NCBI GenBank assembly: GCA_963842525.1
Contig: CAWJGT010000034.1
Span: forward strand, 608,001-672,000
DNA length: 64,000 nucleotides
Direction: 5' to 3'
Source: an uncultured Holophagales bacterium
GTDB taxonomy: Bacteria > Acidobacteriota > Thermoanaerobaculia > Multivoradales > UBA5704
In this document: positions 1 to 64,000 of the stretch, in pieces
Numbering within the stretch: the stretch's first letter is position 1
How the letters are laid out: each line of letters starts with the position of its first letter
Notes under the pieces: generated by a model
Seen by the model: the letters and a program-made list of their open reading frames with translations, nothing else
What the model was told of the DNA's origin: nothing
Databases searched by the model: none
Program-made: the position numbers and the translations under genes

Positions 1-1150
1 ACCAGTGGCTGTGTTTGAAGTATTCAAACCAGCCGCGCTGGATCGATACCAGGTCCGCGATGATCCGCTGGAGGCTGTGCCCGTTGGTGCGCCCGGTCTT
101 GCTGCGAATCTTGTCCTGGAACTTACGGCGGCTCTTCGCGCTGGGCCAACGAAGGCCCCGCTCGAAGTGATACCCCAGGAAGTCGAAGCCCCCACGCTGG
201 CTGGCATCGACGATCCGCGTCTTGTCAGGGTGGAGCTGCAAACCTGCCGCAGTCACCCACTCCTCGACCATGATCAGGGCCCATTGGGCCTCGAGCTGAC
301 TCTGGCACAAGATCACAAAGTCGTCCGCATACCGCACCATCTCATAGCCAAACCGAGCCATGTGATGGTCCAGCGGGTCCAGGTAGATGTTGGACAACAG
401 GGGGCTGATCACGGCTCCTTGCGGGGTTCCCCCCTCTGGAGTCCAGTGGTCGGCACTCTCCATCACCTCCTGCTCCAAATACCCTTGCAGCAGGCCCAGG
501 ACCTTGCCGTCGGACACCTTGCCCCTCACCAACCCCATCAGGGGCTCGCGAGGAATTGTGTCGTAGTAGCTCTTCAGATCCGCATCCACCACGTGCACAT
601 ACCCGGCCGCCAACAACTCGGCGACCCGACGCAGAGCATCCTTGGTGCCTCTCTGCGGACGGAATCCGTAGCTCTGTGCTGCGAAGTCCCGTTCATAGAT
701 CGGCTCCAGCACGTTGCGCAACGCGGTCTGAACCACTCGGTCTCGAACCGTCGGAATCCCCAGGGGCCGTTTCTCCCGGCTCCCTGGCTTCGGAATCCAC
801 ACCCGACGGATCGCTTGCGCTCGGTAACTCCCCTCCCGCAGGCTCCTCGACAGGCGCTCCAGGTTCTCCTCCAGAGTCGCCTCAAACATCCCGATCGTCA
901 CTCGGTCCACGCCGGCGCTGCCTCGGTTGCTCTTCACCTTCGCGAAGGACGACCGCAGATTCGCCAGCGAGCTGACCTTGTCGATCAGGCTGTACCACGT
1001 TCCTCCTTGGACCCCCTCATCGAGGGCCGTCAACATACGTGCGCTCCAGACGCTCGGTTCCACCCAGGACCAGCGGCCCCGAGTCTCTCCGGCCAGGCTA
1101 GCCCCGAAGGGCACTGCAGCCGGTGTCTTCTCCTCCTGTCTGAGGCTCAT
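1..1150 (-). CDS. ltrA: Group II intron reverse transcriptase/maturase (3'-truncated by the window edge)
   Basis: My translation from ATG 1150 gives MSLRQEEKTP...SAGVDRVT...RRVWIPKPGSREKRPLGIPTVRDRVVQ...SYGFRP...VVDADLKSYYD...GTPQGAVISPLLSNIYLD...MVRYADDFV. Missing from the ORF track because it has no stop in the window. Confidence 0.95.
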   Translation of the reverse strand, partial: MSLRQEEKTPAAVPFGASLAGETRGRWSWVEPSVWSARMLTALDEGVQGGTWYSLIDKVSSLANLRSSFAKVKSNRGSAGVDRVTIGMFEATLEENLERLSRSLREGSYRAQAIRRVWIPKPGSREKRPLGIPTVRDRVVQTALRNVLEPIYERDFAAQSYGFRPQRGTKDALRRVAELLAAGYVHVVDADLKSYYDTIPREPLMGLVRGKVSDGKVLGLLQGYLEQEVMESADHWTPEGGTPQGAVISPLLSNIYLDPLDHHMARFGYEMVRYADDFVILCQSQLEAQWALIMVEEWVTAAGLQLHPDKTRIVDASQRGGFDFLGYHFERGLRWPSAKSRRKFQDKIRSKTGRTNGHSLQRIIADLVSIQRGWFEYFKHSHW

Positions 1151-1565
1151 GTATCCACCTTCCTGTCCCCCTTGGCTCCACGCCCGTTACGGCGCTTCTT
1201 CGCTACTACGGGGCCTGTGACTCCTCGGGGACCCTCCTTTGGCCTCTCCCGAGGTCTCCCCACTTCACGTCACTCGTCCTTTGAGACCATTCTGTCTCCA
1301 ACCACCCCACACACCCCCATCGTCGCCTTTGCACGCTACCCCTCGGCTCGATGGGCTTCCCTTGCGGGTCTGGGCTTCACCATTAGTCCGCTGGCTCGCC
1401 GATGCGCACGGCCGAATCGAGTTCGTCATCCTACGGACTGGTCTCTCACCTCCAGTTGCTCCCCACCCCGCCTCACGGCGACGCAGTTACCTTCAGTTAC
1501 AGGCCGGAGAACGTATGCCTGAAGAGGACTTTCACCTCTCTGGACAAGTGCGCTTGTGGGCGCAC
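1..1565 (-). mobile_element. Group II intron, probably class IIC; 3' part lies outside the window
   Basis: Minus strand starts GTGCGCCCACAAGCGCAC at 1565. About 415 nt of ribozyme-like sequence precedes an RT ORF. It sits 5 nt after a GC hairpin. Confidence 0.88.
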
Positions 1566-1674
1566 GGACCGCGGGCGTCTCGCCCGCTCTCTCCTCACGC
1601 TCGGGCCGGCGTCGGGTTGGCGGCAACGCCGCGGTCGATGAAAGTCTGTGCGGGCGAGACGCCCGCGGTCCCAG
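1566..1674. repeat. REP-like inverted doublet (GGACCGCGGGCGTCTCGCCCGC and its reverse complement)
   Basis: 22-bp perfect inverted arms at 1566-1587 and 1650-1671, each with an internal GCGGGCG-N3-CGCCCGC hairpin. Confidence 0.85.
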
Positions 1675-1807
1675 GGGGCCCCCACCACGCCCAGAACACA
1701 CTTGGCCTGATACGCTGCGCCGATTCGTCAACACGAAAACCAGGCCGCCCGCCTTTTCTCGATCCCGGCGATTTCGGGAGCGCGCAACCCGCGCTCCCTC
1801 CGCAAGG

Positions 1808-1932
1808 CCAGCGTCCACGGACATTGCTCCAGTGTCCCGGGACATTGCTCCAGTGTCCCGGGACAACGAGCCAGCGCAAGCTCCGCAAAGCCAGTGTCCA
1901 CGGACATTACTCCAGTGCCCCGGGGCAACGCT
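1808..1932. repeat. Tandem array of six ~21-bp units (CCAGTGTCCCGGGACATTGCT-like)
   Basis: CCAG unit starts at 1808, 1829, 1850, 1871, 1891 and 1912. The core TGTCCCGGGACA is palindromic; the fourth unit is degenerate. Confidence 0.85.
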
Positions 1933-2052
1933 CGTCCTTCCGGATCTTCCACGGAGAGCAGCTCCTGGTCACCGGCGCTGACGACGGAGCCCAAGGCCGC
2001 GAGCCGTGGGCGTTTCCGCTCGGTGACATCGTTTCGCCTTGAGCATGCTCGA

Positions 2053-3189
2053 TCAATTCATCGGGTCGTCCGGATCGGTCGGGATCACGACCTTGAGGTG
2101 CGGCAGGACCGTGTCACCGGTATGAAAAAGGTAAAAGACCAGGGATGATGGAGTGCGGCTGAAGAAGATAAACGTGAAAAGATCCGGCACGCCGGCCACG
2201 CCGCCCATCCCGAAGACCGGGACGAAGGGGCCCTCCTCGGCGGACAAGCCGGGGTCAAATTCCCATTCGGCAGGCCCGCTGGTGAGGTCAGCGCGCAGGT
2301 AGATTCCGCCGGCGATGGGATCGTAGAGCCCCACGCCGGAGGTCCCAGCCGGGCGCCAATTGCCGGCGAAAGGCAGCCAGCCGGGTTGGGATCCTTCCAC
2401 CTCGAAGACGTGGTCGTAGTTGCCGTTGGAGCCCTCGTCGCGCAGCGCGAATTCGCCAGTAGCCGCAAGGCGCAGCCCGACGGTGTCGGTGCCATCGCCG
2501 TTCCAGTTGCCGGCCAGCGGAAGGTTGCCCCGGCCTCCTTCACCCAACGTGAACGTGCTCAGTAACTGCAGTGTGCGATCCGGACCGAGGTCGAACAGAT
2601 AGAAGCGTCCGCTCACGGGGTCATAGAGGCCCACTTCGTCGGCAGGATCGCCGCCCCAGTTGCCTGCAATGGGGAGGAACCCGGCGAAATCGGAGAACCC
2701 GGCGGAGTCGGAATCGGAAGGCAGTGAGTACATAGGGCAGAAGGGTTCCTGGGCCATGTTCTCGCACAGGAGGAAAAAAGGCTTCGGCGCACCGTTGAAG
2801 GCGCCCACCTCGACGTCGCTGTCGCCGTCCCAGTTTCCGGCAATCGGAGACCAGAGCGGGCTGACGTGGAGCCGGACCGTGGCCGGGCTGGTCGAGCTCG
2901 TGCCGCGGCGCAGGAAATACGTGAACGTTTCAACGCCCCAGGCACCCTCCGCCGGCTTGTAGCCAAAGCCATTGACACTCACACTCAGGTGACCTCCCGC
3001 GGGGACGGAAGCGAGGACGACCTCCCAGTGCTCACGGCCCCCAACAATGTCATTGGCGAGCAGGGCCTCGAACGGTATCTGGATTTCCATGTTTTCGACG
3101 CCCAGGAAGAAGTCGTCGACGGCGACCGCGGCGCCGGCCGACCTGGCGGCCAGCGTGAACAACAGACTGATCAGGATTCGTCGGATCAT
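2053..3189 (-). CDS. Secreted protein with a cadherin/Ig-like domain and FG-GAP-like (PIAGNWxGD) beta-propeller repeats
   Basis: Signal peptide MIRRILISLLFTLAARSAGA; AVDD...LLAND...YKPAEG...TFTY Ig-like motif; four P(I/L/F)AGNW repeats. Confidence 0.7.
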   Translation of the reverse strand: MIRRILISLLFTLAARSAGAAVAVDDFFLGVENMEIQIPFEALLANDIVGGREHWEVVLASVPAGGHLSVSVNGFGYKPAEGAWGVETFTYFLRRGTSSTSPATVRLHVSPLWSPIAGNWDGDSDVEVGAFNGAPKPFFLLCENMAQEPFCPMYSLPSDSDSAGFSDFAGFLPIAGNWGGDPADEVGLYDPVSGRFYLFDLGPDRTLQLLSTFTLGEGGRGNLPLAGNWNGDGTDTVGLRLAATGEFALRDEGSNGNYDHVFEVEGSQPGWLPFAGNWRPAGTSGVGLYDPIAGGIYLRADLTSGPAEWEFDPGLSAEEGPFVPVFGMGGVAGVPDLFTFIFFSRTPSSLVFYLFHTGDTVLPHLKVVIPTDPDDPMN

Positions 3190-3247
3190 AGCAAGCTCCG
3201 CAATGCCCGCCTTGGTTTCAGAAAACAATCAACGAAAACCGTCTGGT

Positions 3248-6151
3248 TCAGGGCTTCTGCACCCGGCGTGCCAGCCAGATGTCGATCGCGGACACCTGGC
3301 GCCGGCCGTTCGGTCCCGCGGCGAGGTTGGCGGCCCTTGCCTCGGCGGCGAGTTGCCGCGTACGGAGCGGGTCCCTCTGCAGCGCCGCAAGAGCCCGTGC
3401 GAGAGCAAAGCGGGCCTCGGCCAGGACGGTGGGATCGAGCTTCTCCCGGCTCAAGATGCTGACCGCTCGCTCCAGGTTGGGCAGGGCCTGGTGCGGCGAG
3501 GAAAGAGCCAGTTGGGCCTCGCCCAGGCCGGTGAGGCCGTAGCCGACCAGGTAGTGCTCGGGGCCGAGCTCTCGTTCCCAGATGGTCAAGGCCCGCCGGT
3601 AGCGCGCGAGGGCCTGCCGGTGGAAGCCCTGCTCGCGCTCGGCCCCGGCCAGGCTGAACTCGGCCTGGGCCACCCAGGGATGGCCGCTGCCGTACGTTGC
3701 CTGCTGGATGGAGAGGGCGCGGCGCAAGGCAGCGACCGCCGCGGCCGGCTCTCCGCGGTCGAGGAGCTTGACGCCCAGGTTGTTGAGCGCGAAGGCGACG
3801 TTCGGATGGTTCGGCCCCAGGGCCTTCTCGAAGATGGCCACGGCGCGCCGGTGGCAGGCGAGGGCCTCCTCCACGCGCCCCAGCCCGGAGAAGGCGTTGC
3901 CGAGGTGGGTCAAGGTCGTGGCGACCTGGCTGTGGTCCGGCCCCAGGATCCGCTCGCCGATCGTCAAGGCCCGCCGGTGGAGCGCGAGGGCCTCGCCGTA
4001 GGCCGCGCGGCGGTACAGCAGGCCGCCGACGATGTCGAGGCTCTGCGCGACGTCCGGATGATCGGGCCCGAGCTGCTTTTCCTTGATGGCCAGCGCGCGG
4101 CGGTAGTGATGGAGGGCGCCTTCGAGGTCGCCCTGTTGCGTGAGGACGTTGCCGATCCGGGCCAGGGTGCCGGCCACCAGGGCATGCTCGGGGCCCAGGG
4201 CTTTCCACCGCAAGGCGAAGGCGCGGCGGTGGCGTTCGAGGGCGGCGGCGGGCTTTCCTTGTTGGAGGTAGATCGTCCCTTGATAGTCGGCGAAGGTCGC
4301 CTCCAGGGCCTCCCGCTGGTCGAGGTGAGCAAGGAGGGCGAGCCCCTGGCGCGCATAGCGGTGACCCTCTTCGTGCCGCGCCTGTTTGTACCCGACGACG
4401 CGGACGAGGCGCGAGAAGGCCTCGACCGCGACCCGGTCGTGGCGGCCCGCCCCGGCGGCCAGGAGAGCGCGGTGCAGGGCCGCCGCCGCATCCTCGGGCG
4501 TGCCGGCCCGCTCTTCGGTCTTGCCCTGGACCAGCAGCGCTTCGGCGATCAGGGGCCAGAACCCGGTCTCCTCGGCGCGGCGGCTCGCCTCCTGTGCCAA
4601 CACGAGCCCGGGCTTGTAGGCCCCGGCCTGCCCCAGCGCCGTGGCACGGGCCAGCGAGCCGCGCACCGCCGCGATCCTCCTTCGCGCTTCCGGCGCGTCG
4701 GGCTCGCGGAACGGAGCCAGCAGGGCGCTGGCGTCGGCGCAGGCGCTCAAAGGCGGCAGGTCCTGTGCCGCCTCGGCGGCCCGGCCGACCAGCTCGGCGT
4801 CCGCTTTGGAGAGCACATCGACGAACGAGGCGAGCTCGCGCCGCCGCTGCTCCAGGCAGGCCATGCGCCGGTCCAGGAGCTCCTCGGACTGCTCGCCCCG
4901 CAGCCGGGTGGCCTGGCAGGCCTCCATCCGCATCGCCACCCAATCCGCGGCGTAGCGGTCGAGGGCGCGCTCCGTGCTCTGCCAGGCGGAGGGCGCCAGC
5001 GGTGCACCGGTGGCGGCGAAAGCGGTGCGCATCGCGCCGCGGCGGGAGTCGTCCCAGACGCCCCGCAGGCGCTCGGCGGACCCGCCGCACAGGGCTCGCC
5101 GGGTGGCCGCGGTCTCCCGTAGGACGGCGCCGGAGGCAGGAAGCAGAAGGAGCGCCGCCGCCAGCGCGGCGTAGACAACCCGCCGCCGGGCCAGGTGCAG
5201 GCCGCGGTCGACCTCGCGCAACAGGGGTGCGAGCGAGGGAAAGCGCGCGGCGGGATCGTCGGCCAGGCCCCGCGCGAGAGCCCGATGCAGGCCGCGGTGG
5301 GCTCGCTGGCCCGCGGCGGAGAGGGCTTTGGAGAGCGCAAGGGAGAAGGAGTACTGGTCCGCAGCCGGCCCGACCGCCGCTCCTTGCCTCTGCTCTGGAG
5401 CCATATAGGCGGGCGTCCCCAGGCGTGCTCCGGTCCGGGTGAGGTCCTGCTGCGCGAGGCCGCTGGATGCGCCGGAGAGCGCCTCCAGGTCGACGACGTC
5501 GCCTTCCTGCCCGGGTCCGGCCTCCGCCGCCCGGGCCAGGCCGAAGTCGAGCACGACGACGCGGCCATCCTCCCCCACCAGCACATTGCCCGGCTTGAAG
5601 TCGCGATGGACGAGGCCGGCCGCGTGCGCCGCGGCGAGGCCCCGGCCGGCCTCCAGAAAGGCGCGCAGGATCTCCCCTCGGCGGCGGGGCGCGGCCGCGA
5701 GCCACGCGTCGAGCGCGAGGCCCGGGATGTACTCCATGGCCAGGAACAGCCGAACTTCCAGGAGCCCCACGTCGTAGAGAGTGATGACGTTGGGATGGGA
5801 AAGGCGGGCCAGGGCCTGGGCCTCCCGCAGCAACCGGGACTCGACGCCGGCCCGATCCTTCTCCAGCCGGTCGAGGCGGATGAGCTTCAGGGCGACCCGG
5901 CGGCCGAGCTCCGGATCGTAAGCGGCATAGACTACGCCCATTCCGCCGCTGCCGATGACGTCGAGGACGACGAAACGGCCCAAAAGGGTGCCACGAGGGA
6001 GGACGGAGGCCGCGATGCTTGTGGAGTCAGCCGGTACAGGGTCGCGAACGGTGGAACGCGTTGCGCCTGCAAGGGTATCCGTCCGCTCGTCCGGCTCGCC
6101 GCTCCCGGCGGAGTCGCACGGATTATGAGCCCGCGGCATATTGCTTCCCAT
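3248..6151 (-). CDS. Ser/Thr protein kinase with transmembrane segment and C-terminal TPR repeats
   Basis: IGSGGMGVVY, VALK, HRDFKPGN, DFGLA, GTPAYMAPE; LGPEH/LGPDHP TPRs. Start approximate (6151 or 6139). Confidence 0.9.
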   Translation of the reverse strand: MGSNMPRAHNPCDSAGSGEPDERTDTLAGATRSTVRDPVPADSTSIAASVLPRGTLLGRFVVLDVIGSGGMGVVYAAYDPELGRRVALKLIRLDRLEKDRAGVESRLLREAQALARLSHPNVITLYDVGLLEVRLFLAMEYIPGLALDAWLAAAPRRRGEILRAFLEAGRGLAAAHAAGLVHRDFKPGNVLVGEDGRVVVLDFGLARAAEAGPGQEGDVVDLEALSGASSGLAQQDLTRTGARLGTPAYMAPEQRQGAAVGPAADQYSFSLALSKALSAAGQRAHRGLHRALARGLADDPAARFPSLAPLLREVDRGLHLARRRVVYAALAAALLLLPASGAVLRETAATRRALCGGSAERLRGVWDDSRRGAMRTAFAATGAPLAPSAWQSTERALDRYAADWVAMRMEACQATRLRGEQSEELLDRRMACLEQRRRELASFVDVLSKADAELVGRAAEAAQDLPPLSACADASALLAPFREPDAPEARRRIAAVRGSLARATALGQAGAYKPGLVLAQEASRRAEETGFWPLIAEALLVQGKTEERAGTPEDAAAALHRALLAAGAGRHDRVAVEAFSRLVRVVGYKQARHEEGHRYARQGLALLAHLDQREALEATFADYQGTIYLQQGKPAAALERHRRAFALRWKALGPEHALVAGTLARIGNVLTQQGDLEGALHHYRRALAIKEKQLGPDHPDVAQSLDIVGGLLYRRAAYGEALALHRRALTIGERILGPDHSQVATTLTHLGNAFSGLGRVEEALACHRRAVAIFEKALGPNHPNVAFALNNLGVKLLDRGEPAAAVAALRRALSIQQATYGSGHPWVAQAEFSLAGAEREQGFHRQALARYRRALTIWERELGPEHYLVGYGLTGLGEAQLALSSPHQALPNLERAVSILSREKLDPTVLAEARFALARALAALQRDPLRTRQLAAEARAANLAAGPNGRRQVSAIDIWLARRVQKP

Positions 6152-6217
6152 TATAGACCCCTGCTGACCGAGGACGGGTCGGACAGAACGACGGCGTGCG
6201 GAGCAACGGTCTCCGAT

Positions 6218-8021
6218 GTGGCAAGCCTCCGCCTCCGCGGCGACGTGGAGGGAGAGGAACGGACGTTCAGCCTGGAGCCCGGCGACAACCTGGTGGGCAA
6301 GGCCTCGTCCTGCCGCGTGGTGCTGCCCCTGCGGGGCGTGTCGCGCCGCCACGCCGTGCTCAAGGTCGACGGCGAAACCGTCCGGGTCGAGGACCTGGGC
6401 AGCAAGAACGGCACGCGGATCAACGGCCGCCGTGTCAGCGGCGGACCGCTGCGGCCGGGCGACCGGCTGAGCTTTGGATCGGCGGACCTCGTCCTCGAGA
6501 CGATCGATCCCCAGGACACGAGGCTCGGCCTGGTCCTGGCGGCCAGCGGTGCTCCGCCAGGTCGGCTGGTGGAGCGGGAAACGACGCAGCTCAGCGAAGA
6601 ACGGGATGCGGGACGCGAGGGCCGCTGGCTCGACATCATCGAAGCGTTCGTGGAGCGGCTGGCCCTGGCTCCGGAGGGGGATCCCAGCAGCGCTCTCTCG
6701 GCTCTCCTCGCCGGCCTCGGACCCGGTGCCCGCGGCGCCGCGCTGGTCGAATGGGGCGCCGAGGAGACCGTCGTGCTGGCAGCCGCGGGAGCCATCGCCG
6801 AGGTCCCGGGCAAGGACGACCCCACCGTGGTCTGGGCCGGCGGGGACGAGCCGCGACGCGTTCGACCGCCAAGCCTGTCCAGAACGTTCTCAGCGGCGGC
6901 CCGCAAACGCCGCGGCGCCGAGCCCCTGGGCCTGGTGGTCTGGGGAGATTTCGTGACCCCCTCTGTCCAGTCGCTCCTGCGCACCCTGGTTTGCCTCGCC
7001 GGCCGGCTCATCCTTTCTCCGGTGCAGGGCTTCGAAACGCCGCCACCCGCAGCCGGCCAACCCGGCCTCGTCCTTCCGCCCGGGTATGTCGCCGGTCGAG
7101 CCCCCGCCATGATCTCTTTGTACGTCGAGCTGCGGGCCTTTGCCCAGGGCGATCTGCCGGTGCTCATCATCGGCGAGACCGGGACTGGCAAGGAGCACGT
7201 CGCGCGGATCCTTCATGCTTCTTCGCGGCGCCGGCGGGGCCCGCTGGTCGCCATCAACTGCGCCGCCATCCCGTCCGACCTGCTGGAAGCCGAGCTGTTC
7301 GGCATCGGCAAGGGAGTGGCGACAGGGGTAACCGAGCGCGCTGGAAAGTTCGCGGAAGCGCAGGGCGGCACCCTGTACCTCGACGAGATCGGGGACATGC
7401 CCGCCGCGCTCCAGGTCAAGCTTTTACGGGCGCTCCAGGAGGGCGAAATCCAGCCGCTGGGACGCCCGTCCATGGCGGTCGACGTACGCATCGTGGCATC
7501 GACCAACGCCGACCTGCCGGCGCGCATGGAGGACGGCCGTTTCCGCGCCGACCTGTACTATCGGCTCGCCGGCGGCGTGCTGCGGATACCTCCCCTGCGC
7601 GAGCGCCGGCAGGACCTGCCTGTCTTGATCGGACATTTCGCCCGCGTCTTCTCCCGCGAGACCGGAAAGCCGATCCGAGGCATCACGGTCAAGGCCCTCC
7701 AGGCGCTCACGGCCTATCCGTGGCCCGGCAACGTCCGGGAAGCTCGAGCACGAGATCCGCCGTCTGGTCTATCTCTGTCCGGCAGCGCAGGCCGTCGAAT
7801 CCGCGATGCTCTCCGAGCACATCGTCCATCCCGCGGCCTCCGGGTCTGCCGAGCTGCCGGGAAACTCTCTCGATCTCAACCTCCACCTCGAGGCCCTCGA
7901 GCGGCGTTTGATCCGCGCCGCCCTGGACAAGACCGGCGGCAACCAGAGCGAAGCGGCCCGCCTGCTGCGCATCTCGCGCAACGGCCTGGCCCAGCGCATC
8001 AAGCGCCTCGAGCTCGACTGA
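6218..8021 (+). CDS. FHA-domain sigma54-dependent activator (bEBP); frameshift near 7745
   Basis: FHA VSRRHA/DLGSKNGTRING; GETGTGKE; GVATGV (GAFTGA variant); LYLDEIGDM; WPGNVRE; Fis HTH GGNQSEAARLL in the 7806-8021 frame. Confidence 0.88.
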
Positions 8022-8168
8022 GCCCTCTCCCCCTACTCCCTCTCCCGTGCGTCCTCCAAGCCCCCACCCCGAACGGGAGAGGGGGAAGAAGAGGGCTTGG
8101 GTGGTGGCGCCCCTCTCCTGCTCGGGGTGGCGGGTGGTGGCCGCGCAGGGGAGGGGTCGGGGGAGGGG
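8022..8168. repeat. REP-like doublet, CCCTCTCCC...GGGAGAGGG family
   Basis: Purine/pyrimidine-tract inverted repeats resembling those at 27427, 40134 and 54621. Confidence 0.65.
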
Positions 8169-8173
8169 TCCCC

Positions 8174-8213
8174 CTGCCCACATTGCGGGCAGATCTGCCC
8201 ACAGCCTGGGCAG
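8174..8213. promoter_or_regulatory. Tandem palindromic enhancer sites CTGCCC-N7-GGGCAG
   Basis: CTGCCCACATTGCGGGCAG (8174-8192) and CTGCCCACAGCCTGGGCAG (8195-8213), 21 bp apart, ~90-130 bp upstream of a -24/-12 box. Confidence 0.7.
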
Positions 8214-8301
8214 GCAGCCGCGCCGGCTCTTTCTCGCCAAGCTGCAGCGAATCGCTTGCAGCCACACGACTTCTCACTTTTTCCCGGCGACCGTCCAGGC
8301 A

Positions 8302-8317
8302 CGGCATCGGCGTTGCT
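8302..8317 (+). promoter_or_regulatory. sigma54 -24/-12 promoter
   Basis: CGGCATCGGCGTTGCT has GG-N10-GC spacing and lies 60 bp before ATG 8378. Confidence 0.7.
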
Positions 8318-8377
8318 CTAGGAGGGGCCAGGCGCCCCGCGAACATTCCGCTCGCCGGGCAACCAGGAGGATTCGTG

Positions 8378-9346
8378 ATGCATCGTAGTTTCGATGTGAA
8401 AAGCCTTTTCTTTTTCCTGCTGGCGATCACTCTGGGTTTGATCGGAACGGCTCCTCTCGCCGCCGTTTCGACCTGCGACGGCAACCCCTGCACGATCGAG
8501 GGGACCGCCGGGAACGACAACCTGACGGGGACCGCGGGCAACGACGTGATCTGCGGCCTCGGCGGCAACGACACCCTGAGCGGTGTGCAGGGCCACGACG
8601 TGATCTGCGGCGGGGACGGCAATGACACCATCTGGGGGGGAGCCGGCAACGACTGGATCCTCGGCGAAGCCGGCAACGATACGATCGACGGCGGCTCCGG
8701 CGGCTCGGACACCGTCCGTTTCAACTCGGCGGTGACAGCCAACCTCGCCACCGGCACGGCGACAGGCGAGGGCACCGATACTCTGTCCACAATCGAAAAC
8801 CTCAACGGCTCGCCCTTCGCCGATACCCTGACCGGCGACGGGAACAACAACAACCTGAACGGGCGCGCCGGAAATGACGTGCTGACCGGCGCCGGCGGCA
8901 GCGATACCTTGTGGGGGAAGACCGGCAGCGACATTCTGGACGGAGGCGACGGTGCCGACTCCCTGGTTGGTGACGAAGACAACGACAGCTTGATCGGCGG
9001 CACAGGCGCCGACAGCCTGGACGGGGGCTCAGGGACCGACATGGCGACCTACAACTCCGCCATCGACGCCGACCTGGGGACCGGTACCGCCTCCGACGGC
9101 GACACGCTGGCCAACGTCGAAAACCTGACCGGTTCGGCCTCCGAAGACCTCCTCACCGGCAACAGCGGCGCCAACAGCCTGGTGGGTGGGGACAGCGACG
9201 ACTTCCTCGATGGATCAGGAGGCACCGACACCTGCAACGGCGGCCCCGGCTGCGACATCTGCCTCAACTGTGAGACGAGGATCGCCTGCGAGACCATCCT
9301 CATGTGCAACCCGCCGGACGATCCGGGCGGTCCGATCCATCGGTAA
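8378..9346 (+). CDS. Secreted Ca-binding RTX/hemolysin-type repeat protein
   Basis: AGGAGG RBS; signal peptide; many GGxGNDxL nonapeptides; Cys-rich ends. Confidence 0.88.
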   Translation: MHRSFDVKSLFFFLLAITLGLIGTAPLAAVSTCDGNPCTIEGTAGNDNLTGTAGNDVICGLGGNDTLSGVQGHDVICGGDGNDTIWGGAGNDWILGEAGNDTIDGGSGGSDTVRFNSAVTANLATGTATGEGTDTLSTIENLNGSPFADTLTGDGNNNNLNGRAGNDVLTGAGGSDTLWGKTGSDILDGGDGADSLVGDEDNDSLIGGTGADSLDGGSGTDMATYNSAIDADLGTGTASDGDTLANVENLTGSASEDLLTGNSGANSLVGGDSDDFLDGSGGTDTCNGGPGCDICLNCETRIACETILMCNPPDDPGGPIHR

Positions 9347-9396
9347 GGGCAAACCTGGCGGCGGCGGCCCTGCTTCGCGCTGCCGCCGCCAAGACC

Positions 9397-10286
9397 TTAG
9401 CCGGGCGGGAAGAACCCGTTCTTCGCCACCGGCACGCACAGCTTGTTGGAGATTCCCGCGAAGATGTTGGTCTCGGGCGGCAATCCCATGTTGACCAGCA
9501 CGGGGTTGAGGTGGGTCAAGGTGAAGGTCTGGTTGAGAGGCTGGCCGTTGATCCTGTAGCACAGCACGTCGGCGTGCCGGACGATGTTCAGGATGTTTGG
9601 CGGGGGTGCCACCAGGTTTTTCTTCACCGGCACACAAAGCTGGGTGGGATTGGGCGGATTGAGGAAGGTCACGAGCTGGGGGGCTGGGTGATGAGCGGGT
9701 TGAGGTGTGTCAGCGTGACCTGCTTGCCGCCCGGGTTCTGCGCGGTCTCGACGCGATAGCACTTGACGTCCAGCCACCTGACGAGCTGCTCCACAGCCGG
9801 GGGAATCACCGCGTTGTTCTTGCGGACCGGCACACAGAGCTGCTGCGGCTCACGAACGATTACGTTAAGGGTCGGACCGAGCAGGTTTACGATCTGCGGA
9901 TTGAGCTGATTCAGGTTCAGCGCCAGGTTGAGCGCAGGCCCTTGGATGCCATAGCACTTCCAGTCGACGAACCGGATGAACGGCAACGAGGTCGGCGACG
10001 GCGGCACAGTGTTCTTGTAGACCGGAACGCAGAGGTCCTGGGGCTGGCCGACATTGACCTGCTCGAAGGGCTGCCCCATGCCGACGAGGACCGGGTTGAG
10101 GTGATCCAGCCGCAGGTTGACGCCCAGAGGCGGGTTGGTGATCTGGTAGCACCGGACATCGAGGTTCCTGACGAAATCCCCCGGTGTCGGCAACGGTTGA
10201 CCGAATGCAACGGTAGGCAGAAGAAGAGCTGCCAGGAGGAGAAGCCCTCCCGCAATGATGGGACGAACGAGCTTGTTCACAACCAC
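9397..10286 (-). CDS. Secreted protein with four ~70-aa Cys-containing repeats (DxxCY...HLNP...LCVPVxKN); frameshift near 9680
   Basis: Signal peptide and AAGGAGG RBS. The repeats continue across ORFs 9669-10286 and 9397-9777. Confidence 0.8.
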
Positions 10287-10509
10287 CTCCTTGCCGCTGT
10301 GGGGAGCGGCCGTCTCGACGGAGTGATTCGCGCAGCCTCCGCAGGCGCATGGCTGGGCCAGCTCGCGGCCTCAGCGTCTTTATCGTTCTGTTGCGGAATT
10401 CTCTATGCGCTCACCTCCGTCATTGCTATGTCTCTAAATATAACGGTGCCTCTCCGTGGCCAAGCGGGACAAGATTGGGAGCAAACGTGAGGGCCTCACC
10501 TCGGGCGGA

Positions 10510-10770
10510 TCACCTTCCCGGAGCCCACAACAAACCCAGGCGCAGGGAGCGGCCAGGACCGGGGAAGCCGATGAGGGTCTCATAGCGGCGATCCGCAAGG
10601 TTGTCCAGCCGAGCGCGGAGCTGCCAACTGGAGGTCAACCGCCACTGTGCGCCCACCCCTTCCGGCCGGTCGAGGCGCAGGGCGAGCTCGAGGGCGAGGC
10701 TGCCGCGGTCGGCCACCAGCTCGCTGTAGGCGCCCGGCAGCGTGCGGGTGATCGCGTAATCGCCCGCGAC
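10510..10770 (-). pseudogene. TonB-dependent receptor remnant
   Basis: Reads GAYSELVADRGSLALELALRLDRPEG joined to WQLRARLDNLADRRYETLIGFPGPGRSLRLGLLW, a typical TBDR C-terminus (N-L-x-D-x-x-Y...PGR). Confidence 0.65.
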
Positions 10771-10988
10771 GGCACCCGCCCGGCTTCACGGTGACTTCTT
10801 CGCCGTGTCGTTGTTCGGTGTGATGACCACGGACGGCGCACCAGCGGTCGAGGCCCAGTAGCTCGCGGGCGCGGGGGCCGGATCGATCCAGACCTCGAAG
10901 AGCTGCGAGCTGGCGGAGGTGCCGCTGTTGGCCGAGGCAGTCCTCTTGGGGCGTCTCGACTCCGCCCTCCACCGAGCCGTCGACAACC

Positions 10989-11008
10989 GTAGCACGATGT
11001 GCTACCAT
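10989..11008 (+). promoter_or_regulatory. TA operator palindrome overlapping a -10 box; probably a leaderless transcript
   Basis: GTAGCAC-GAT-GTGCTAC; TACCAT ends 6 nt before ATG 11015; no RBS. Confidence 0.6.
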
Positions 11009-11014
11009 TGAAAA

Positions 11015-11269
11015 ATGGCTGAATCCATTACCCAACGCGAGCTCCGCAACGACAGCGGCGAGATCATGCGCCGGCTCGACCAGGGAGAGTCCTTCGTCGT
11101 CACTCGCAACGGTGTGCCGGTAGCCGAGCTCACTCCACTGCGGCGCCACCGATTCGTGACGGCGGCGGCAGTCGTTGCCATTTTCAGGAATGCGCCCGCC
11201 ATCGACCCTGGCCGCTTCCGTGCCGATGTCGATGCGTGGGCTGGCCAGGACATTTTACCCGATGCTTGA
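11015..11269 (+). CDS. vapB: Phd/YefM-family antitoxin
   Basis: ITQRELRNDSGEIMRRLDQGESFVVTRNGVPVAELTP; overlaps the PIN gene. Confidence 0.9.
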   Translation: MAESITQRELRNDSGEIMRRLDQGESFVVTRNGVPVAELTPLRRHRFVTAAAVVAIFRNAPAIDPGRFRADVDAWAGQDILPDA

Positions 11270-11672
11270 CCGGCGGCCTGCTCGCGGGATCCTCGACACC
11301 TCGGTGGTCATCGATCTCGAACACATTGAGCCTTCACGGCTTCCGATCGAGGTTGCCGTAAGCGCAATCACGATGGCCGAGCTTGCCGCCGGTCCGCACG
11401 CCACAGCAGACCCCGAAGAGCGGGCGCGCCGCCAGGACCGGCTCCAGCGCGCGGAAGCCGCATTCGATCCTCTGCCCTTCGACGCTGAGGCGGCACGCGC
11501 TTATGGGAGGGTTTATTCCGCTGTGGTAGCCACGGGACGCAAGGCGAGGGGGGCGCGTGCCATCGACCTCCTCCTTGCAGCGGCCGCGTGCGCTGCTGGC
11601 CTGCCGCTCTATACCCGCAACCCGGAAGATTTTCGCGCGCTCGGCGATCTCGTCGAGGTCGTCGCCGTGTGA
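11262..11672 (+). CDS. vapC: VapC PIN-domain toxin
   Basis: ILDTSVVID, SAITMAEL, DLLLAAAA, LYTRNPEDF. Confidence 0.9.
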   Translation: MLDRRPARGILDTSVVIDLEHIEPSRLPIEVAVSAITMAELAAGPHATADPEERARRQDRLQRAEAAFDPLPFDAEAARAYGRVYSAVVATGRKARGARAIDLLLAAAACAAGLPLYTRNPEDFRALGDLVEVVAV

Positions 11673-11799
11673 GCCCACATCGGCGGCTTCCCGGCAAGCC
11701 GCCAGAAACAGGCATGGCCGCCCCGGCACCTACCGCGCATGTTCGGCACCTACCCGGCAGCATCTACCCGGCACCTCTCGGCGGAGTGCACTCCCGAGC

Positions 11800-12479
11800 T
11801 CAGTTGCTGGTGCAGCTCACGGCCGGTTGCGAGCAGCTCCTCGTGCCGCAGCCCGGCGGGACGAAGGGAGATGTCAACGGGGTGGCCCGGATGCCGAGGA
11901 ACGCGCCGACGTAGCGCTGGCAGCAGGCCTCGTTCGGCGAATTGAGGAGCAGAACGCCCTCGCCTCCAGGCTGTTGCATCGCCATGGTGGTGGAGCCGCC
12001 GCCGTCGAGGTTGAGGCCACGGTCTGCGCCGAGTTGGATCAGCCATTGGGCCGTGTCGTAGAAGCCTGCGCCTCTGCTGCTGCCGTCCGTGCCGTCGATG
12101 GTGAGCAGATAGAGGGTGCGCCCGTCACGGCTCAGGCACAGAGGAGCTGCGATGCCAGCCCGGTGGTCTCGGCCGCTCCCGAATGCGGAGTCGTGACGAG
12201 TTGGATCCCGGGCGCCGTCAGGTCGATGCGCAGCATGTTGGCTTTCTGGGTTCGGGCGCCCGGGATGCCCGGGTTCGTGGGCAGCCGGGTTGTGCAGGCG
12301 CCGGCCCAGTCGATGCCCTGGAAGATGGGCTGCCAGAGCGGCGCCCAGCCGGTTGCCCAGGGGTTGTCGTTGCAGCCGGTCTGGGCTGCGACCGGCGACC
12401 AGGCGGCCAGCGTCAGGATCACAAGGGCGAGCGCACGGCCACGGTTTGCGCTCCTCCCCAGGGCAATCATTCTGCTCAT
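11800..12479 (-). pseudogene. Phosphodiester glycosidase (NAGPA-like) family gene with internal deletion/frameshift near 12140
   Basis: Signal peptide and LRIDLTAPGIQLVTTP, then in another frame LSRDGRTLYLLTIDG...GLNLDGGGSTTM; the central part is absent. Confidence 0.7.
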
Positions 12480-12566
12480 ATGAAACTCCTTTCGTCGAGT
12501 CTGGGCTTCCGCTGATCGGCTGGCACCTGGGCAGGGATCTCCTGTTTTAAAGAGGGCGGCTCGACC

Positions 12567-12606
12567 TCGCCCGCCGCGGCGCCGACATCGTCGCAGCGGC
12601 GGGCGA
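12567..12606. terminator. GC-rich hairpin after the 12612 gene
   Basis: TCGCCCGCCGC...GCGGCGGGCGA 11-bp stem; no clear U tract. Confidence 0.5.
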
Positions 12607-12611
12607 TTGCG

Positions 12612-13415
12612 TTACGACTCTGTGAATTCCGTCGACGCACGAAAGATGTCGATCGAGGAGCTCGACTCCAGCGGTGTCCCGGGAGCGTCCGGCGCGTCCA
12701 CGATCACTTGCGACGACGTGACCTGGAACGGATACGTGGCACGGGCGCTTCCGGACACGCTGTAGAACAGCCTCGACATCGCCGGCCCCGAGGTCAAGGT
12801 GTTAAAGGGGACGTAGGTGACGCTCAGCGTGGCATAGTCGAGGAAATCGTCGCTGCGGAGCTGGACCGACCAGACGCCGTCGAATGACGTCGGGCTGAGA
12901 AACGTCCAGGCGCCCGGTCTCGATTTGAGATTCCACACGCCGAAACCCGGCAGCACCGTCGAGCCTCCCGTGACGCCCGAGATGATGAAGTGGAGGCTGA
13001 TCTGGGTCCCCGATCCCACCTGGCATGGCTGGTCGAAGATGTATTGCGCGCCCTGAACAACCTTGTTGGAGCTGCGGTCGGTAATGCTCATCACGCATGT
13101 GCTGCCACCCTGACGCCAGAGAGAGGAGGTGTTGGAGGTGGGCGATGGGAACTGGTCCTGCGCGAGCGCGTAAAAGTTTCCCGCAGGGACCGTGGGGATT
13201 TTCCAGTCCGTCCCTTGCACCCACGCGGGAGGCGGCTGTCCGATGAAGGTGAGCGAGGCTTGTTGCGGCATGGTCCACATGCCGGAGAGATTCGTGGGGA
13301 CAGTGGTGATCGCGTTCGCGCCGCCATTGTCCGTCCGGTTACAGAGAAAAATTCCCATCGGTCCTTTGGTCTCGAACGTGGGGTCCGTTGATGCGAGCTG
13401 CGATTTTGTGTTCAT
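12612..13415 (-). CDS. Hypothetical beta-rich protein (267 aa), second gene of a sigma54 operon
   Basis: AAGGAG RBS before MNTKSQLAS; 26 nt downstream of the large gene. Confidence 0.75.
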   Translation of the reverse strand: MNTKSQLASTDPTFETKGPMGIFLCNRTDNGGANAITTVPTNLSGMWTMPQQASLTFIGQPPPAWVQGTDWKIPTVPAGNFYALAQDQFPSPTSNTSSLWRQGGSTCVMSITDRSSNKVVQGAQYIFDQPCQVGSGTQISLHFIISGVTGGSTVLPGFGVWNLKSRPGAWTFLSPTSFDGVWSVQLRSDDFLDYATLSVTYVPFNTLTSGPAMSRLFYSVSGSARATYPFQVTSSQVIVDAPDAPGTPLESSSSIDIFRASTEFTES

Positions 13416-13441
13416 GTCTTTTCTCCTTTTGTTTGCAGGGA

Positions 13442-16400
13442 TCAGGCGTTTCTGTAGGCGATGGCGCCGGTGCCAACGTCTCCGACGAAGTCGATGGCGA
13501 GGAGGGCGGCAAGGCCGAAGGGGCGGCTGAACGAGAGAGGCTTGGCCACGGTGACGAGAGGGCCGACGATGTTCGAGAACCAGATCTCGTCGGTCGCGGT
13601 CCCGGCTTCCGACTCCTCGACGCCCTTCCAGATGCTGGTGCCGAGAGCGGCGGCACCGAGGGCGGCCAGTACGGCGCAGGGTTTTGGCTGATTCGAGGGT
13701 GCGCTCTTGAATCCCGTGCAGGCGGTGAACACCGTCGTAAAGCCGATCGGCGCCCAGCTCGTGCACCAGGAACCGTTATTCGCCTTGTTCACGTCCGTGT
13801 CCCACGGCAGGAGCGAGAACGGCGAGGCCCCGGGGCAGAGGAGACCGTTGAGCAGGACCGGGATCGAGGCGCCGAATAGAAGCGTCCGCGGGTCGTCGTC
13901 CGTCGAGACGTCAAGCACAGCATCGATGACGCTCCAGAAGCAGTACAGGAGGCCGCCGATCTTCTTGGATACGTTCGGATCGGCGGCCGCAAGCTCGCCC
14001 TTTTCTCTCTCGAAGAACGGTGAGCTGCCGTTGATCAGGCGGTAGACGATAGTCGTCGGAAACGCGCAGACGATCGCGACGAAGCGCGTCACCGTCAGAG
14101 TCTCCGAGCTGAAGGGGAATCCGGGGTTCAGCAGGTTGTACAGCGCGTTGAGAAAGAAGCCGCCGACGCTCTGGTCAAAGATGCCCGTTTTGGCCGCCTG
14201 GAGGAACGCGATCGCCAGTTGGAAGAACGCCTGGGTCAGCTCGTCTAGGACATTGAGGACAGAGAGCACCAGATTCTTCGCCGTCGTCAGGGCGGCCTTG
14301 ATGGTGCTGCTCATGAAATTGCCCGGGTCCGTGGCGACGGAGGTGAGATAGTCGCCCACCGCCGAGATCTCATCGAGGATCGTCTGGCCGATGCTCGACG
14401 TGAGCCGGGTCGAGAAGCTCGCGAAGGCGTCGAGCACCGGCTGCGGAAGCGACGAGCCGAAGCTCGGCGCGCCGAGCACCGAGGAGATCTTGTCCAGGAG
14501 CCAGTTGGCCTTGACCGAGGCCTCGAGGAAGACTTCGACGACATCGCCCGGCGAAAACGCAAGGGCGCCGGCGCCGGCCGGTGCGAAGTCGGGGAACAAG
14601 CTGTAGTTGAACGTGTCGCTGCCGACCGACGCGAGGGCGGCATCAAAATTCGCCGCCACTTCCTGCTTGACACTGGCGAAGAAACCGGCGGCGGCCGTCT
14701 CGCCCTGGGCGCAGAGCGCTGCCAGCGCGGGGAACGAGTCATTGATGACGCTCTCGAAGTAATTCTTCGTGTTCCAGATGTCCTGGCGCGCGCCGCTGAG
14801 CAGCCATGCCAGGAACTCGAAGAGGGCTTCGAAGAAGACGAGGACGGAGCTGAAGATCGATGCCACCACCTCGAACGCGCCCTCGAGCGTATCGATCACG
14901 CCGTCGAAGGCATAGGTGACGCCGTTGATGACGCATTGGATCGTGGCTTCGATTACCCCGCCGACCTTGGTGAAGACATAGTCGAAGGAGCTCTGGACGG
15001 CGTTGGAGACGGCGTCCGTGATATCGCCCAGCCAGTCGAAGTCGAAGAAACCTTCGGGAGAAGTGGCCCGGAGCTGCTCCCGAAGCGCGGCGGCTTCGCT
15101 CGCGGTGAGCTCTCCGTGAACGTGGCCCGGCCGTGCTGCACGGAGAAGCTCCAGTGCTGCACGCGGCCGGAGGAGGGATCGATCGCGCGCTGGTACTTCG
15201 TCGTCCGCTCGGCGGCAGCGACGACCGTACATTTTGTCGAGGAGAGGGGCGCGTAGCTCATCGCGACCGTCACTGCCTGCTGCACCTGCCCTGCGTCTTG
15301 CTGGAACTGCGGCGGAAGGAGCGACGTGACCTCGGGAACGGTGATGTTTTTGAGCTGCGCCTGCACGTGATCATCGGGATGGACGACTATCGCGTCGCAG
15401 CCGTCCATCTGCGGCACCGAGAAGACCAGCTTCGAAGCGTTGATCGACTCTGTCGGGGCGTACAGCGTCACCTGGCCGTTCGCGTTGGTGGTGAGCGTCA
15501 TGCTCACGTTGGGACCGATCACGTGAGTCTGTTCCAGCCAGGAGACGACCGTCGTCTCCGGCGACGAGAGCGAGAGCGTCGTATTTGGCAGCGTATTCCC
15601 GCCGCCGTCCATCAGAGTGAGATTCGTGCCGTAGACCTCGATTTTCTCGATCGTCTGAACCTGCGCCTCGATCTGCTGCTTCGTCCATTCGCCACCGACA
15701 GATTCCGGCTGCTGTAGCATCGAGTAGAGATTTCTGCTGCTGGCGTCGACCGCGAACACCAGGGGCGCGCCGTCGACGTCGAGTCCGGCCGTGATCAAGC
15801 TGAGCTCTTCTCCCAGCTCGATGGCCGGCTCCCACGTGCTGGCCGACTTCCTGCGGATGACGTTCAACCGCATATTGGCGTCGAGGGCGAAGAGAGTGAT
15901 GGGATTGGTCCCGGCCGGCACCGCAACGATTTGCGTGCAGGTGAGAGTCGTATCGACGAGGGCCAACGCCGGCGACGCGACGCCACAGTCGATGAACGAC
16001 AGGTTTCTTGGCCCGCCGGTCAGTCCGTCGTTGTAGAGGAAAATCCCGCTGTACGAGACGCCGGACGCGGACGGTTCCTGCAGAGCCGAGTCGGCGGAGC
16101 GGAAGTACTGCTGCGCCGCCACTGTCGCTGTCGTCTTCCCGTCGAGGGAGAAGAACATCAGATCCATCGCCGCGGGGGACGTGCCATTCATCTGCACGCC
16201 AAGGACGCCTTCGCCCCACGGGAGAGTGAAGCAGATGTCGAGGAACGGCGAGCTGCACGCTGCCGAGCTGGTGCCATCCGCCTGCCGCTCCTGTCCAGTC
16301 GACACGCCAGAGGCTCATTTGACCCGTCGCATCGCTCAGCACCGCCGCCAACTCCAGCGCGCCGTTCACGAGCTCGGCCGCGATGTTCCGTACTTGGACG

Positions 16401-16819
16401 GGCGGTGTTTGGTTGTCGAAGACGCTGGACGGATTAACGGCCGTCCACACGCCCCAGGTTCCGGATGCGCTGCGCTGGATGTAGGAGATGTCCGGATTGC
16501 TCGTGTTCGGGCCGACGGAGAACAGCGTGAAAACGCCATTGCTCGCGCCGCCGGAGAGCTGGCCCGGCAGTGCGTCGGGCGTGATCACCGTGACGCTCCA
16601 CCCGGTGTCGGTGGTGCTGTCCGGCCGGACGTTGTAGATGACGGTTCCGCCCTGGCCGTCGGAGCCGGAGTAGAAGAGCTCGCTCTCGCCCGCGGCGTTG
16701 ACGAGTTGCGTGATCGCAGTTTGTGATGTGATCTCGGTGCCGAGGCGATAGTCCTCCATCAAGGAGGTGCTTGCTGTGAATGTGACATTGTTCGGTGCGG
16801 TGCTCAACGATTCGGCCAC
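13442..16819 (-). CDS. Large (~1,125 aa) hypothetical protein with a beta-rich N-terminus and hydrophobic helical C-terminus; frameshifts near 16260 and 15115
   Basis: AAGGAG RBS + GTG 16819. The protein-like sequence is continuous through ORFs 15371-16819, 14953-16305 and 13442-15232. Confidence 0.72.
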
Positions 16820-16866
16820 GAGATTCTCCTTGTGCGTTGAAGGTCAACGGAGACATCAGCCCGTAC

Positions 16867-16882
16867 AGCAACCTTCCTGCCA
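16867..16882 (-). promoter_or_regulatory. sigma54 -24/-12 promoter
   Basis: TGGCAGGAAGGTTGCT on the minus strand, near consensus, 47 bp upstream of GTG 16819. Confidence 0.8.
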
Positions 16883-16939
16883 GGGGAGGCCGACATCGGA
16901 AAACGTTGATATTCCAGGCTTTTGAGCCACTTGCCAGCC

Positions 16940-16965
16940 AATGACTGCCACTCGGCGAAGGCAGC
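16940..16965. promoter_or_regulatory. Putative bEBP binding site CTGCC-N10-GGCAG
   Basis: AATGACTGCCACTCGGCGAAGGCAGC matches 22736-22761 at 23 of 26 positions. Confidence 0.7.
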
Positions 16966-17008
16966 TCCCGCACTGGGATCTGTTCACGGCCGACCCTCCC
17001 GAGCGCCG

Positions 17009-17206
17009 GCTTTCCGCTCTGCTCAAGACTTTGCCGTCAAAACGGAGTAAGCTCTGCCTGTCCCGAGAGGCAGGTGTCACCGGTTGGAGGCAGGCGGAGT
17101 GTTATACGAGGATCTCTATCAGATCTCAAAGCTCCTGCTGGCCGAGGATGACGCGGAACGGGCTCCCGAGATCCTCCTGCGGCGCATCGTCGAGCGGTGC
17201 TGCGCC
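17009..17206 (+). repeat. Diverged direct copy of the upstream region and first ~40 codons of the 18058 activator gene
   Basis: CTCTGCTCAAGACTT...CTGCCTGTCCCGAGAGGCAGGTGTCACCGGTTGGAGGC... encodes MEAGGVLYEDLYQISKLLLAEDDAERAPE; the second copy is at ~17983-18181. Confidence 0.85.
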
Positions 17207-17281
17207 GCTCCCGTCCGCCACGGCGGCGAGGGCCTCTTGACTATGGTGCTGGCTATGGTGAAGGATGACCTGGGAGGATCT

Positions 17282-17509
17282 ATGCGCACCATCGAGGCTT
17301 CAGAGTTCAAAACCAGGTGTCTCCAGTTGATGGACGAGGTAACCGAGAGTGGTGAGCAGTTGGTGATCACCAAAAGCGGGAAGCCCGTATCCCTGCTGTC
17401 TCCCTATCCCGACCAAGCCACCTCCCTTTTCGGCCGCCACCGTGACACCCTGAAGATTCGCGGCGATGTCGTGGCTCCGATCGACGAGGCCTGGGACGCC
17501 GAGCGTTGA
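17282..17509 (+). CDS. vapB: Phd/YefM-family antitoxin
   Basis: GGAGG RBS; MRTIEASEFKTRCLQLMDEVTESGEQLVITKSGKPV. Confidence 0.9.
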   Translation: MRTIEASEFKTRCLQLMDEVTESGEQLVITKSGKPVSLLSPYPDQATSLFGRHRDTLKIRGDVVAPIDEAWDAER

Positions 17510-17907
17510 TTCTCCTCGACACCCACGTCTTGCTCTGGCTCGACAGTGCGGACGCGCGGCTGGGCACCAAGGCCAAGGAGGCAATCGATGAGGCCCACCG
17601 AGCGGGCGAGCTTGCCGTGGCGGCGATCTCCTTTTGGGAGACCGCGATGCTGATTGAGAAGGGGCGCCTTACGCTTGACATACCGGCCCACGTATGGCGT
17701 CAGGATCTGTTGTCGACAGGGCTTCGCGAAATCGCCGTGGACGGTGAGATCGGGATCACCGCCGCCATGCTCGAGGGTTTTCACGGTGATCCCGCCGACC
17801 GCCTGATCACCTCGACGGCTCTGGTGCGAGGCGACCGCCTTTTGACGGCAGATGGGAAGATCCTGGACTGGGAAGGCGTCGTGCAACGGCAGGATGCACG
17901 GCGATAG
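17506..17907 (+). CDS. vapC: VapC PIN-domain toxin
   Basis: LLDTHVLLW, AISFWET, HGDPADRLI, LLTADGKI; 4-nt overlap with the antitoxin. Confidence 0.92.
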   Translation: MILLDTHVLLWLDSADARLGTKAKEAIDEAHRAGELAVAAISFWETAMLIEKGRLTLDIPAHVWRQDLLSTGLREIAVDGEIGITAAMLEGFHGDPADRLITSTALVRGDRLLTADGKILDWEGVVQRQDARR

Positions 17908-18057
17908 CCGCCAGGTAGGTGCTCTCAGCCGTCATGCGGTTCTGACTCAGCACCCTCACAGTCGTTCCAAGCGGTCCAAGAAGCTTCCGCCTCTGCTCAA
18001 GACTTCGGCGTAGAAATCGGCTAAGCTCTGCCTGTCCCGAGAGGCAGGTGTCACCGG

Positions 18058-19596
18058 TTGGAGGCGGGCGGAGTGCTCTACGAGGATCTGTATGAGGTTT
18101 CAAAGCTCCTGCTGGCCGAGGACGACGCGGAACGGGCCCCTGAGGTCCTTCTGCGGCGCCTCGTCGAGCTGTGCGGCGCCGAGACGGGCTTCGTCGTCGT
18201 TCGCGAGGACGGCTCCTACCAGCAGAAGTTCGAGGTCGGCGAGGAGCGCGGCCGGCGCAGCGACCTGGAGCGCCGCTTCAGCCGGACGCTGGTCCGCGAG
18301 GCGATCGCCACCGGCGCTCTCCTCTATCTGCCGAATCTGATCGAAGATCCCCGCTTCGCTGCGGGCGAGAGCGGCCTGGTGATTGGCCGCTGCTGTGTGC
18401 TGGTGGCGCCGTTGCGCTACGGCGGCGAGGTCTACGGCGTCGTCTACCTGGAAAACCGGGAGCGCGTCGACAGCTTCAGCCCGGAGAGCCGCGCTTTTCT
18501 GGCCGAGCTGGCGGAGATCGCCGGCCTGTTCCTCAAGCGGGCGAGCGACCGGGAGGAGCTGCGGCGGCGCAATCGCAGCCTGGAACGCGACCTTTTTGCT
18601 CAGCACGATTTCGAGGGGATCGTCACCCGCGATCCACGGATGCTCGAGCTGCTCCGGGTTGTCGCACAGGTGGCCGGCGCGGACGCTCCGGTGCTCGTGC
18701 TCGGTGAGACCGGCACCGGCAAGGAGCTGATCGCCCGGGCGCTGCACGTCAACAGCCCGCGCCGGGGAAGGCCTTTTGTCACCCTCCACTGCTCGGCGCT
18801 GCCCGGCACCCTGCTCGAATCCGAGCTCTTCGGCCATGTCGCCGGAGCGTTCACGGACGCGAAGCGTGACCGCCCGGGCCGCCTCGCCTCGGCCCATGGC
18901 GGCACGCTGTTCCTCGACGAAGTCGGGGAGATCCCAATCGAGGCGCAGGCGAAGCTGCTGCGCTTCCTCCAGTTCGGCGAGATCCAGCGCCTGGGGTCCG
19001 ACCGCACGGAGAAGGTGGACGTGCGGATCGTCGCCGCCACCCATCGCGACCTGCGGCAGATGGGGAAGGAAGGGCGTTTCCGCGAGGATCTGTTTTTCCG
19101 TCTCAAGGTGCTCGATCTGACGCTGCCGCCCCTGCGCGAGCGCCGGGGGGACGTGCATCTCCTCGCCGATCATTTCCTGCGCCGGTGCTGGCGGCGCCCT
19201 GGAGAGAGGCCGCGCTGGACGCCGCGGGCCGAGCGGGCACTTCAGGCCTACCCGTACCCGGGCAACGTCCGCGAGCTGGCCCACGCCGTCGAGCGGGCCT
19301 GCCTGCTGGCCCGCGGGCCGGACCTCGACCTCGACCTGCTGCCGCCGGAAATGGAGGGCGCGGCGTCCGGGCCGGCGGCCGAGCAGGTCTTCTCCGAGCT
19401 GACGGGAACGGTGTTGAATGAATCGCGGGAGGCGAGCGTGGCCGCGGTCGAACAGCGATTCCTGATCGAGCTGATGCGGCGCTGCGAGGGCAACGTCTCG
19501 CGAGCCGCTCGCGAGGCGGGGCTCCATCGGACCTATCTGCAGAAGCTGCTGGCGCGCCACCGCCAGGCGATCGGCTCCCTCGCTGGGGACGATTGA
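18058..19596 (+). CDS. GAF-domain sigma54-dependent Fis-family activator
   Basis: GAF (VYGVVYLEN), GETGTGKE, ESELFGH, GAFTDA, LFLDEVGE, PGNVREL, GNVSRAAREAG HTH. Confidence 0.93.
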   Translation: MEAGGVLYEDLYEVSKLLLAEDDAERAPEVLLRRLVELCGAETGFVVVREDGSYQQKFEVGEERGRRSDLERRFSRTLVREAIATGALLYLPNLIEDPRFAAGESGLVIGRCCVLVAPLRYGGEVYGVVYLENRERVDSFSPESRAFLAELAEIAGLFLKRASDREELRRRNRSLERDLFAQHDFEGIVTRDPRMLELLRVVAQVAGADAPVLVLGETGTGKELIARALHVNSPRRGRPFVTLHCSALPGTLLESELFGHVAGAFTDAKRDRPGRLASAHGGTLFLDEVGEIPIEAQAKLLRFLQFGEIQRLGSDRTEKVDVRIVAATHRDLRQMGKEGRFREDLFFRLKVLDLTLPPLRERRGDVHLLADHFLRRCWRRPGERPRWTPRAERALQAYPYPGNVRELAHAVERACLLARGPDLDLDLLPPEMEGAASGPAAEQVFSELTGTVLNESREASVAAVEQRFLIELMRRCEGNVSRAAREAGLHRTYLQKLLARHRQAIGSLAGDD

Positions 19597-22286
19597 TGCA
19601 GGCGCTTCTCTGTCCCTCCTGCGGTGCGGCCAACTCGGAGTTCGACAGCCGCTGCACAGCCTGTGGCGCCGCTCTGCCTGTCTGGTCCGGCACCATGGCC
19701 GTCGACTCTCAGGTTTCCCAGATCTCTCAGTTTTCTCAGATTTCCCAATACAGGCTTCTTCGCCCCCTCGGCCGCGGCGGCATGGGCGTCATCTATCTCG
19801 CCCAGGACGTCGATCTGGGCCGGGAGGTCGCCCTCAAGTTCCTCCGCCACCGGGGCAAGGTGCGTCCCGTGGACGAGGCCCGCTTCCGCCGCGAGGCCCA
19901 GGCCGCGGCTTCCCTCGACCATCCGAACATCGGCACCATCTACGAGGTCGGCGAGCACGAAGGCCAGCGCTTCCTCGCCATGGCGTATTACGACGGCACG
20001 ACCCTGGCCGAGCTTCTCGCCGGGCGGCCGGACAGGCGACTCCCCCTTGCCGATGCGGCAGCCATCGCCGGCCAGCTCGCCTCGGCCCTCGCCGCCGCCC
20101 ACGCCGCCGGCATCGTCCACCGGGACCTCAAGCCTGAGAATGTGATGGTGCTGCCGGACGGCCGGGTGAAGCTCCTCGACTTCGGCCTCGCCCGCTGGAT
20201 CGACTCCGGCGGCGTCACCGAGGAGGGGATGGCGATGGGGACCGCCGCCTATATGGCGCCCGAGCAGCTCGAGGGCCTGCGCATCAGCACCGCCGCCGAC
20301 CTGTGGGCGCTGGGCATGATCCTCTACGAAATGCTCGCCGGCCGGCGCGCCTTTGGCGGCGAGCGGCAGGGGATGGTCCACTCCATCCTCTTCGAGAACC
20401 CCCTGCCGCTGCGAGAGAGGAATGCGGATATGCCCGTGGTCCTGGAGACGATCGTGGCGCGCTGTCTTGCCAAGGAGCCGCGGGAGCGGCCTTCGGCCGG
20501 CGCCGTCGCCGCCGAGCTCCAGGCCTCCGGGCTCTGGGCCGGCTCCGGCTCCGGCTCCGGCGCCGTCGCCCCGTCTCCCCGCCGCCGGAGCCGGCGTGCC
20601 TGGGCCGTCGCCGGCCTTGCCCTGGCGGCGGCCTTGGGGATCTTTGTCGCCTGGAGCCTGCGGGCTCCGCGACCAGCGCAACCATCGCGCGAGCCGATCT
20701 ACGTCGCCGTCGCCCGGCCGGAGATCGGTCTCGGTGCCGGTCGGGAGGAGGTGATGCTGGCCGCAGCGGCCCTGCAGGCGGGCTCCCTCCGGGCACTGGC
20801 CGCGTTCGAAGGGATTGCGGCGCTCTCTCCCGGCGCCCCGGAGCCCGGCGAGCCGGTCCCGACCGTCCAGCGTCTGTCTCGCCTCGTGGCGGCGGAAGAG
20901 GTCCTGACCGCGAGCCTGGATTGCCAGCTCCACCAATGCCAGGCCGTGCTGCGAAGGCAGCGCGGCAGCGACGGCAAGATCCTTGATGCCACGGCGCCCT
21001 TCGAGGTGCCGCTGGACGACCTGCACCTCCTGGACACTGCCGCTGCCACCTATCCGAAGCCGCTCTATGCTGGATTTCACATCCGGCCGGAGTCCTCCCA
21101 GCTCCAGGTCCGCAGCGAGGACTACCAGGGCTTCCTGCGTGCCCAGCGGACGTGGCAGGAAGAACGGCCCGCTGACCTGGGGCCCCTGCTCGCCGAGCTG
21201 GATCAGATCCGGGCCGGCTCTCCGCTGTTCCTGGAGGCGTACCTGTTGGAGGCCAGGATCCAAGGGATCCGCTTTTTCCAGACTCGCGATCCGAAAGACC
21301 TCGACCATGCGCTCGGCCTGCTCGCCGAGGCGCGCCGGCTGGCCCCGGGCGATCCGCTGCCTCTGGTCACTCTGTTCAGCGTGGCGTTGAATGGCGGGCG
21401 GCTCGCCGATGCAGAGGAGGCCCTGCAAGAGCTGGAGCAGCGCCTGCCGGGCGACGTACGCACCCTGCATGAGAGAGGTCTGCTGAGCGAACAGAAGGGC
21501 GACCGCCGGAAGGCTCTGGAGCTGCTGCGTGCCGCCGTGCAGCGGCGCCCTTCCGCCATATATACACTGGACCTTGCCAATCTGGAGCTGCGCCAGGGCG
21601 AGATCCCGGCGGCCCGGCGCACCTTGGAGGGCCTGCTGCAGCGCCTCCCCGGGCACGCCGGCGGCGAGACACTCCTCGCCCAACTGGAATTGGAGGCTGG
21701 AAGCCCGGCCCGCGCCGCTGAGCTGTATACGGGCCTCGCCCGCCGCCAACCCGGAATCTCCGTCTTCACCAATCTCGGGGTCAGCCAGCTCCTTCTCGGC
21801 CACTACGCCGAGGCAGCCACCAGCCTGGAACGTGCCTGCTCCCTGGCTCCGAAGAGCTACGCCGCGGTCCTCAACCTGGGCGACGTCGAGCTCCTCCTGG
21901 GAAAGAAGGCCGAAGCGGAATCGCTGTACCGGCGCGCCCTCGAGCTGATGGCGCAGGACCCCGCTCCGGAAAACTGGCAGATCCTCGCGGCCAAGGCCCA
22001 GGCGCAGGCCCACCTCGGCCGCAAGACGGAAGCCGCGGCCACCATCCAGCAGGCCGTCATCGCCGCGCCCAACAACCCGGACGTCGCTTACACCGCGGCG
22101 CTCGTGTACTGCGTGATCGGCGACACCGCCTCCGCCCTCGCCAGCACCGATCGAGCCCTGGCCCACGGCTTCAACCGGCGCTGGTTCTCTCTCGCCTGGT
22201 TCGACCCCTTGCGCAAGGAGCCGGCCTTCCAAAAGCTGCTCGAAAAGCCGCCGGAAAGCCCTAACCCCCGCTCGGCGGCTCGTTGA
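19593..22286 (+). CDS. Membrane Ser/Thr kinase with N-terminal Zn ribbon and C-terminal TPRs
   Basis: CPSC...CTAC; GRGGMG; HRDLKPEN; DFGLA; TM helix; TPRs; ATGA-coupled to the activator. Confidence 0.92.
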
Positions 22287-22623
22287 CGATGACGGGATCG
22301 TCGGAGGAAAAGGTCTGATTACTGTGGATCACGGACACCGTAAAGCGGTGGTCGATCGACACCGGCGTGGAGTTGAAATCCCAGAGCGCGAGGTGCTGGT
22401 CCCCATGACGATGCATCACGAGCCAGAGCGGCTGATCGATTGGCTGACCTTCACCATCCTGCCACTGAATCGGATCGCTCGGAAACGTCACGCCCGTCGG
22501 GCCGCTGAGAGTGAAGGTGAGCAGGCTGATCTCATCCGGCGCGATCGAGACACTTCCTCCTGGCGAGACAGAAACCAACGAGGTCGCCGGATCAAAGTCC
22601 ACGGTGAATCGATAAGTAGCCAT
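22261..22623 (-). CDS. Small beta-sandwich protein, DP-EP family-like
   Basis: 120 aa; GGAGG RBS; C-terminal [11 protein letters not shown]. Confidence 0.65.
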   Translation of the reverse strand: MATYRFTVDFDPATSLVSVSPGGSVSIAPDEISLLTFTLSGPTGVTFPSDPIQWQDGEGQPIDQPLWLVMHRHGDQHLALWDFNSTPVSIDHRFTVSVIHSNQTFSSDDPVIVNEPPSGG

Positions 22624-22671
22624 TGTCTATCCTCCGTCGTTAGTTAGGTCGGGTGTTGTTCTCAGGTCTAT

Positions 22672-22687
22672 AGCACGAGTGGTGCCT
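22672..22687 (-). promoter_or_regulatory. sigma54 -24/-12 promoter
   Basis: AGGCACCACTCGTGCT (GG-N10-GC), 48 bp upstream of ATG 22623. Confidence 0.65.
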
Positions 22688-22707
22688 ACCCTCCGGCGGA
22701 CAGCGTT

Positions 22708-22761
22708 CTCCCAGGAAACGGTGGCAGATTTGTGGAATGACTGCCTCTCGCCGTAGGCAGC
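22708..22761. promoter_or_regulatory. Two putative bEBP sites (CTCCC/CTGCC-N10-GGCAG)
   Basis: 22708-22727 and 22741-22760, 33 bp apart. Confidence 0.65.
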
Positions 22762-22862
22762 GCGGCCCAGCCGACCCATGCCGCGCTCCGGAGGCAGATG
22801 CCTTCGTGGAGTGGCACATCAATCGGCGTCAGTTACAGTCGGCTGACATGGTGCCAGCGATG

Positions 22863-23744
22863 TCAGACCAGGATCAACGCGACGCCGAGCCCCATCAACA
22901 GCACGGAGAGGACCTTGCGCGGGGTGACCGGCTCGGCGAAGAGGAGGCGGCCGAAGAGCACGGCGCTGATGTTCCCGATTCCCCTCTTCAGGGTCTCGAC
23001 CAGCCCGACCCAGACGAGCTCCATGGCCTTGAGCTGTAGACCCAGCGCGAGGGCGCTCAGCACTACACCGAGCAGAAAGACGCCGCGCGTCCGCCGCACG
23101 TCCGACAGCTCGGGCAGACGGCGGGTGGCGATGAGGGCGCAGAAGATGCCGGAGGCTACGCCCGCGTTCAGCACCAGGCCATGGAAGGGACCGCTCGAGC
23201 GCTCCAGGGCCATCTTGTCGAGCGGGACGGCCACTGACCAGAGGAAGGCCACCATCACCATCCAGAGGGTCCCCTTCTCACGGGTCCACGACCTCCAGAT
23301 GGCTGCCGCCGACAGCCCCTCCTCCACCACCAGGTTCAGACCGAAGGCCCCGCCGACGACCAGCAGGATGCCGAGGCCCTGGAGCGGCGTCGGCCGTTCT
23401 CCCAGCATGGGGATCGCCAGAAGCGTCGTGAAGACCGGGGTCAACGAGAGGAGCGGGATGGTGACGGAGAGCGGCGAGACCCGGAGCGCGGCCAGGAAGG
23501 CCAGGTTCGCCCCGATGTTGACGACCACCGAGGTGAGCGCCGGCAGCAGGTAGCCCTGCCCGAGGGCCGGCATCCCCTCCACCGCCACCCAGAGGGCAAA
23601 GAGAGGCGCCGTCACCGCGGTCTGCAGGAAGAGGAGCGGCAGGGGCTGGACGTGTGACGTCAGCTCCTTGCGCGTCGCATCCACCCCGCTCCAGGCCAGG
23701 CTGGACAGGAGGACGAGCAGCAGGGCTCCGAGGGGGGTGGACAT
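22863..23744 (-). CDS. DMT/EamA-family transporter
   Basis: ~10 TM helices; SPLSVTIPLLSLTPVFTTLLA..LGER; FAEP. Confidence 0.88.
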   Translation of the reverse strand: MSTPLGALLLVLLSSLAWSGVDATRKELTSHVQPLPLLFLQTAVTAPLFALWVAVEGMPALGQGYLLPALTSVVVNIGANLAFLAALRVSPLSVTIPLLSLTPVFTTLLAIPMLGERPTPLQGLGILLVVGGAFGLNLVVEEGLSAAAIWRSWTREKGTLWMVMVAFLWSVAVPLDKMALERSSGPFHGLVLNAGVASGIFCALIATRRLPELSDVRRTRGVFLLGVVLSALALGLQLKAMELVWVGLVETLKRGIGNISAVLFGRLLFAEPVTPRKVLSVLLMGLGVALILV

Positions 23745-23781
23745 GGCGGGATCCCGATCGCGCCGGGATCATATGGCATTT

Positions 23782-23816
23782 GCTGGGAGCGCCAGCACAG
23801 TGCCGGCGCTCCCAGC
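23782..23816. terminator. Hairpin (CTGG-type REP-like or terminator)
   Basis: GCTGGGAGCGCC-N11-GGCGCTCCCAGC, just after the hydrolase stop. Confidence 0.6.
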
Positions 23817-23832
23817 GGATGACGAAGTAGAA

Positions 23833-25603
23833 TTAATCCGCCCGCTTGGTCACCAGATCCGGTCGGCCGGGCTGGCTCAGGGTGAGCGCGGTGGCCTTCC
23901 CTTCGGTCACCTGGAACGACACCTTGTGCCCGGGCGGCAGGCCCTCCACCCGGAAGTGGGCCGGCGAGGTCGGAATCAGCAGGTACCGCGGCCCTCCTTT
24001 GAAGCCGAAGCGCACGCGGCTTCCCAAGAGATCCACCAGGGCCGTCGGACCCGGGTCCCTTGCATAGGAGCCTGGGAGCCGCTCGAGATCGGCCAGGGCG
24101 ACTGTGACCTCGGGGTCGCCGAAGCTCAGCGCGAAATCCGGCCGCCGCATCCTGGCGACGCAGGCGGTGTCGAGCCCCTCCGGCGTGCCGGCCTCGATGA
24201 ATGCGGCGATCAAGCCGAACAGGCAGTCTTCGCCCTCCATCCCATCGGTGTTGTGGGCGGCGTCCGGGACCACCACATGGCGCGACCGCTTCAAGGTCCG
24301 GGCGACCCGCTCGCCGTTGGAGGGCGGCGTGGCCGGATCGCGCTCCCCCGAGATCAGCAGGGACGGCACGTCCGCAACGACCGGGGCCTGGAGGTCCGGC
24401 CCAAGATCGCGCGCCGGCCAACCCTCGCAGGCGGCCTGCTGCCGGCGGACGCGGAAATCCCCCAGGAAGGTGCCGGCCACGGCCGCCGCGATCTCCTCCT
24501 CGCGGATCCCGGCCACGTCCTCGGCGCAGGTGATTGACTGGTAAAGGCCTTCCGCTTCCATGACGCCCCCGTTGAAGCGGGCCGACAGGGCCAGGGGCTT
24601 CCAGTCCCCCTGGGCCGCCAGATGGAGCTCCAGCGGCACCAGAGCGGCATCGGCCGGCGTGTAGAGCATATAGCGGAGGGTCTGGGCCACCCCGTTGCGC
24701 GCCAGGCGCACCTCGAAAGGCTGGCCGGTCTCCGAGTCGGTGCAGCTCGACCCGGACCGGCTCCGTGGTGGCGCGGCGCAGCACGGCCTCCACGTCCTGG
24801 CGCAGGCTCGGGAAGGCGCCGCGGCAGGCCGGGTCCCCCTCGCACTCGGCGATCAGGCCGTCGAGCGCCTGCTGGGTGGTGCGGGGCATGCCCACAAGAT
24901 GCCGCACGTCGGGTGCCAGGACGCCGTCCATCGTGGCGGTCCGCACGCTCCGCGGGTGACGCCGCAGATAGGTCAGCACGGCGCGCGTGCCGTAGGAGAC
25001 TCCCATCAGGTTGACCGGTCCGTAGCCGAGAGCGGTGCGCACCTCCTCGAGGTCGTCGACCAGGGCGTCGGTGGTGTACCAGGAGAGGTCCACCTCCTTC
25101 TTCAGCCGATCCCGGCAGGCCTGGATCTTGTCGGTGGGCAGGAAGCTGTCCAGGAAACCCTGGAGCCTCTCGTTGCCACGCAGCTCCGGGCAGACGAGAG
25201 CGCCGGACTCTCCGGTCCCCCGCAGGTCGACCAGCAGCACGTCGCGCTTCTGGCGCAGGGAGGCCAGCGGCTGGACCATGTACAGCCCCCAGGGGATCGA
25301 GGCTTCTCCCGGTCCACCGGCGATGTAGGTGAACGGATCGGGAAGCCGGTCGGGGCCGGTGGCCGGGAGCACCACGATGCGGAGCGGGATCTTCCGGCCC
25401 GTCCGAGCAGCCCGGTTTTCGAACACCTCATAGGTGCCGCAGAGCGCATCCGGTGGCATGCCCGGCTCCTTGCAAGGGGTGAGCTCGGGCCGGCGCGGCG
25501 GCTCCGCCGCAGACCCGTCGTCGGCCGCCCAGAGGTGGCCGAGGACGGCGAAGACGGCAAGGACAGTAAGGACGGCGAGGACGACGCGCTGATGTCTCAT
25601 CAC
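23833..25603 (-). CDS. Secreted alpha/beta hydrolase (TAP-like peptidase); frameshift near 24745
   Basis: AGGPG, DLRGTGES, GVSYGT nucleophile, ISGERDPATP, AAHN. Confidence 0.88.
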
Positions 25604-25734
25604 GGACTCCTCTCGGGAAAGTTTGCCGACGTAGTGTATCGCAACACCAGTACACTACGCCAGCCCCGGTCCGGGAAGTGCTTCCGGTACGGTCTCCGGT
25701 GTATGATCCTTGGGTCCGCTTTTGTCTTCAGGTC

Positions 25735-27426
25735 ATGAAGTTGCGCTGCAACCGTACCTCGTCGCCTCGCCGTGCCCTGCTCCTCTTGTGGCTGGCGGTC
25801 CTTCTCGCCCTCGGCGGGCCGGGAGCGGTGCGCGCCCAGCCGGCGCTTCTGGCCGCGGTCACCTCGGAGGACAAGGCCGCGGAAGAGGCGCAACAGGCCT
25901 CCTTCGAAGGAGCCACGATCCGCGAGATCCGGATCGTCAACAAGAGCATCTTCAACACGGACGAGCCGGACGAGGACAAGCTCCTCTTCCGCATCGCGGA
26001 CCGCCTTCACCGCACCACGCGGCCCGAGGTCATCGAGCAGCAGATCCTGCTGCGGCCGGGCGACCGCTTCTCTGCCGATGCGCTGCACGAGTCCGAGCGG
26101 ATCCTGCGCGCCAATCCATATCTCTACGAGGCGGAGATCCATGCGGTGCCGGCCGGCGACGGCCGGGTGGACCTCGTGGTGGAGACCCGGGACGTCTGGA
26201 CGTTGCGCGGCGGGATCTCCTTCAACCGCTCCGGCGGCGAGAACTCGGGCAGCATCAACCTGGAGGACTCGAACTTCCTGGGGACCGGCAAAGAGTTGAC
26301 GCTGCTGCGCACCACCAACGTCGACCGGACCTCGAACCTGGTGCGCTACCGTGACCCCAACCTGGACGGCAGCCGCACCCGGCTGGAGCTCTCATACGCG
26401 GACAACAGCGACGGCGGGCGCAGGCGCATCGAGATGGAACGGCCCTTTTACTCGCTCGATACGCGGTGGGCCATGGGCGTCCGCGGCATGGTCGACGAAC
26501 GGATCGAGCGGCTCTACGACCTGGGAGACATCTTCCAGGCCTACACCTACGAGCGCAAATTTGCCGAGGTCTACACCGGCTTCTCGCCGGGGCGGTCCGG
26601 CAATGGCACCCACCGCTGGCGGCTCGGCCTGACGGTCGACCGCGAGCGCTTCGGGCCGGACGGCGGCCTCGACTCCGATACGCTGCTCCCGGCCAACCGC
26701 GACCTGGGCTATCCCTGGATCGGCTACGAGTACGTGCAGGACGCATTCGTCACCGAGCGCGGCCTCGACCGCCTGGCCAGCACGGAGGACCTGAACCTCG
26801 GCCGGCAGTTCCACTGGCGCCTGGGCTGGTCTACGCCCGACCTCGGCGCGGACGTCACCCGCTGGATCTTCGACACCGGGGTGACGACCGGCTGGCGCCC
26901 TTCGCCGCGGCAGCTCGTCATGGCTTCAGCCCAGGCGGGCAGCCGTTGGCGCGACGGCGACGAGGAGAACCTCCGTGTCGGCGGTGCGCTGCGCTACTTC
27001 GCCCGGACCTTCTGGAGCAACGTCTTCTACGTCGGCGTGGAGGGGGAGATCGTCGAGAGCCCGGACCTGGAAGGCCAGCTCCTCCTGGGAGGCGATACCG
27101 GTCTGCGCGGCTATCCGCTGCGTCTGGAGGCGGGAGACCGCCGCTGGCTCTTCACCGCGGAGCAGCGCTTCTTCAGCGAGCGGGAGTTCTTCCACCTCCT
27201 GCATCTGGGCGCCGCCGTCTTTTTCGACATGGGCCGCGCCTGGTACGAAGACCCGCCGCCGGGCTTTGCCGGCGACCAGCCGAAGCTGCGCGACATCGGC
27301 CTCGGCCTGCGCATCGGCTCCAGCCGCTCCTCCAAAGCCGCCATGATCCACCTCGACCTCGCCTACCCCCTGGACGGCGACAGCTCGAAGATCCAGTGGC
27401 TGGTGTCGTCGAGCGAGACGTTCTGA
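25735..27426 (+). CDS. Omp85/BamA-TamA-like outer membrane protein
   Basis: Signal peptide, POTRA-like segment, LGGDTGLRGYP, C-terminal F. Confidence 0.82.
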   Translation: MKLRCNRTSSPRRALLLLWLAVLLALGGPGAVRAQPALLAAVTSEDKAAEEAQQASFEGATIREIRIVNKSIFNTDEPDEDKLLFRIADRLHRTTRPEVIEQQILLRPGDRFSADALHESERILRANPYLYEAEIHAVPAGDGRVDLVVETRDVWTLRGGISFNRSGGENSGSINLEDSNFLGTGKELTLLRTTNVDRTSNLVRYRDPNLDGSRTRLELSYADNSDGGRRRIEMERPFYSLDTRWAMGVRGMVDERIERLYDLGDIFQAYTYERKFAEVYTGFSPGRSGNGTHRWRLGLTVDRERFGPDGGLDSDTLLPANRDLGYPWIGYEYVQDAFVTERGLDRLASTEDLNLGRQFHWRLGWSTPDLGADVTRWIFDTGVTTGWRPSPRQLVMASAQAGSRWRDGDEENLRVGGALRYFARTFWSNVFYVGVEGEIVESPDLEGQLLLGGDTGLRGYPLRLEAGDRRWLFTAEQRFFSEREFFHLLHLGAAVFFDMGRAWYEDPPPGFAGDQPKLRDIGLGLRIGSSRSSKAAMIHLDLAYPLDGDSSKIQWLVSSSETF

Positions 27427-27481
27427 CCTCACCCCCTGTCCCCCTCTCCCATCGCCCCCCCTTCCACCGGGAGAGGGGGGA
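27427..27481. repeat. REP-like element (CCTCACCCCCTGTCCCCCTCTCCC...GGGAGAGGGGGGA)
   Basis: Nearly identical to the arms at 40134-40337 and 54621-54765. Confidence 0.8.
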
Positions 27482-27535
27482 CGCAGGCGGAGACACAGTG
27501 GCTCGCGATAGACTGTTTCTCAAGGTAAGAGACCG

Positions 27536-28601
27536 ATGCTGAAGAAAATCCGGCTCACCGATTTCAAGAGCTTCGTGGACGAGGAGGTCGAGCTCGCTCC
27601 GTTGACGCTGCTTGTCGGGGCGAACGCTTCCGGGAAGAGCAACTTCCTGGATGCGATCCGGTTTCTTCAGGTGCTCAGTGTTGGCCTGACATTGGGCGAG
27701 GTGCTTAATGGTGAGGAGAGCTCTCGTCCGGATTCTTGGCCGGGGATTCGGGGGCGTGCTCCAGAAGCTGCCAGGGTCGGAACCTCCACGTTCTCCATTG
27801 AAACGCTATGGCTTCATCCGGACGAGCCCCCGGAGGCACGAGAAGCATGGGAAGCTCTGGCATCGGATTAGCTGCCAAACGGAACCCATTCCGAGCTTGG
27901 AGGAGGAAACGGTCTCTGGCCCCGATAAAGGCCAAGCAGTGACCAGAACGGCGTTCCAATTCAACCTCTGGTACAGCCGGTTCCTCGAAATGAAACCCGA
28001 CAAGATGCGTAACTATGGCCGCCGAGGTGCACCTTTGGGAGATGAAGGGAAGAACCTCTCGGGTGCGCTTGCGGATCAATGCTCGGTCGAAGAAGATAAG
28101 CGTAGCCTCATTGACTGGCTGACCGCACTCTGCGCGCCGGACCTGGAAGACATTGAGTTTGTGGACGTGCCTCAACTCGGCGACTTGATGGCGATGTTCG
28201 TTGAGAGCGGCGGCCGCCGAATATCCGCGAGGAGTATCTCCGACGGTACTCTTCGCTTTTTGGGAACGCTCCTTTCTTTGCGCAGCGCGGATTCGGGACT
28301 CTTGTTGATCGAGGAGATCGAGTCCGGCCTGCACCCGACGCGTATTCGCCTGCTCGTTGAGTTTCTCGAATCCGTCGTCCGTGAGCGCGACATCCAAGTC
28401 ATTGCGACCACCCACTCCCCCGTTGTTCTTCAATGGCTGAGCGACGAAGCTCTCCGCAACGTGATCGTCTTCGGCCGCGTGCCCGACCACGAAGGCACGA
28501 TCATGCGCCGCCTCGGCGATCTCCCCCACTTCGACGAGGTCGTGCAGCGCAAGGGGATCGAAGAGCTGTTCACGACCGGCTGGCTGGAGATGGCTCTGTG
28601 A
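27536..28601 (+). CDS. AAA_21/ABC-type ATPase; frameshift near 27870
   Basis: GANASGKSN, ISDGTLR, LIEEIESGLHP, ATTHSP. Confidence 0.85.
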
Positions 28602-28976
28602 AGGTCCTCATCATTCCGGAGGACCCCACTCTCGATCGGCACATCCTCAAGCCTGTCGTCGGGCGGATCTTCGCTGACCTGGGCAAGTCGCCGCGCATCG
28701 ACGTGCTATCGAATCCTCGCTTGCGCGGTGTGGCGCAGGCCCTCGACGCGGCCGTCTTGGCGGACATCGTTGCGACGTTCCGAGCGCAATCCCAAAGAGC
28801 GGTTTGCCCGCCCTTTTCTCGAAGAGAAAGCTCCAAAGCTCGATCCTGGCGCCGGCCGGGCCTGGGCGATGCGGGGGCTGGCAACGCGCTGGCGCGGTGT
28901 GCTTCAATGTTGCGAGGAGCTCGCGGAGCTGAAGCAGCGTATTTCCGCCTGGATCGAGCTGCGGCCGGAGGGTTGA
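28598..28976 (+). pseudogene. ATPase partner gene (TOPRIM/RloB/DUF4276-like?), apparently internally deleted
   Basis: GTGA-coupled; MKVLIIPEDPTLD... then a frame change near 28785 to ERNPKERF...CCEELAELKQRI; no DxD segment. Confidence 0.55.
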
Positions 28977-29016
28977 AATGTTCCGCTCGAAATCGACACC
29001 TTCTACGGAGGTAGCC

Positions 29017-30735
29017 ATGAAAAGACTCCGCCGCTTTGCAGCCCTGGCTCTGGCAGTGCTCGTTTCCGTCCCGCCCGCCCTGGTGGCACAAGCCCCGGTG
29101 CAGCCGGCCCAGCCACAGGCTGAGCTGCCGGCGTTCGACGAGATCATCGACGTGCGGGTGGTCAATCTGGAGGTGGTGGTCACGGACCGCCAGGGGAACC
29201 GGGTGAGGGATCTGAAGCCCTCCGACTTCCGCCTGAAGATCGACAAGCAGCAGGTACCGATTGCCTTTTTCACGGAGGTGCGGGAAGGCCAGGCTGTGGC
29301 ACCGGCTGCCGCGAGCGGATCGGAGGAGGCGCCGGTTCCGGTGCAGGACTTGTCTCCTGGCGGGACCGTGGGCACCAACTACCTCGTCTTCATCGACGAT
29401 TACTTCTCCGTCGCCTTGCGCCGCAACGAGGTGCTCAAGTCTCTGAAGAACCAGATTTTCCAGCTTGGCCCCCAGGACCGGATGTCCCTCGTCGCCTTCG
29501 ACGGCGGCCGGCTGGAACGGCTCACCGGCTGGACGGCGTCGGCCGCAGAGCTCGCCACGGCCTTTGACCAGGCCATGGCACGGCCGGCCCGAGGTCTGGA
29601 CCGGATCTCGGAGAAGCGCAGCTTCCTGAGCTCAGAGAGTTTCGAGATCCAAATCAATGCCCCGATGATCGGCAGGAGCACCGGTCCGGCTCCGGTCGCG
29701 GACGCCTCGGATCCCACGATCACGGCGAACCGCGCCGCGAGCCCGGGCCTGAGCCAGCAGGAGAAGGCCTACGGCTCGACCCTGGTGCTGCAGATCGAGG
29801 GCGCGGTTTCGGCCGCGGTGAGCGCGATGCGCGGATCGGCCGCGCCGCAAGGGCGCAAGGTGATGCTTCTGCTCTCCGGAGGTTGGCCCTTCTCGATCGA
29901 GAGCTTCCTGCGCGGTTCCGATTCCGTCATCACCTCCCACGAGCTGCCGCAGGGTGATGAGACGTTCGCGCCGCTGACCAGCGCGGCCAACCTCCTCGGC
30001 TACACGATCTATCCGGTCGACGTGCCCGGGATCGAGACCGCGGCAGCAGATGCCGAGGCGGGCAGCCCCAGCAGCAGCATCGACAGCCTGCGCGAGCAGG
30101 AGGTACACGGCGCGGTCCAGTTCCTCGCCCAGCAGACCGGGGGCAGGCCGATCCTCAACAGCAAGCGGAACGAGGCGCTCCAGACTGCGGTGGCGGACAC
30201 CCGCTCCTACTACTGGCTCGGCTTCAGCCCCACCTGGCAGCGCAACGATGGACGGCACAAGATCGCGATCGAGGTCCTGCGGCCCGGCCTCAGAGCCCGC
30301 ACGCGCAACGACTTCCTCGATCTCTCGTTCAAAACGGAGATGGGGATGCTGCTCGAAAGCGCCCTGCTCTTCGGCAGCCTCCCGAACTCGCTCCCGATGC
30401 CGATGCGCGCGGGCGCGCCGGTGCGCTCCGCGAAGGGCGAGATGGAGATCCCCCTCACCCTCGGCTTCCCGGTGGACGCCCTGACGGTGATGGCGACGAA
30501 CGGGAAATACGTGGGCAAGGTGGAGCTGCGCATCGCCGCGGCCGACGAGAACGGCAACCGCTCGGAGGTGGTCTCAATGCCGCTCGACCTCGCCTCCGAC
30601 AAACCCCCGAAGGCCGGCGGCTTCGTGCGCTACGAGACCAAGATCAAGCTGCGCGGCAAGGCCAGCCGCATCGCGGCAGTCAGCTACGACATGCTGAGCG
30701 GCAAGATGGCGGCGGGTCAGATCCTCACGCCGTAA
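29017..30735 (+). CDS. Acidobacterial VWA-related domain protein
   Basis: Signal peptide; VVNLEVVVTDRQGNRVRDLKPSDF; GRKVMLLLSGG; LAQQTGG; YYWLGF. Confidence 0.88.
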   Translation: MKRLRRFAALALAVLVSVPPALVAQAPVQPAQPQAELPAFDEIIDVRVVNLEVVVTDRQGNRVRDLKPSDFRLKIDKQQVPIAFFTEVREGQAVAPAAASGSEEAPVPVQDLSPGGTVGTNYLVFIDDYFSVALRRNEVLKSLKNQIFQLGPQDRMSLVAFDGGRLERLTGWTASAAELATAFDQAMARPARGLDRISEKRSFLSSESFEIQINAPMIGRSTGPAPVADASDPTITANRAASPGLSQQEKAYGSTLVLQIEGAVSAAVSAMRGSAAPQGRKVMLLLSGGWPFSIESFLRGSDSVITSHELPQGDETFAPLTSAANLLGYTIYPVDVPGIETAAADAEAGSPSSSIDSLREQEVHGAVQFLAQQTGGRPILNSKRNEALQTAVADTRSYYWLGFSPTWQRNDGRHKIAIEVLRPGLRARTRNDFLDLSFKTEMGMLLESALLFGSLPNSLPMPMRAGAPVRSAKGEMEIPLTLGFPVDALTVMATNGKYVGKVELRIAAADENGNRSEVVSMPLDLASDKPPKAGGFVRYETKIKLRGKASRIAAVSYDMLSGKMAAGQILTP

Positions 30736-30754
30736 GTCTCCGCTCCCATCCCCG

Positions 30755-31130
30755 CCCTGCAGGGACAGGTACATTGCGGCAGAGGCGCGTACATTGCGGC
30801 GGAGTATCTTGACTCTGCGGTAGAGATGGTTACGTTGCGGCAGAGACGTGTGCTGCGCGGCAGGGTACCATGTCTCTGCGATAGAGCCGAGAGCATTGCG
30901 GCAGAGACATGTACGTTGCGGCAGATGAGATTGCTATTGCGGTAGAGCAGAGTACTCTGCGGCAGAGACATGTACGTTGCGGCAGCGCCACGTGCGGCGC
31001 GGCAAAGTACCCTGCCTCTGCGGTAGGGACGCGTACGCTGCGGCAAAGGATTCTGCCTCTGCGATAGCGCCATGTGCGCTGCTACGAAGGATTGTGACGC
31101 TGCGGCAGAACACCGTGCGTTGCGGCAGAG
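30755..31130. repeat. Array of 18 units with 20/21-bp period, core TGCGG(C/T)AGAG and variable spacers
   Basis: Core starts at 30775, 30795, 30816, 30836, 30856, 30877, 30897, 30917, 30938, 30958, 30978, 30998, 31019, 31039, 31060, 31080, 31101, 31121. Confidence 0.9.
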
Positions 31131-31143
31131 GGAGAATCCGCGA

Positions 31144-31527
31144 TCAGACCAACGCTGCCACAAGCGCCGCGATCCCTGCCACCAGGGCCACACCGCTGAT
31201 CCACAGGATGAGCTGCATCCTGCGAGCGAGGGAATCGACGCTGCCGGTCAGGGCGTCGAGCTGTTTCGCAATGTCGGCGACCAAGGCGGACTGCTGGGTC
31301 TCGTTGTCCTGAAGGCGGCGGACCTGGGCTTCCAGGTCGGCGAGACGGGCAGTCAGGCCGGTCGTGGGATCGGGACCGGGACGAGGCTCGGTGCGCTGCT
31401 GCTGGCGCTGCCGGTTCTTCTCATACAGGACCCGGGCAGCCTCGACGATCTGCGGCGCGTGTCGCATGACCTCGTCCCAACGCACCGACTTGCCGAGGAT
31501 CTCCCAGATTCGTCCCTTCTCTGCCAT
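31144..31527 (-). CDS. Hypothetical coiled-coil protein with C-terminal membrane anchor
   Basis: Heptad-like LADLEAQVRRLQ and a hydrophobic tail. Confidence 0.7.
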   Translation of the reverse strand: MAEKGRIWEILGKSVRWDEVMRHAPQIVEAARVLYEKNRQRQQQRTEPRPGPDPTTGLTARLADLEAQVRRLQDNETQQSALVADIAKQLDALTGSVDSLARRMQLILWISGVALVAGIAALVAALV

Positions 31528-31617
31528 GGCACGAATTCATATGCAAGGGCGCTGCCCCTTCCCGGCAGCGAGGTGGCTACGGCGGCTCACTTCCCGCTCA
31601 TGCGAAAATAGGAGGCC

Positions 31618-33580
31618 ATGCCCCAGGACCGCCCGCCCATCCCGGCTGAGATCGAACGGCAGGTCCTCGTCGAGGCGGGCCACCGTTGTGCCGTTTGCGG
31701 GGAGACGGCTCCGCTGGAGCTGGCTCACATCGTCGCCTGGAGCCGGGTCAGGAACCATACGGCGGACAACCTGATCTGCCTATGCGCCGGCTGTCACGGC
31801 CGCGCCGACTTCGAAAAATGGGGTGCCAAAACCCTCCGGCGGTACAAGAACAACCCCTGGGTGCGGCAGCGGAGCCGGGAGCCGATGGAGCAGCCTCGCT
31901 TCCGCCACAACCTTCCCTTCACATCGCTCGGCCCGCTGTTTCATGGCCGCGAGGTGATGCTGGCGCGGTTGCGCGAGACGCTGGAGCGCACGCCCGCCGG
32001 CCGGGCGACGGCAATTGCGGGAAAGGCGATCCATGGCCTGGGTGGGGTGGGCAAGACACGGCTCGCCATCGAGTATGGCTGGCAGCATGCGGCGGAGTAC
32101 TCGGCCGTGCTCTTCGTAGGTGCGGGCTCGCCGGCCGATCTGCGGCGCAACCTCGCGGCGCTCTGCTCAGTGCTGGACCTTCCGGAGCAGGCGGTGCCCG
32201 AGGAGGAGGTGCGGGAGGCGGCCGTCCTGCGCCGGCTCGGCGAGCTGCCGGGGTGGCTGCTGATCCTCGACAACGTCGACTCGCCCGATGCGGCCGCGGC
32301 GGTGGACGCCCTCGTGGCCCGCCTCCACGGCGGCCATGTGCTGCTCACCGGCCGGCTCGCCCGCTGGGGCGCGGAGGTGGAAGCGATCGAGCTCGACCTG
32401 CTCGCCGAGGAAGCCGCCGCCGCCTTCCTCCTCGCGCGCACCGCCAACTGCCGCCGTGCCACGCCGGACGACGCCGCCCACGCCACCACTCTCGCGCGGG
32501 AGCTGGGCTATCTCCCCCTCGCCTTGGAACAAGCCGGTGCGGCGATCGCCGGCCGAAGGTTGACCTTCCCTGCGTACCTCAAGGACTGGGCGACGCGGCG
32601 CGAGCAGGTGCTCACCTGGTTCGATCCGCGCGTGAGCCACTATCCGGTGAGCTTCGCCGTCACCTGGCAGACCTCGGTGGACCGCCTCTCCGCCCCCGCC
32701 CGGCATCTCCTCGAGCGGCTCGCCTGGCTGGGTCCGGAGCCGATCCCGGAGTCGCTGTTGGAAGTGCCGGTGCCCGGGCTCCCCGAGGAGTCGAACCCGG
32801 ATCCCCGCGACGCCCTCGCCGAGCTCGCGACGTGGTCCTTGGTGGCCCGCGCGGCCGAGACACCCACCTTCACCGTGCATCGGCTGGTGCAGGACGTCAC
32901 CCGCCGCAGCTTGCGGAACGATCCCGGCCAGGGCCTGCTGACCGAGGCCCTCCGCTGGGTGAATGCCGCTTTCGTGGGTGAGCCCCAGGACGTCCGCACC
33001 TGGCCTGTCCTCGACCCCCTCACCCCTCACGCCCGCGCCGTCGTCGCCTTTGCAGACACCGAAGGGATCACCGAGCCCACGGCGCGGCTCATGAATCGAG
33101 CTCGCCATTTTGCTCCACACCAAGACGCTTGCAGGCGAGGCCGAGCCGCTGATGCGACGCGCGCTCGCGATCGACGAGGCGAGCTTCGGGCCGGAGCACC
33201 CCGAGGTCGCCACCGACCTCAACAACCTAGCCCTATTGCTCAAGGACACGAACCGTCTCGGCGAGGCCGAGCCGCTGATGCGACGCGCGCTCGCGATCGA
33301 TGAGGCGAGCTTCGGGACGGAGCACCCCAAAGTCGCCACCGACCTCAACAACCTGGCCCTGTTGCTCCAGGCTACGAGCCGCCTCGGCGAGGCCGAGCCG
33401 CTGATGCGACGCCATCTGGTCATCTTCCTCGAATTCACGCGCCGCACCGGGTACGAGCACCCGCGTCTGCAGGCGGCCTTCGCCAACTACCGGCTCCTGC
33501 TCCGGGAGATGGGCAAGACCGAAGAGGAAATCGAGGCGGCGTTTGCGGAGTTGGCTGGGCCGGCATCAGGCGGTGCCTGA
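31618..33580 (+). CDS. HNH endonuclease + NB-ARC/STAND NTPase + TPR protein; frameshift near 33100
   Basis: AGGAGG RBS; CAVC...AHI...NLICLCAGCH; GLGGVGKT; LLILDNVD; LPLALEQAG; VHRLVQ; 42-aa TPRs. Confidence 0.87.
33134..33411 (+). repeat. Near-identical 126-bp TPR-coding tandem repeats
   Basis: GGCGAGGCCGAGCCGCTGATGCGACGC at 33134, 33260 and 33386. Confidence 0.9.
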
Positions 33581-33613
33581 AACAACAGATGGCGCGAAAG
33601 GCGACGGATTGCA

Positions 33614-33886
33614 GTAGAGACGCCCCAGTCCGTAACCACGAACCTACCGGGTGCACACAGTCGGGGCGTCTCATGGCCTCAGAGACCACCAAACGCCGGC
33701 AGCACACCACAAAACGCCGATATGGGTTCCACCGTGCGGCGGATGATGACGGGCTGCGTTCCCTGCGAACAGCGGCCTGTGCGGTGTTTCCTGCGCGAGA
33801 TCGAACCCGTTTCGATGGCGAGGCCTTGAGACGCCCCGACTGTTTGCACCCGGTCGTTCCGTGGTCACGGACTGGGGCGTCTCTAC
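33614..33886. repeat. GTAG-type REP doublet (REPIN/BIME-like) with ~67-bp imperfect inverted arms
   Basis: GTAGAGACGCCCC...GGGGCGTCTCA at 33614-33680; reverse complement at 33820-33886. Confidence 0.85.
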
Positions 33887-33898
33887 CCCACCGCCCGT

Positions 33899-35344
33899 CT
33901 ATCCGCTCGGCTCGAAGAATGCGTGAAACCCTAGGTGCAGCGGCGAATCCAGGCGCAGGGTGGCCCGCGGGCCGGAGGCGAGGTCGAAGGCGTCGAAGAC
34001 CAGGAAGGCGCTCTCGTTCCGGCGGGGATCGAACGACTGGCAGATCACCGCGCCCCCCTCCCCCGCAGGGTCCGGCGCGAAGGCGGGCTCGCCGCCCAGG
34101 TAGATGCCCGGCGGCGCCTGCCAGATGTCCCAACCGCCCGACCAGGAGACGGAGACGACCTGGTCGAAAAACTTGCGCCCGTTGCGGCCGGTCGCCGAGA
34201 TCCCCAGCATCCAGAGGTTCTGGTAGGGGCGACCGAAATGTCGCGGATCGATGGCCGGGAAATCCGGGGCCGAGCGGTAGGCCAGCTCGCGGCGGTCCAC
34301 CACCTCTCCAGCTTGGAGGTCGATGACGAACCGGACCGGGCCTCCGGGGCCAACCGTTATGAAGAGGTCCGGGAGGGTTTCGTACTGATCGTAGATCGGC
34401 CGCTCCAGCTCGACGACGTCCACCACCAGCCGGCCGTCTTCCTCGAAGACATTGATTGTATGGAGGACGTGCCCCTGCCCCACTGGCACGGTGGCGACGA
34501 GCTCGCCGGTCTCGCGCGAGGCGATCAGGAGATAGCTCCCCTGCTCGGGCTCCCAGCGCAGCGACTCCATGAGGGTCCGCCCGTCCCGCGCCAGCGCGGC
34601 CATGTTCAGATAGAGCGGCGAGGCGTGCACCACGATGTGCCGCGGTCCGAGGGCGAAGTCGTGAATGGACGACGGCCCCGCGAGGTCGAGCCGGCGGCGC
34701 CAGACGAGCCGGCCCTCAGGATCGAACCGGTAGAGGTTCACCATGGGGTGCTCGCTGGCGTAGGAGACCCCGAAGTTGAACAGCTCTCCGGTGTGCGGGT
34801 CGATCTTGGGATGGGCAGCGAACGGAGCGATCGGATTGAGGCCGCCGCCAAAATTGAAGGTACCGCGCGTCTCCAGCGTCACCGGGTCGAGCTCGTACGG
34901 GAGCCCCTGCTCGCCCAGGGCCAGCAGCCTGCCGCCGAAGGGATAGACGCTCACGTTGACCGGCGACTCCAGGGCCACGCCGCGCACCAGCCGGTCGCCC
35001 TCGAACCGCGTTCCGAAAGTGCGAAAGAGCGCCCGTCCGGCCTCCTCCTCGGCGGTCCATTTGGAGCTGCGCACGAAGCGGGTGGTGAGGTGCGCACCGC
35101 TATCGTCAAAGCGCAGGGCGCAGACCATGCCGTCGCCGTCCAGCCAGTGGCGATAGCGCAGGCCGCCTCTCTCGAAACGGGCGGGTCCGTTGAGGTAGTA
35201 GGTGCCGCGCACGAAGGCGGGGACCTCGCCTTCGACAGGCACCGGACACGAGCGCTCCGCGGGCACGAAGGCGAAGGCCCGTTCCAATCCCGGAGCGAGG
35301 TCCTCCGCCGGAGGTGCTGCAGGGAGACGCTCGGACACGATCAC
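33899..35344 (-). CDS. Carotenoid/lignostilbene cleavage oxygenase family protein
   Basis: RGTYYLNGP, HWLDGDGM; four His ligands AHPKID, IHDF, LHTIN, GFHAFF; GTGA-coupled. Confidence 0.92.
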   Translation of the reverse strand: MIVSERLPAAPPAEDLAPGLERAFAFVPAERSCPVPVEGEVPAFVRGTYYLNGPARFERGGLRYRHWLDGDGMVCALRFDDSGAHLTTRFVRSSKWTAEEEAGRALFRTFGTRFEGDRLVRGVALESPVNVSVYPFGGRLLALGEQGLPYELDPVTLETRGTFNFGGGLNPIAPFAAHPKIDPHTGELFNFGVSYASEHPMVNLYRFDPEGRLVWRRRLDLAGPSSIHDFALGPRHIVVHASPLYLNMAALARDGRTLMESLRWEPEQGSYLLIASRETGELVATVPVGQGHVLHTINVFEEDGRLVVDVVELERPIYDQYETLPDLFITVGPGGPVRFVIDLQAGEVVDRRELAYRSAPDFPAIDPRHFGRPYQNLWMLGISATGRNGRKFFDQVVSVSWSGGWDIWQAPPGIYLGGEPAFAPDPAGEGGAVICQSFDPRRNESAFLVFDAFDLASGPRATLRLDSPLHLGFHAFFEPSG

Positions 35345-37116
35345 CGGTGGCCTCCTCCGGCCATGGCCTGCACGGTCTCTTCCATCGCGGCGGTACCGCG
35401 GAAGCGGTCGGGCGACATCGGCTCGAAATTCCACTTCCAGGTCCGCTTGGTTTCCCGGCAGGCGGCCATCTGCTCGCGCATGGCCTCGGGATCAAAGGAC
35501 AGGTTTTCCAGGTCGATCGCACCCACGAAGTCGGGATGGGTCAGAGTCCTCGGGTCCTCCAGCACGTTTGCGGCCACGTGAGCATAGATCCAGCGCGCCA
35601 TCTCTTCCAGATTGGTGAGCTGCTGGTCGAGGAGCTGTTTGGCCTCGTCGGCCGAGACGCCGACGCGGTAGAAAAGCTCTCCCGCCTTGCCCAGGGCCCA
35701 GGCCTCGTAGAACTCGAAGAGGACGGGCTCCGGCGGCAGCTCGGTCCGGTTCACCTTCTTCCAGCGGTAGTAGTCGCGCAGGAATTCGTGCAGCTTGCGG
35801 TTGATCGGCCCCAGGCGCGAGAAGCGCCGCAGGAAACCTGGGAGGAATGCGCGGTCGGTGAACAGGTCGTTGATGAATGGGAAGACGAAGAAGCCGAAGT
35901 AGATGGCGAGCTCCCAGACATAGCGCAGCGAGTAGGCCTCCTGGTCGCCCAGGATTTCGTAGCTGATCGCGAAGCTGGGTATGTACGACTCGTAGACCGC
36001 CCGCTCCACGCCTTCGTAGAGGCGGACTTTCTGCTCCAGCTCGCGGCGGTCGCGGGTGAGGATCGCGTCCGTGACCAGCGTGTTGTAGCTGGAGATCAGA
36101 TCGCCGCCCGGGCTGTAGAGCGGATCGGTGAAGCGGCCGGCCTCCCCCACCATGGCCCAGCCGTCGGCCGAAATGGTTTGCGCGCAGTCATGGGCGAAGC
36201 TGTCGAACCCGCCCTTGCCGACGATCGTGCGGTGCGGCAGGTCACGGGCAAACATCGGGTACCGCTTGCAGACCCAGTCGATGCACTGGGCGGGCGTGCG
36301 CACCTCATTGCGGTTGATGAGGTCGGCGTCATAGACCAGGCCGAGGCTGGTGCGGCCGTGCAACGGGATCACCCAGAACCAATACCCTTCGCCGCAAAAG
36401 TGATTGGTTGCGAGCAGGGCCGGCACATGGCCGAGAGCCGCGCGGTCGGGGCGCAGGCGGATCTCGCGCGGCGACAGGTCGGTGAGCCGCTCGATATCGA
36501 CGAGGCCGTCGACCCAGAAGAAGGACGTCCCGTGATGGATCGGGCTCTGCCGCAGCAGGCCGAGCTTCTTGGCCAGGATGCGGCTGCGCCCCGAGGCATC
36601 GACGACCCAGCGCGTGCTGCCGGAGACCTCGCCCGCCTCGCTGCGGAAACGGAAGGTGTGGCGCTCGCCGCCCTTGCCGAGGTCGATCTCCAGGTCGCGG
36701 GCCGGCGCATGGAATTCGAAATTCGGGCTCTGGCGGTTGAGCCGCAGAACCTCGGCTTCGATCTTGTTACGATCGAGCTGATAGGTGACGATGTTGGACA
36801 GGCCGCGGATATAGGACTTGCTGACGTCCTCGTAGCGGTCGCTTCCGAGGCCGCTCGGCCAATAGAAGCGGAGGTTGTACTTCATATAGTGCTCGCAGAG
36901 CAGGTGCTCTTCGAGGTCCAGGACGCGCGCGTAGTAGTAGCCGCTCATCTGGACGGTCGCCTCCCCCACTTTCTGTTCCCTGCGGGGGACATCCGCCCGG
37001 CGGTCGATCATCACGATGCGCAGATCCGGATCGGCGAGCAGGAGTTGGCGGCCGAGGCAGCCCCCGGCGAGGCCCGCGCCCACGATCAGGACGTCACAGT
37101 CGACGTTTCTCTCCAT
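35341..37116 (-). CDS. Flavin-dependent halogenase-family protein
   Basis: GAGLAGG, KVGEAT, MKYNLRFYW, WFWVIPL (WxWxIP), FTDPLYSPG. Confidence 0.8.
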   Translation of the reverse strand: MERNVDCDVLIVGAGLAGGCLGRQLLLADPDLRIVMIDRRADVPRREQKVGEATVQMSGYYYARVLDLEEHLLCEHYMKYNLRFYWPSGLGSDRYEDVSKSYIRGLSNIVTYQLDRNKIEAEVLRLNRQSPNFEFHAPARDLEIDLGKGGERHTFRFRSEAGEVSGSTRWVVDASGRSRILAKKLGLLRQSPIHHGTSFFWVDGLVDIERLTDLSPREIRLRPDRAALGHVPALLATNHFCGEGYWFWVIPLHGRTSLGLVYDADLINRNEVRTPAQCIDWVCKRYPMFARDLPHRTIVGKGGFDSFAHDCAQTISADGWAMVGEAGRFTDPLYSPGGDLISSYNTLVTDAILTRDRRELEQKVRLYEGVERAVYESYIPSFAISYEILGDQEAYSLRYVWELAIYFGFFVFPFINDLFTDRAFLPGFLRRFSRLGPINRKLHEFLRDYYRWKKVNRTELPPEPVLFEFYEAWALGKAGELFYRVGVSADEAKQLLDQQLTNLEEMARWIYAHVAANVLEDPRTLTHPDFVGAIDLENLSFDPEAMREQMAACRETKRTWKWNFEPMSPDRFRGTAAMEETVQAMAGGGHR

Positions 37117-38654
37117 GACTTCTCCACATGCGCCGCCTCCCCGGTGGGAGCGCCGCCTCCTTGAAGGATCGTCTGGGCCACCTGTTGGGCCGAGACGATC
37201 ACGGGGGTGATGCCCCCGCCAGGCCGCGTCCAATGCCCGACGAGGTACAGGTTGGCCAAGGGGCTCATCAGCTCGGGACGCCCGTCGCCGAGCTGCTCGG
37301 GCGACATCTCCCAGCCGAGCATGGCTCCGCGCTGGTTCAGCGTGAAACGCCAGGACGTGTGCGCCGAAGCGCTGGTGCTCACCACGATCCGCTCGGTGAT
37401 CCCGGGGATCATCCGTTCGAGATTGGTGTAGACGAAGCTCTCCGTCTGCCGCTTGTGCTCCGTCCAGTCGGCAACGGCGTCGTAGTCGATGTCCATCACT
37501 TTCTGGACGATCAGGATCTGCCGGCCGGGCGGCGCCATCTCCGGCTCGTAGAGGGTCGGCACGAAGATCTTGAAGCGCAGGGCGTCGCGGCCGACCCGGT
37601 CCATGTCCCAGCCGTCCCAGTAGTAGCCCTGGGCCTCCTCCAGAACGTCGGCAGGCACCCCCTCGAGGCCCAGATGGGTGAGCCAGCACGGGAAGGTGGG
37701 CCGCAGGCGGCGCAGCTCTTCGATCCTCTCGCGCCCGAGATGCCCGGCACCGATCAGCTCCTCGAAGGTCAGCCGCAGGTCGGCGTTCGAGACCACCACG
37801 CCGGAGCGCACCCGCAGCCTCTGGCCGCGGTGCGGGAGCGAGCCGCGGAGGGTCTCGATCTCAACTCCCACCGCCCGGCCATCCTCGACCAGGATGCGGT
37901 GTGCCCGCGTGCTGATCAGCAGGTGCCCCCCGCGTTCCTCGAAGCAGCGGGCCAGGTCGTCGGCGAACGCCTGCGAGCCTCCCTGGGGATAGTAGTTGCC
38001 GAGGAAGTAGGACAACCGCAGCATGGAATCGAAGACGAACGAGGTGCGGCCCGGCGGCGAGCCCCAGTGCGCGCAGTCGGCGGTGAGGAGCAGCTTGAGC
38101 TTGGGATCGCGGAACCAGCGGTCGAGGGCCTGGCGGACAGTGAGGTCGACGTACGGCCGCAGGCGCTCGAGCTGGTTCAGGGGCCGGCCGCGGAAGTAAT
38201 GGAGCAGGCCCAGGAGGTAGCACTCGCGGACCGCGGCGAAGAACGAGTCGAGGGCCGCGGCCTCGTCCGGGAACTCGGCCTTGACCTTGACCAGGTAGTC
38301 GTCGAGATCGGCCGGCACGGCGAAACGCGAGCCGTCCGGGAAGTGGAAGGTGTCCACCGGGTCCATCTTGACCCAGCCGGTGGTGACGCCGATTTCGGCG
38401 AGGAGCCGGCCGGTCAGGGTGTCCGGGTTGCCCAGCAGCGGATAGAAATGGGTCGCGGCGTCGAAGGTGTAGCCGCCGCGGCGGAAGGTGCTGCAATAGC
38501 CGCCCACCATGTAGTGCTGCTCCACCAGCAGGACCCGGAGGCCCCGGCGCGCCAGCAGGTTGGCGGTGATGAGGCCGCCGATGCCGGCACCGATCACGAC
38601 CGCGTCGTAGGTCGGATCGGGCGAGCGGCGCAATCCGCGGAAGGGCCTCTTCAC
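37086..38654 (-). CDS. Phytoene desaturase/CrtISO/RetSat-like FAD oxidoreductase
   Basis: IGAGIGGL...VEQHYMVGGYCSTFRRGGYTFD; YPQGGSQAF; LYLVGHWTRPGGG. Confidence 0.88.
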   Translation of the reverse strand: MKRPFRGLRRSPDPTYDAVVIGAGIGGLITANLLARRGLRVLLVEQHYMVGGYCSTFRRGGYTFDAATHFYPLLGNPDTLTGRLLAEIGVTTGWVKMDPVDTFHFPDGSRFAVPADLDDYLVKVKAEFPDEAAALDSFFAAVRECYLLGLLHYFRGRPLNQLERLRPYVDLTVRQALDRWFRDPKLKLLLTADCAHWGSPPGRTSFVFDSMLRLSYFLGNYYPQGGSQAFADDLARCFEERGGHLLISTRAHRILVEDGRAVGVEIETLRGSLPHRGQRLRVRSGVVVSNADLRLTFEELIGAGHLGRERIEELRRLRPTFPCWLTHLGLEGVPADVLEEAQGYYWDGWDMDRVGRDALRFKIFVPTLYEPEMAPPGRQILIVQKVMDIDYDAVADWTEHKRQTESFVYTNLERMIPGITERIVVSTSASAHTSWRFTLNQRGAMLGWEMSPEQLGDGRPELMSPLANLYLVGHWTRPGGGITPVIVSAQQVAQTILQGGGAPTGEAAHVEKSWRETSTVTS

Positions 38655-40339
38655 GCGGCCTTCCTCCCGTCCTCGGCCGCCTCGTCCGCAAAGACCGAGC
38701 CGCGGAAGATCGAGCGGCGCCGGCGCAGCATCTCCTGGATCGCCTCCTCCATCCGGCCCCGCACCTCGTGGCTGATCTCGTGCACAGTAGCTGGATCATC
38801 CGCCGCTTCGGGCGGGAAGCGGAGCTGGACCGGGATCGGCTCCAGGAACCGTGTATGCCATTTCGAGGGGAGCGGCAGGCCGGGCAGCGGGAAGGTCGGC
38901 GTGATCGGCAGGAACGGCCACTCGGCCACCCGCCGGACCAGCTTCGAATCGACGCGCGCCAGGATCGGGTAGATCTCGGCGCTCCCCACGGTGACGAAGG
39001 GCACGATGGGAGCGCGGTTGCGCAGGGCCATCTTCACGTACTCGTCGCGGCCGAACTTGCCGAGCCGGTAGGCGTCCCGGTACATGGTGAAGGCGCCCTG
39101 GATCCCTTCCGGGAACATGCCCAGCATCCCTTCGCGGGCGAGCACCCAGTCGGCGTTCTCCTGGCAGGCCACGATGCCGCCGAGCTTGATCATGTAGTTG
39201 GCCAGGAACGGGAACTTGACCAGGCAGGGATGGATCAGGAAGCGCGGGATGCGGCCGGTCTCGCGCCGCAGCAGGTGAACGGCCATGACCCCGTCCCACG
39301 GCATGAAGCCACGGTGGACGCCCGTCAGCACCACCCGGCCCTGGCGCGGCACGTTCTCGATCCCGCGGTGCTCGATCCGCCAGTAGGCGTCGTGGAGGAA
39401 GCGGAAGAGGGTGCGCGACCAGGCGGCGATGTACTTCTCGTCCAGGCCGTAGTCGTCGAAGGTGGGGGCCGCGACCGGGGGTCCGTCCTTCTGTCCGAAC
39501 GCCTCCAGGACGGCCTCGGCGCTGGTCTTCGCGGGGACGAAGCCGAGCTCGCGCTCGATCTTGCGGCCCGAGACGGTCCAGGAGTGGCGCAGGTATTCGA
39601 GCTGCGCACCGGCCCAGCGCGGGCCGGCGAGACGCCGTGTCCCGGCGAGGCGCAGGGCGCCGCGGACCGTGACGGTCCCGGCCGGCGCCACGTGGTAGAC
39701 GCCCGGCTTCCCCGCTCCGCGTTCCACGGCGCAGGCCACGGCCGAGTCGAGATCGCCGGGGGCGAGGAGCTGCAGGGACGGATCGAAGCCGGCCGGCACG
39801 AACGCGGTCCGCCCGCGCAGCAGGCGCGAGAAGAAATTCTCGCCGTCGCGCGTCACGACCGGTGCCGGGCGGAGGATCAGGAGCTCCGCACCCAGCCCGG
39901 CACACCGCGACTCCGCCAGGGTCTCCAGCTCGCGCCAGGCGCGGGCGATCGGATTCTCTCCCCGCGGCTTCTGCGTCTCGGGCAGATAGCCCTGGTTGTG
40001 ATGGCTCGGGTCGTGGACCAGCGAGCTCGACAGCAGGACGACCCTGGGGGCCTGGAGAGACGCGAAGACAGCCGCGGCGTCGGCGAGGTCCGGCCGCATG
40101 CCGTCCTTGATGAGAGGCGGTCGGTAGAGGAAGACCTCACCCCCTGGCCCCCTCTCCCATCTCCCACCCGCCCGGCCCCGGGAGAGGGGGGACGCAGTTG
40201 GTGCACCTGAGGCGAGGTCGGAGCCCAGCGGCTCGAAATCTTCTGACATCGGACTCGCCGCGGAATTCCCAGCTACGTCCCCCCTCTCCCGGCGGGGGGT
40301 GGAAGGGAGATGGGAGAGGGGGACAGGGGGTGAGGTCAT
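38651..40339 (-). CDS. Degenerate SDR/epimerase-like domain fused to a PlsC-type acyltransferase; N-terminus encoded by a REP doublet
   Basis: GAGGAGG RBS; VVLLSSS, LILRPAPV; VHRGFMPWD, MFPEG, PIVPFVTVG. Confidence 0.82.
   Translation of the reverse strand: MTSPPVPLSHLPSTPRRERGDVAGNSAASPMSEDFEPLGSDLASGAPTASPLSRGRAGGRWERGPGGEVFLYRPPLIKDGMRPDLADAAAVFASLQAPRVVLLSSSLVHDPSHHNQGYLPETQKPRGENPIARAWRELETLAESRCAGLGAELLILRPAPVVTRDGENFFSRLLRGRTAFVPAGFDPSLQLLAPGDLDSAVACAVERGAGKPGVYHVAPAGTVTVRGALRLAGTRRLAGPRWAGAQLEYLRHSWTVSGRKIERELGFVPAKTSAEAVLEAFGQKDGPPVAAPTFDDYGLDEKYIAAWSRTLFRFLHDAYWRIEHRGIENVPRQGRVVLTGVHRGFMPWDGVMAVHLLRRETGRIPRFLIHPCLVKFPFLANYMIKLGGIVACQENADWVLAREGMLGMFPEGIQGAFTMYRDAYRLGKFGRDEYVKMALRNRAPIVPFVTVGSAEIYPILARVDSKLVRRVAEWPFLPITPTFPLPGLPLPSKWHTRFLEPIPVQLRFPPEAADDPATVHEISHEVRGRMEEAIQEMLRRRRSIFRGSVFADEAAEDGRKAA
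40133..40337. repeat. REP doublet inside the 5' end of a CDS
   Basis: GACCTCACCCCCTG...CAGGGGGTGAGGTC terminal inverted repeat, same family as 27427. Confidence 0.85.
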
Positions 40340-40352
40340 GGCAACAGCCTCC

Positions 40353-41570
40353 TCAGTCCACCGGACGGTTGCGGCCGTAGGTCTCGTGGGCGTCGACGAA
40401 TTCGCCGCTGGCGATGGCGCCCGCCATGGACAACTCGCCGGCGAGGAGCGTGGCGGCGGCGATCTCTGCCAAGCGCGGCGCGCCGCCCGGGCCCGCGCAG
40501 CCGAGCATCTCCAGGCACTCGCGCGCCGTGCCCAGGCCGGTGCCGCCGCCGACCGTGGCCACCGTGAGCGCCGGCAGGGTGACGCTGGCGTAGAGGTCCC
40601 CTTCCGGCGTGGCCTCGAAACAGGTGATCCCCACGGCCGAGTTGGCGACGTTGGCCACGTCCTGGCCGCAGGCGATGAAAAGGGCGGTCAAGCCGTTGGC
40701 GAAGTGGCCGTTGTAGCCGAGCGTGCCCCCCTGGAGATGGCCGAGCACGGTGTGGCGCCAGAGGTCGGCCATCTCCTGCGGCGTGGTGTGCAGGTAGGCG
40801 CGCACCACCCGCGCCGGCAGGCGCGCTCCCGCAATCACCTTCTTTCCCTTGCCGCCGGCAAAGAGCGAGCCGCTGGCCCGCTTCTCCGATTCGAGGCCGC
40901 TGAAGATGTAGTGGCGCCGGGCCCGGGTGTTGGCGAGCAGCCAGCGGCAGGCCTTGTCGGTGGCCTTGACGATCATGTTCATGCCGTGGGCGTCGCCGGT
41001 CGAATAGACGAAATGGACCATCACCTCGCGGCCCACCGGCTGCGGCTCGATGCGGAGCAGCCGGCCGTGGCGGGTGGTGGACTCGGCCTCGGTGCGCAGC
41101 GACTCGAAGCGGGCCGGCAGCTCGCGGGCGAAATCGGCCGCCTCGGCGATGCTGTCGAGCACGAACACGGGGGTGACGCGGTTCTCGTCGGCGAGCAGCC
41201 GCACCTGGGCGCCGCCCGAGCGGGTGAGGGCCACCATGCCGCGCTCGTAGGAGCGCACGAGCGCCCCTTCGGTGGTGGCCAGGGGGACGTAGACCTCGCC
41301 GCGCGCGTGCTCGCCGTCGATCTTCAGCGGGCCGGCCAGGCCGAGCGGCACCTGGACGGCGCCGATCGGGTTTTCGATGTTTCCCTGCATCGACTCGCCG
41401 GGCAGCGTGCAGGCGCCCACGTGCCGGAGGCCGGCGCCGGTCCGCTCCTCGATCCAGCGTCGCCGGGCCGCGATGTCGTCGTCGCCATAGCCCTGGCCAT
41501 CCAGGCGCGGCACCAGGTCGTGGGTCCGTTCGGGCGCCGCCGGCTCGGCGGCCTCTGGGGGCCGGCGCAC
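40353..41570 (-). CDS. HMG-CoA reductase family protein (class I-like)
   Basis: IENPIG, LATTEGAL, TGDAHGMN, CGQDVA, TVGGGT, AGELS. Start approximate (GTG 41570). Confidence 0.9.
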   Translation of the reverse strand: MRRPPEAAEPAAPERTHDLVPRLDGQGYGDDDIAARRRWIEERTGAGLRHVGACTLPGESMQGNIENPIGAVQVPLGLAGPLKIDGEHARGEVYVPLATTEGALVRSYERGMVALTRSGGAQVRLLADENRVTPVFVLDSIAEAADFARELPARFESLRTEAESTTRHGRLLRIEPQPVGREVMVHFVYSTGDAHGMNMIVKATDKACRWLLANTRARRHYIFSGLESEKRASGSLFAGGKGKKVIAGARLPARVVRAYLHTTPQEMADLWRHTVLGHLQGGTLGYNGHFANGLTALFIACGQDVANVANSAVGITCFEATPEGDLYASVTLPALTVATVGGGTGLGTARECLEMLGCAGPGGAPRLAEIAAATLLAGELSMAGAIASGEFVDAHETYGRNRPVD

Positions 41571-41575
41571 TCCGC

Positions 41576-42826
41576 TCAGCCTCCTTCCTGGAGGGATTCC
41601 AGAGTCGACTCCAGAGTCGATTCCAAAATAAGCGCACAGCACTGGCCGTCCGCGGCGGCGGCATGGAGCAGGCCGAGGCGCGGCCTGCGGTGGAGCCGCC
41701 GCGTCTCTGCGGCAACACCGGCCAGCGGGAACCCTTCCTCGGGCGTCTCCAGGCCGAGGACGCCCGGCAGGGCGCCGTCGCCAAAGGTGCCGAGCAGGGC
41801 GACGGCCTGGAGGGCTCCCGAGGCGCCCGGCGCCTCGCCCAGCATGGCCTTGACGGCGGTGGCCGGACGCGCCGCGGCGCGGTCGCCGAGGGCGGCGGCC
41901 ACGCCGCGCGCCTCGCAGCGGTCACCCAGGACGCTGCCGTTCGCGGAGAGACTCAGGACGTCGAGGTCTTCCGCCGCGACCGCCGCGTCCTCCAGGGCGA
42001 GCCGGACCGCGCCGGCAACGGCCTCGGCGCGCTCCTCTTCGTCGCCGCCGGAGGCATCGAAGCCCATGCCGTGGCCCCGCACTTCGGCGAGCACCCGGGC
42101 ACCGCGCGCGGTCGCGGCCTCGGCGTCCTCCAGCATCAGGACGGCCGCGCCCTCGGCCAGCGCGAACCCGTCGCGCCGGGCGTCGAACGGCACCGGCACC
42201 CCGCCGAGCCGGCCGGCGCGCTGGAAGCCGAGGAACGATTCAAAACAAAGCTCCTCGGCGCCGCCGGCGAGCACGGCATCGGCCCGGCCGCTGCGGATCA
42301 GCTCCGCGGCATAGGCGAGGGCCATCAGCCCCGAGGCCTCGCCGCCCGCCACGGTGGAGTTGACGCCGCGCAGGCCGTGCCAGATCGCCGCCTGCCCGGC
42401 CGCGGCGTTGATGACGCTGTTGGCGAAGTCCATGGGGCTGGCGTAGGAGGGGCCGAGCTGCACGGCCCGGCGGTCGAACTCGGCGATCGTCCGCACGCTG
42501 CAGAACATCGTGCCGAGCACCAGGCCCACTTCCCTCTCGGCCCGCATTTCGGCGGTCCAGCCGCTGCTTTCGAGCGCCCGTTGGACAGCCACCAGCAGAA
42601 GCCGGGCCGTGCGGTCCACGGGCCGCAGGTTGCGGTCGCCCAGGTAGGCCTGGGGATCGAACGGCCGGACCTCTCCCCCGAGCCGCGGGCCCAGGCCGTC
42701 GAGCGCGAACAGCTCGATCGGCTTCAAGGCGCTCTGCTGCGCGCAGAGCGCGGCGTGCAGGCCTTCCGGCGTGTCGCCGAGCGGCGACAGGACCCCGGCC
42801 CCGGTGACGACGACGCGGCGGCTCAT
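41576..42826 (-). CDS. Inactive ketosynthase / chain-length-factor-like subunit
   Basis: KS fold with catalytic Cys replaced (AGGEASG), HGTGT replaced by ANGS, and GH replaced by GE. Confidence 0.85.
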   Translation of the reverse strand: MSRRVVVTGAGVLSPLGDTPEGLHAALCAQQSALKPIELFALDGLGPRLGGEVRPFDPQAYLGDRNLRPVDRTARLLLVAVQRALESSGWTAEMRAEREVGLVLGTMFCSVRTIAEFDRRAVQLGPSYASPMDFANSVINAAAGQAAIWHGLRGVNSTVAGGEASGLMALAYAAELIRSGRADAVLAGGAEELCFESFLGFQRAGRLGGVPVPFDARRDGFALAEGAAVLMLEDAEAATARGARVLAEVRGHGMGFDASGGDEEERAEAVAGAVRLALEDAAVAAEDLDVLSLSANGSVLGDRCEARGVAAALGDRAAARPATAVKAMLGEAPGASGALQAVALLGTFGDGALPGVLGLETPEEGFPLAGVAAETRRLHRRPRLGLLHAAAADGQCCALILESTLESTLESLQEGG

Positions 42827-44038
42827 GCAGCCTCGCTCCGCCGGAAGATCACCGAGGCGTTATTGCCGCCGAAGGCGTAGGCGTTGTTCATCGCCACCCG
42901 CACGTCATGCTCGCGGGCCGCGTTGGGGACGTAGTCGAGGTCCTCCTCGGGCTCCTCGAGGTTCATGGTCGGCGGGATGCGGCCGGTCGCGACCGCCAGC
43001 GAGCAGACGAACGCCTCGATGGCCGAGGCGGCTCCCATGGTGTGGCCGATCATCGACTTGACCGAGCTCATCGGCGTGCGGCAGCCGGAGCCGAAGACGC
43101 GGAGCACCGCCACGGTCTCCAGGCGGTCGTTGGTCGGCGTGCCCGTGCCATGGGCGCTGATGTAGTCGACGTCCGTGGGAGCCAGCCCGGCGTCGGACAG
43201 CGCGCGCTGCATGGCCCGCGCCGCACCGTCGCCCTCGGGGTGGGCCGCGGTCATGTGATGGGCGTCGCAGGAGAGGCCGTAGCCGGCCACCTCTGCATAG
43301 ACGCGGGCGCCGCGGGCCCGTGCCCGGTCGAGCGGCTCCAGGACCAGGACGCCCGCTCCTTCGCCCGGGATCATGCCTTTGCGGTTGCGGTCGAACGGCT
43401 GGCAGGTCTCGGGCGCGATGGCGCCGAGGCGGGCGAAACCGGCGTAGGTGATGCGCGAAAAAGCGTCGGCGCCGCCGGCGAGCATCACGTCCGCCCGTCC
43501 CGAGCGCAGCACGTCCAGGGCGTGGGCAATGGCGTAGTTGCCTGCCGCGCAGGCGGTCGGGATCATGGTGTTGACGCCGCCGAAACCGAGCTCCCGCGCC
43601 ACGTGCGCGGCAATCATGTGGCATGGATAGAGGCCGATGAACTCGCCGCCCACCTGATCGATCTCGCCGGCAAGGAAGCGGTCGTTGAAGCGCTCGACCT
43701 CGCGCGGCTCGCCCGAGGTCGTGCCCATGGCCACCCCCGCCCGCCGGGGGTTCAGTCTCTCCACGCCGAGGCCGGCGTCCTCCACGGCCTGCCGGGCGGC
43801 GGCGATGGCGAGCTGCGAGGCGCGGCCGAGCCGGTCCGGGTCGAGCCGGCGTACCGAGGGGCGCGGATCGAAGCCGCGCACCTCGGCGCCGAGGTGGACG
43901 CTGAACTTGGCGGTGTTCGAACGACTCGACCGGCGCGAAACCGCTCTTGCCGGCGAGAAGGTTCGCCCACGCCTCCTCACGCCCTGCGCCGACCGGAGTC
44001 ACGACGCCGAGGCCGGTCACGGCCACCCGGACCGTCAT
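42823..44038 (-). CDS. Beta-ketoacyl-ACP synthase (FabF-like KS); frameshift near 43920
   Basis: VAVTGLGVVTPVG; TACAAG, AHGTGT, KSMIGHTMGA, AFGGNN. Confidence 0.92.
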
Positions 44039-44309
44039 GCCGGGGCGGCTCCCGTTGCGGCGGAGAGCTCGGCCAGGCGGCCCTGGACCAGCGCGACCAT
44101 CTGCGGCAGGCTCTCGATCTCCTTGTAGCGCTCGTCGGGCAGCTCGAGCTTGAAGGCGAGGTCGACGTCGACCCCGATCTCGAGCAGCGACAGGGAATCC
44201 AACCGGAGTCGTCGCGCAGGCTGGCCTCGTCCGGGATCCGCTGTGGATCGAGGCCGGCGATGTTGGAGATGATCTTCTTGATCCGGGCCGTGATCTCGGC
44301 TTTGTCCAT
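44035..44309 (-). CDS. Acyl carrier protein; frameshift near 44210
   Basis: AGGAGG RBS; MDKAEITARIKKII...LRDD/LRLDSLSLLEIGVDVDLAFKLELPDE. Confidence 0.88.
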
Positions 44310-44453
44310 TCCATCCTCCTAAACTGCGATTCATCTGTAAAAACATCAACCCCAAGACATTGACTACAGGCGATTCATAGCCATCCGGCGTTACATCCCT
44401 CCTCGGCCTCAGAACCGGTAGGTCGACAGGCAAAGGCAGGCGTGGAGGGCCCC

Positions 44454-44941
44454 TCAGCCGATCCGCTCCGGCCATAGGCGCGCGAGGAGGGGGAGGAAGC
44501 TCGGGCCGGGCACGCCGGCGCCCTCTTCCCGCACCTCGGGCGCTACAAGGCCTTCCAGCAGGCTCAGCACGTCCCAGCTCACCCACCCCTCGACGATCTT
44601 GCCGTCCTCGATGCGCAGCACGTCGACGCCCGACGTCGAGGCCTCGCGGCCGGTGGGCGGCAGGCCGAGGAGGTCCCCCGTGTTGCGCCCGCGGGCGCTC
44701 CAGCGCACCACCACCATGTCGGCCTCGGCGATGATCTGCTCGGCGGTGACCCGGACCTCGCTGAAGGCCAGATGGTAGAAAAGCACGAGCTGGCCGAGCG
44801 CCTCCGGGCCGCGCGCGAAGTCGGTCTGGAACGGCACGCGCGCGTGGATCAGGCAGTCGCGGTGCAGGATCTCGTCGGCGATCGACAGGTCGCCGGAGTT
44901 CCACAAGTCTTCGCGGAATCGGCGGGCGATCGCCTTTTGGC

Positions 44942-44945
<4 letters not shown>
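44454..44945 (-). CDS. SnoaL-like ester cyclase
   Basis: MSQKAIARRFREDLWNSGDL...IIAEADMVVVRW...LGLPPTGR...DGKIVEGW. Confidence 0.88.
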
Positions 44946-46657
<1,712 letters not shown>

Positions 46658-46664
46658 GGGCGGA

Positions 46665-49536
46665 TCAACCTCCGGCGATGGTCGCCTGCTCGGGGCTCTT
46701 GGTCCCGGCGGGCTTCGTGATGCGGTCGAGCGGCACGCTCTCGTGCTCGTGAATCTGCTGCCGCTCATTGTTGTCCTCGGGGCTGACCATCCGGCGCTTG
46801 GCGGTGATGGCCTGCGACGCCTCCTCGGCCTTGAAGCGGCGGAAAAGCTTCTCCGCCCGCTCGGCCTTCTCCGTGTTGCCCAGGGCGCGCCAGCAGAGCA
46901 TGGCCGTGTAGTGCATCTGCACGTCCTCGGGATCGACCAAGCAGACCCGGTCGAGCGCCTGCAGGGCCTCCTTGTACTGGCGCTTCAGGAACAGGACGCG
47001 GGCGATCTGGTTGAGCACCACGCGGTCGCGCGGGTACTTCGCCTCGACCGTGCGCAGCGAGCGGAGGGCCGCGTCGTAGTCGCCCTAGGCCTTCTCGATC
47101 ATGGCCTTGAAGAAGTGGATGCGGCCGAGGCTAGAATCGATCGCCAGCGCCTTCTGGATGTACGGCCGGGCCGCGTCGACCTGGCCCTCGCGGATGAGGG
47201 CGCGGGCCACGTTGAGCCAGCCGTCGGCGTACTTGGGATCGGCCTGGGTGACCCGCTGGAAGGCGTATTCGGCCCCCTTCAGGTCGCCCTGCAGCAGCAG
47301 GCCGATCCCCCAGTCGTTCCAGCGCTCCCAGTCCTCCTTGACGACCACCGGCTTCCACACCGCACCGTCCTCCCCCAGCTCGAGCTTGGCCTCGTCCGTG
47401 GCGAGGACGATGATCGGCAGGTCCGGGATCTCACCCTTGAGCTGGCCCGAGACGTTGGCCGGGACGTTCGCTTTGTCGAACGAGTAGTCGAGGCTGTTGT
47501 GGTGGGCGGAGACGAGCTCCGGCCCCTGCCCCGCCTTCGGCTGGCCGGCATAGGCGAACTGCGTGTAGTAGTGGGCGAACTTGCGGTAGTTGAGCTTCGC
47601 CGTCAGGGTGATCGGCCCGCGGGCGCCCTCCGGGACCTTCATCCGGAAGTGGACCGTGTCGGCCGCGCCGGGCGGGATCAGGCGGGCGTAGAGCGCGCTG
47701 CGCGCCTGCCAGGCGTTCCGCTTGTTGATCGGGTTGCCCTCGGCGTCGAGCGCCAGCGACTGATACCGGTGGGCTCCCGCCTCGACGGGGCCCGACCGCC
47801 CGTTCCCCTCGTCCTCGACCATGCCGCTCCAGTAGACGACCTTGCCGTCCGCGTCGCGCCCCTGGAGCTCCAGCCAGACGTCGAAGGCGTCCACCGTGCC
47901 GCCTGGGAAGAAGTGGCCGATGGCGCGCGTGCGCACGACCACGTCGACGCGCACGGTGGAGCCGGGCGGCAGCTTGAGGCCGGCCCGGTCGATCGGCGCC
48001 GCGACCTGGCCGACCTCCCGGATCACAACGGGTCCTCCCTGCTCGGCCTCCTCGCCCACCGCGAAGGTGGACATGACCTGCGGCCCGGTGCTCGCCGGGG
48101 CTGCCCGCCGCACCATGGCCGTCTCCCGTTCGCTCTCCACCACCGGCGAGACGGCGAAGATGTCGACCGTGATGAAGCCCGACTGGAGGAACTTCTTCGT
48201 GACCTCCATCTGCGTCTCGTCGCGGTTGACGAACGGCAGGGCCGTGTTGGCCGCCGGGAAGCGGTGCGAGTGGACCTTGCCGCCGCGGTTGCCGGGGTCG
48301 TTCGATGCCACCAGCGGCATGTGGCAGCCGGCGCAGGTCTTGGTCTCCGCCGGGTAGTAGAACGAGCGCGCGCCCTGTCCCGAGACGCCGCTCGCCTGCC
48401 AGTTGTCATAGTCGTTGAAGCCGCGGAACCAGCGGTAGGAGTTCACCGGCACGTCGAGGTGCACCTTGTGGCAGGAGGCGCAGAACTCGGCCGAGTCCTG
48501 CCGCATGAACGGCTTCATGAATGTATTCCGGTGCGGCTCCGGGTCGGTGTATGTGAGGAAACGGTCGACCCTCCGGATGAACGGGTTCTTGCTCGTCGCC
48601 AGCTCGTGGAGCGGCGGGTATTCGATCGTGAAGTCGCCGTTGCCCATCGAGCTGCCGACGTGCGTGATGGCATGGCACGAGGTGCAGGCCAGGCCCGCAT
48701 GCGCCTCCGGCGTGTCGATCTGCTCCTTGATCGGCCGCTCGAAACGGCCGTTGAAGAACACCGCGTGGTCGTGGCAGCCGGCGCACCACTTGGTCGGCTC
48801 CGTCCCCACCACGTCCTGCATGTACTCGATCGACTTTCTGTAGAACTGGTTGTTGAACGAGCCGAAATGGTGTGCCGAGCTGTTCCACTGCTCGTAGATG
48901 TCCTTGTGGCACTCGCCGCAGGTCTGCGAATCCATGAAGAAGTTGGACGGGATGATGCCCGCCCACGTTGGTCTTCGCCGAGGAGGGGAAGAACGGCGAC
49001 TGCGGGCCGCCGCCCTCCTCGGACATGGAGGTCGGGACGATCAGCGGGTTCTTGATGCGGTGGCTCGGGTTCGGATTGGCCTTCCGGTAGAGCGCCATGC
49101 CCCCGGGCAGCAGCACCAGCAGGGCCGCGCACGCAACGAAGGCGTTGCGGAGCCGCAGCCAGCCGCCCCCGCGCTCCGCCGCCTTGCGCCAGGCCCACGG
49201 GACGAGGGCCAGGGCCCCGAGACCGGCGGTGGCGATGTGGGTCCAGAGGAGCCACCGGTTCTGGAAGATGTTGCCCGCCCAGGTCAGCCACAGCCCGGCG
49301 AGCAGGGACAGGAGGAAGAGGGCCGCCGCAGGCGCGAGGCCGCGGACCCAATCCTCTCCCCGGTGCCGGACGAGCAGGACCGCCAGGCACACGGCCACGG
49401 CGAGGCCGAGCCCGAGGTGCAGCAGCACATTGGACATGTAGAAAACGGTCGGCGAGGCGAACGCCGCCAGATAGGCGGTGTTCACCAGCAGCACCAGGAA
49501 GAGCGCCGCGGTCCACGTTGCGAGCTTGCTTTTCAT
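46665..49536 (-). CDS. Membrane-anchored pentaheme c-type cytochrome with C-terminal TPRs; frameshift near 48960 and in-frame TAG at 47085-47087
   Basis: ~5 N-terminal TMs; CGECH, CAGCH, CTSCH, CASCH, CAGCH; the TPR frame continues past the TAG. Confidence 0.85.
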
Positions 49537-52500
49537 GGGTTTGGTGCCTCCTCACGCAGAGGGTGCAGGAGCCGGAGGGCGGGCCGGGTGTTGTAGTGCT
49601 CCCGGTAGAGCCTGTGCAGCTCGCCGTCGGGGAAGCTCTCGCCCTCTGGATACGGGTATTGGGACATGCCGTGGAACGGCAGGGGCTCGACGGTCTGGGA
49701 GAAGGCGGTGTTGGCATCGCCGTCCTTGGCCCAGCCGTCCACGAAGAGCAGGAAGTCGCGCCGCCAGCCTTCCGGCAGGGGCGGCAGGGCGCCGGCGTCG
49801 AAGAGCAGGCGGATCTCGTCGCCCGAGCCCATGACGACCAGCCGGTCGTCGATCACGTCGAGCAGCTCCCGGACGTCGCCGTAGCGGGTGTAGAGCCCCG
49901 GCGTCGGGTTCCACATCGAGACCGGCATCCAGCTCTGGTAGTCGAACTGCTCCGGCTGCTTGCGCTCGGGGTGGACGACGGGACGCGAGAAGCCGCGGTA
50001 GCGCAGAGAGGCCGTGGCGGGCGCGAGCCCGGTGAGGACCGCCTCGGGCTCTCCGGTCTCTTCGGCAAGATAGATCTCGTCCCAATAGACGCAGAGGCTG
50101 GTCTCGATCCGCACCTCGCGCGAGGCGGAGAGGAACTTGCCCGTGAGGTCGACGACGATGGTCTTCGGCTTGCCGGCGGGGATGCCCATGTCCTCGATCA
50201 CCGTCTGCCAGCGGCCCTGCGCGTCCTTCACCTGGATGCTCGGGAAGACCAGGCCGGCACTCGATCCGGACACTGACTCCTGCGCCGCGCCGAGGAAGGT
50301 CGAGCCGTCGGCCCAATCCACCCAGCCGGAGAGGACCAGGATCGCCTGGTTGTCCGCCGCCGCGGCTTTCCCGAAATCGAGCTCCACGGCATGCAGCTCG
50401 GCGATCCCGGAGGAGGTCCGCCGGAAGCCGTCCGGGTAGGTGCGGTCGGTCGCCAGCAGGCGCGGCAGCACGTCGCGTCCGCGGTGGTCGCGGGCGCGCA
50501 CCGGATGGATCCGCTTCTCCACCCCGAACAGGCGGAAGTCGGGGAAGGGCGGCGCCTTGAACTTGTCGTTCGTCAGCACTTCGATCCTCTCCGGATGGTC
50601 GACCGCGATCAGGTGGACCTGATCCAGGAAGGCGACCTCGCGCAGCTCCTCGGTGATCCGGATCTCATACCTGCCGGGGTCTGATGCCAGCGGTTTCAGC
50701 GACTCGCCGCGGATCTGCACGATTTCGTCGTGGTCCACCGGAAAATAGGTGCCGTCGCCCGCGCTCGCTCCGAGCGGCGCCACGCCCAGCACATCGGTGA
50801 TGAACTCGAATTCGCGGCCGTTCCACGTGAAGATCATAGGACAAGAGCCGGACAAGCGGGGCGCCTCCTTGTAAGCTCGTGCGCCCGCGGCCTGCCGCGT
50901 CTCGTTCTGGATCAGCCCGTTCGGCCAGGTGATGCGGACCGTGTCGGCCTCCGTGCGGTCGCCCAGCCCGAAGAGGAGCGGCACGCCGCCATAGGTCTTC
51001 TTCTGGTAGCTGGAGCCGGACTTGACCTCCACCTCCGCCCCTGGGGCGAGCTTCAGGTTCTTGACCCCCTCGAGGCTCACGGAGAGCCACCGGCCACCGG
51101 CCGGGGTGGCATTGCGCAGCCGCCGCAGGACGCCGTCCCGGCCCACTGCCGCGAGGTCGGTCCGCCCGTCGCCGTCGAAGTCCGCGGCGGCGAGGGAGGT
51201 GGCCGGGAACCCCGTTCCGTCCACGTTCACGAGGCCGCTCGCGCCGCGGTTGTCGAGGTCGGCGAAGACCAGAGGGCCCGTGGCGGTCAGGCCGGCTCCC
51301 TTCTCCAGCCTTCCCCGCAGGCTCCGTCCGTTGCGGAGCAGGCCATCGGACACCACGAGGTCGGTCCAGCCGTCCTGGTCGGCGTCGAACGCGGCGAGGG
51401 TCCTCTCCCCCGCCGGCAGGAGGTCGAGCGGCTCGGCCTCGTACAGCCCGCCGAGGCGGTCGCGGTAGAGGACGCCGGTACGGTCCGCATAGGCCACGGC
51501 CAGGTCCATCCCCTGGGTGTCGGCGACCAGGTTGAACACCACTCCGGCGACCGCGCGGCCGGGCACGAAGGGGAAGCGGGCCGTCTCGTCGCTCCAGCCG
51601 GCAGGACCCTGATTGCGGACCAGGGCGGGCTTGTCCCCGAGCAGGACCAGGTCGGCGTCGTAGTCGTGGTCGTAGTCGAGCCAGAGGGCCTGGCGGAAGC
51701 TCCCGGCCGGCAGGGTCGCAGCGACCTTCTCGAACCGCCCTTTCGCGTTCCGGTAGAGGGTCAGGCCCGGAGCCAGGACGGCGAGGTCGGCGAGGCCGTC
51801 GTTGTCGAAATCGCCGGGCTCGATGGCCGTGACGCCGCGCAGCTCTTCGAGGCCGGTCGTCGCGACGCGAGAGGTGCCGTCCTTGAACAGCAGGGCGCCC
51901 TTGCTGGACCAGGCGAGGAGGTCCGGACGGCCGTCACTGTCCGCGTCCAGCACCGCCAGGCCCGCGGTCGCCGGATCGAGGCCGGTGGCGAGCTCGGTAG
52001 GGTCGAGCTTCAAGGATGCCGGCAGAATACCGGAGCCAAGGGCGCTCCCAGCGGCGGGTTCAACTTCGTCGAGGATCTCCGAGAACCAGCTCCACTCCAG
52101 GTCCTCGGGCACGGCCGCGCCCTCCTGGCTCGCCTTGATCTGCTTGAAGGTGTCGAGCTCGCGCTGGGCCTCCTCGGTCCGGCCGGCCTGGCGGTAGGCG
52201 TTGTAGAGCTGGAAATGGGGCCCGGCGAGGCGCGGCCCGAGGCGCATGGCCTCCTCGAAGTGCTTCAGGGAGAGGTCGGGCTTGCCGGTCAGCTTGTAAA
52301 GCGTGCCCAGGTTGTAGTGCGAGACCGGCTCGTCAGGGACGAGCTGCACCATTTTCTCGAGCTGGGCGATGGCCTTGTCGTACTGCGACTCCCGCTTGTA
52401 GACGATCCCCAGGTTGAACCAGGTGTGGGGGATCTGCGGCGCCTGCTCCTGGACCTTCGCGAGCTCGGCCACCCCCTCGGCCGCCTTGCCGGCCTTGAGC

Positions 52501-52907
52501 AGGGCGAGACCGTAGTTGAGGCGCTCGCGCGGCGAGCCCGGCGCCAGGTCCAGGGCCTTGCGGAATTCCTCCACGGCCTCGTACTGGGTGGTCGGATTTT
52601 CGTAGAACGCCTTGCCGAGGTTGCGGTGATGCCAGAGGAGGTCGTCCTTCGGCGCCGGGGCAGGCTGCTGGGAGAGTGCCGGGAACGCGAGGACGAGCAG
52701 GAGAGCGATCTTTCTCCCCCTTGCTCCTGTCGCGCCGCGCCCTCGCCCAGGGTTCACACCCTGGGCTACCAAATGTCGCCCTCCGGGCTCGGGAGAGCCG
52801 AGGTCTTCAGAGCCCGGAGGGCGGAACTGGGTAGCCCCGGGTGCCAACCCGGGGTGAGCGGGCGTCTCCCAGGCGGCCAAGTTAACGCCGGGGGGTGAGG
52901 ACCTCAC
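49533..52907 (-). CDS. TPR + FG-GAP + ASPIC/UnbV protein with a large C-terminal domain (GSCP...)
   Basis: GTG 52907 overlaps TGA 52904; hydrophobic signal IALLLVLAFPALSQ; TPRs; FG-GAP; FGLG...WPNG; SGSCPMIFTWNG. Confidence 0.8.
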   Translation of the reverse strand: MRSSPPGVNLAAWETPAHPGLAPGATQFRPPGSEDLGSPEPGGRHLVAQGVNPGRGRGATGARGRKIALLLVLAFPALSQQPAPAPKDDLLWHHRNLGKAFYENPTTQYEAVEEFRKALDLAPGSPRERLNYGLALLKAGKAAEGVAELAKVQEQAPQIPHTWFNLGIVYKRESQYDKAIAQLEKMVQLVPDEPVSHYNLGTLYKLTGKPDLSLKHFEEAMRLGPRLAGPHFQLYNAYRQAGRTEEAQRELDTFKQIKASQEGAAVPEDLEWSWFSEILDEVEPAAGSALGSGILPASLKLDPTELATGLDPATAGLAVLDADSDGRPDLLAWSSKGALLFKDGTSRVATTGLEELRGVTAIEPGDFDNDGLADLAVLAPGLTLYRNAKGRFEKVAATLPAGSFRQALWLDYDHDYDADLVLLGDKPALVRNQGPAGWSDETARFPFVPGRAVAGVVFNLVADTQGMDLAVAYADRTGVLYRDRLGGLYEAEPLDLLPAGERTLAAFDADQDGWTDLVVSDGLLRNGRSLRGRLEKGAGLTATGPLVFADLDNRGASGLVNVDGTGFPATSLAAADFDGDGRTDLAAVGRDGVLRRLRNATPAGGRWLSVSLEGVKNLKLAPGAEVEVKSGSSYQKKTYGGVPLLFGLGDRTEADTVRITWPNGLIQNETRQAAGARAYKEAPRLSGSCPMIFTWNGREFEFITDVLGVAPLGASAGDGTYFPVDHDEIVQIRGESLKPLASDPGRYEIRITEELREVAFLDQVHLIAVDHPERIEVLTNDKFKAPPFPDFRLFGVEKRIHPVRARDHRGRDVLPRLLATDRTYPDGFRRTSSGIAELHAVELDFGKAAAADNQAILVLSGWVDWADGSTFLGAAQESVSGSSAGLVFPSIQVKDAQGRWQTVIEDMGIPAGKPKTIVVDLTGKFLSASREVRIETSLCVYWDEIYLAEETGEPEAVLTGLAPATASLRYRGFSRPVVHPERKQPEQFDYQSWMPVSMWNPTPGLYTRYGDVRELLDVIDDRLVVMGSGDEIRLLFDAGALPPLPEGWRRDFLLFVDGWAKDGDANTAFSQTVEPLPFHGMSQYPYPEGESFPDGELHRLYREHYNTRPALRLLHPLREEAPNP
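52742..52858. repeat. Palindromic element (GTAGCCC-type) inside the 5' end of a CDS
   Basis: CCCAGGGT...ACCCTGGGCTACC...CGCCCTCCGGGCTC / GAGCCCGGAGGGCG...GGTAGCCCCGGGT...ACCCGGGG. Confidence 0.8.
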
Positions 52908-54767
52908 TTCCTGCCCTCTCCCTCGCGCAGCGTAGTGATCCGGTCCAAGGGCACGTTCGAACCTCTCGACGAGGCCGCTCGGCCAGCGGACCTCCAGGGA
53001 TTCGATCTTCTGGACAGGTCCCAGCCCGAAGCACAGGCGCCGCGTGCTCTGGCTGGCGTAGCCGTTGCCGCCGTTGACCTCGCGGATCCAGGACTGGCCG
53101 CCGGAGCGGACCGTGACGCGGGCGCCCACGGCGTCGCGGTTCGACTTCGTGCCCACGAGCTTCAGCTCGATCCAGCGGCCGGCGCCCGGAGAGACGTTGC
53201 GATAGAGCATGGACTTCTGATTGGCGTTCGTCTGATAGAGGTCGAGCCGGCCGTCGTTGTCCAGGTCGGCCATACCGATGCCGCGGCCGTCGAGGTCGTT
53301 GTCGACCCCCGCCTCGGCCGCGACCTCCTTGAACGACTGGTCGCCCAGGTTGCGGAACAGCTTCTTCTTCTGGAAGCCGCTCCAGCTCATGCCGCCAATG
53401 GCGGGCCAGTTGCGGACGTCGGTGAAGTCGATCTTCGGCGTGATGATCATCTCGAGCAGGACCGGTATGTAGTTCTCCTTGCCGGCCGAGCGCAGGCCGT
53501 CGACGGCGAAGAGGTCCTCCCAGCCGTCGTTGTCGAAGTCGCCGAATTTGGCGGCCCAACCCCAGAGCGTGTTGCACGTCCCGGTCTCCTTCGAGAGGTC
53601 GGTGAACGTGCGGTCGCCGTTGTTGTGCCACAGCATGTTGCACTCTTTCATGTACTCGTCGGTGATGTTCGTCACATAGACGTCGAGCCAGCCGTCGCGG
53701 TCGTAGTCGCCCACGTCGGCGTTCATCCCCTTGCGCGTGTCGAAGCCGATCGCCGTCTTGGTGGCGTCGTGGAAGGTGCCGTCACGGTTGTTGAAGAAGA
53801 GGCGGTCGGTCCCGTAGTCGCCGGCCAGGTAGAGGTCCTGCCAACCGTCGTTGTCGAGGTCCGCGTGGCCGGCGTCGAGCGTCCAGCCGGTGTGGTGCGC
53901 GAGCCCGGCCTTCTGGGTGACCTCGACGAAGCGGATCTGCTGCGACCCGGGCTCGGTGAGGTTTCTCCAGAGCGTGACGCCGCCGCCGTTGTCGGCTTCG
54001 TCGAGATTGTTGGGCAGCACGTGCGGGGTCGGGAGATCGATCAGGTTGACCGGCGGAAAGTAGTTGCCGAGCAGCAGGTCGAGGCGGCCGTCGTTGTCGT
54101 AGTCGAAGGCGAGGACGGCAATTGTGTTGCCGAACTTGTCGAGGCCCGAGCCGGCCGAGACGTCCTTGAGCTTGCCGCCACCCTGGTTGCGATAGAGGAC
54201 CGGTGTGCCGAAGCGGGCCACCAGGAGGTCCTGCCAGCCGTCATTATCGGCGTCGAGCCAGACCGCATCGGCGACGATCGATTTCGGGTCGTTGCCGCCG
54301 GTCACGCCCGCGGCGGCGGCCACATCGGCGAAGGCGAGGCGGCCCGAGGGGACCAGCTCGTTGCGCAGGAGATGGTTGGCGATGCCGGCGTCGGACTGGG
54401 CGACGAAGAGGTCCTCGTCGCCGTCGTTGTCGTAGTCGCCCACGGCCACCGCCGCGCCGCCGGCCGTGAACATGCCGAGGACGTCGCCGTGCTTGCCCGC
54501 GAACTTGCGGGTATGGTGGACCAGGCGCGCTCCCGCCGCCTCGCCGATCTCCTCGAAACGGATCGGCGGCGCGCCACCCTGCGCCGCGGCCAGCGGCAGG
54601 GCGAGCAGGAGCAGCGCGAGGAGGCCCCTCACCCCCGGCCCCTCTCCCATCCGCCCTCCCGATCCCCCGGGAGAGGGGAGCGAAGAGCTCCCGTGCCTTC
54701 TTCCCCCCTCTCCCTCAGGGCGGGAGGGCGGTTGGGAGAGGGGGGCCAGGGGGGTGAGGGGCCTCAC
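52904..54767 (-). CDS. CRTAC1-family FG-GAP + ASPIC/UnbV protein; frameshift near 52955
   Basis: FG-GAP repeats; SNRDAVGA; WPSG; the natural end VPLDRITTLREGEGRK* lies in another frame. Confidence 0.82.
54621..54765. repeat. REP doublet inside the 5' end of a CDS
   Basis: GAGGCCCCTCACCCCC...GGGGGTGAGGGGCCTC 16-bp terminal inverted repeat. Confidence 0.85.
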
Positions 54768-55483
54768 TTCGCCGGCCCCTCCTCATAAAGCGCGGCGAGA
54801 TTCGTATCGACCCGCTTGTTGGGATCGAGCTGGTCGTTGATGTACGTCTCCAGCTCTTCGCCGCTGCGCGCCAGGCGCGCTTCGAGCTGCGTCTCGCCGG
54901 GGAAGAGCTTCAGCCCCTCCTGCCAGATCGCCTTGGCCTTCTCGGGCTGGTCCGTCTTCCAGTAGCCGTCACCCAGCGCGATGTAGGCCCGCGCGTAGAC
55001 ACGCTTCTGGATGTTTTCCTTTTTGGAGATGGCGACCGCCTCCTCGAGGTCGGCGACGCCCAGTGGGGCACGGCCGAAGACCCTGGGCCAGTACAGGTAA
55101 CTGTTACCGCGCGTGAACAGGGCCAGCCAGGTGTGCTTCAGATCGATCGACTTGCTGAACTGGGTCAGCGCGTTGTTGGCGAGGATCACCTGGGTGATCG
55201 AGCCGGCCGCCGGGATTTTGTCGACATAGGCATAGCCGAAGTTCAGCCAGGCGTTGGCTGACTGCGGGTGCTTCTCCACCAGCTTCTCGTAGAAGTCGAT
55301 GGCGCGGTCATATTCCTTGGCCTTGATGACCGCCATCCGGTACTCGCTATGGCCCCGCAGATGATCGGGGTCGGCGTTGATCGCCGCCTCGAGCTGCGGC
55401 AGGGGCGCCGCATCGTTGCCGGCAGCCTGGACCGCGGCGGCGGCCAGGAGCATGAGCGCGGACAAAGCCAGTGGGCGTCTCAT
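54764..55483 (-). CDS. Secreted TPR protein
   Basis: Signal peptide; AWLNFGYAY and AYIALGDGYW TPR motifs. Confidence 0.85.
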   Translation of the reverse strand: MRRPLALSALMLLAAAAVQAAGNDAAPLPQLEAAINADPDHLRGHSEYRMAVIKAKEYDRAIDFYEKLVEKHPQSANAWLNFGYAYVDKIPAAGSITQVILANNALTQFSKSIDLKHTWLALFTRGNSYLYWPRVFGRAPLGVADLEEAVAISKKENIQKRVYARAYIALGDGYWKTDQPEKAKAIWQEGLKLFPGETQLEARLARSGEELETYINDQLDPNKRVDTNLAALYEEGPAK

Positions 55484-57264
55484 TTCTTCTTGCGCTCCTC
55501 GTCTGCGTGCGCAGCGGTGGCGAACGGAAAGGATTTCGCCTCTCCCTCGACGATGCGGGTGATCCGGTCCACGGGCAGGTCCTCGAAGACCTGGCGCAGC
55601 CCGGAGGGCCAGAGCACCTCCAGGCGCTCGATCGTCGTGGCCTGTCCGAGCCCGAAATGGACGCGGCGCGAGCTCTGGGCGGCGAAGCCGTTGCCGCCGT
55701 CGACGAAGCGCAGCAGCGTCCGTCCGCCGGCCGTCAGGCGCAACTGGGCCCCGATCCCTTCGCGGTTCGATTTCTTCCCCTGGAGAGCAAAGGCGGCCCA
55801 GTGCGCGGGCGGCGCGATGTTCGCGATATTGCGATAAAGGAACGGCTCGGCATTGGCGTTGGCGACGAACAGGTCGAGGCGGCCGTCGTTGTCGAAGTCG
55901 GCCACCGCGATGCCGCGGCCGTCGCGCTGCGAGTCGAGGCCGTGCCGCGGTGCCTCGTCCTTGAAGATCTGCCCGCCCTGGTTGTGGAACAGCCTCTTCT
56001 TCTGGTAGCCGGAGAGGGTCCTGTCGCCCATGGGCGGCCAGTTGCGCGCGTCCGAAAAGTCGATGTTCGGCCGCACGACCATCTCGAAGATCAGCGGTAC
56101 ATAGCTCTCGGGGCCCGCGGACACCCAGCCGTTGACCACGTAGAGGTCGAGCCAGCCGTCGTTGTCGTAATCGAAGAATTTGCCGCCCCAGCCCCAGCCG
56201 GTGTCGTACACCCCGGTCTCGCGCGCTATGTCGGTGAACTTCACCTCGCCGGGCCCGCTGGCTCCATCATTGCGCCAGAAAAAATTTCCCTCGCGCATGT
56301 AGTCGTCGGTGATGTTCGTCACGAAGATGTCGAGCCAGCCGTCGTTGTCGTAGTCGCCCCACTCGGCATTCATGCCCTTTTTCGTATCGATCCCGATCGC
56401 CTCTTTGGTGCGATCCGTAAACGTCCCGTTCCCATTGTTCAAGAAAAAGCGATCGGTCCCGAAGTCGCACGCCACGTAGAGGTCGTCGTCGCCGTCGTTG
56501 TCGGCGTCGCCGTGCCCCAGGTCCAGGGTCCAGCCGGAGAGGGTGAGGCCGGCCTCGCGGGTGACATCCCGAAACGTACCATCCCCTTGATTGCGCCAGA
56601 GCGTCACGCCGCCGCCGTTGTTGGCGGTTTCAAAGCTCTCTGGAAAGAAGCGCGGCGTATCGGGCTTGAAGACGTTCACCGCCCGGAAATAGCTGCCGAC
56701 GAAAAGGTCGATCCGGCCGTCGCGGTCGTAATCGAAGGCCACGGCCGTGATGGCGTTGCTGTAGCGGTCGAGCCCGGCGCGGCGGGTGACGTCGCGGAAC
56801 CGGCCGTTGCCCAGGTTCTCGAAGAGCTGGTTGTGGCCGAAGCGGACGACCAACAGGTCGGGCCGGCCGTTGCCGTCATAGTCGAGCCAAAGGGCGTCGG
56901 CCGAGGCGTTGCCGGCGTCGTTGCCGGCGGCCAGTCCGGCCGGTCCGGCGACCTCCGTGAAGGTAAGGTCGCCATTGTTGCGCCAGAGCAGGTTCTTGCC
57001 CGTCGCGGAGGAATCGGTCACGAAGAGATCCTCGAATCCGTCGCCGTCGTAGTCGGCCACGGCCGCCGCGGCACCCAATGCGGTGTAGCCGGCCATGATC
57101 TCGGCATAGGGGTTCTCGAACGTACGATTCGTGTGCTTGCGCGCGACCCCGGCCTTCGCCGTCACGTCCTCGAACCATCGGTCAGCAACCGGAGGCGCAG
57201 GGGCGGCCGCAATCCACAGGGCTCCAGCCACGAACACGGCTGCCCGAGCCAAGCCGACCCTCAT
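55480..57264 (-). CDS. CRTAC1-family FG-GAP + ASPIC/UnbV protein
   Basis: ATGA-coupled; DYDNDG repeats; SNREGIGA...HFGLG...WPSG. Confidence 0.9.
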   Translation of the reverse strand: MRVGLARAAVFVAGALWIAAAPAPPVADRWFEDVTAKAGVARKHTNRTFENPYAEIMAGYTALGAAAAVADYDGDGFEDLFVTDSSATGKNLLWRNNGDLTFTEVAGPAGLAAGNDAGNASADALWLDYDGNGRPDLLVVRFGHNQLFENLGNGRFRDVTRRAGLDRYSNAITAVAFDYDRDGRIDLFVGSYFRAVNVFKPDTPRFFPESFETANNGGGVTLWRNQGDGTFRDVTREAGLTLSGWTLDLGHGDADNDGDDDLYVACDFGTDRFFLNNGNGTFTDRTKEAIGIDTKKGMNAEWGDYDNDGWLDIFVTNITDDYMREGNFFWRNDGASGPGEVKFTDIARETGVYDTGWGWGGKFFDYDNDGWLDLYVVNGWVSAGPESYVPLIFEMVVRPNIDFSDARNWPPMGDRTLSGYQKKRLFHNQGGQIFKDEAPRHGLDSQRDGRGIAVADFDNDGRLDLFVANANAEPFLYRNIANIAPPAHWAAFALQGKKSNREGIGAQLRLTAGGRTLLRFVDGGNGFAAQSSRRVHFGLGQATTIERLEVLWPSGLRQVFEDLPVDRITRIVEGEAKSFPFATAAHADEERKKK

Positions 57265-59642
57265 TCCCTCCTCGCTCCGTAGCGCCTCTCGACGAGGTCC
57301 TGGCCCTCGGTGACCTGAACGATGTGGTCCGCCGCGACGTTGCGGAACCGCTGCACCGTGCCGGAGGCGGGCCACTTGACCTCGATCTCGTCGACCTTCC
57401 CTGCACCGCCGAGGCCGAAGTGGAGACGCAGCGAGCTCTGCGACCCGTAGCCGTCGCCGAGCACCACCTCACGGGTCTGCTGCTGTCCGGCGGTCCGGAC
57501 CGTCGCCCGCGCACCCACGGCGTCGCGGTTCGAGCGCGTGCCCACCAGCTCGACCTGCAGCCAGTGCCTCCGGGGCCCGACCTCGTTGCGCAGGAGCGCA
57601 TGACGGTCGGTCGAGGCGGACACGGCGATGTCGAGCGCGCCGCGGTTCCAGAAGTCAGCGACCGCGGTGCCACGGCTGTTGGTCAAGAGGTCCGTGCCGG
57701 CCGGCGTGCCGATCTCGCGGAAGGTGATCCGTCCCGATGCATCAGGCCCGTTGTTGCGCAGGTGGCGGTTGCGCTCCCAGCCGTGCCATGACTGCCGGCC
57801 AAAATGTTTGGGATCGAAAAAGATGCCGGTTTTATAATCGCTCTGCCGCCCGACGACGTTGTTCAGGAACTCCAGCTCGATCTCGGTGCCGCGGTCGTTG
57901 TAGACCCAGCCGTTGGCGCTGTAGATGTCCTGCCAGCCGTCGTTGTCGAAGTCCGCGAAATTGGAGCCCCAGAACCAGCCGAGCGGATTGGCGCCGCTCT
58001 CCCAGGACACGTCCTCGAAGGTGCCGTCCCCCCGGTTGCGCAACAGGTGATTGCCGGAAGCCATCTCCTGGAAAACCTTGACGAATTCGAAGCCCGACTG
58101 GCGGAAGATCTGGAAATAGAGCGGCATGTCGCTCTTCCACACCCCTTGCTTCCACGAATTGGCCATGTAGCGCCAGACCGTCGGCGGCTCGGCGAACCAG
58201 CCGTGCTCGGAGCGGATGTCCGCCGTGTAGATATCGAGCCGCCCGTCGTTGTCGTAGTCGCCGAACGAGGCGCTCATACCGGCGCCATAGGCCAGCGTGC
58301 CGCTGTCGACCGTCACATCGGCGAACGTCCCGTCTCCCTCGTTGCGGTAGAGCGTGGCGCGGCCAAAGTCGTTGACCACATAAAGGTCGGGGTCGCCGTC
58401 GTCGTCGTAGTCGCCGAAGACCGTGCCCAGGCAGAGGCCCGTGTCCCCCACTCCGGCTTCCTCGGTCACGTTGGTGAACTTGCCTCCCCCTTCGTTCCGG
58501 TAGAGCTGATTGGGCTCACCGTTGCGCGCATAGAAGGTGGTTGGAATGACCTTACGCGGGTCGAGGTAGCGCCCGACGTAGAGGTCCAGATCGCCGTCGT
58601 TGTCGTAGTCCGCCCAGGAGGCCACCGTGGTGACGGAGTCCTCGCCGAGGCCGGACCCCGCGGTCACATCGCGGAAGCGTCCCCGGTCATTGTGGAAGAG
58701 CTGGTTGGGCCGAAAGGTGCGGCTCACGAAGAGGTCCTTCCAGCCGTCGTTGTCATAGTCGGCGAAGGTGCCCACCGAGACGCCGTCGAGCCCCGCGAGC
58801 CCCCACGCCTCGGTGACGTCCTCGAACCGGCCGTCTCCCGCTTTGCCTCCAACATTGCGGAACATGCGCGAGGAGACCCCGTCAGGGATGAAGAGGTCGT
58901 GGAGCCCGTCGTTGTCCACGTCGGCCGCGGCGATGCCGCCCGGGCCATAGCGGATCATGCCGAAGCGGAGCGGCTCGGTGAGGAACGCCGGATAGTAGCG
59001 GTTGGTGAAGCCCACGCCCGCCTGCGCGGCGATGTTCACGAACTGCGGCGGCCCGCTCACCTCGCGCTCGCCCTCGACGAGGGAGGCCTCGCGGATGCGC
59101 ACCCCTTCGGGAGTCTGTTCCAGGCGCATGCGGAACAGGGCGCGGTCGATGCCAGGCCGGACAGCGCCCCGCGGAGTGCCGATCAGCTCCAAGCGGACGA
59201 TCGCCTCGAGCTCGTCCCCCTTCCACGTGGGAAGCCGGTGGAGGTGGACCCCGGCCTCCTGGATCGTGTCGAGGCCGGCGAGGTAGGCCTGCCATTCGGC
59301 GAGCGCGGCGGCGCGGTCGGTGGCGCCATCTCCGGCCGTGAAGCGGAGCGTCTCGATCCCGTCGCGCAAGTCGATCCGCCGCAGGCTCGCGAGGCCGAGG
59401 GGGCGGCCCTGGAATCCGGGGCTGTAGAAGCCCTCGATCGCCTCCAGGTCGCGCGTCTGGACAGCCTGGCCGAGCCGGCCCAGGGTCTCGACCACGCCGC
59501 GGCCGGTCTGGAAGAACCGCTGCCCTTCACGGTCCATTCGATCGAACGAAAGCCAGGTGCCGCTGACCAACAGGACCGGGGCAAGGACCAGACCGAAGAG
59601 GAGCGTCGTACGTCGTCGTGGCAGAAGAGTCTTTAGAGGCAC
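57261..59642 (-). CDS. CRTAC1-family FG-GAP + ASPIC/UnbV protein with an extra N-terminal (NTF2-like?) domain
   Basis: N-terminal TM; ~170-aa extra domain; FG-GAP repeats; SNRDAVGA...HFGLG. Confidence 0.88.
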   Translation of the reverse strand: MPLKTLLPRRRTTLLFGLVLAPVLLVSGTWLSFDRMDREGQRFFQTGRGVVETLGRLGQAVQTRDLEAIEGFYSPGFQGRPLGLASLRRIDLRDGIETLRFTAGDGATDRAAALAEWQAYLAGLDTIQEAGVHLHRLPTWKGDELEAIVRLELIGTPRGAVRPGIDRALFRMRLEQTPEGVRIREASLVEGEREVSGPPQFVNIAAQAGVGFTNRYYPAFLTEPLRFGMIRYGPGGIAAADVDNDGLHDLFIPDGVSSRMFRNVGGKAGDGRFEDVTEAWGLAGLDGVSVGTFADYDNDGWKDLFVSRTFRPNQLFHNDRGRFRDVTAGSGLGEDSVTTVASWADYDNDGDLDLYVGRYLDPRKVIPTTFYARNGEPNQLYRNEGGGKFTNVTEEAGVGDTGLCLGTVFGDYDDDGDPDLYVVNDFGRATLYRNEGDGTFADVTVDSGTLAYGAGMSASFGDYDNDGRLDIYTADIRSEHGWFAEPPTVWRYMANSWKQGVWKSDMPLYFQIFRQSGFEFVKVFQEMASGNHLLRNRGDGTFEDVSWESGANPLGWFWGSNFADFDNDGWQDIYSANGWVYNDRGTEIELEFLNNVVGRQSDYKTGIFFDPKHFGRQSWHGWERNRHLRNNGPDASGRITFREIGTPAGTDLLTNSRGTAVADFWNRGALDIAVSASTDRHALLRNEVGPRRHWLQVELVGTRSNRDAVGARATVRTAGQQQTREVVLGDGYGSQSSLRLHFGLGGAGKVDEIEVKWPASGTVQRFRNVAADHIVQVTEGQDLVERRYGARRE

Positions 59643-59788
59643 GGTAAATCGACTTTTAACGAGAGCTGAGCCACTCTAGAACAAGCCTCTGCTCAGGAAA
59701 ACCGGCATCGGGGACCAAAAAGGGTCTAAACCCCTTGGCGTCCACGCCACAGGGTACGATACGACCCGCTTCCGAGAGGAGGACTGCA

Positions 59789-60799
59789 ATGAGCACCGAC
59801 GAAAACCTCCGGTACGCGGCGGCGGCCTGCCAGGTCGATTTCGGCAACCCGGCGGACCGTGCAGGGATCAAGCCGCACGTGGACCGGATGCTGGCTATGA
59901 TCGACAACGCGGTGGGCGGCTACGCGCCGTTCCTGCCGGTGAAGCTGGTCGTTTTTCCCGAGTTCGCCCATGCCGCGCCAGTCTACCCCACCGCCCGCGA
60001 GCTGCTGGACAAGCTGGCCGTCCCGATCCCCAACGAGCACACGGAGCGCTATATCTCCAAGGCTCGTGAGCACGGCATCTGGATCCAGACCGGCACGTTC
60101 CTGGAAGCCGACGAAAAGTATCCGGGCGTGGTCTTCAACGCCACCTGCCTGATCGGTCCGGAGGGAATCCTCACCAAGTTCCGCAAGGTGAATCCGTGGA
60201 TCCCCTGGGAGGTCCATGCCAGCCCGCACGACCTGCCGGGCTACGAGGAGGAGATGTTCCCGGTGGCGCGCACCCCGATCGGCAACCTGGGGGTGGCGAT
60301 CTGCTACGACTGGCTCTTCCCGGAGGCGCTGCGCCAGCTCACCGCCAACGGCGCCGAGGTCCTGATCCGCGTCTCCGCCTACATGGACCCCTGGGGAGCC
60401 ACGGCACCGATGGACTGGTGGACCGTGGTCAACCGCTGCCGGGCCCTCGAGAACATCGCCTACGTGGTGGCTTCGAACCAGGCGGCGAGCCTCTCGCATT
60501 ACCCGCCGTTCTCCTGGCCGGGCGGCAGCATGGTGGTGGACTTCGAGGGGCGCATCCTCGCCCAGGCCGATCCCGGTCCGGGCGAGAAGATCGTCGTGGC
60601 ACCGGTGGACATCGGAGCCCTCCGTCACGAGAGGTCCGTCCGGCGCGGCCATCAGACCCTGGGGCATCTGCGCAGCGAGTGCTATCCCATGTACCGGCAG
60701 AGCTTCTACCCGCCGGGCCGGGGGGTGGACCGGGAGAAGCTCAGCGTGGAGGGGAACGATGAGGCGACAACAGAGGCGAAGAGGAAGCTGGGGTACTGA
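59789..60799 (+). CDS. Nitrilase/carbon-nitrogen hydrolase
   Basis: GAGGAGG RBS; triad FPEF, FRKVN, ICYDW. Confidence 0.92.
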   Translation: MSTDENLRYAAAACQVDFGNPADRAGIKPHVDRMLAMIDNAVGGYAPFLPVKLVVFPEFAHAAPVYPTARELLDKLAVPIPNEHTERYISKAREHGIWIQTGTFLEADEKYPGVVFNATCLIGPEGILTKFRKVNPWIPWEVHASPHDLPGYEEEMFPVARTPIGNLGVAICYDWLFPEALRQLTANGAEVLIRVSAYMDPWGATAPMDWWTVVNRCRALENIAYVVASNQAASLSHYPPFSWPGGSMVVDFEGRILAQADPGPGEKIVVAPVDIGALRHERSVRRGHQTLGHLRSECYPMYRQSFYPPGRGVDREKLSVEGNDEATTEAKRKLGY

Positions 60800-60823
60800 G
60801 CCGCCCGTTGCGGGGAGCACGCG

Positions 60824-63440
<2,617 letters not shown>

Positions 63441-63589
63441 CGGCCACTCTTCCTGCGCGGTCGCTCGCGGAGTATGCTCCAGTCTGGTCAGACTAAAACG
63501 GAGTTGGCTCCCGAATGGTTCAGATCGAGCGCGCTCTAGGAATCGCCTCGCAAACCTCGCGCCGCCCAGGCCTCCGCGATAAATCAACC

Positions 63590-63766
63590 CTACTTCAGCA
63601 TGAAGACCGGCTTCGGATACTCCTTCACACACGAGGGGTCGAGGCCCTGGACCGAGGCGCGATTGTAGAACTTCTGGATCAGCTCTTCCGTGCACCGGCC
63701 CGCTCCGCCGTGGGAACCCTTGGGCACGACCACCTGGAGGCTGTTGGGCAGGGTCTTCGCTACTCG
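63590..63766 (-). pseudogene. C-terminal remnant of a TAP-like alpha/beta hydrolase
   Basis: RVAKTLPNSLQVVVPKGSHGGAGRCTEELIQKFYNRASVQGLDPSCVKEYPKPVFMLK* aligns by eye with RVARTLKRSRHVVVPDAAH...GLDTACV of the 23833 gene. Confidence 0.7.
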
Positions 63767-63795
63767 TTGACTTGTACGTGGCTTTGCCGTACAGT
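63767..63795 (+). promoter_or_regulatory. sigma70 promoter with overlapping operator
   Basis: TTGACT-N17-TACAGT; palindrome TGTACG-N9-CGTACA. Confidence 0.75.
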
Positions 63796-63818
63796 GCCGG
63801 TTGAAAGAGAAGACCCCG

Positions 63819-64000
63819 ATGTCTCATGAAACCCACCGCACCGCCCGTATCGAGGCACGCATTGCCCCTGCCGAGCTCGCTGTTGTAAGGCGTGCTGCCG
63901 AGATTCAAGGCCGGACCCTCAGCGATTTCGTCGTCGCTGCTGCCCGAGAGGCCGCGCACCGGACGATTGAGGAGGCTTACCTCATCCGCCTCTCGGTCGA
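63819..64000 (+). CDS. DUF1778/TacA-family RHH antitoxin (truncated by the window edge)
   Basis: MSHETHRTARIEARIAPAELAVVRRAAEIQGRTLSDFVVAAAREAAHRTIEE. Confidence 0.88.
   Translation, partial: MSHETHRTARIEARIAPAELAVVRRAAEIQGRTLSDFVVAAAREAAHRTIEEAYLIRLSV

What the first reader, a model, noticed from the sequence alone, without database searches (positions are those of the whole stretch)
33899..60799. Unclassified biosynthetic system: KS/CLF/ACP and carotenoid-type tailoring enzymes joined to a secreted ASPIC-UnbV/pentaheme assembly
Seen: 16 co-oriented genes, most coupled by ATGA/GTGA overlaps, with one ~145-bp gap before the ACP. Upstream half: five FG-GAP/ASPIC-UnbV proteins, a TPR protein, a membrane pentaheme cytochrome and a SnoaL cyclase. 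Downstream half: ACP, active KS, Cys-to-Glu CLF, HMGR, SDR-acyltransferase, desaturase-like enzyme, halogenase, carotenoid oxygenase. Known: UnbV is an uncharacterised member of enediyne clusters, and KS/CLF pairs build polyenes in type II PKSs. I see no phytoene synthase, prenyltransferase, FabG or FabZ. Inference: the product is a fatty-acid/polyketide-derived, possibly halogenated and oxidatively cleaved lipid that is handled by an extracytoplasmic Ca-binding propeller/cytochrome complex. I know of no characterised cluster with this make-up.
Basis: partly seen in the sequence, partly recalled or inferred. Interest (0 to 1): 0.82.

Follow-up and report, generated by a model that had tools for sequence, protein, structure and literature searches.

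The report
Acidobacterial halolipid pathway with secreted propellers
This is a real, conserved and apparently undescribed lipid-building gene system of uncultured Acidobacteriota that joins a chain-building enzyme pair related to those of anammox 'ladderane' bacteria to a halogenating enzyme and a set of secreted proteins whose relatives are unexplained parts of enediyne antibiotic gene clusters.

Summary
Observation confirmed, with corrections. Sixteen minus-strand genes lie at 33899-59642; the nitrilase to 60799 is divergent. Four genes are interrupted in this assembly, and the CLF Glu is not conserved. The halves are one system. Marker orthologs occur in 15 of 401 sampled Acidobacteriota genomes. 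TPR, CCO and KS orthologs are each in 13 of 14 marker-positive genomes and 0 of 15 controls. Cytoplasmic genes lie within 10 kb of the TPR gene in 35 of 80 loci, in many orders. The cytochrome/A5/nitrilase part is separable. The KS/CLF belongs to the ladderane/ishigamide-type clade (nearest solved pair matches anammox amxFabF). The CrtI-like enzyme resembles anammox PDH, but FabZ and the B12 radical SAM enzyme are missing. The HMGR has lost HMG-binding residues, like the acyl-thioester reductase FcrA. New here: accessory genes, 460 kb away in this genome, encode remote DUF1702 homologs (HHalign 93%), so the system carries both DUF1702-like and UnbV-type proteins, as enediyne cassettes do. Most likely product: a halogenated, unsaturated acyl/alkyl lipid processed at the envelope. 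No product is known. The scan noted parts of this system on other genomes before.

The parts
57261..59642 (-). A1: N-terminal membrane anchor, ~170-aa domain without Pfam hit, FG-GAP propeller, ASPIC-UnbV
   Evidence: ortholog in 13 of 401 genomes
55480..57264 (-). A2: FG-GAP/ASPIC-UnbV protein with hydrophobic N-terminus (likely secreted); core
   Evidence: only PDB relative human CRTAC1 9ETN, 5e-19; in 65 of 80 TPR loci
54764..55483 (-). TPR protein with hydrophobic N-terminus, marker of the system; fused to A2 and A3 in G005
52904..54767 (-). A3: FG-GAP/ASPIC-UnbV protein; changes frame near 52955-52975, natural TGA at 52904-52906
   Evidence: in 75 of 80 TPR loci
49533..52907 (-). A4: TPR + FG-GAP + ASPIC + ~450-aa C-terminal region holding a CBM32/discoidin-like jelly roll
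   Evidence: pLDDT 83.5; Z about 10, rmsd about 3.0-3.1, 120-135 aligned
52736..52864 (.). REP-like palindromic repeat inside the 5' end of A4
   Evidence: 89 BLASTN hits of the linker in the genome
46665..49536 (-). Membrane-anchored pentaheme c cytochrome + TPR; frameshift ~48957, in-frame TAG 47085-47087; optional module
44942..46657 (-). A5: FG-GAP/ASPIC-UnbV protein, usual partner of the cytochrome
44454..44945 (-). SnoaL/NTF2-like protein
   Evidence: PF07366 6.6e-29; in 12 of 80 TPR loci
44310..44453 (.). 144-bp gap between the halves; no sigma-70 promoter or terminator consensus found
44035..44309 (-). ACP (frameshifted ~44190-44208)
   Evidence: orthologs PF00550
42823..44038 (-). Active KS (Cys-His-His), ladderane/ishigamide-type clade; frameshift ~43917
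41576..42826 (-). CLF-like inactive KS
40353..41570 (-). HMGR-fold reductase with catalytic residues kept and HMG-binding residues replaced (FcrA-like)
38651..40339 (-). PlsC/DGAT2-type acyltransferase with unassigned N-terminal half
   Evidence: PF01553 1e-8, PF03982 1.5e-6
37086..38654 (-). CrtI-superfamily FAD oxidoreductase, 32-33% to anammox PDH over full length
35341..37116 (-). Flavin-dependent halogenase-like enzyme (GxGxxG, WxWxIP-type motif, conserved Lys)
   Evidence: (PF04820 21.5 bits vs cut-off 21)
33899..35344 (-). Carotenoid-cleavage oxygenase family, four Fe-ligand His conserved; nearest solved relative an apocarotenoid-15,15'-oxygenase
59735..60799 (+). Divergent C-N hydrolase (Glu-Lys-Cys), conserved partner, also found with cytochrome/A5 outside the core

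Best explanation
A dedicated pathway for an unusual envelope lipid, in two compartments. Cytoplasm: a ladderane/ishigamide-type KS/CLF pair extends an ACP-bound acyl chain, with reduction and dehydration borrowed from primary fatty-acid synthesis or a clustered SDR (inferred). The PDH-like flavoenzyme adds or isomerises double bonds. The flavin halogenase halogenates the chain. The FcrA-like HMGR reduces the thioester to a fatty alcohol, and the acyltransferase esterifies it or loads a chain onto a lipid. The CCO cleaves a conjugated double bond, either to mature or to turn over the product. Outside the inner membrane: A1-A2-TPR-A3(-A4) form a Ca-binding propeller assembly that binds or further converts the lipid. 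Two optional modules attach: cytochrome-A5-nitrilase (redox) and ABC1 kinases plus DUF1702-like proteins. Shown: gene content, co-occurrence, linkage, clade placement, active-site patterns. Inferred: every reaction, their order, the complex, and the product.
For: Co-occurrence: top-tier orthologs of HAL, A1 and HMGR each occur in 13 of 401 genomes, union 15. TPR, CCO and KS orthologs are each in 13 of 14 marker-positive genomes and 0 of 15 controls. Linkage: a cytoplasmic gene lies within 10 kb of TPR in 35 of 80 loci and in 22 of 39 loci of 20 kb or more. Orders differ, e.g. A4-ACP-KS-CLF, A3-SnoaL-HAL-CCO, CRTI-AT-TPR, CCO-A1. Fusions: A2-TPR-A3 in G005, A2-TPR in G331. KS: best solved match 9S5H chain B (4e-126), next ishigamide KS 6KXD (6e-94). 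CLF: best match 9S5H chain C. HMGR keeps E559/K691/D767/H866 but changes R590, D690, K692 and K735 across the 24 aligned rows, with Phe at L862 in 20 of 24; this is the pattern described for FcrA. The genome has a separate canonical HMGR in a mevalonate operon. Halogenase motifs are conserved in at least 80% of 25 rows, the Lys in at least 95%.
Against: No product, expression or biochemical data exist. No dehydratase or FabZ was found in any system locus inspected, so a polyene is not shown; KS/CLF pairs also make saturated chains. The halogenase is weakly matched (21.5 bits, best PDB 2e-7), and the same fold includes non-halogenating enzymes (LodB/GoxB). In 17 of 39 long loci no cytoplasmic gene lies within 10 kb of TPR. 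G385 has A1-A2-TPR-A3 and CCO, but KS, HAL and HMGR were not found. G266 and G365 gave no A1 at E<=1e-90. Five of the 14 positives are one family, so the counts are not independent. Four genes are interrupted in this genome, which may be a decaying copy.
Confidence: 0.55

Rival explanations
1. Type II counterpart of the enediyne core cassette: KS/CLF makes a polyene, and the UnbV-type propellers with DUF1702-like proteins (and halide chemistry) oxidise it to a halogenated polyyne-like lipid. The cytochrome stands in for the RnfD-like UnbU protein as electron sink.
For: A Streptomyces enediyne-type cassette reads DUF1702, DUF1702, CRTAC1, RnfD-like, type I PKS, TE. The system's helical accessory family aligns to DUF1702 at HHalign probability 93.0, E 3.3e-7, 192 columns; 10 control families scored at most 0.3 and 20 reversed or shuffled alignments at most 1.4. 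That family is in 9 of 15 system genomes and 1 of 386 others. It lies beside TPR, HMGR or AT-ACP genes in several loci. A Serratia plasmid couples type II KS/ACP genes to DUF1702-UnbV-RnfD.
Against: The DUF1702-like family was not found in 6 of 15 system genomes, and the cytochrome ortholog not in 7 of 14. Identity to DUF1702 is 17%, and Pfam PF08012 misses it. No RnfD-like gene lay at the known system loci in 5 genomes searched. A2 is only about 31% identical to the Streptomyces CRTAC1, no closer than to generic CRTAC1 proteins. The role of E3/E4/E5 in making the diiodotetrayne is recalled; I saw only that paper's title.
Confidence: 0.17
2. Scavenging or turnover system: the secreted propellers capture an outside polyene or carotenoid-like lipid, CCO cleaves it, and the reductase and acyltransferase store the pieces as esters.
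For: CCO's nearest solved relative is an apocarotenoid oxygenase. CCO often sits directly beside A1. G385 keeps the propellers and CCO without a detected KS. ABC1 kinases, ArsA ATPases and START proteins in relatives suggest lipid trafficking.
Against: The dedicated ACP-KS-CLF is in 13 of 14 system genomes and is translationally coupled to the rest. A halogenase fits synthesis better than uptake. No TonB-dependent receptor recurs among the neighbours clustered from 80 loci.
Confidence: 0.1
3. Isoprenoid/retinoid pathway: HMGR feeds mevalonate, the CrtI-like enzyme desaturates phytoene, CCO yields retinal, and the acyltransferase makes retinyl-type esters.
For: The enzyme families match retinoid logic. 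The genome has a mevalonate pathway and a squalene/phytoene synthase.
Against: HMG-binding residues are replaced. The CrtI-like protein is below all NCBIfam carotenoid cut-offs, scores only 8e-20 to CrtI, and forms its own clade. The reading leaves ACP-KS-CLF and the halogenase unexplained.
Confidence: 0.06
4. Ladderane-type (cyclobutane) lipid synthesis outside anammox bacteria.
For: KS 52-54%, CLF 33-34% and CrtI-like 32-33% identical to anammox Cluster I proteins, with the same ACP..KS-CLF..PDH order.
Against: No B12 radical SAM enzyme or FabZ is in the window cluster or among recurrent neighbours. The KS sits in an unresolved three-way split with anammox and Streptomyces KS. The CrtI-like protein is not the exclusive sister of PDH. 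Cluster I itself is unproven for ladderanes.
Confidence: 0.04
5. Chance neighbourhood of two independent modules in this genome.
For: A 144-bp gap separates the halves. In G176, G266 and G365 the halves lie at separate loci. The cytochrome-A5-nitrilase unit does occur alone.
Against: Interleaved gene orders in different classes and the near-matching phylogenetic profiles. An independent contig of a relative (about 90% alike, run X3) also spans KS-ACP to SnoaL-A5.
Confidence: 0.04

Closest known systems
Anammox putative ladderane 'Cluster I' (amxACP, amxFabZ, amxFabF2/amxFabFmut, PDH, B12 radical SAM; bioRxiv 10.64898/2026.05.19.726425, PMC10139942)
   Same: ACP, KS/CLF-type pair and phytoene-dehydrogenase-like gene in like order. 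KS 52-54% and PDH 32-33% identical. Best solved matches of KS and CLF are the two chains of 9S5H, whose residue numbers fit B. fulgida amxFabF2 with a +5 offset (my inference).
   Different: No FabZ or radical SAM. Adds reductase, acyltransferase, halogenase, CCO and secreted propellers. The trees do not show exclusive sisterhood.
Highly reducing type II PKS (ishigamide Iga11/12, PDB 6KXD; Streptomyces and Bacillus KS/CLF-NRPS clusters, loci L198-L200)
   Same: KS in the same supported clade; 6KXD is the top Foldseek match of the G365 KS model.
   Different: Those loci carry FabG, dehydratase and NRPS genes. Here there is no dehydratase or NRPS, and release is probably reductive.
FcrA, HMGR-derived fatty acyl-CoA reductase (PMC11948995)
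   Same: Class I HMGR fold, catalytic E559/K691/D767/H866 kept, HMG pocket changed, mostly bulky residue at L862; PlsC-like neighbours are mentioned in that paper.
   Different: No Lad domain; Phe rather than Trp at 862 and no Glu at 684. Only 44% identical to the Lad-bearing paralog in the same genome. Coupled to an ACP/KS/CLF operon.
Enediyne PKS cassette (DUF1702, UnbV/CRTAC1, RnfD-like UnbU, PKSE, TE)
   Same: UnbV-type propellers plus remote DUF1702 homologs beside a chain-building synthase.
   Different: Type II rather than iterative type I. Five propellers and a TPR rather than one. No linked RnfD-like gene found. DUF1702-like genes are optional and often distant.
Aryl polyene/xanthomonadin-type clusters
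   Same: KS/CLF, ACP, acyltransferase and FAD halogenase-like genes; second-tier HAL homologs (about 31%) sit in such-looking loci. The family description is recalled.
   Different: Their KS fall outside the system's clade. The window lacks the AMP-ligase, dehydratases, glycosyltransferases and exporter I recall for these clusters.

Membership tests
Anammox ladderane Cluster I | amxFabF2/amxFabFmut-type KS/CLF pair | tested here: met
   same broad clade but not exclusive sister
Anammox ladderane Cluster I | Phytoene-dehydrogenase homolog (PDH) next to the pair | tested here: inconclusive
   32-33% full length, ranks 24-43 of 139 just behind true orthologs, but smallest supported set holding both has 67 rows
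Anammox ladderane Cluster I | Clustered FabZ and B12-dependent radical SAM enzyme | tested here: not met
   Absent from the window cluster and from recurrent neighbours of 80 loci; present in L194-L196
Highly reducing type II PKS | Active KS (Cys-His-His) plus inactive CLF plus discrete ACP | tested here: met
Highly reducing type II PKS | Clustered KR and dehydratase | tested here: not met
   None in the window; SDR only in some relatives; no FabZ-type gene seen
Highly reducing type II PKS | Polyene product | not testable with these tools
   needs expression and LC-MS
HMG-CoA reductase (mevalonate pathway) | HMG-binding R590, S684, D690, K692, K735 | tested here: not met
   below TIGR00533 cut-off, 331 vs 442 bits
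FcrA fatty acyl-CoA reductase | Catalytic tetrad kept, HMG pocket altered, bulky residue at L862 | tested here: met
   Phe in 20 of 24, Leu in 4; paper passages
FcrA fatty acyl-CoA reductase | Placement in the FcrA clade; activity on acyl-CoA | not tested
   no tree with characterised FcrA built; no Lad domain (PF25653 only in the paralog)
Flavin-dependent halogenase | GxGxxG, WxWxIP-type motif, catalytic Lys | tested here: met
   conserved across 25 rows; all 9 PDB hits are halogenases. Lys equivalence to PrnA K79 is recalled
Flavin-dependent halogenase | Halide incorporation | not testable with these tools
   needs assay
Carotenoid cleavage oxygenase | RPE65 fold with four His Fe ligands | tested here: met
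   PF03055 2e-100; below named NCBIfam equivalog cut-offs
Enediyne PKS cassette | Iterative type I PKSE plus thioesterase | tested here: not met
   type II genes only
Enediyne PKS cassette | UnbV/ASPIC protein | tested here: met
   five PF07593 domains; about 31% to a Streptomyces cassette CRTAC1
Enediyne PKS cassette | DUF1702 protein | tested here: inconclusive
   remote homolog by HHalign 93%, not by Pfam; in 9 of 15 system genomes
Enediyne PKS cassette | Linked RnfD-like UnbU | tested here: not met
   PF03116 hits in 5 of 5 genomes searched, none at the known system loci

The most novel reading that the evidence does not exclude
A new class of bacterial lipid system in which an anammox-related type II KS/CLF-PDH core feeds a secreted multi-propeller UnbV complex and remote DUF1702 proteins. 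It would do enediyne-cassette-like oxidative or halogen chemistry (halo-polyyne or other strained unsaturated lipid) at the cell envelope, giving the first tractable non-enediyne model for UnbV/DUF1702 function and a proxy for anammox PDH.
Probability: 0.2. Interest if true: 0.9.

Novelty: new variant of a known kind. Interest (0 to 1): 0.7.

Why it matters
Acidobacteriota are abundant, mostly uncultured soil bacteria whose specialised lipids are poorly known. This system occurs in about 4% of sampled genomes (15 of 401) and in 166 confirmed GTDB loci, across several classes. It places three long-unexplained protein groups in one pathway: bacterial ASPIC-UnbV/CRTAC1 propellers, DUF1702-like proteins and anammox-type PDH. 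A product structure would give each a testable function and would add an ACP-coupled HMGR-fold reductase and a new halogenase subfamily.

Tried and rejected
Literature: nine full-text searches listed no paper describing this cluster. The library lacks most subscription journals and bioRxiv supplements were closed, so this is not proof of absence. The diiodotetrayne paper was not held. MIBiG and antiSMASH were not available. Complex prediction for A2 with TPR was not available, so the complex is untested. A Foldseek search of the A4 C-terminal model gave nothing clear; VIA found only a jelly-roll subdomain, and the rest of that region is barely tested. ESM Atlas gave only hypothetical-protein clusters for A4. 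The Foldseek library did not list 9S5H, so its identity rests on residue numbering. Rhodopsin search in the own genome found none, but the control also rang nowhere, so it is uninformative. No RNA holder was listed, which is no evidence on expression. Laid contigs were relatives, not the strain, so the frameshifts could not be called errors; relatives do lack one base at 48957-48958. No promoter or terminator consensus was found in the gap. Rejected: CLF Glu as a decarboxylase signature (not conserved); A3-A4 as a true fusion; the cytochrome as a core part; the recalled CylC/CylK cryptic-halogenation analogy (no test possible). The first HHalign test with 3 DUF1702 rows gave only 17-26%; the 93% result came after deepening both alignments. 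The KS tree is the quick IQ-TREE result, as the careful search did not finish; the CrtI tree is FastTree.

Full report
OBSERVATION. The window is part of a 9.95-Mb, 34-contig genome (G000). Its closest TPR relatives are labelled Thermoanaerobaculia/Acidobacteriota. ORF listing, translation and family scans confirm 16 minus-strand genes from 59642 to 33899. Junctions: nine direct 4-nt ATGA/GTGA overlaps, a tenth at A3/A4, three short gaps (5, 7 and 13 nt), one 31-nt overlap and the 144-nt gap before the ACP. The nitrilase-family gene at 59735-60799 is on the opposite strand. A3, CYT, ACP and KS are interrupted in this assembly; the orthologs used for comparison are intact. The genome's FabZ is also split, so assembly indels are likely but unproven.

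ONE SYSTEM OR TWO. In an even sample of 401 genomes of the phylum, the halogenase had matches in 39, with a clear top tier (45-62% identity, full length) in 13 including G000. A1 matched 13 at E<=1e-90. The HMGR matched 33, top tier (>=55%) 13. The three sets unite to 15 genomes. I then searched 29 handles: the 14 other marker-positive genomes and 15 hand-picked controls (near relatives and holders of second-tier homologs). Ortholog-level TPR, CCO and KS were each in 13 of 14 versus 0 of 15; one control had a distant TPR and two had distant CCOs. Nitrilase was in 12 of 14 versus 2 of 15, the close cytochrome in 7 of 14 versus 3 of 15, and an ABC1 kinase in 8 of 14 versus 0 of 15. Kin are not independent: five positives share a family.

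A GTDB scan with the TPR alignment gave 200 pattern matches, 166 confirmed, best 80 kept. Their titles include Thermoanaerobaculia, Bryobacteraceae, Ca. Angelobacter and Vicinamibacterales, plus single Zixibacteriota, Methylomirabilota and Chitinophagales bins. This set may overlap the handle sample. A3, A2, A1 and A4 flank TPR in 75, 65, 57 and 56 of 80. At least one of KS, CLF, HMGR, AT, CrtI-like, HAL or CCO lies within the 10-kb flanks in 35 of 80, and in 22 of 39 loci of 20 kb or more. Orders are shuffled. G005 fuses A2-TPR-A3. Against this: G385 lacks a detected KS, HAL and HMGR, and in G176, G266 and G365 the halves are at separate loci. The cytochrome-A5-A4-like-nitrilase unit occurs without the core in G238, and cytochrome-A5-A4-like-nitrilase fragments in G086. 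So the core is A1-A2-TPR-A3(-A4) plus the cytoplasmic kit, with cytochrome-A5 optional.

ENZYMES. KS and CLF have their best solved matches in chains B and C of PDB 9S5H. Cys170, His303, His340, Ser301, Phe208, Met342 and Glu349 of chain B fit Cys165, His298, His335, Ser296, Phe203, Met337 and Glu344 of B. fulgida amxFabF2 in bioRxiv 10.64898/2026.05.19.726425; one listed residue, Ile112, did not fit. I read parts 1, 3 and 4 of 6 and search passages. Its supplements were closed and the main text does not name the entry, so the identity is inferred. A motif scan retrieved four metagenome loci. Three show ACP-FabZ-KS-CLF-PDH-B12 radical SAM, and the PDH's relatives are named Brocadia, Jettenia, Kuenenia and Scalindua. 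Window identities to these: KS 52-54%, CLF 33-34%, CrtI-like 32-33%. In a 51-row quick tree (about half of the system rows kept), system KSs form their own clade (98) in an open split with anammox and Streptomyces KSs (94). In a 139-row tree the CrtI-like proteins form their own clade (100); anammox PDHs score right behind them but are not their exclusive sister. The system is therefore a cousin of Cluster I, not a member. PMC10139942 (passages) stresses that Cluster I itself lacks experimental proof. PMC7298704 (passages) notes that soil 'ladderane' clusters have unknown functions.

The HMGR keeps the catalytic residues but alters the HMG pocket across 24 rows, matching the logic of FcrA, which reduces fatty acyl-CoA to alcohol and not HMG-CoA (PMC11948995, passages). 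G000 also has a canonical HMGR in a mevalonate operon and a Lad-domain FcrA-type paralog, so this third copy is dedicated. I had noted the residue changes myself; the FcrA paper came as a lead from earlier finding e1-4907526. The halogenase keeps its three motifs, but database scores are weak. The CCO keeps four His and is nearest an apocarotenoid oxygenase.

SECRETED PART AND THE DUF1702 LINK. The five propellers carry paralog-specific invariant loops. A1, A2, TPR, A3, A5 and CYT have hydrophobic N-termini. The only solved relative of A2 is human CRTAC1. A4 ends in a confidently modelled region holding a CBM32-like jelly roll. Relatives carry ABC1 kinases, ArsA ATPases, START proteins and Pfam-less helical proteins inside the clusters. 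In G000 these lie at C34:172-192 kb, with a broken second copy beside an AT paralog on C2. An ESM Atlas lead (score 0.76, DUF1702 in 12% of members) prompted a profile test: 15 rows of this family plus a query row, against 8 DUF1702 rows, gave probability 93.0, E 3.3e-7, with all 30 controls at or below 1.4. The family is in 10 of 401 genomes, 9 of them system genomes, and lies next to AT-ACP in G176. An enediyne-type cassette on a Streptomyces plasmid reads DUF1702 x2, CRTAC1, RnfD-like, PKS, TE. TnmE4 is called a conserved core enediyne protein in PMC10760148 (passage). Equating E3/E4/E5 with DUF1702/UnbV/UnbU, and their role in diiodotetrayne formation, is recalled. PMC8725005 (passages) confirms only the heptaene precursor and unknown accessory enzymes. 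PMC3174227 (passages) only lists ASPIC/UnbV paralogs in Solibacter.

MECHANISM AND VERDICT. Most likely (0.55) the kit builds, desaturates, halogenates, reductively releases and esterifies an acyl chain, CCO trims or recycles it, and the propeller assembly receives it at the envelope. All chemical steps are inferred from family knowledge. The enediyne-like reading (0.17-0.2) is the boldest that the evidence allows. The system is a new variant of type II acyl-chain biosynthesis with an architecture I could not find in print in the searches named. Earlier notes of this scan saw the cytochrome-propeller pair, the KS-HAL-CCO cassette and the HMGR separately on other genomes. What this locus adds is all parts in one operon, the core/optional split and the DUF1702-like link. 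Interest 0.7.

Noticed in passing
L162:844-12622 (Serratia proteamaculans plasmid NZ_MT039191.1): Type II-style ACP, KS, SDR and FAD oxidoreductase genes clustered with DUF1702, a VCBS/UnbV protein and an RnfD-like gene: an enediyne-like cassette on a non-type-I synthase.
   Followed up: partly
G365:C3:1088715-1092465: DUF1702 and RnfD-like hits within 3 kb, possibly a separate enediyne-type cassette in an acidobacterium.
   Followed up: no
L164:10577-12082 (G000:C34, ~485.6-487.1 kb): Lad-domain FcrA-type reductase near an ABC1 kinase, patatin, phasin and PHB regulator genes; likely storage-lipid locus.
   Followed up: partly
L168:2789-12869 (G000:C9): Mevalonate operon (HMGR, MVK, MVD, probable IPK and IDI-2, polyprenyl synthase) with a squalene/phytoene synthase.
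   Followed up: partly
L166:873-15091 (G000:C34:172-192 kb): Accessory block: three DUF1702-like proteins, two ABC1 kinases, a 1196-aa and a 434-aa protein without clear Pfam family, both recurring near system loci.
   Followed up: partly
L211-L212 (G198:C20): DUF1702-like and ABC1 genes with ACP-like and AMP-ligase-like neighbours in a genome lacking the core markers.
   Followed up: partly
L179:7068-9584 and L055 (G331): Distant A2-TPR fusion, and a separate ACP-KS-CLF-halogenase locus with AMP-ligase and CrtI-like genes; possibly a remote version of the system.
   Followed up: partly
window 44402-44451: A relative's contig (run X3) has 959 extra letters between SnoaL and ACP, perhaps another gene.
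   Followed up: no
window 52736-52864: REP-like palindrome with many genome copies inserted in frame at the start of A4.
   Followed up: partly
window 31618-33303 and 60824-63440: HNH-NB-ARC-DUF7779 protein, and a Ser/Thr kinase with a beta-propeller part read in two overlapping frames; both look frameshifted.
   Followed up: no
L070:108-1031, L180:3492-4412: Class IV aminotransferase directly downstream of AT-CrtI-like in two related genomes; with the nitrilase, a possible hint of nitrogen in the product.
   Followed up: no
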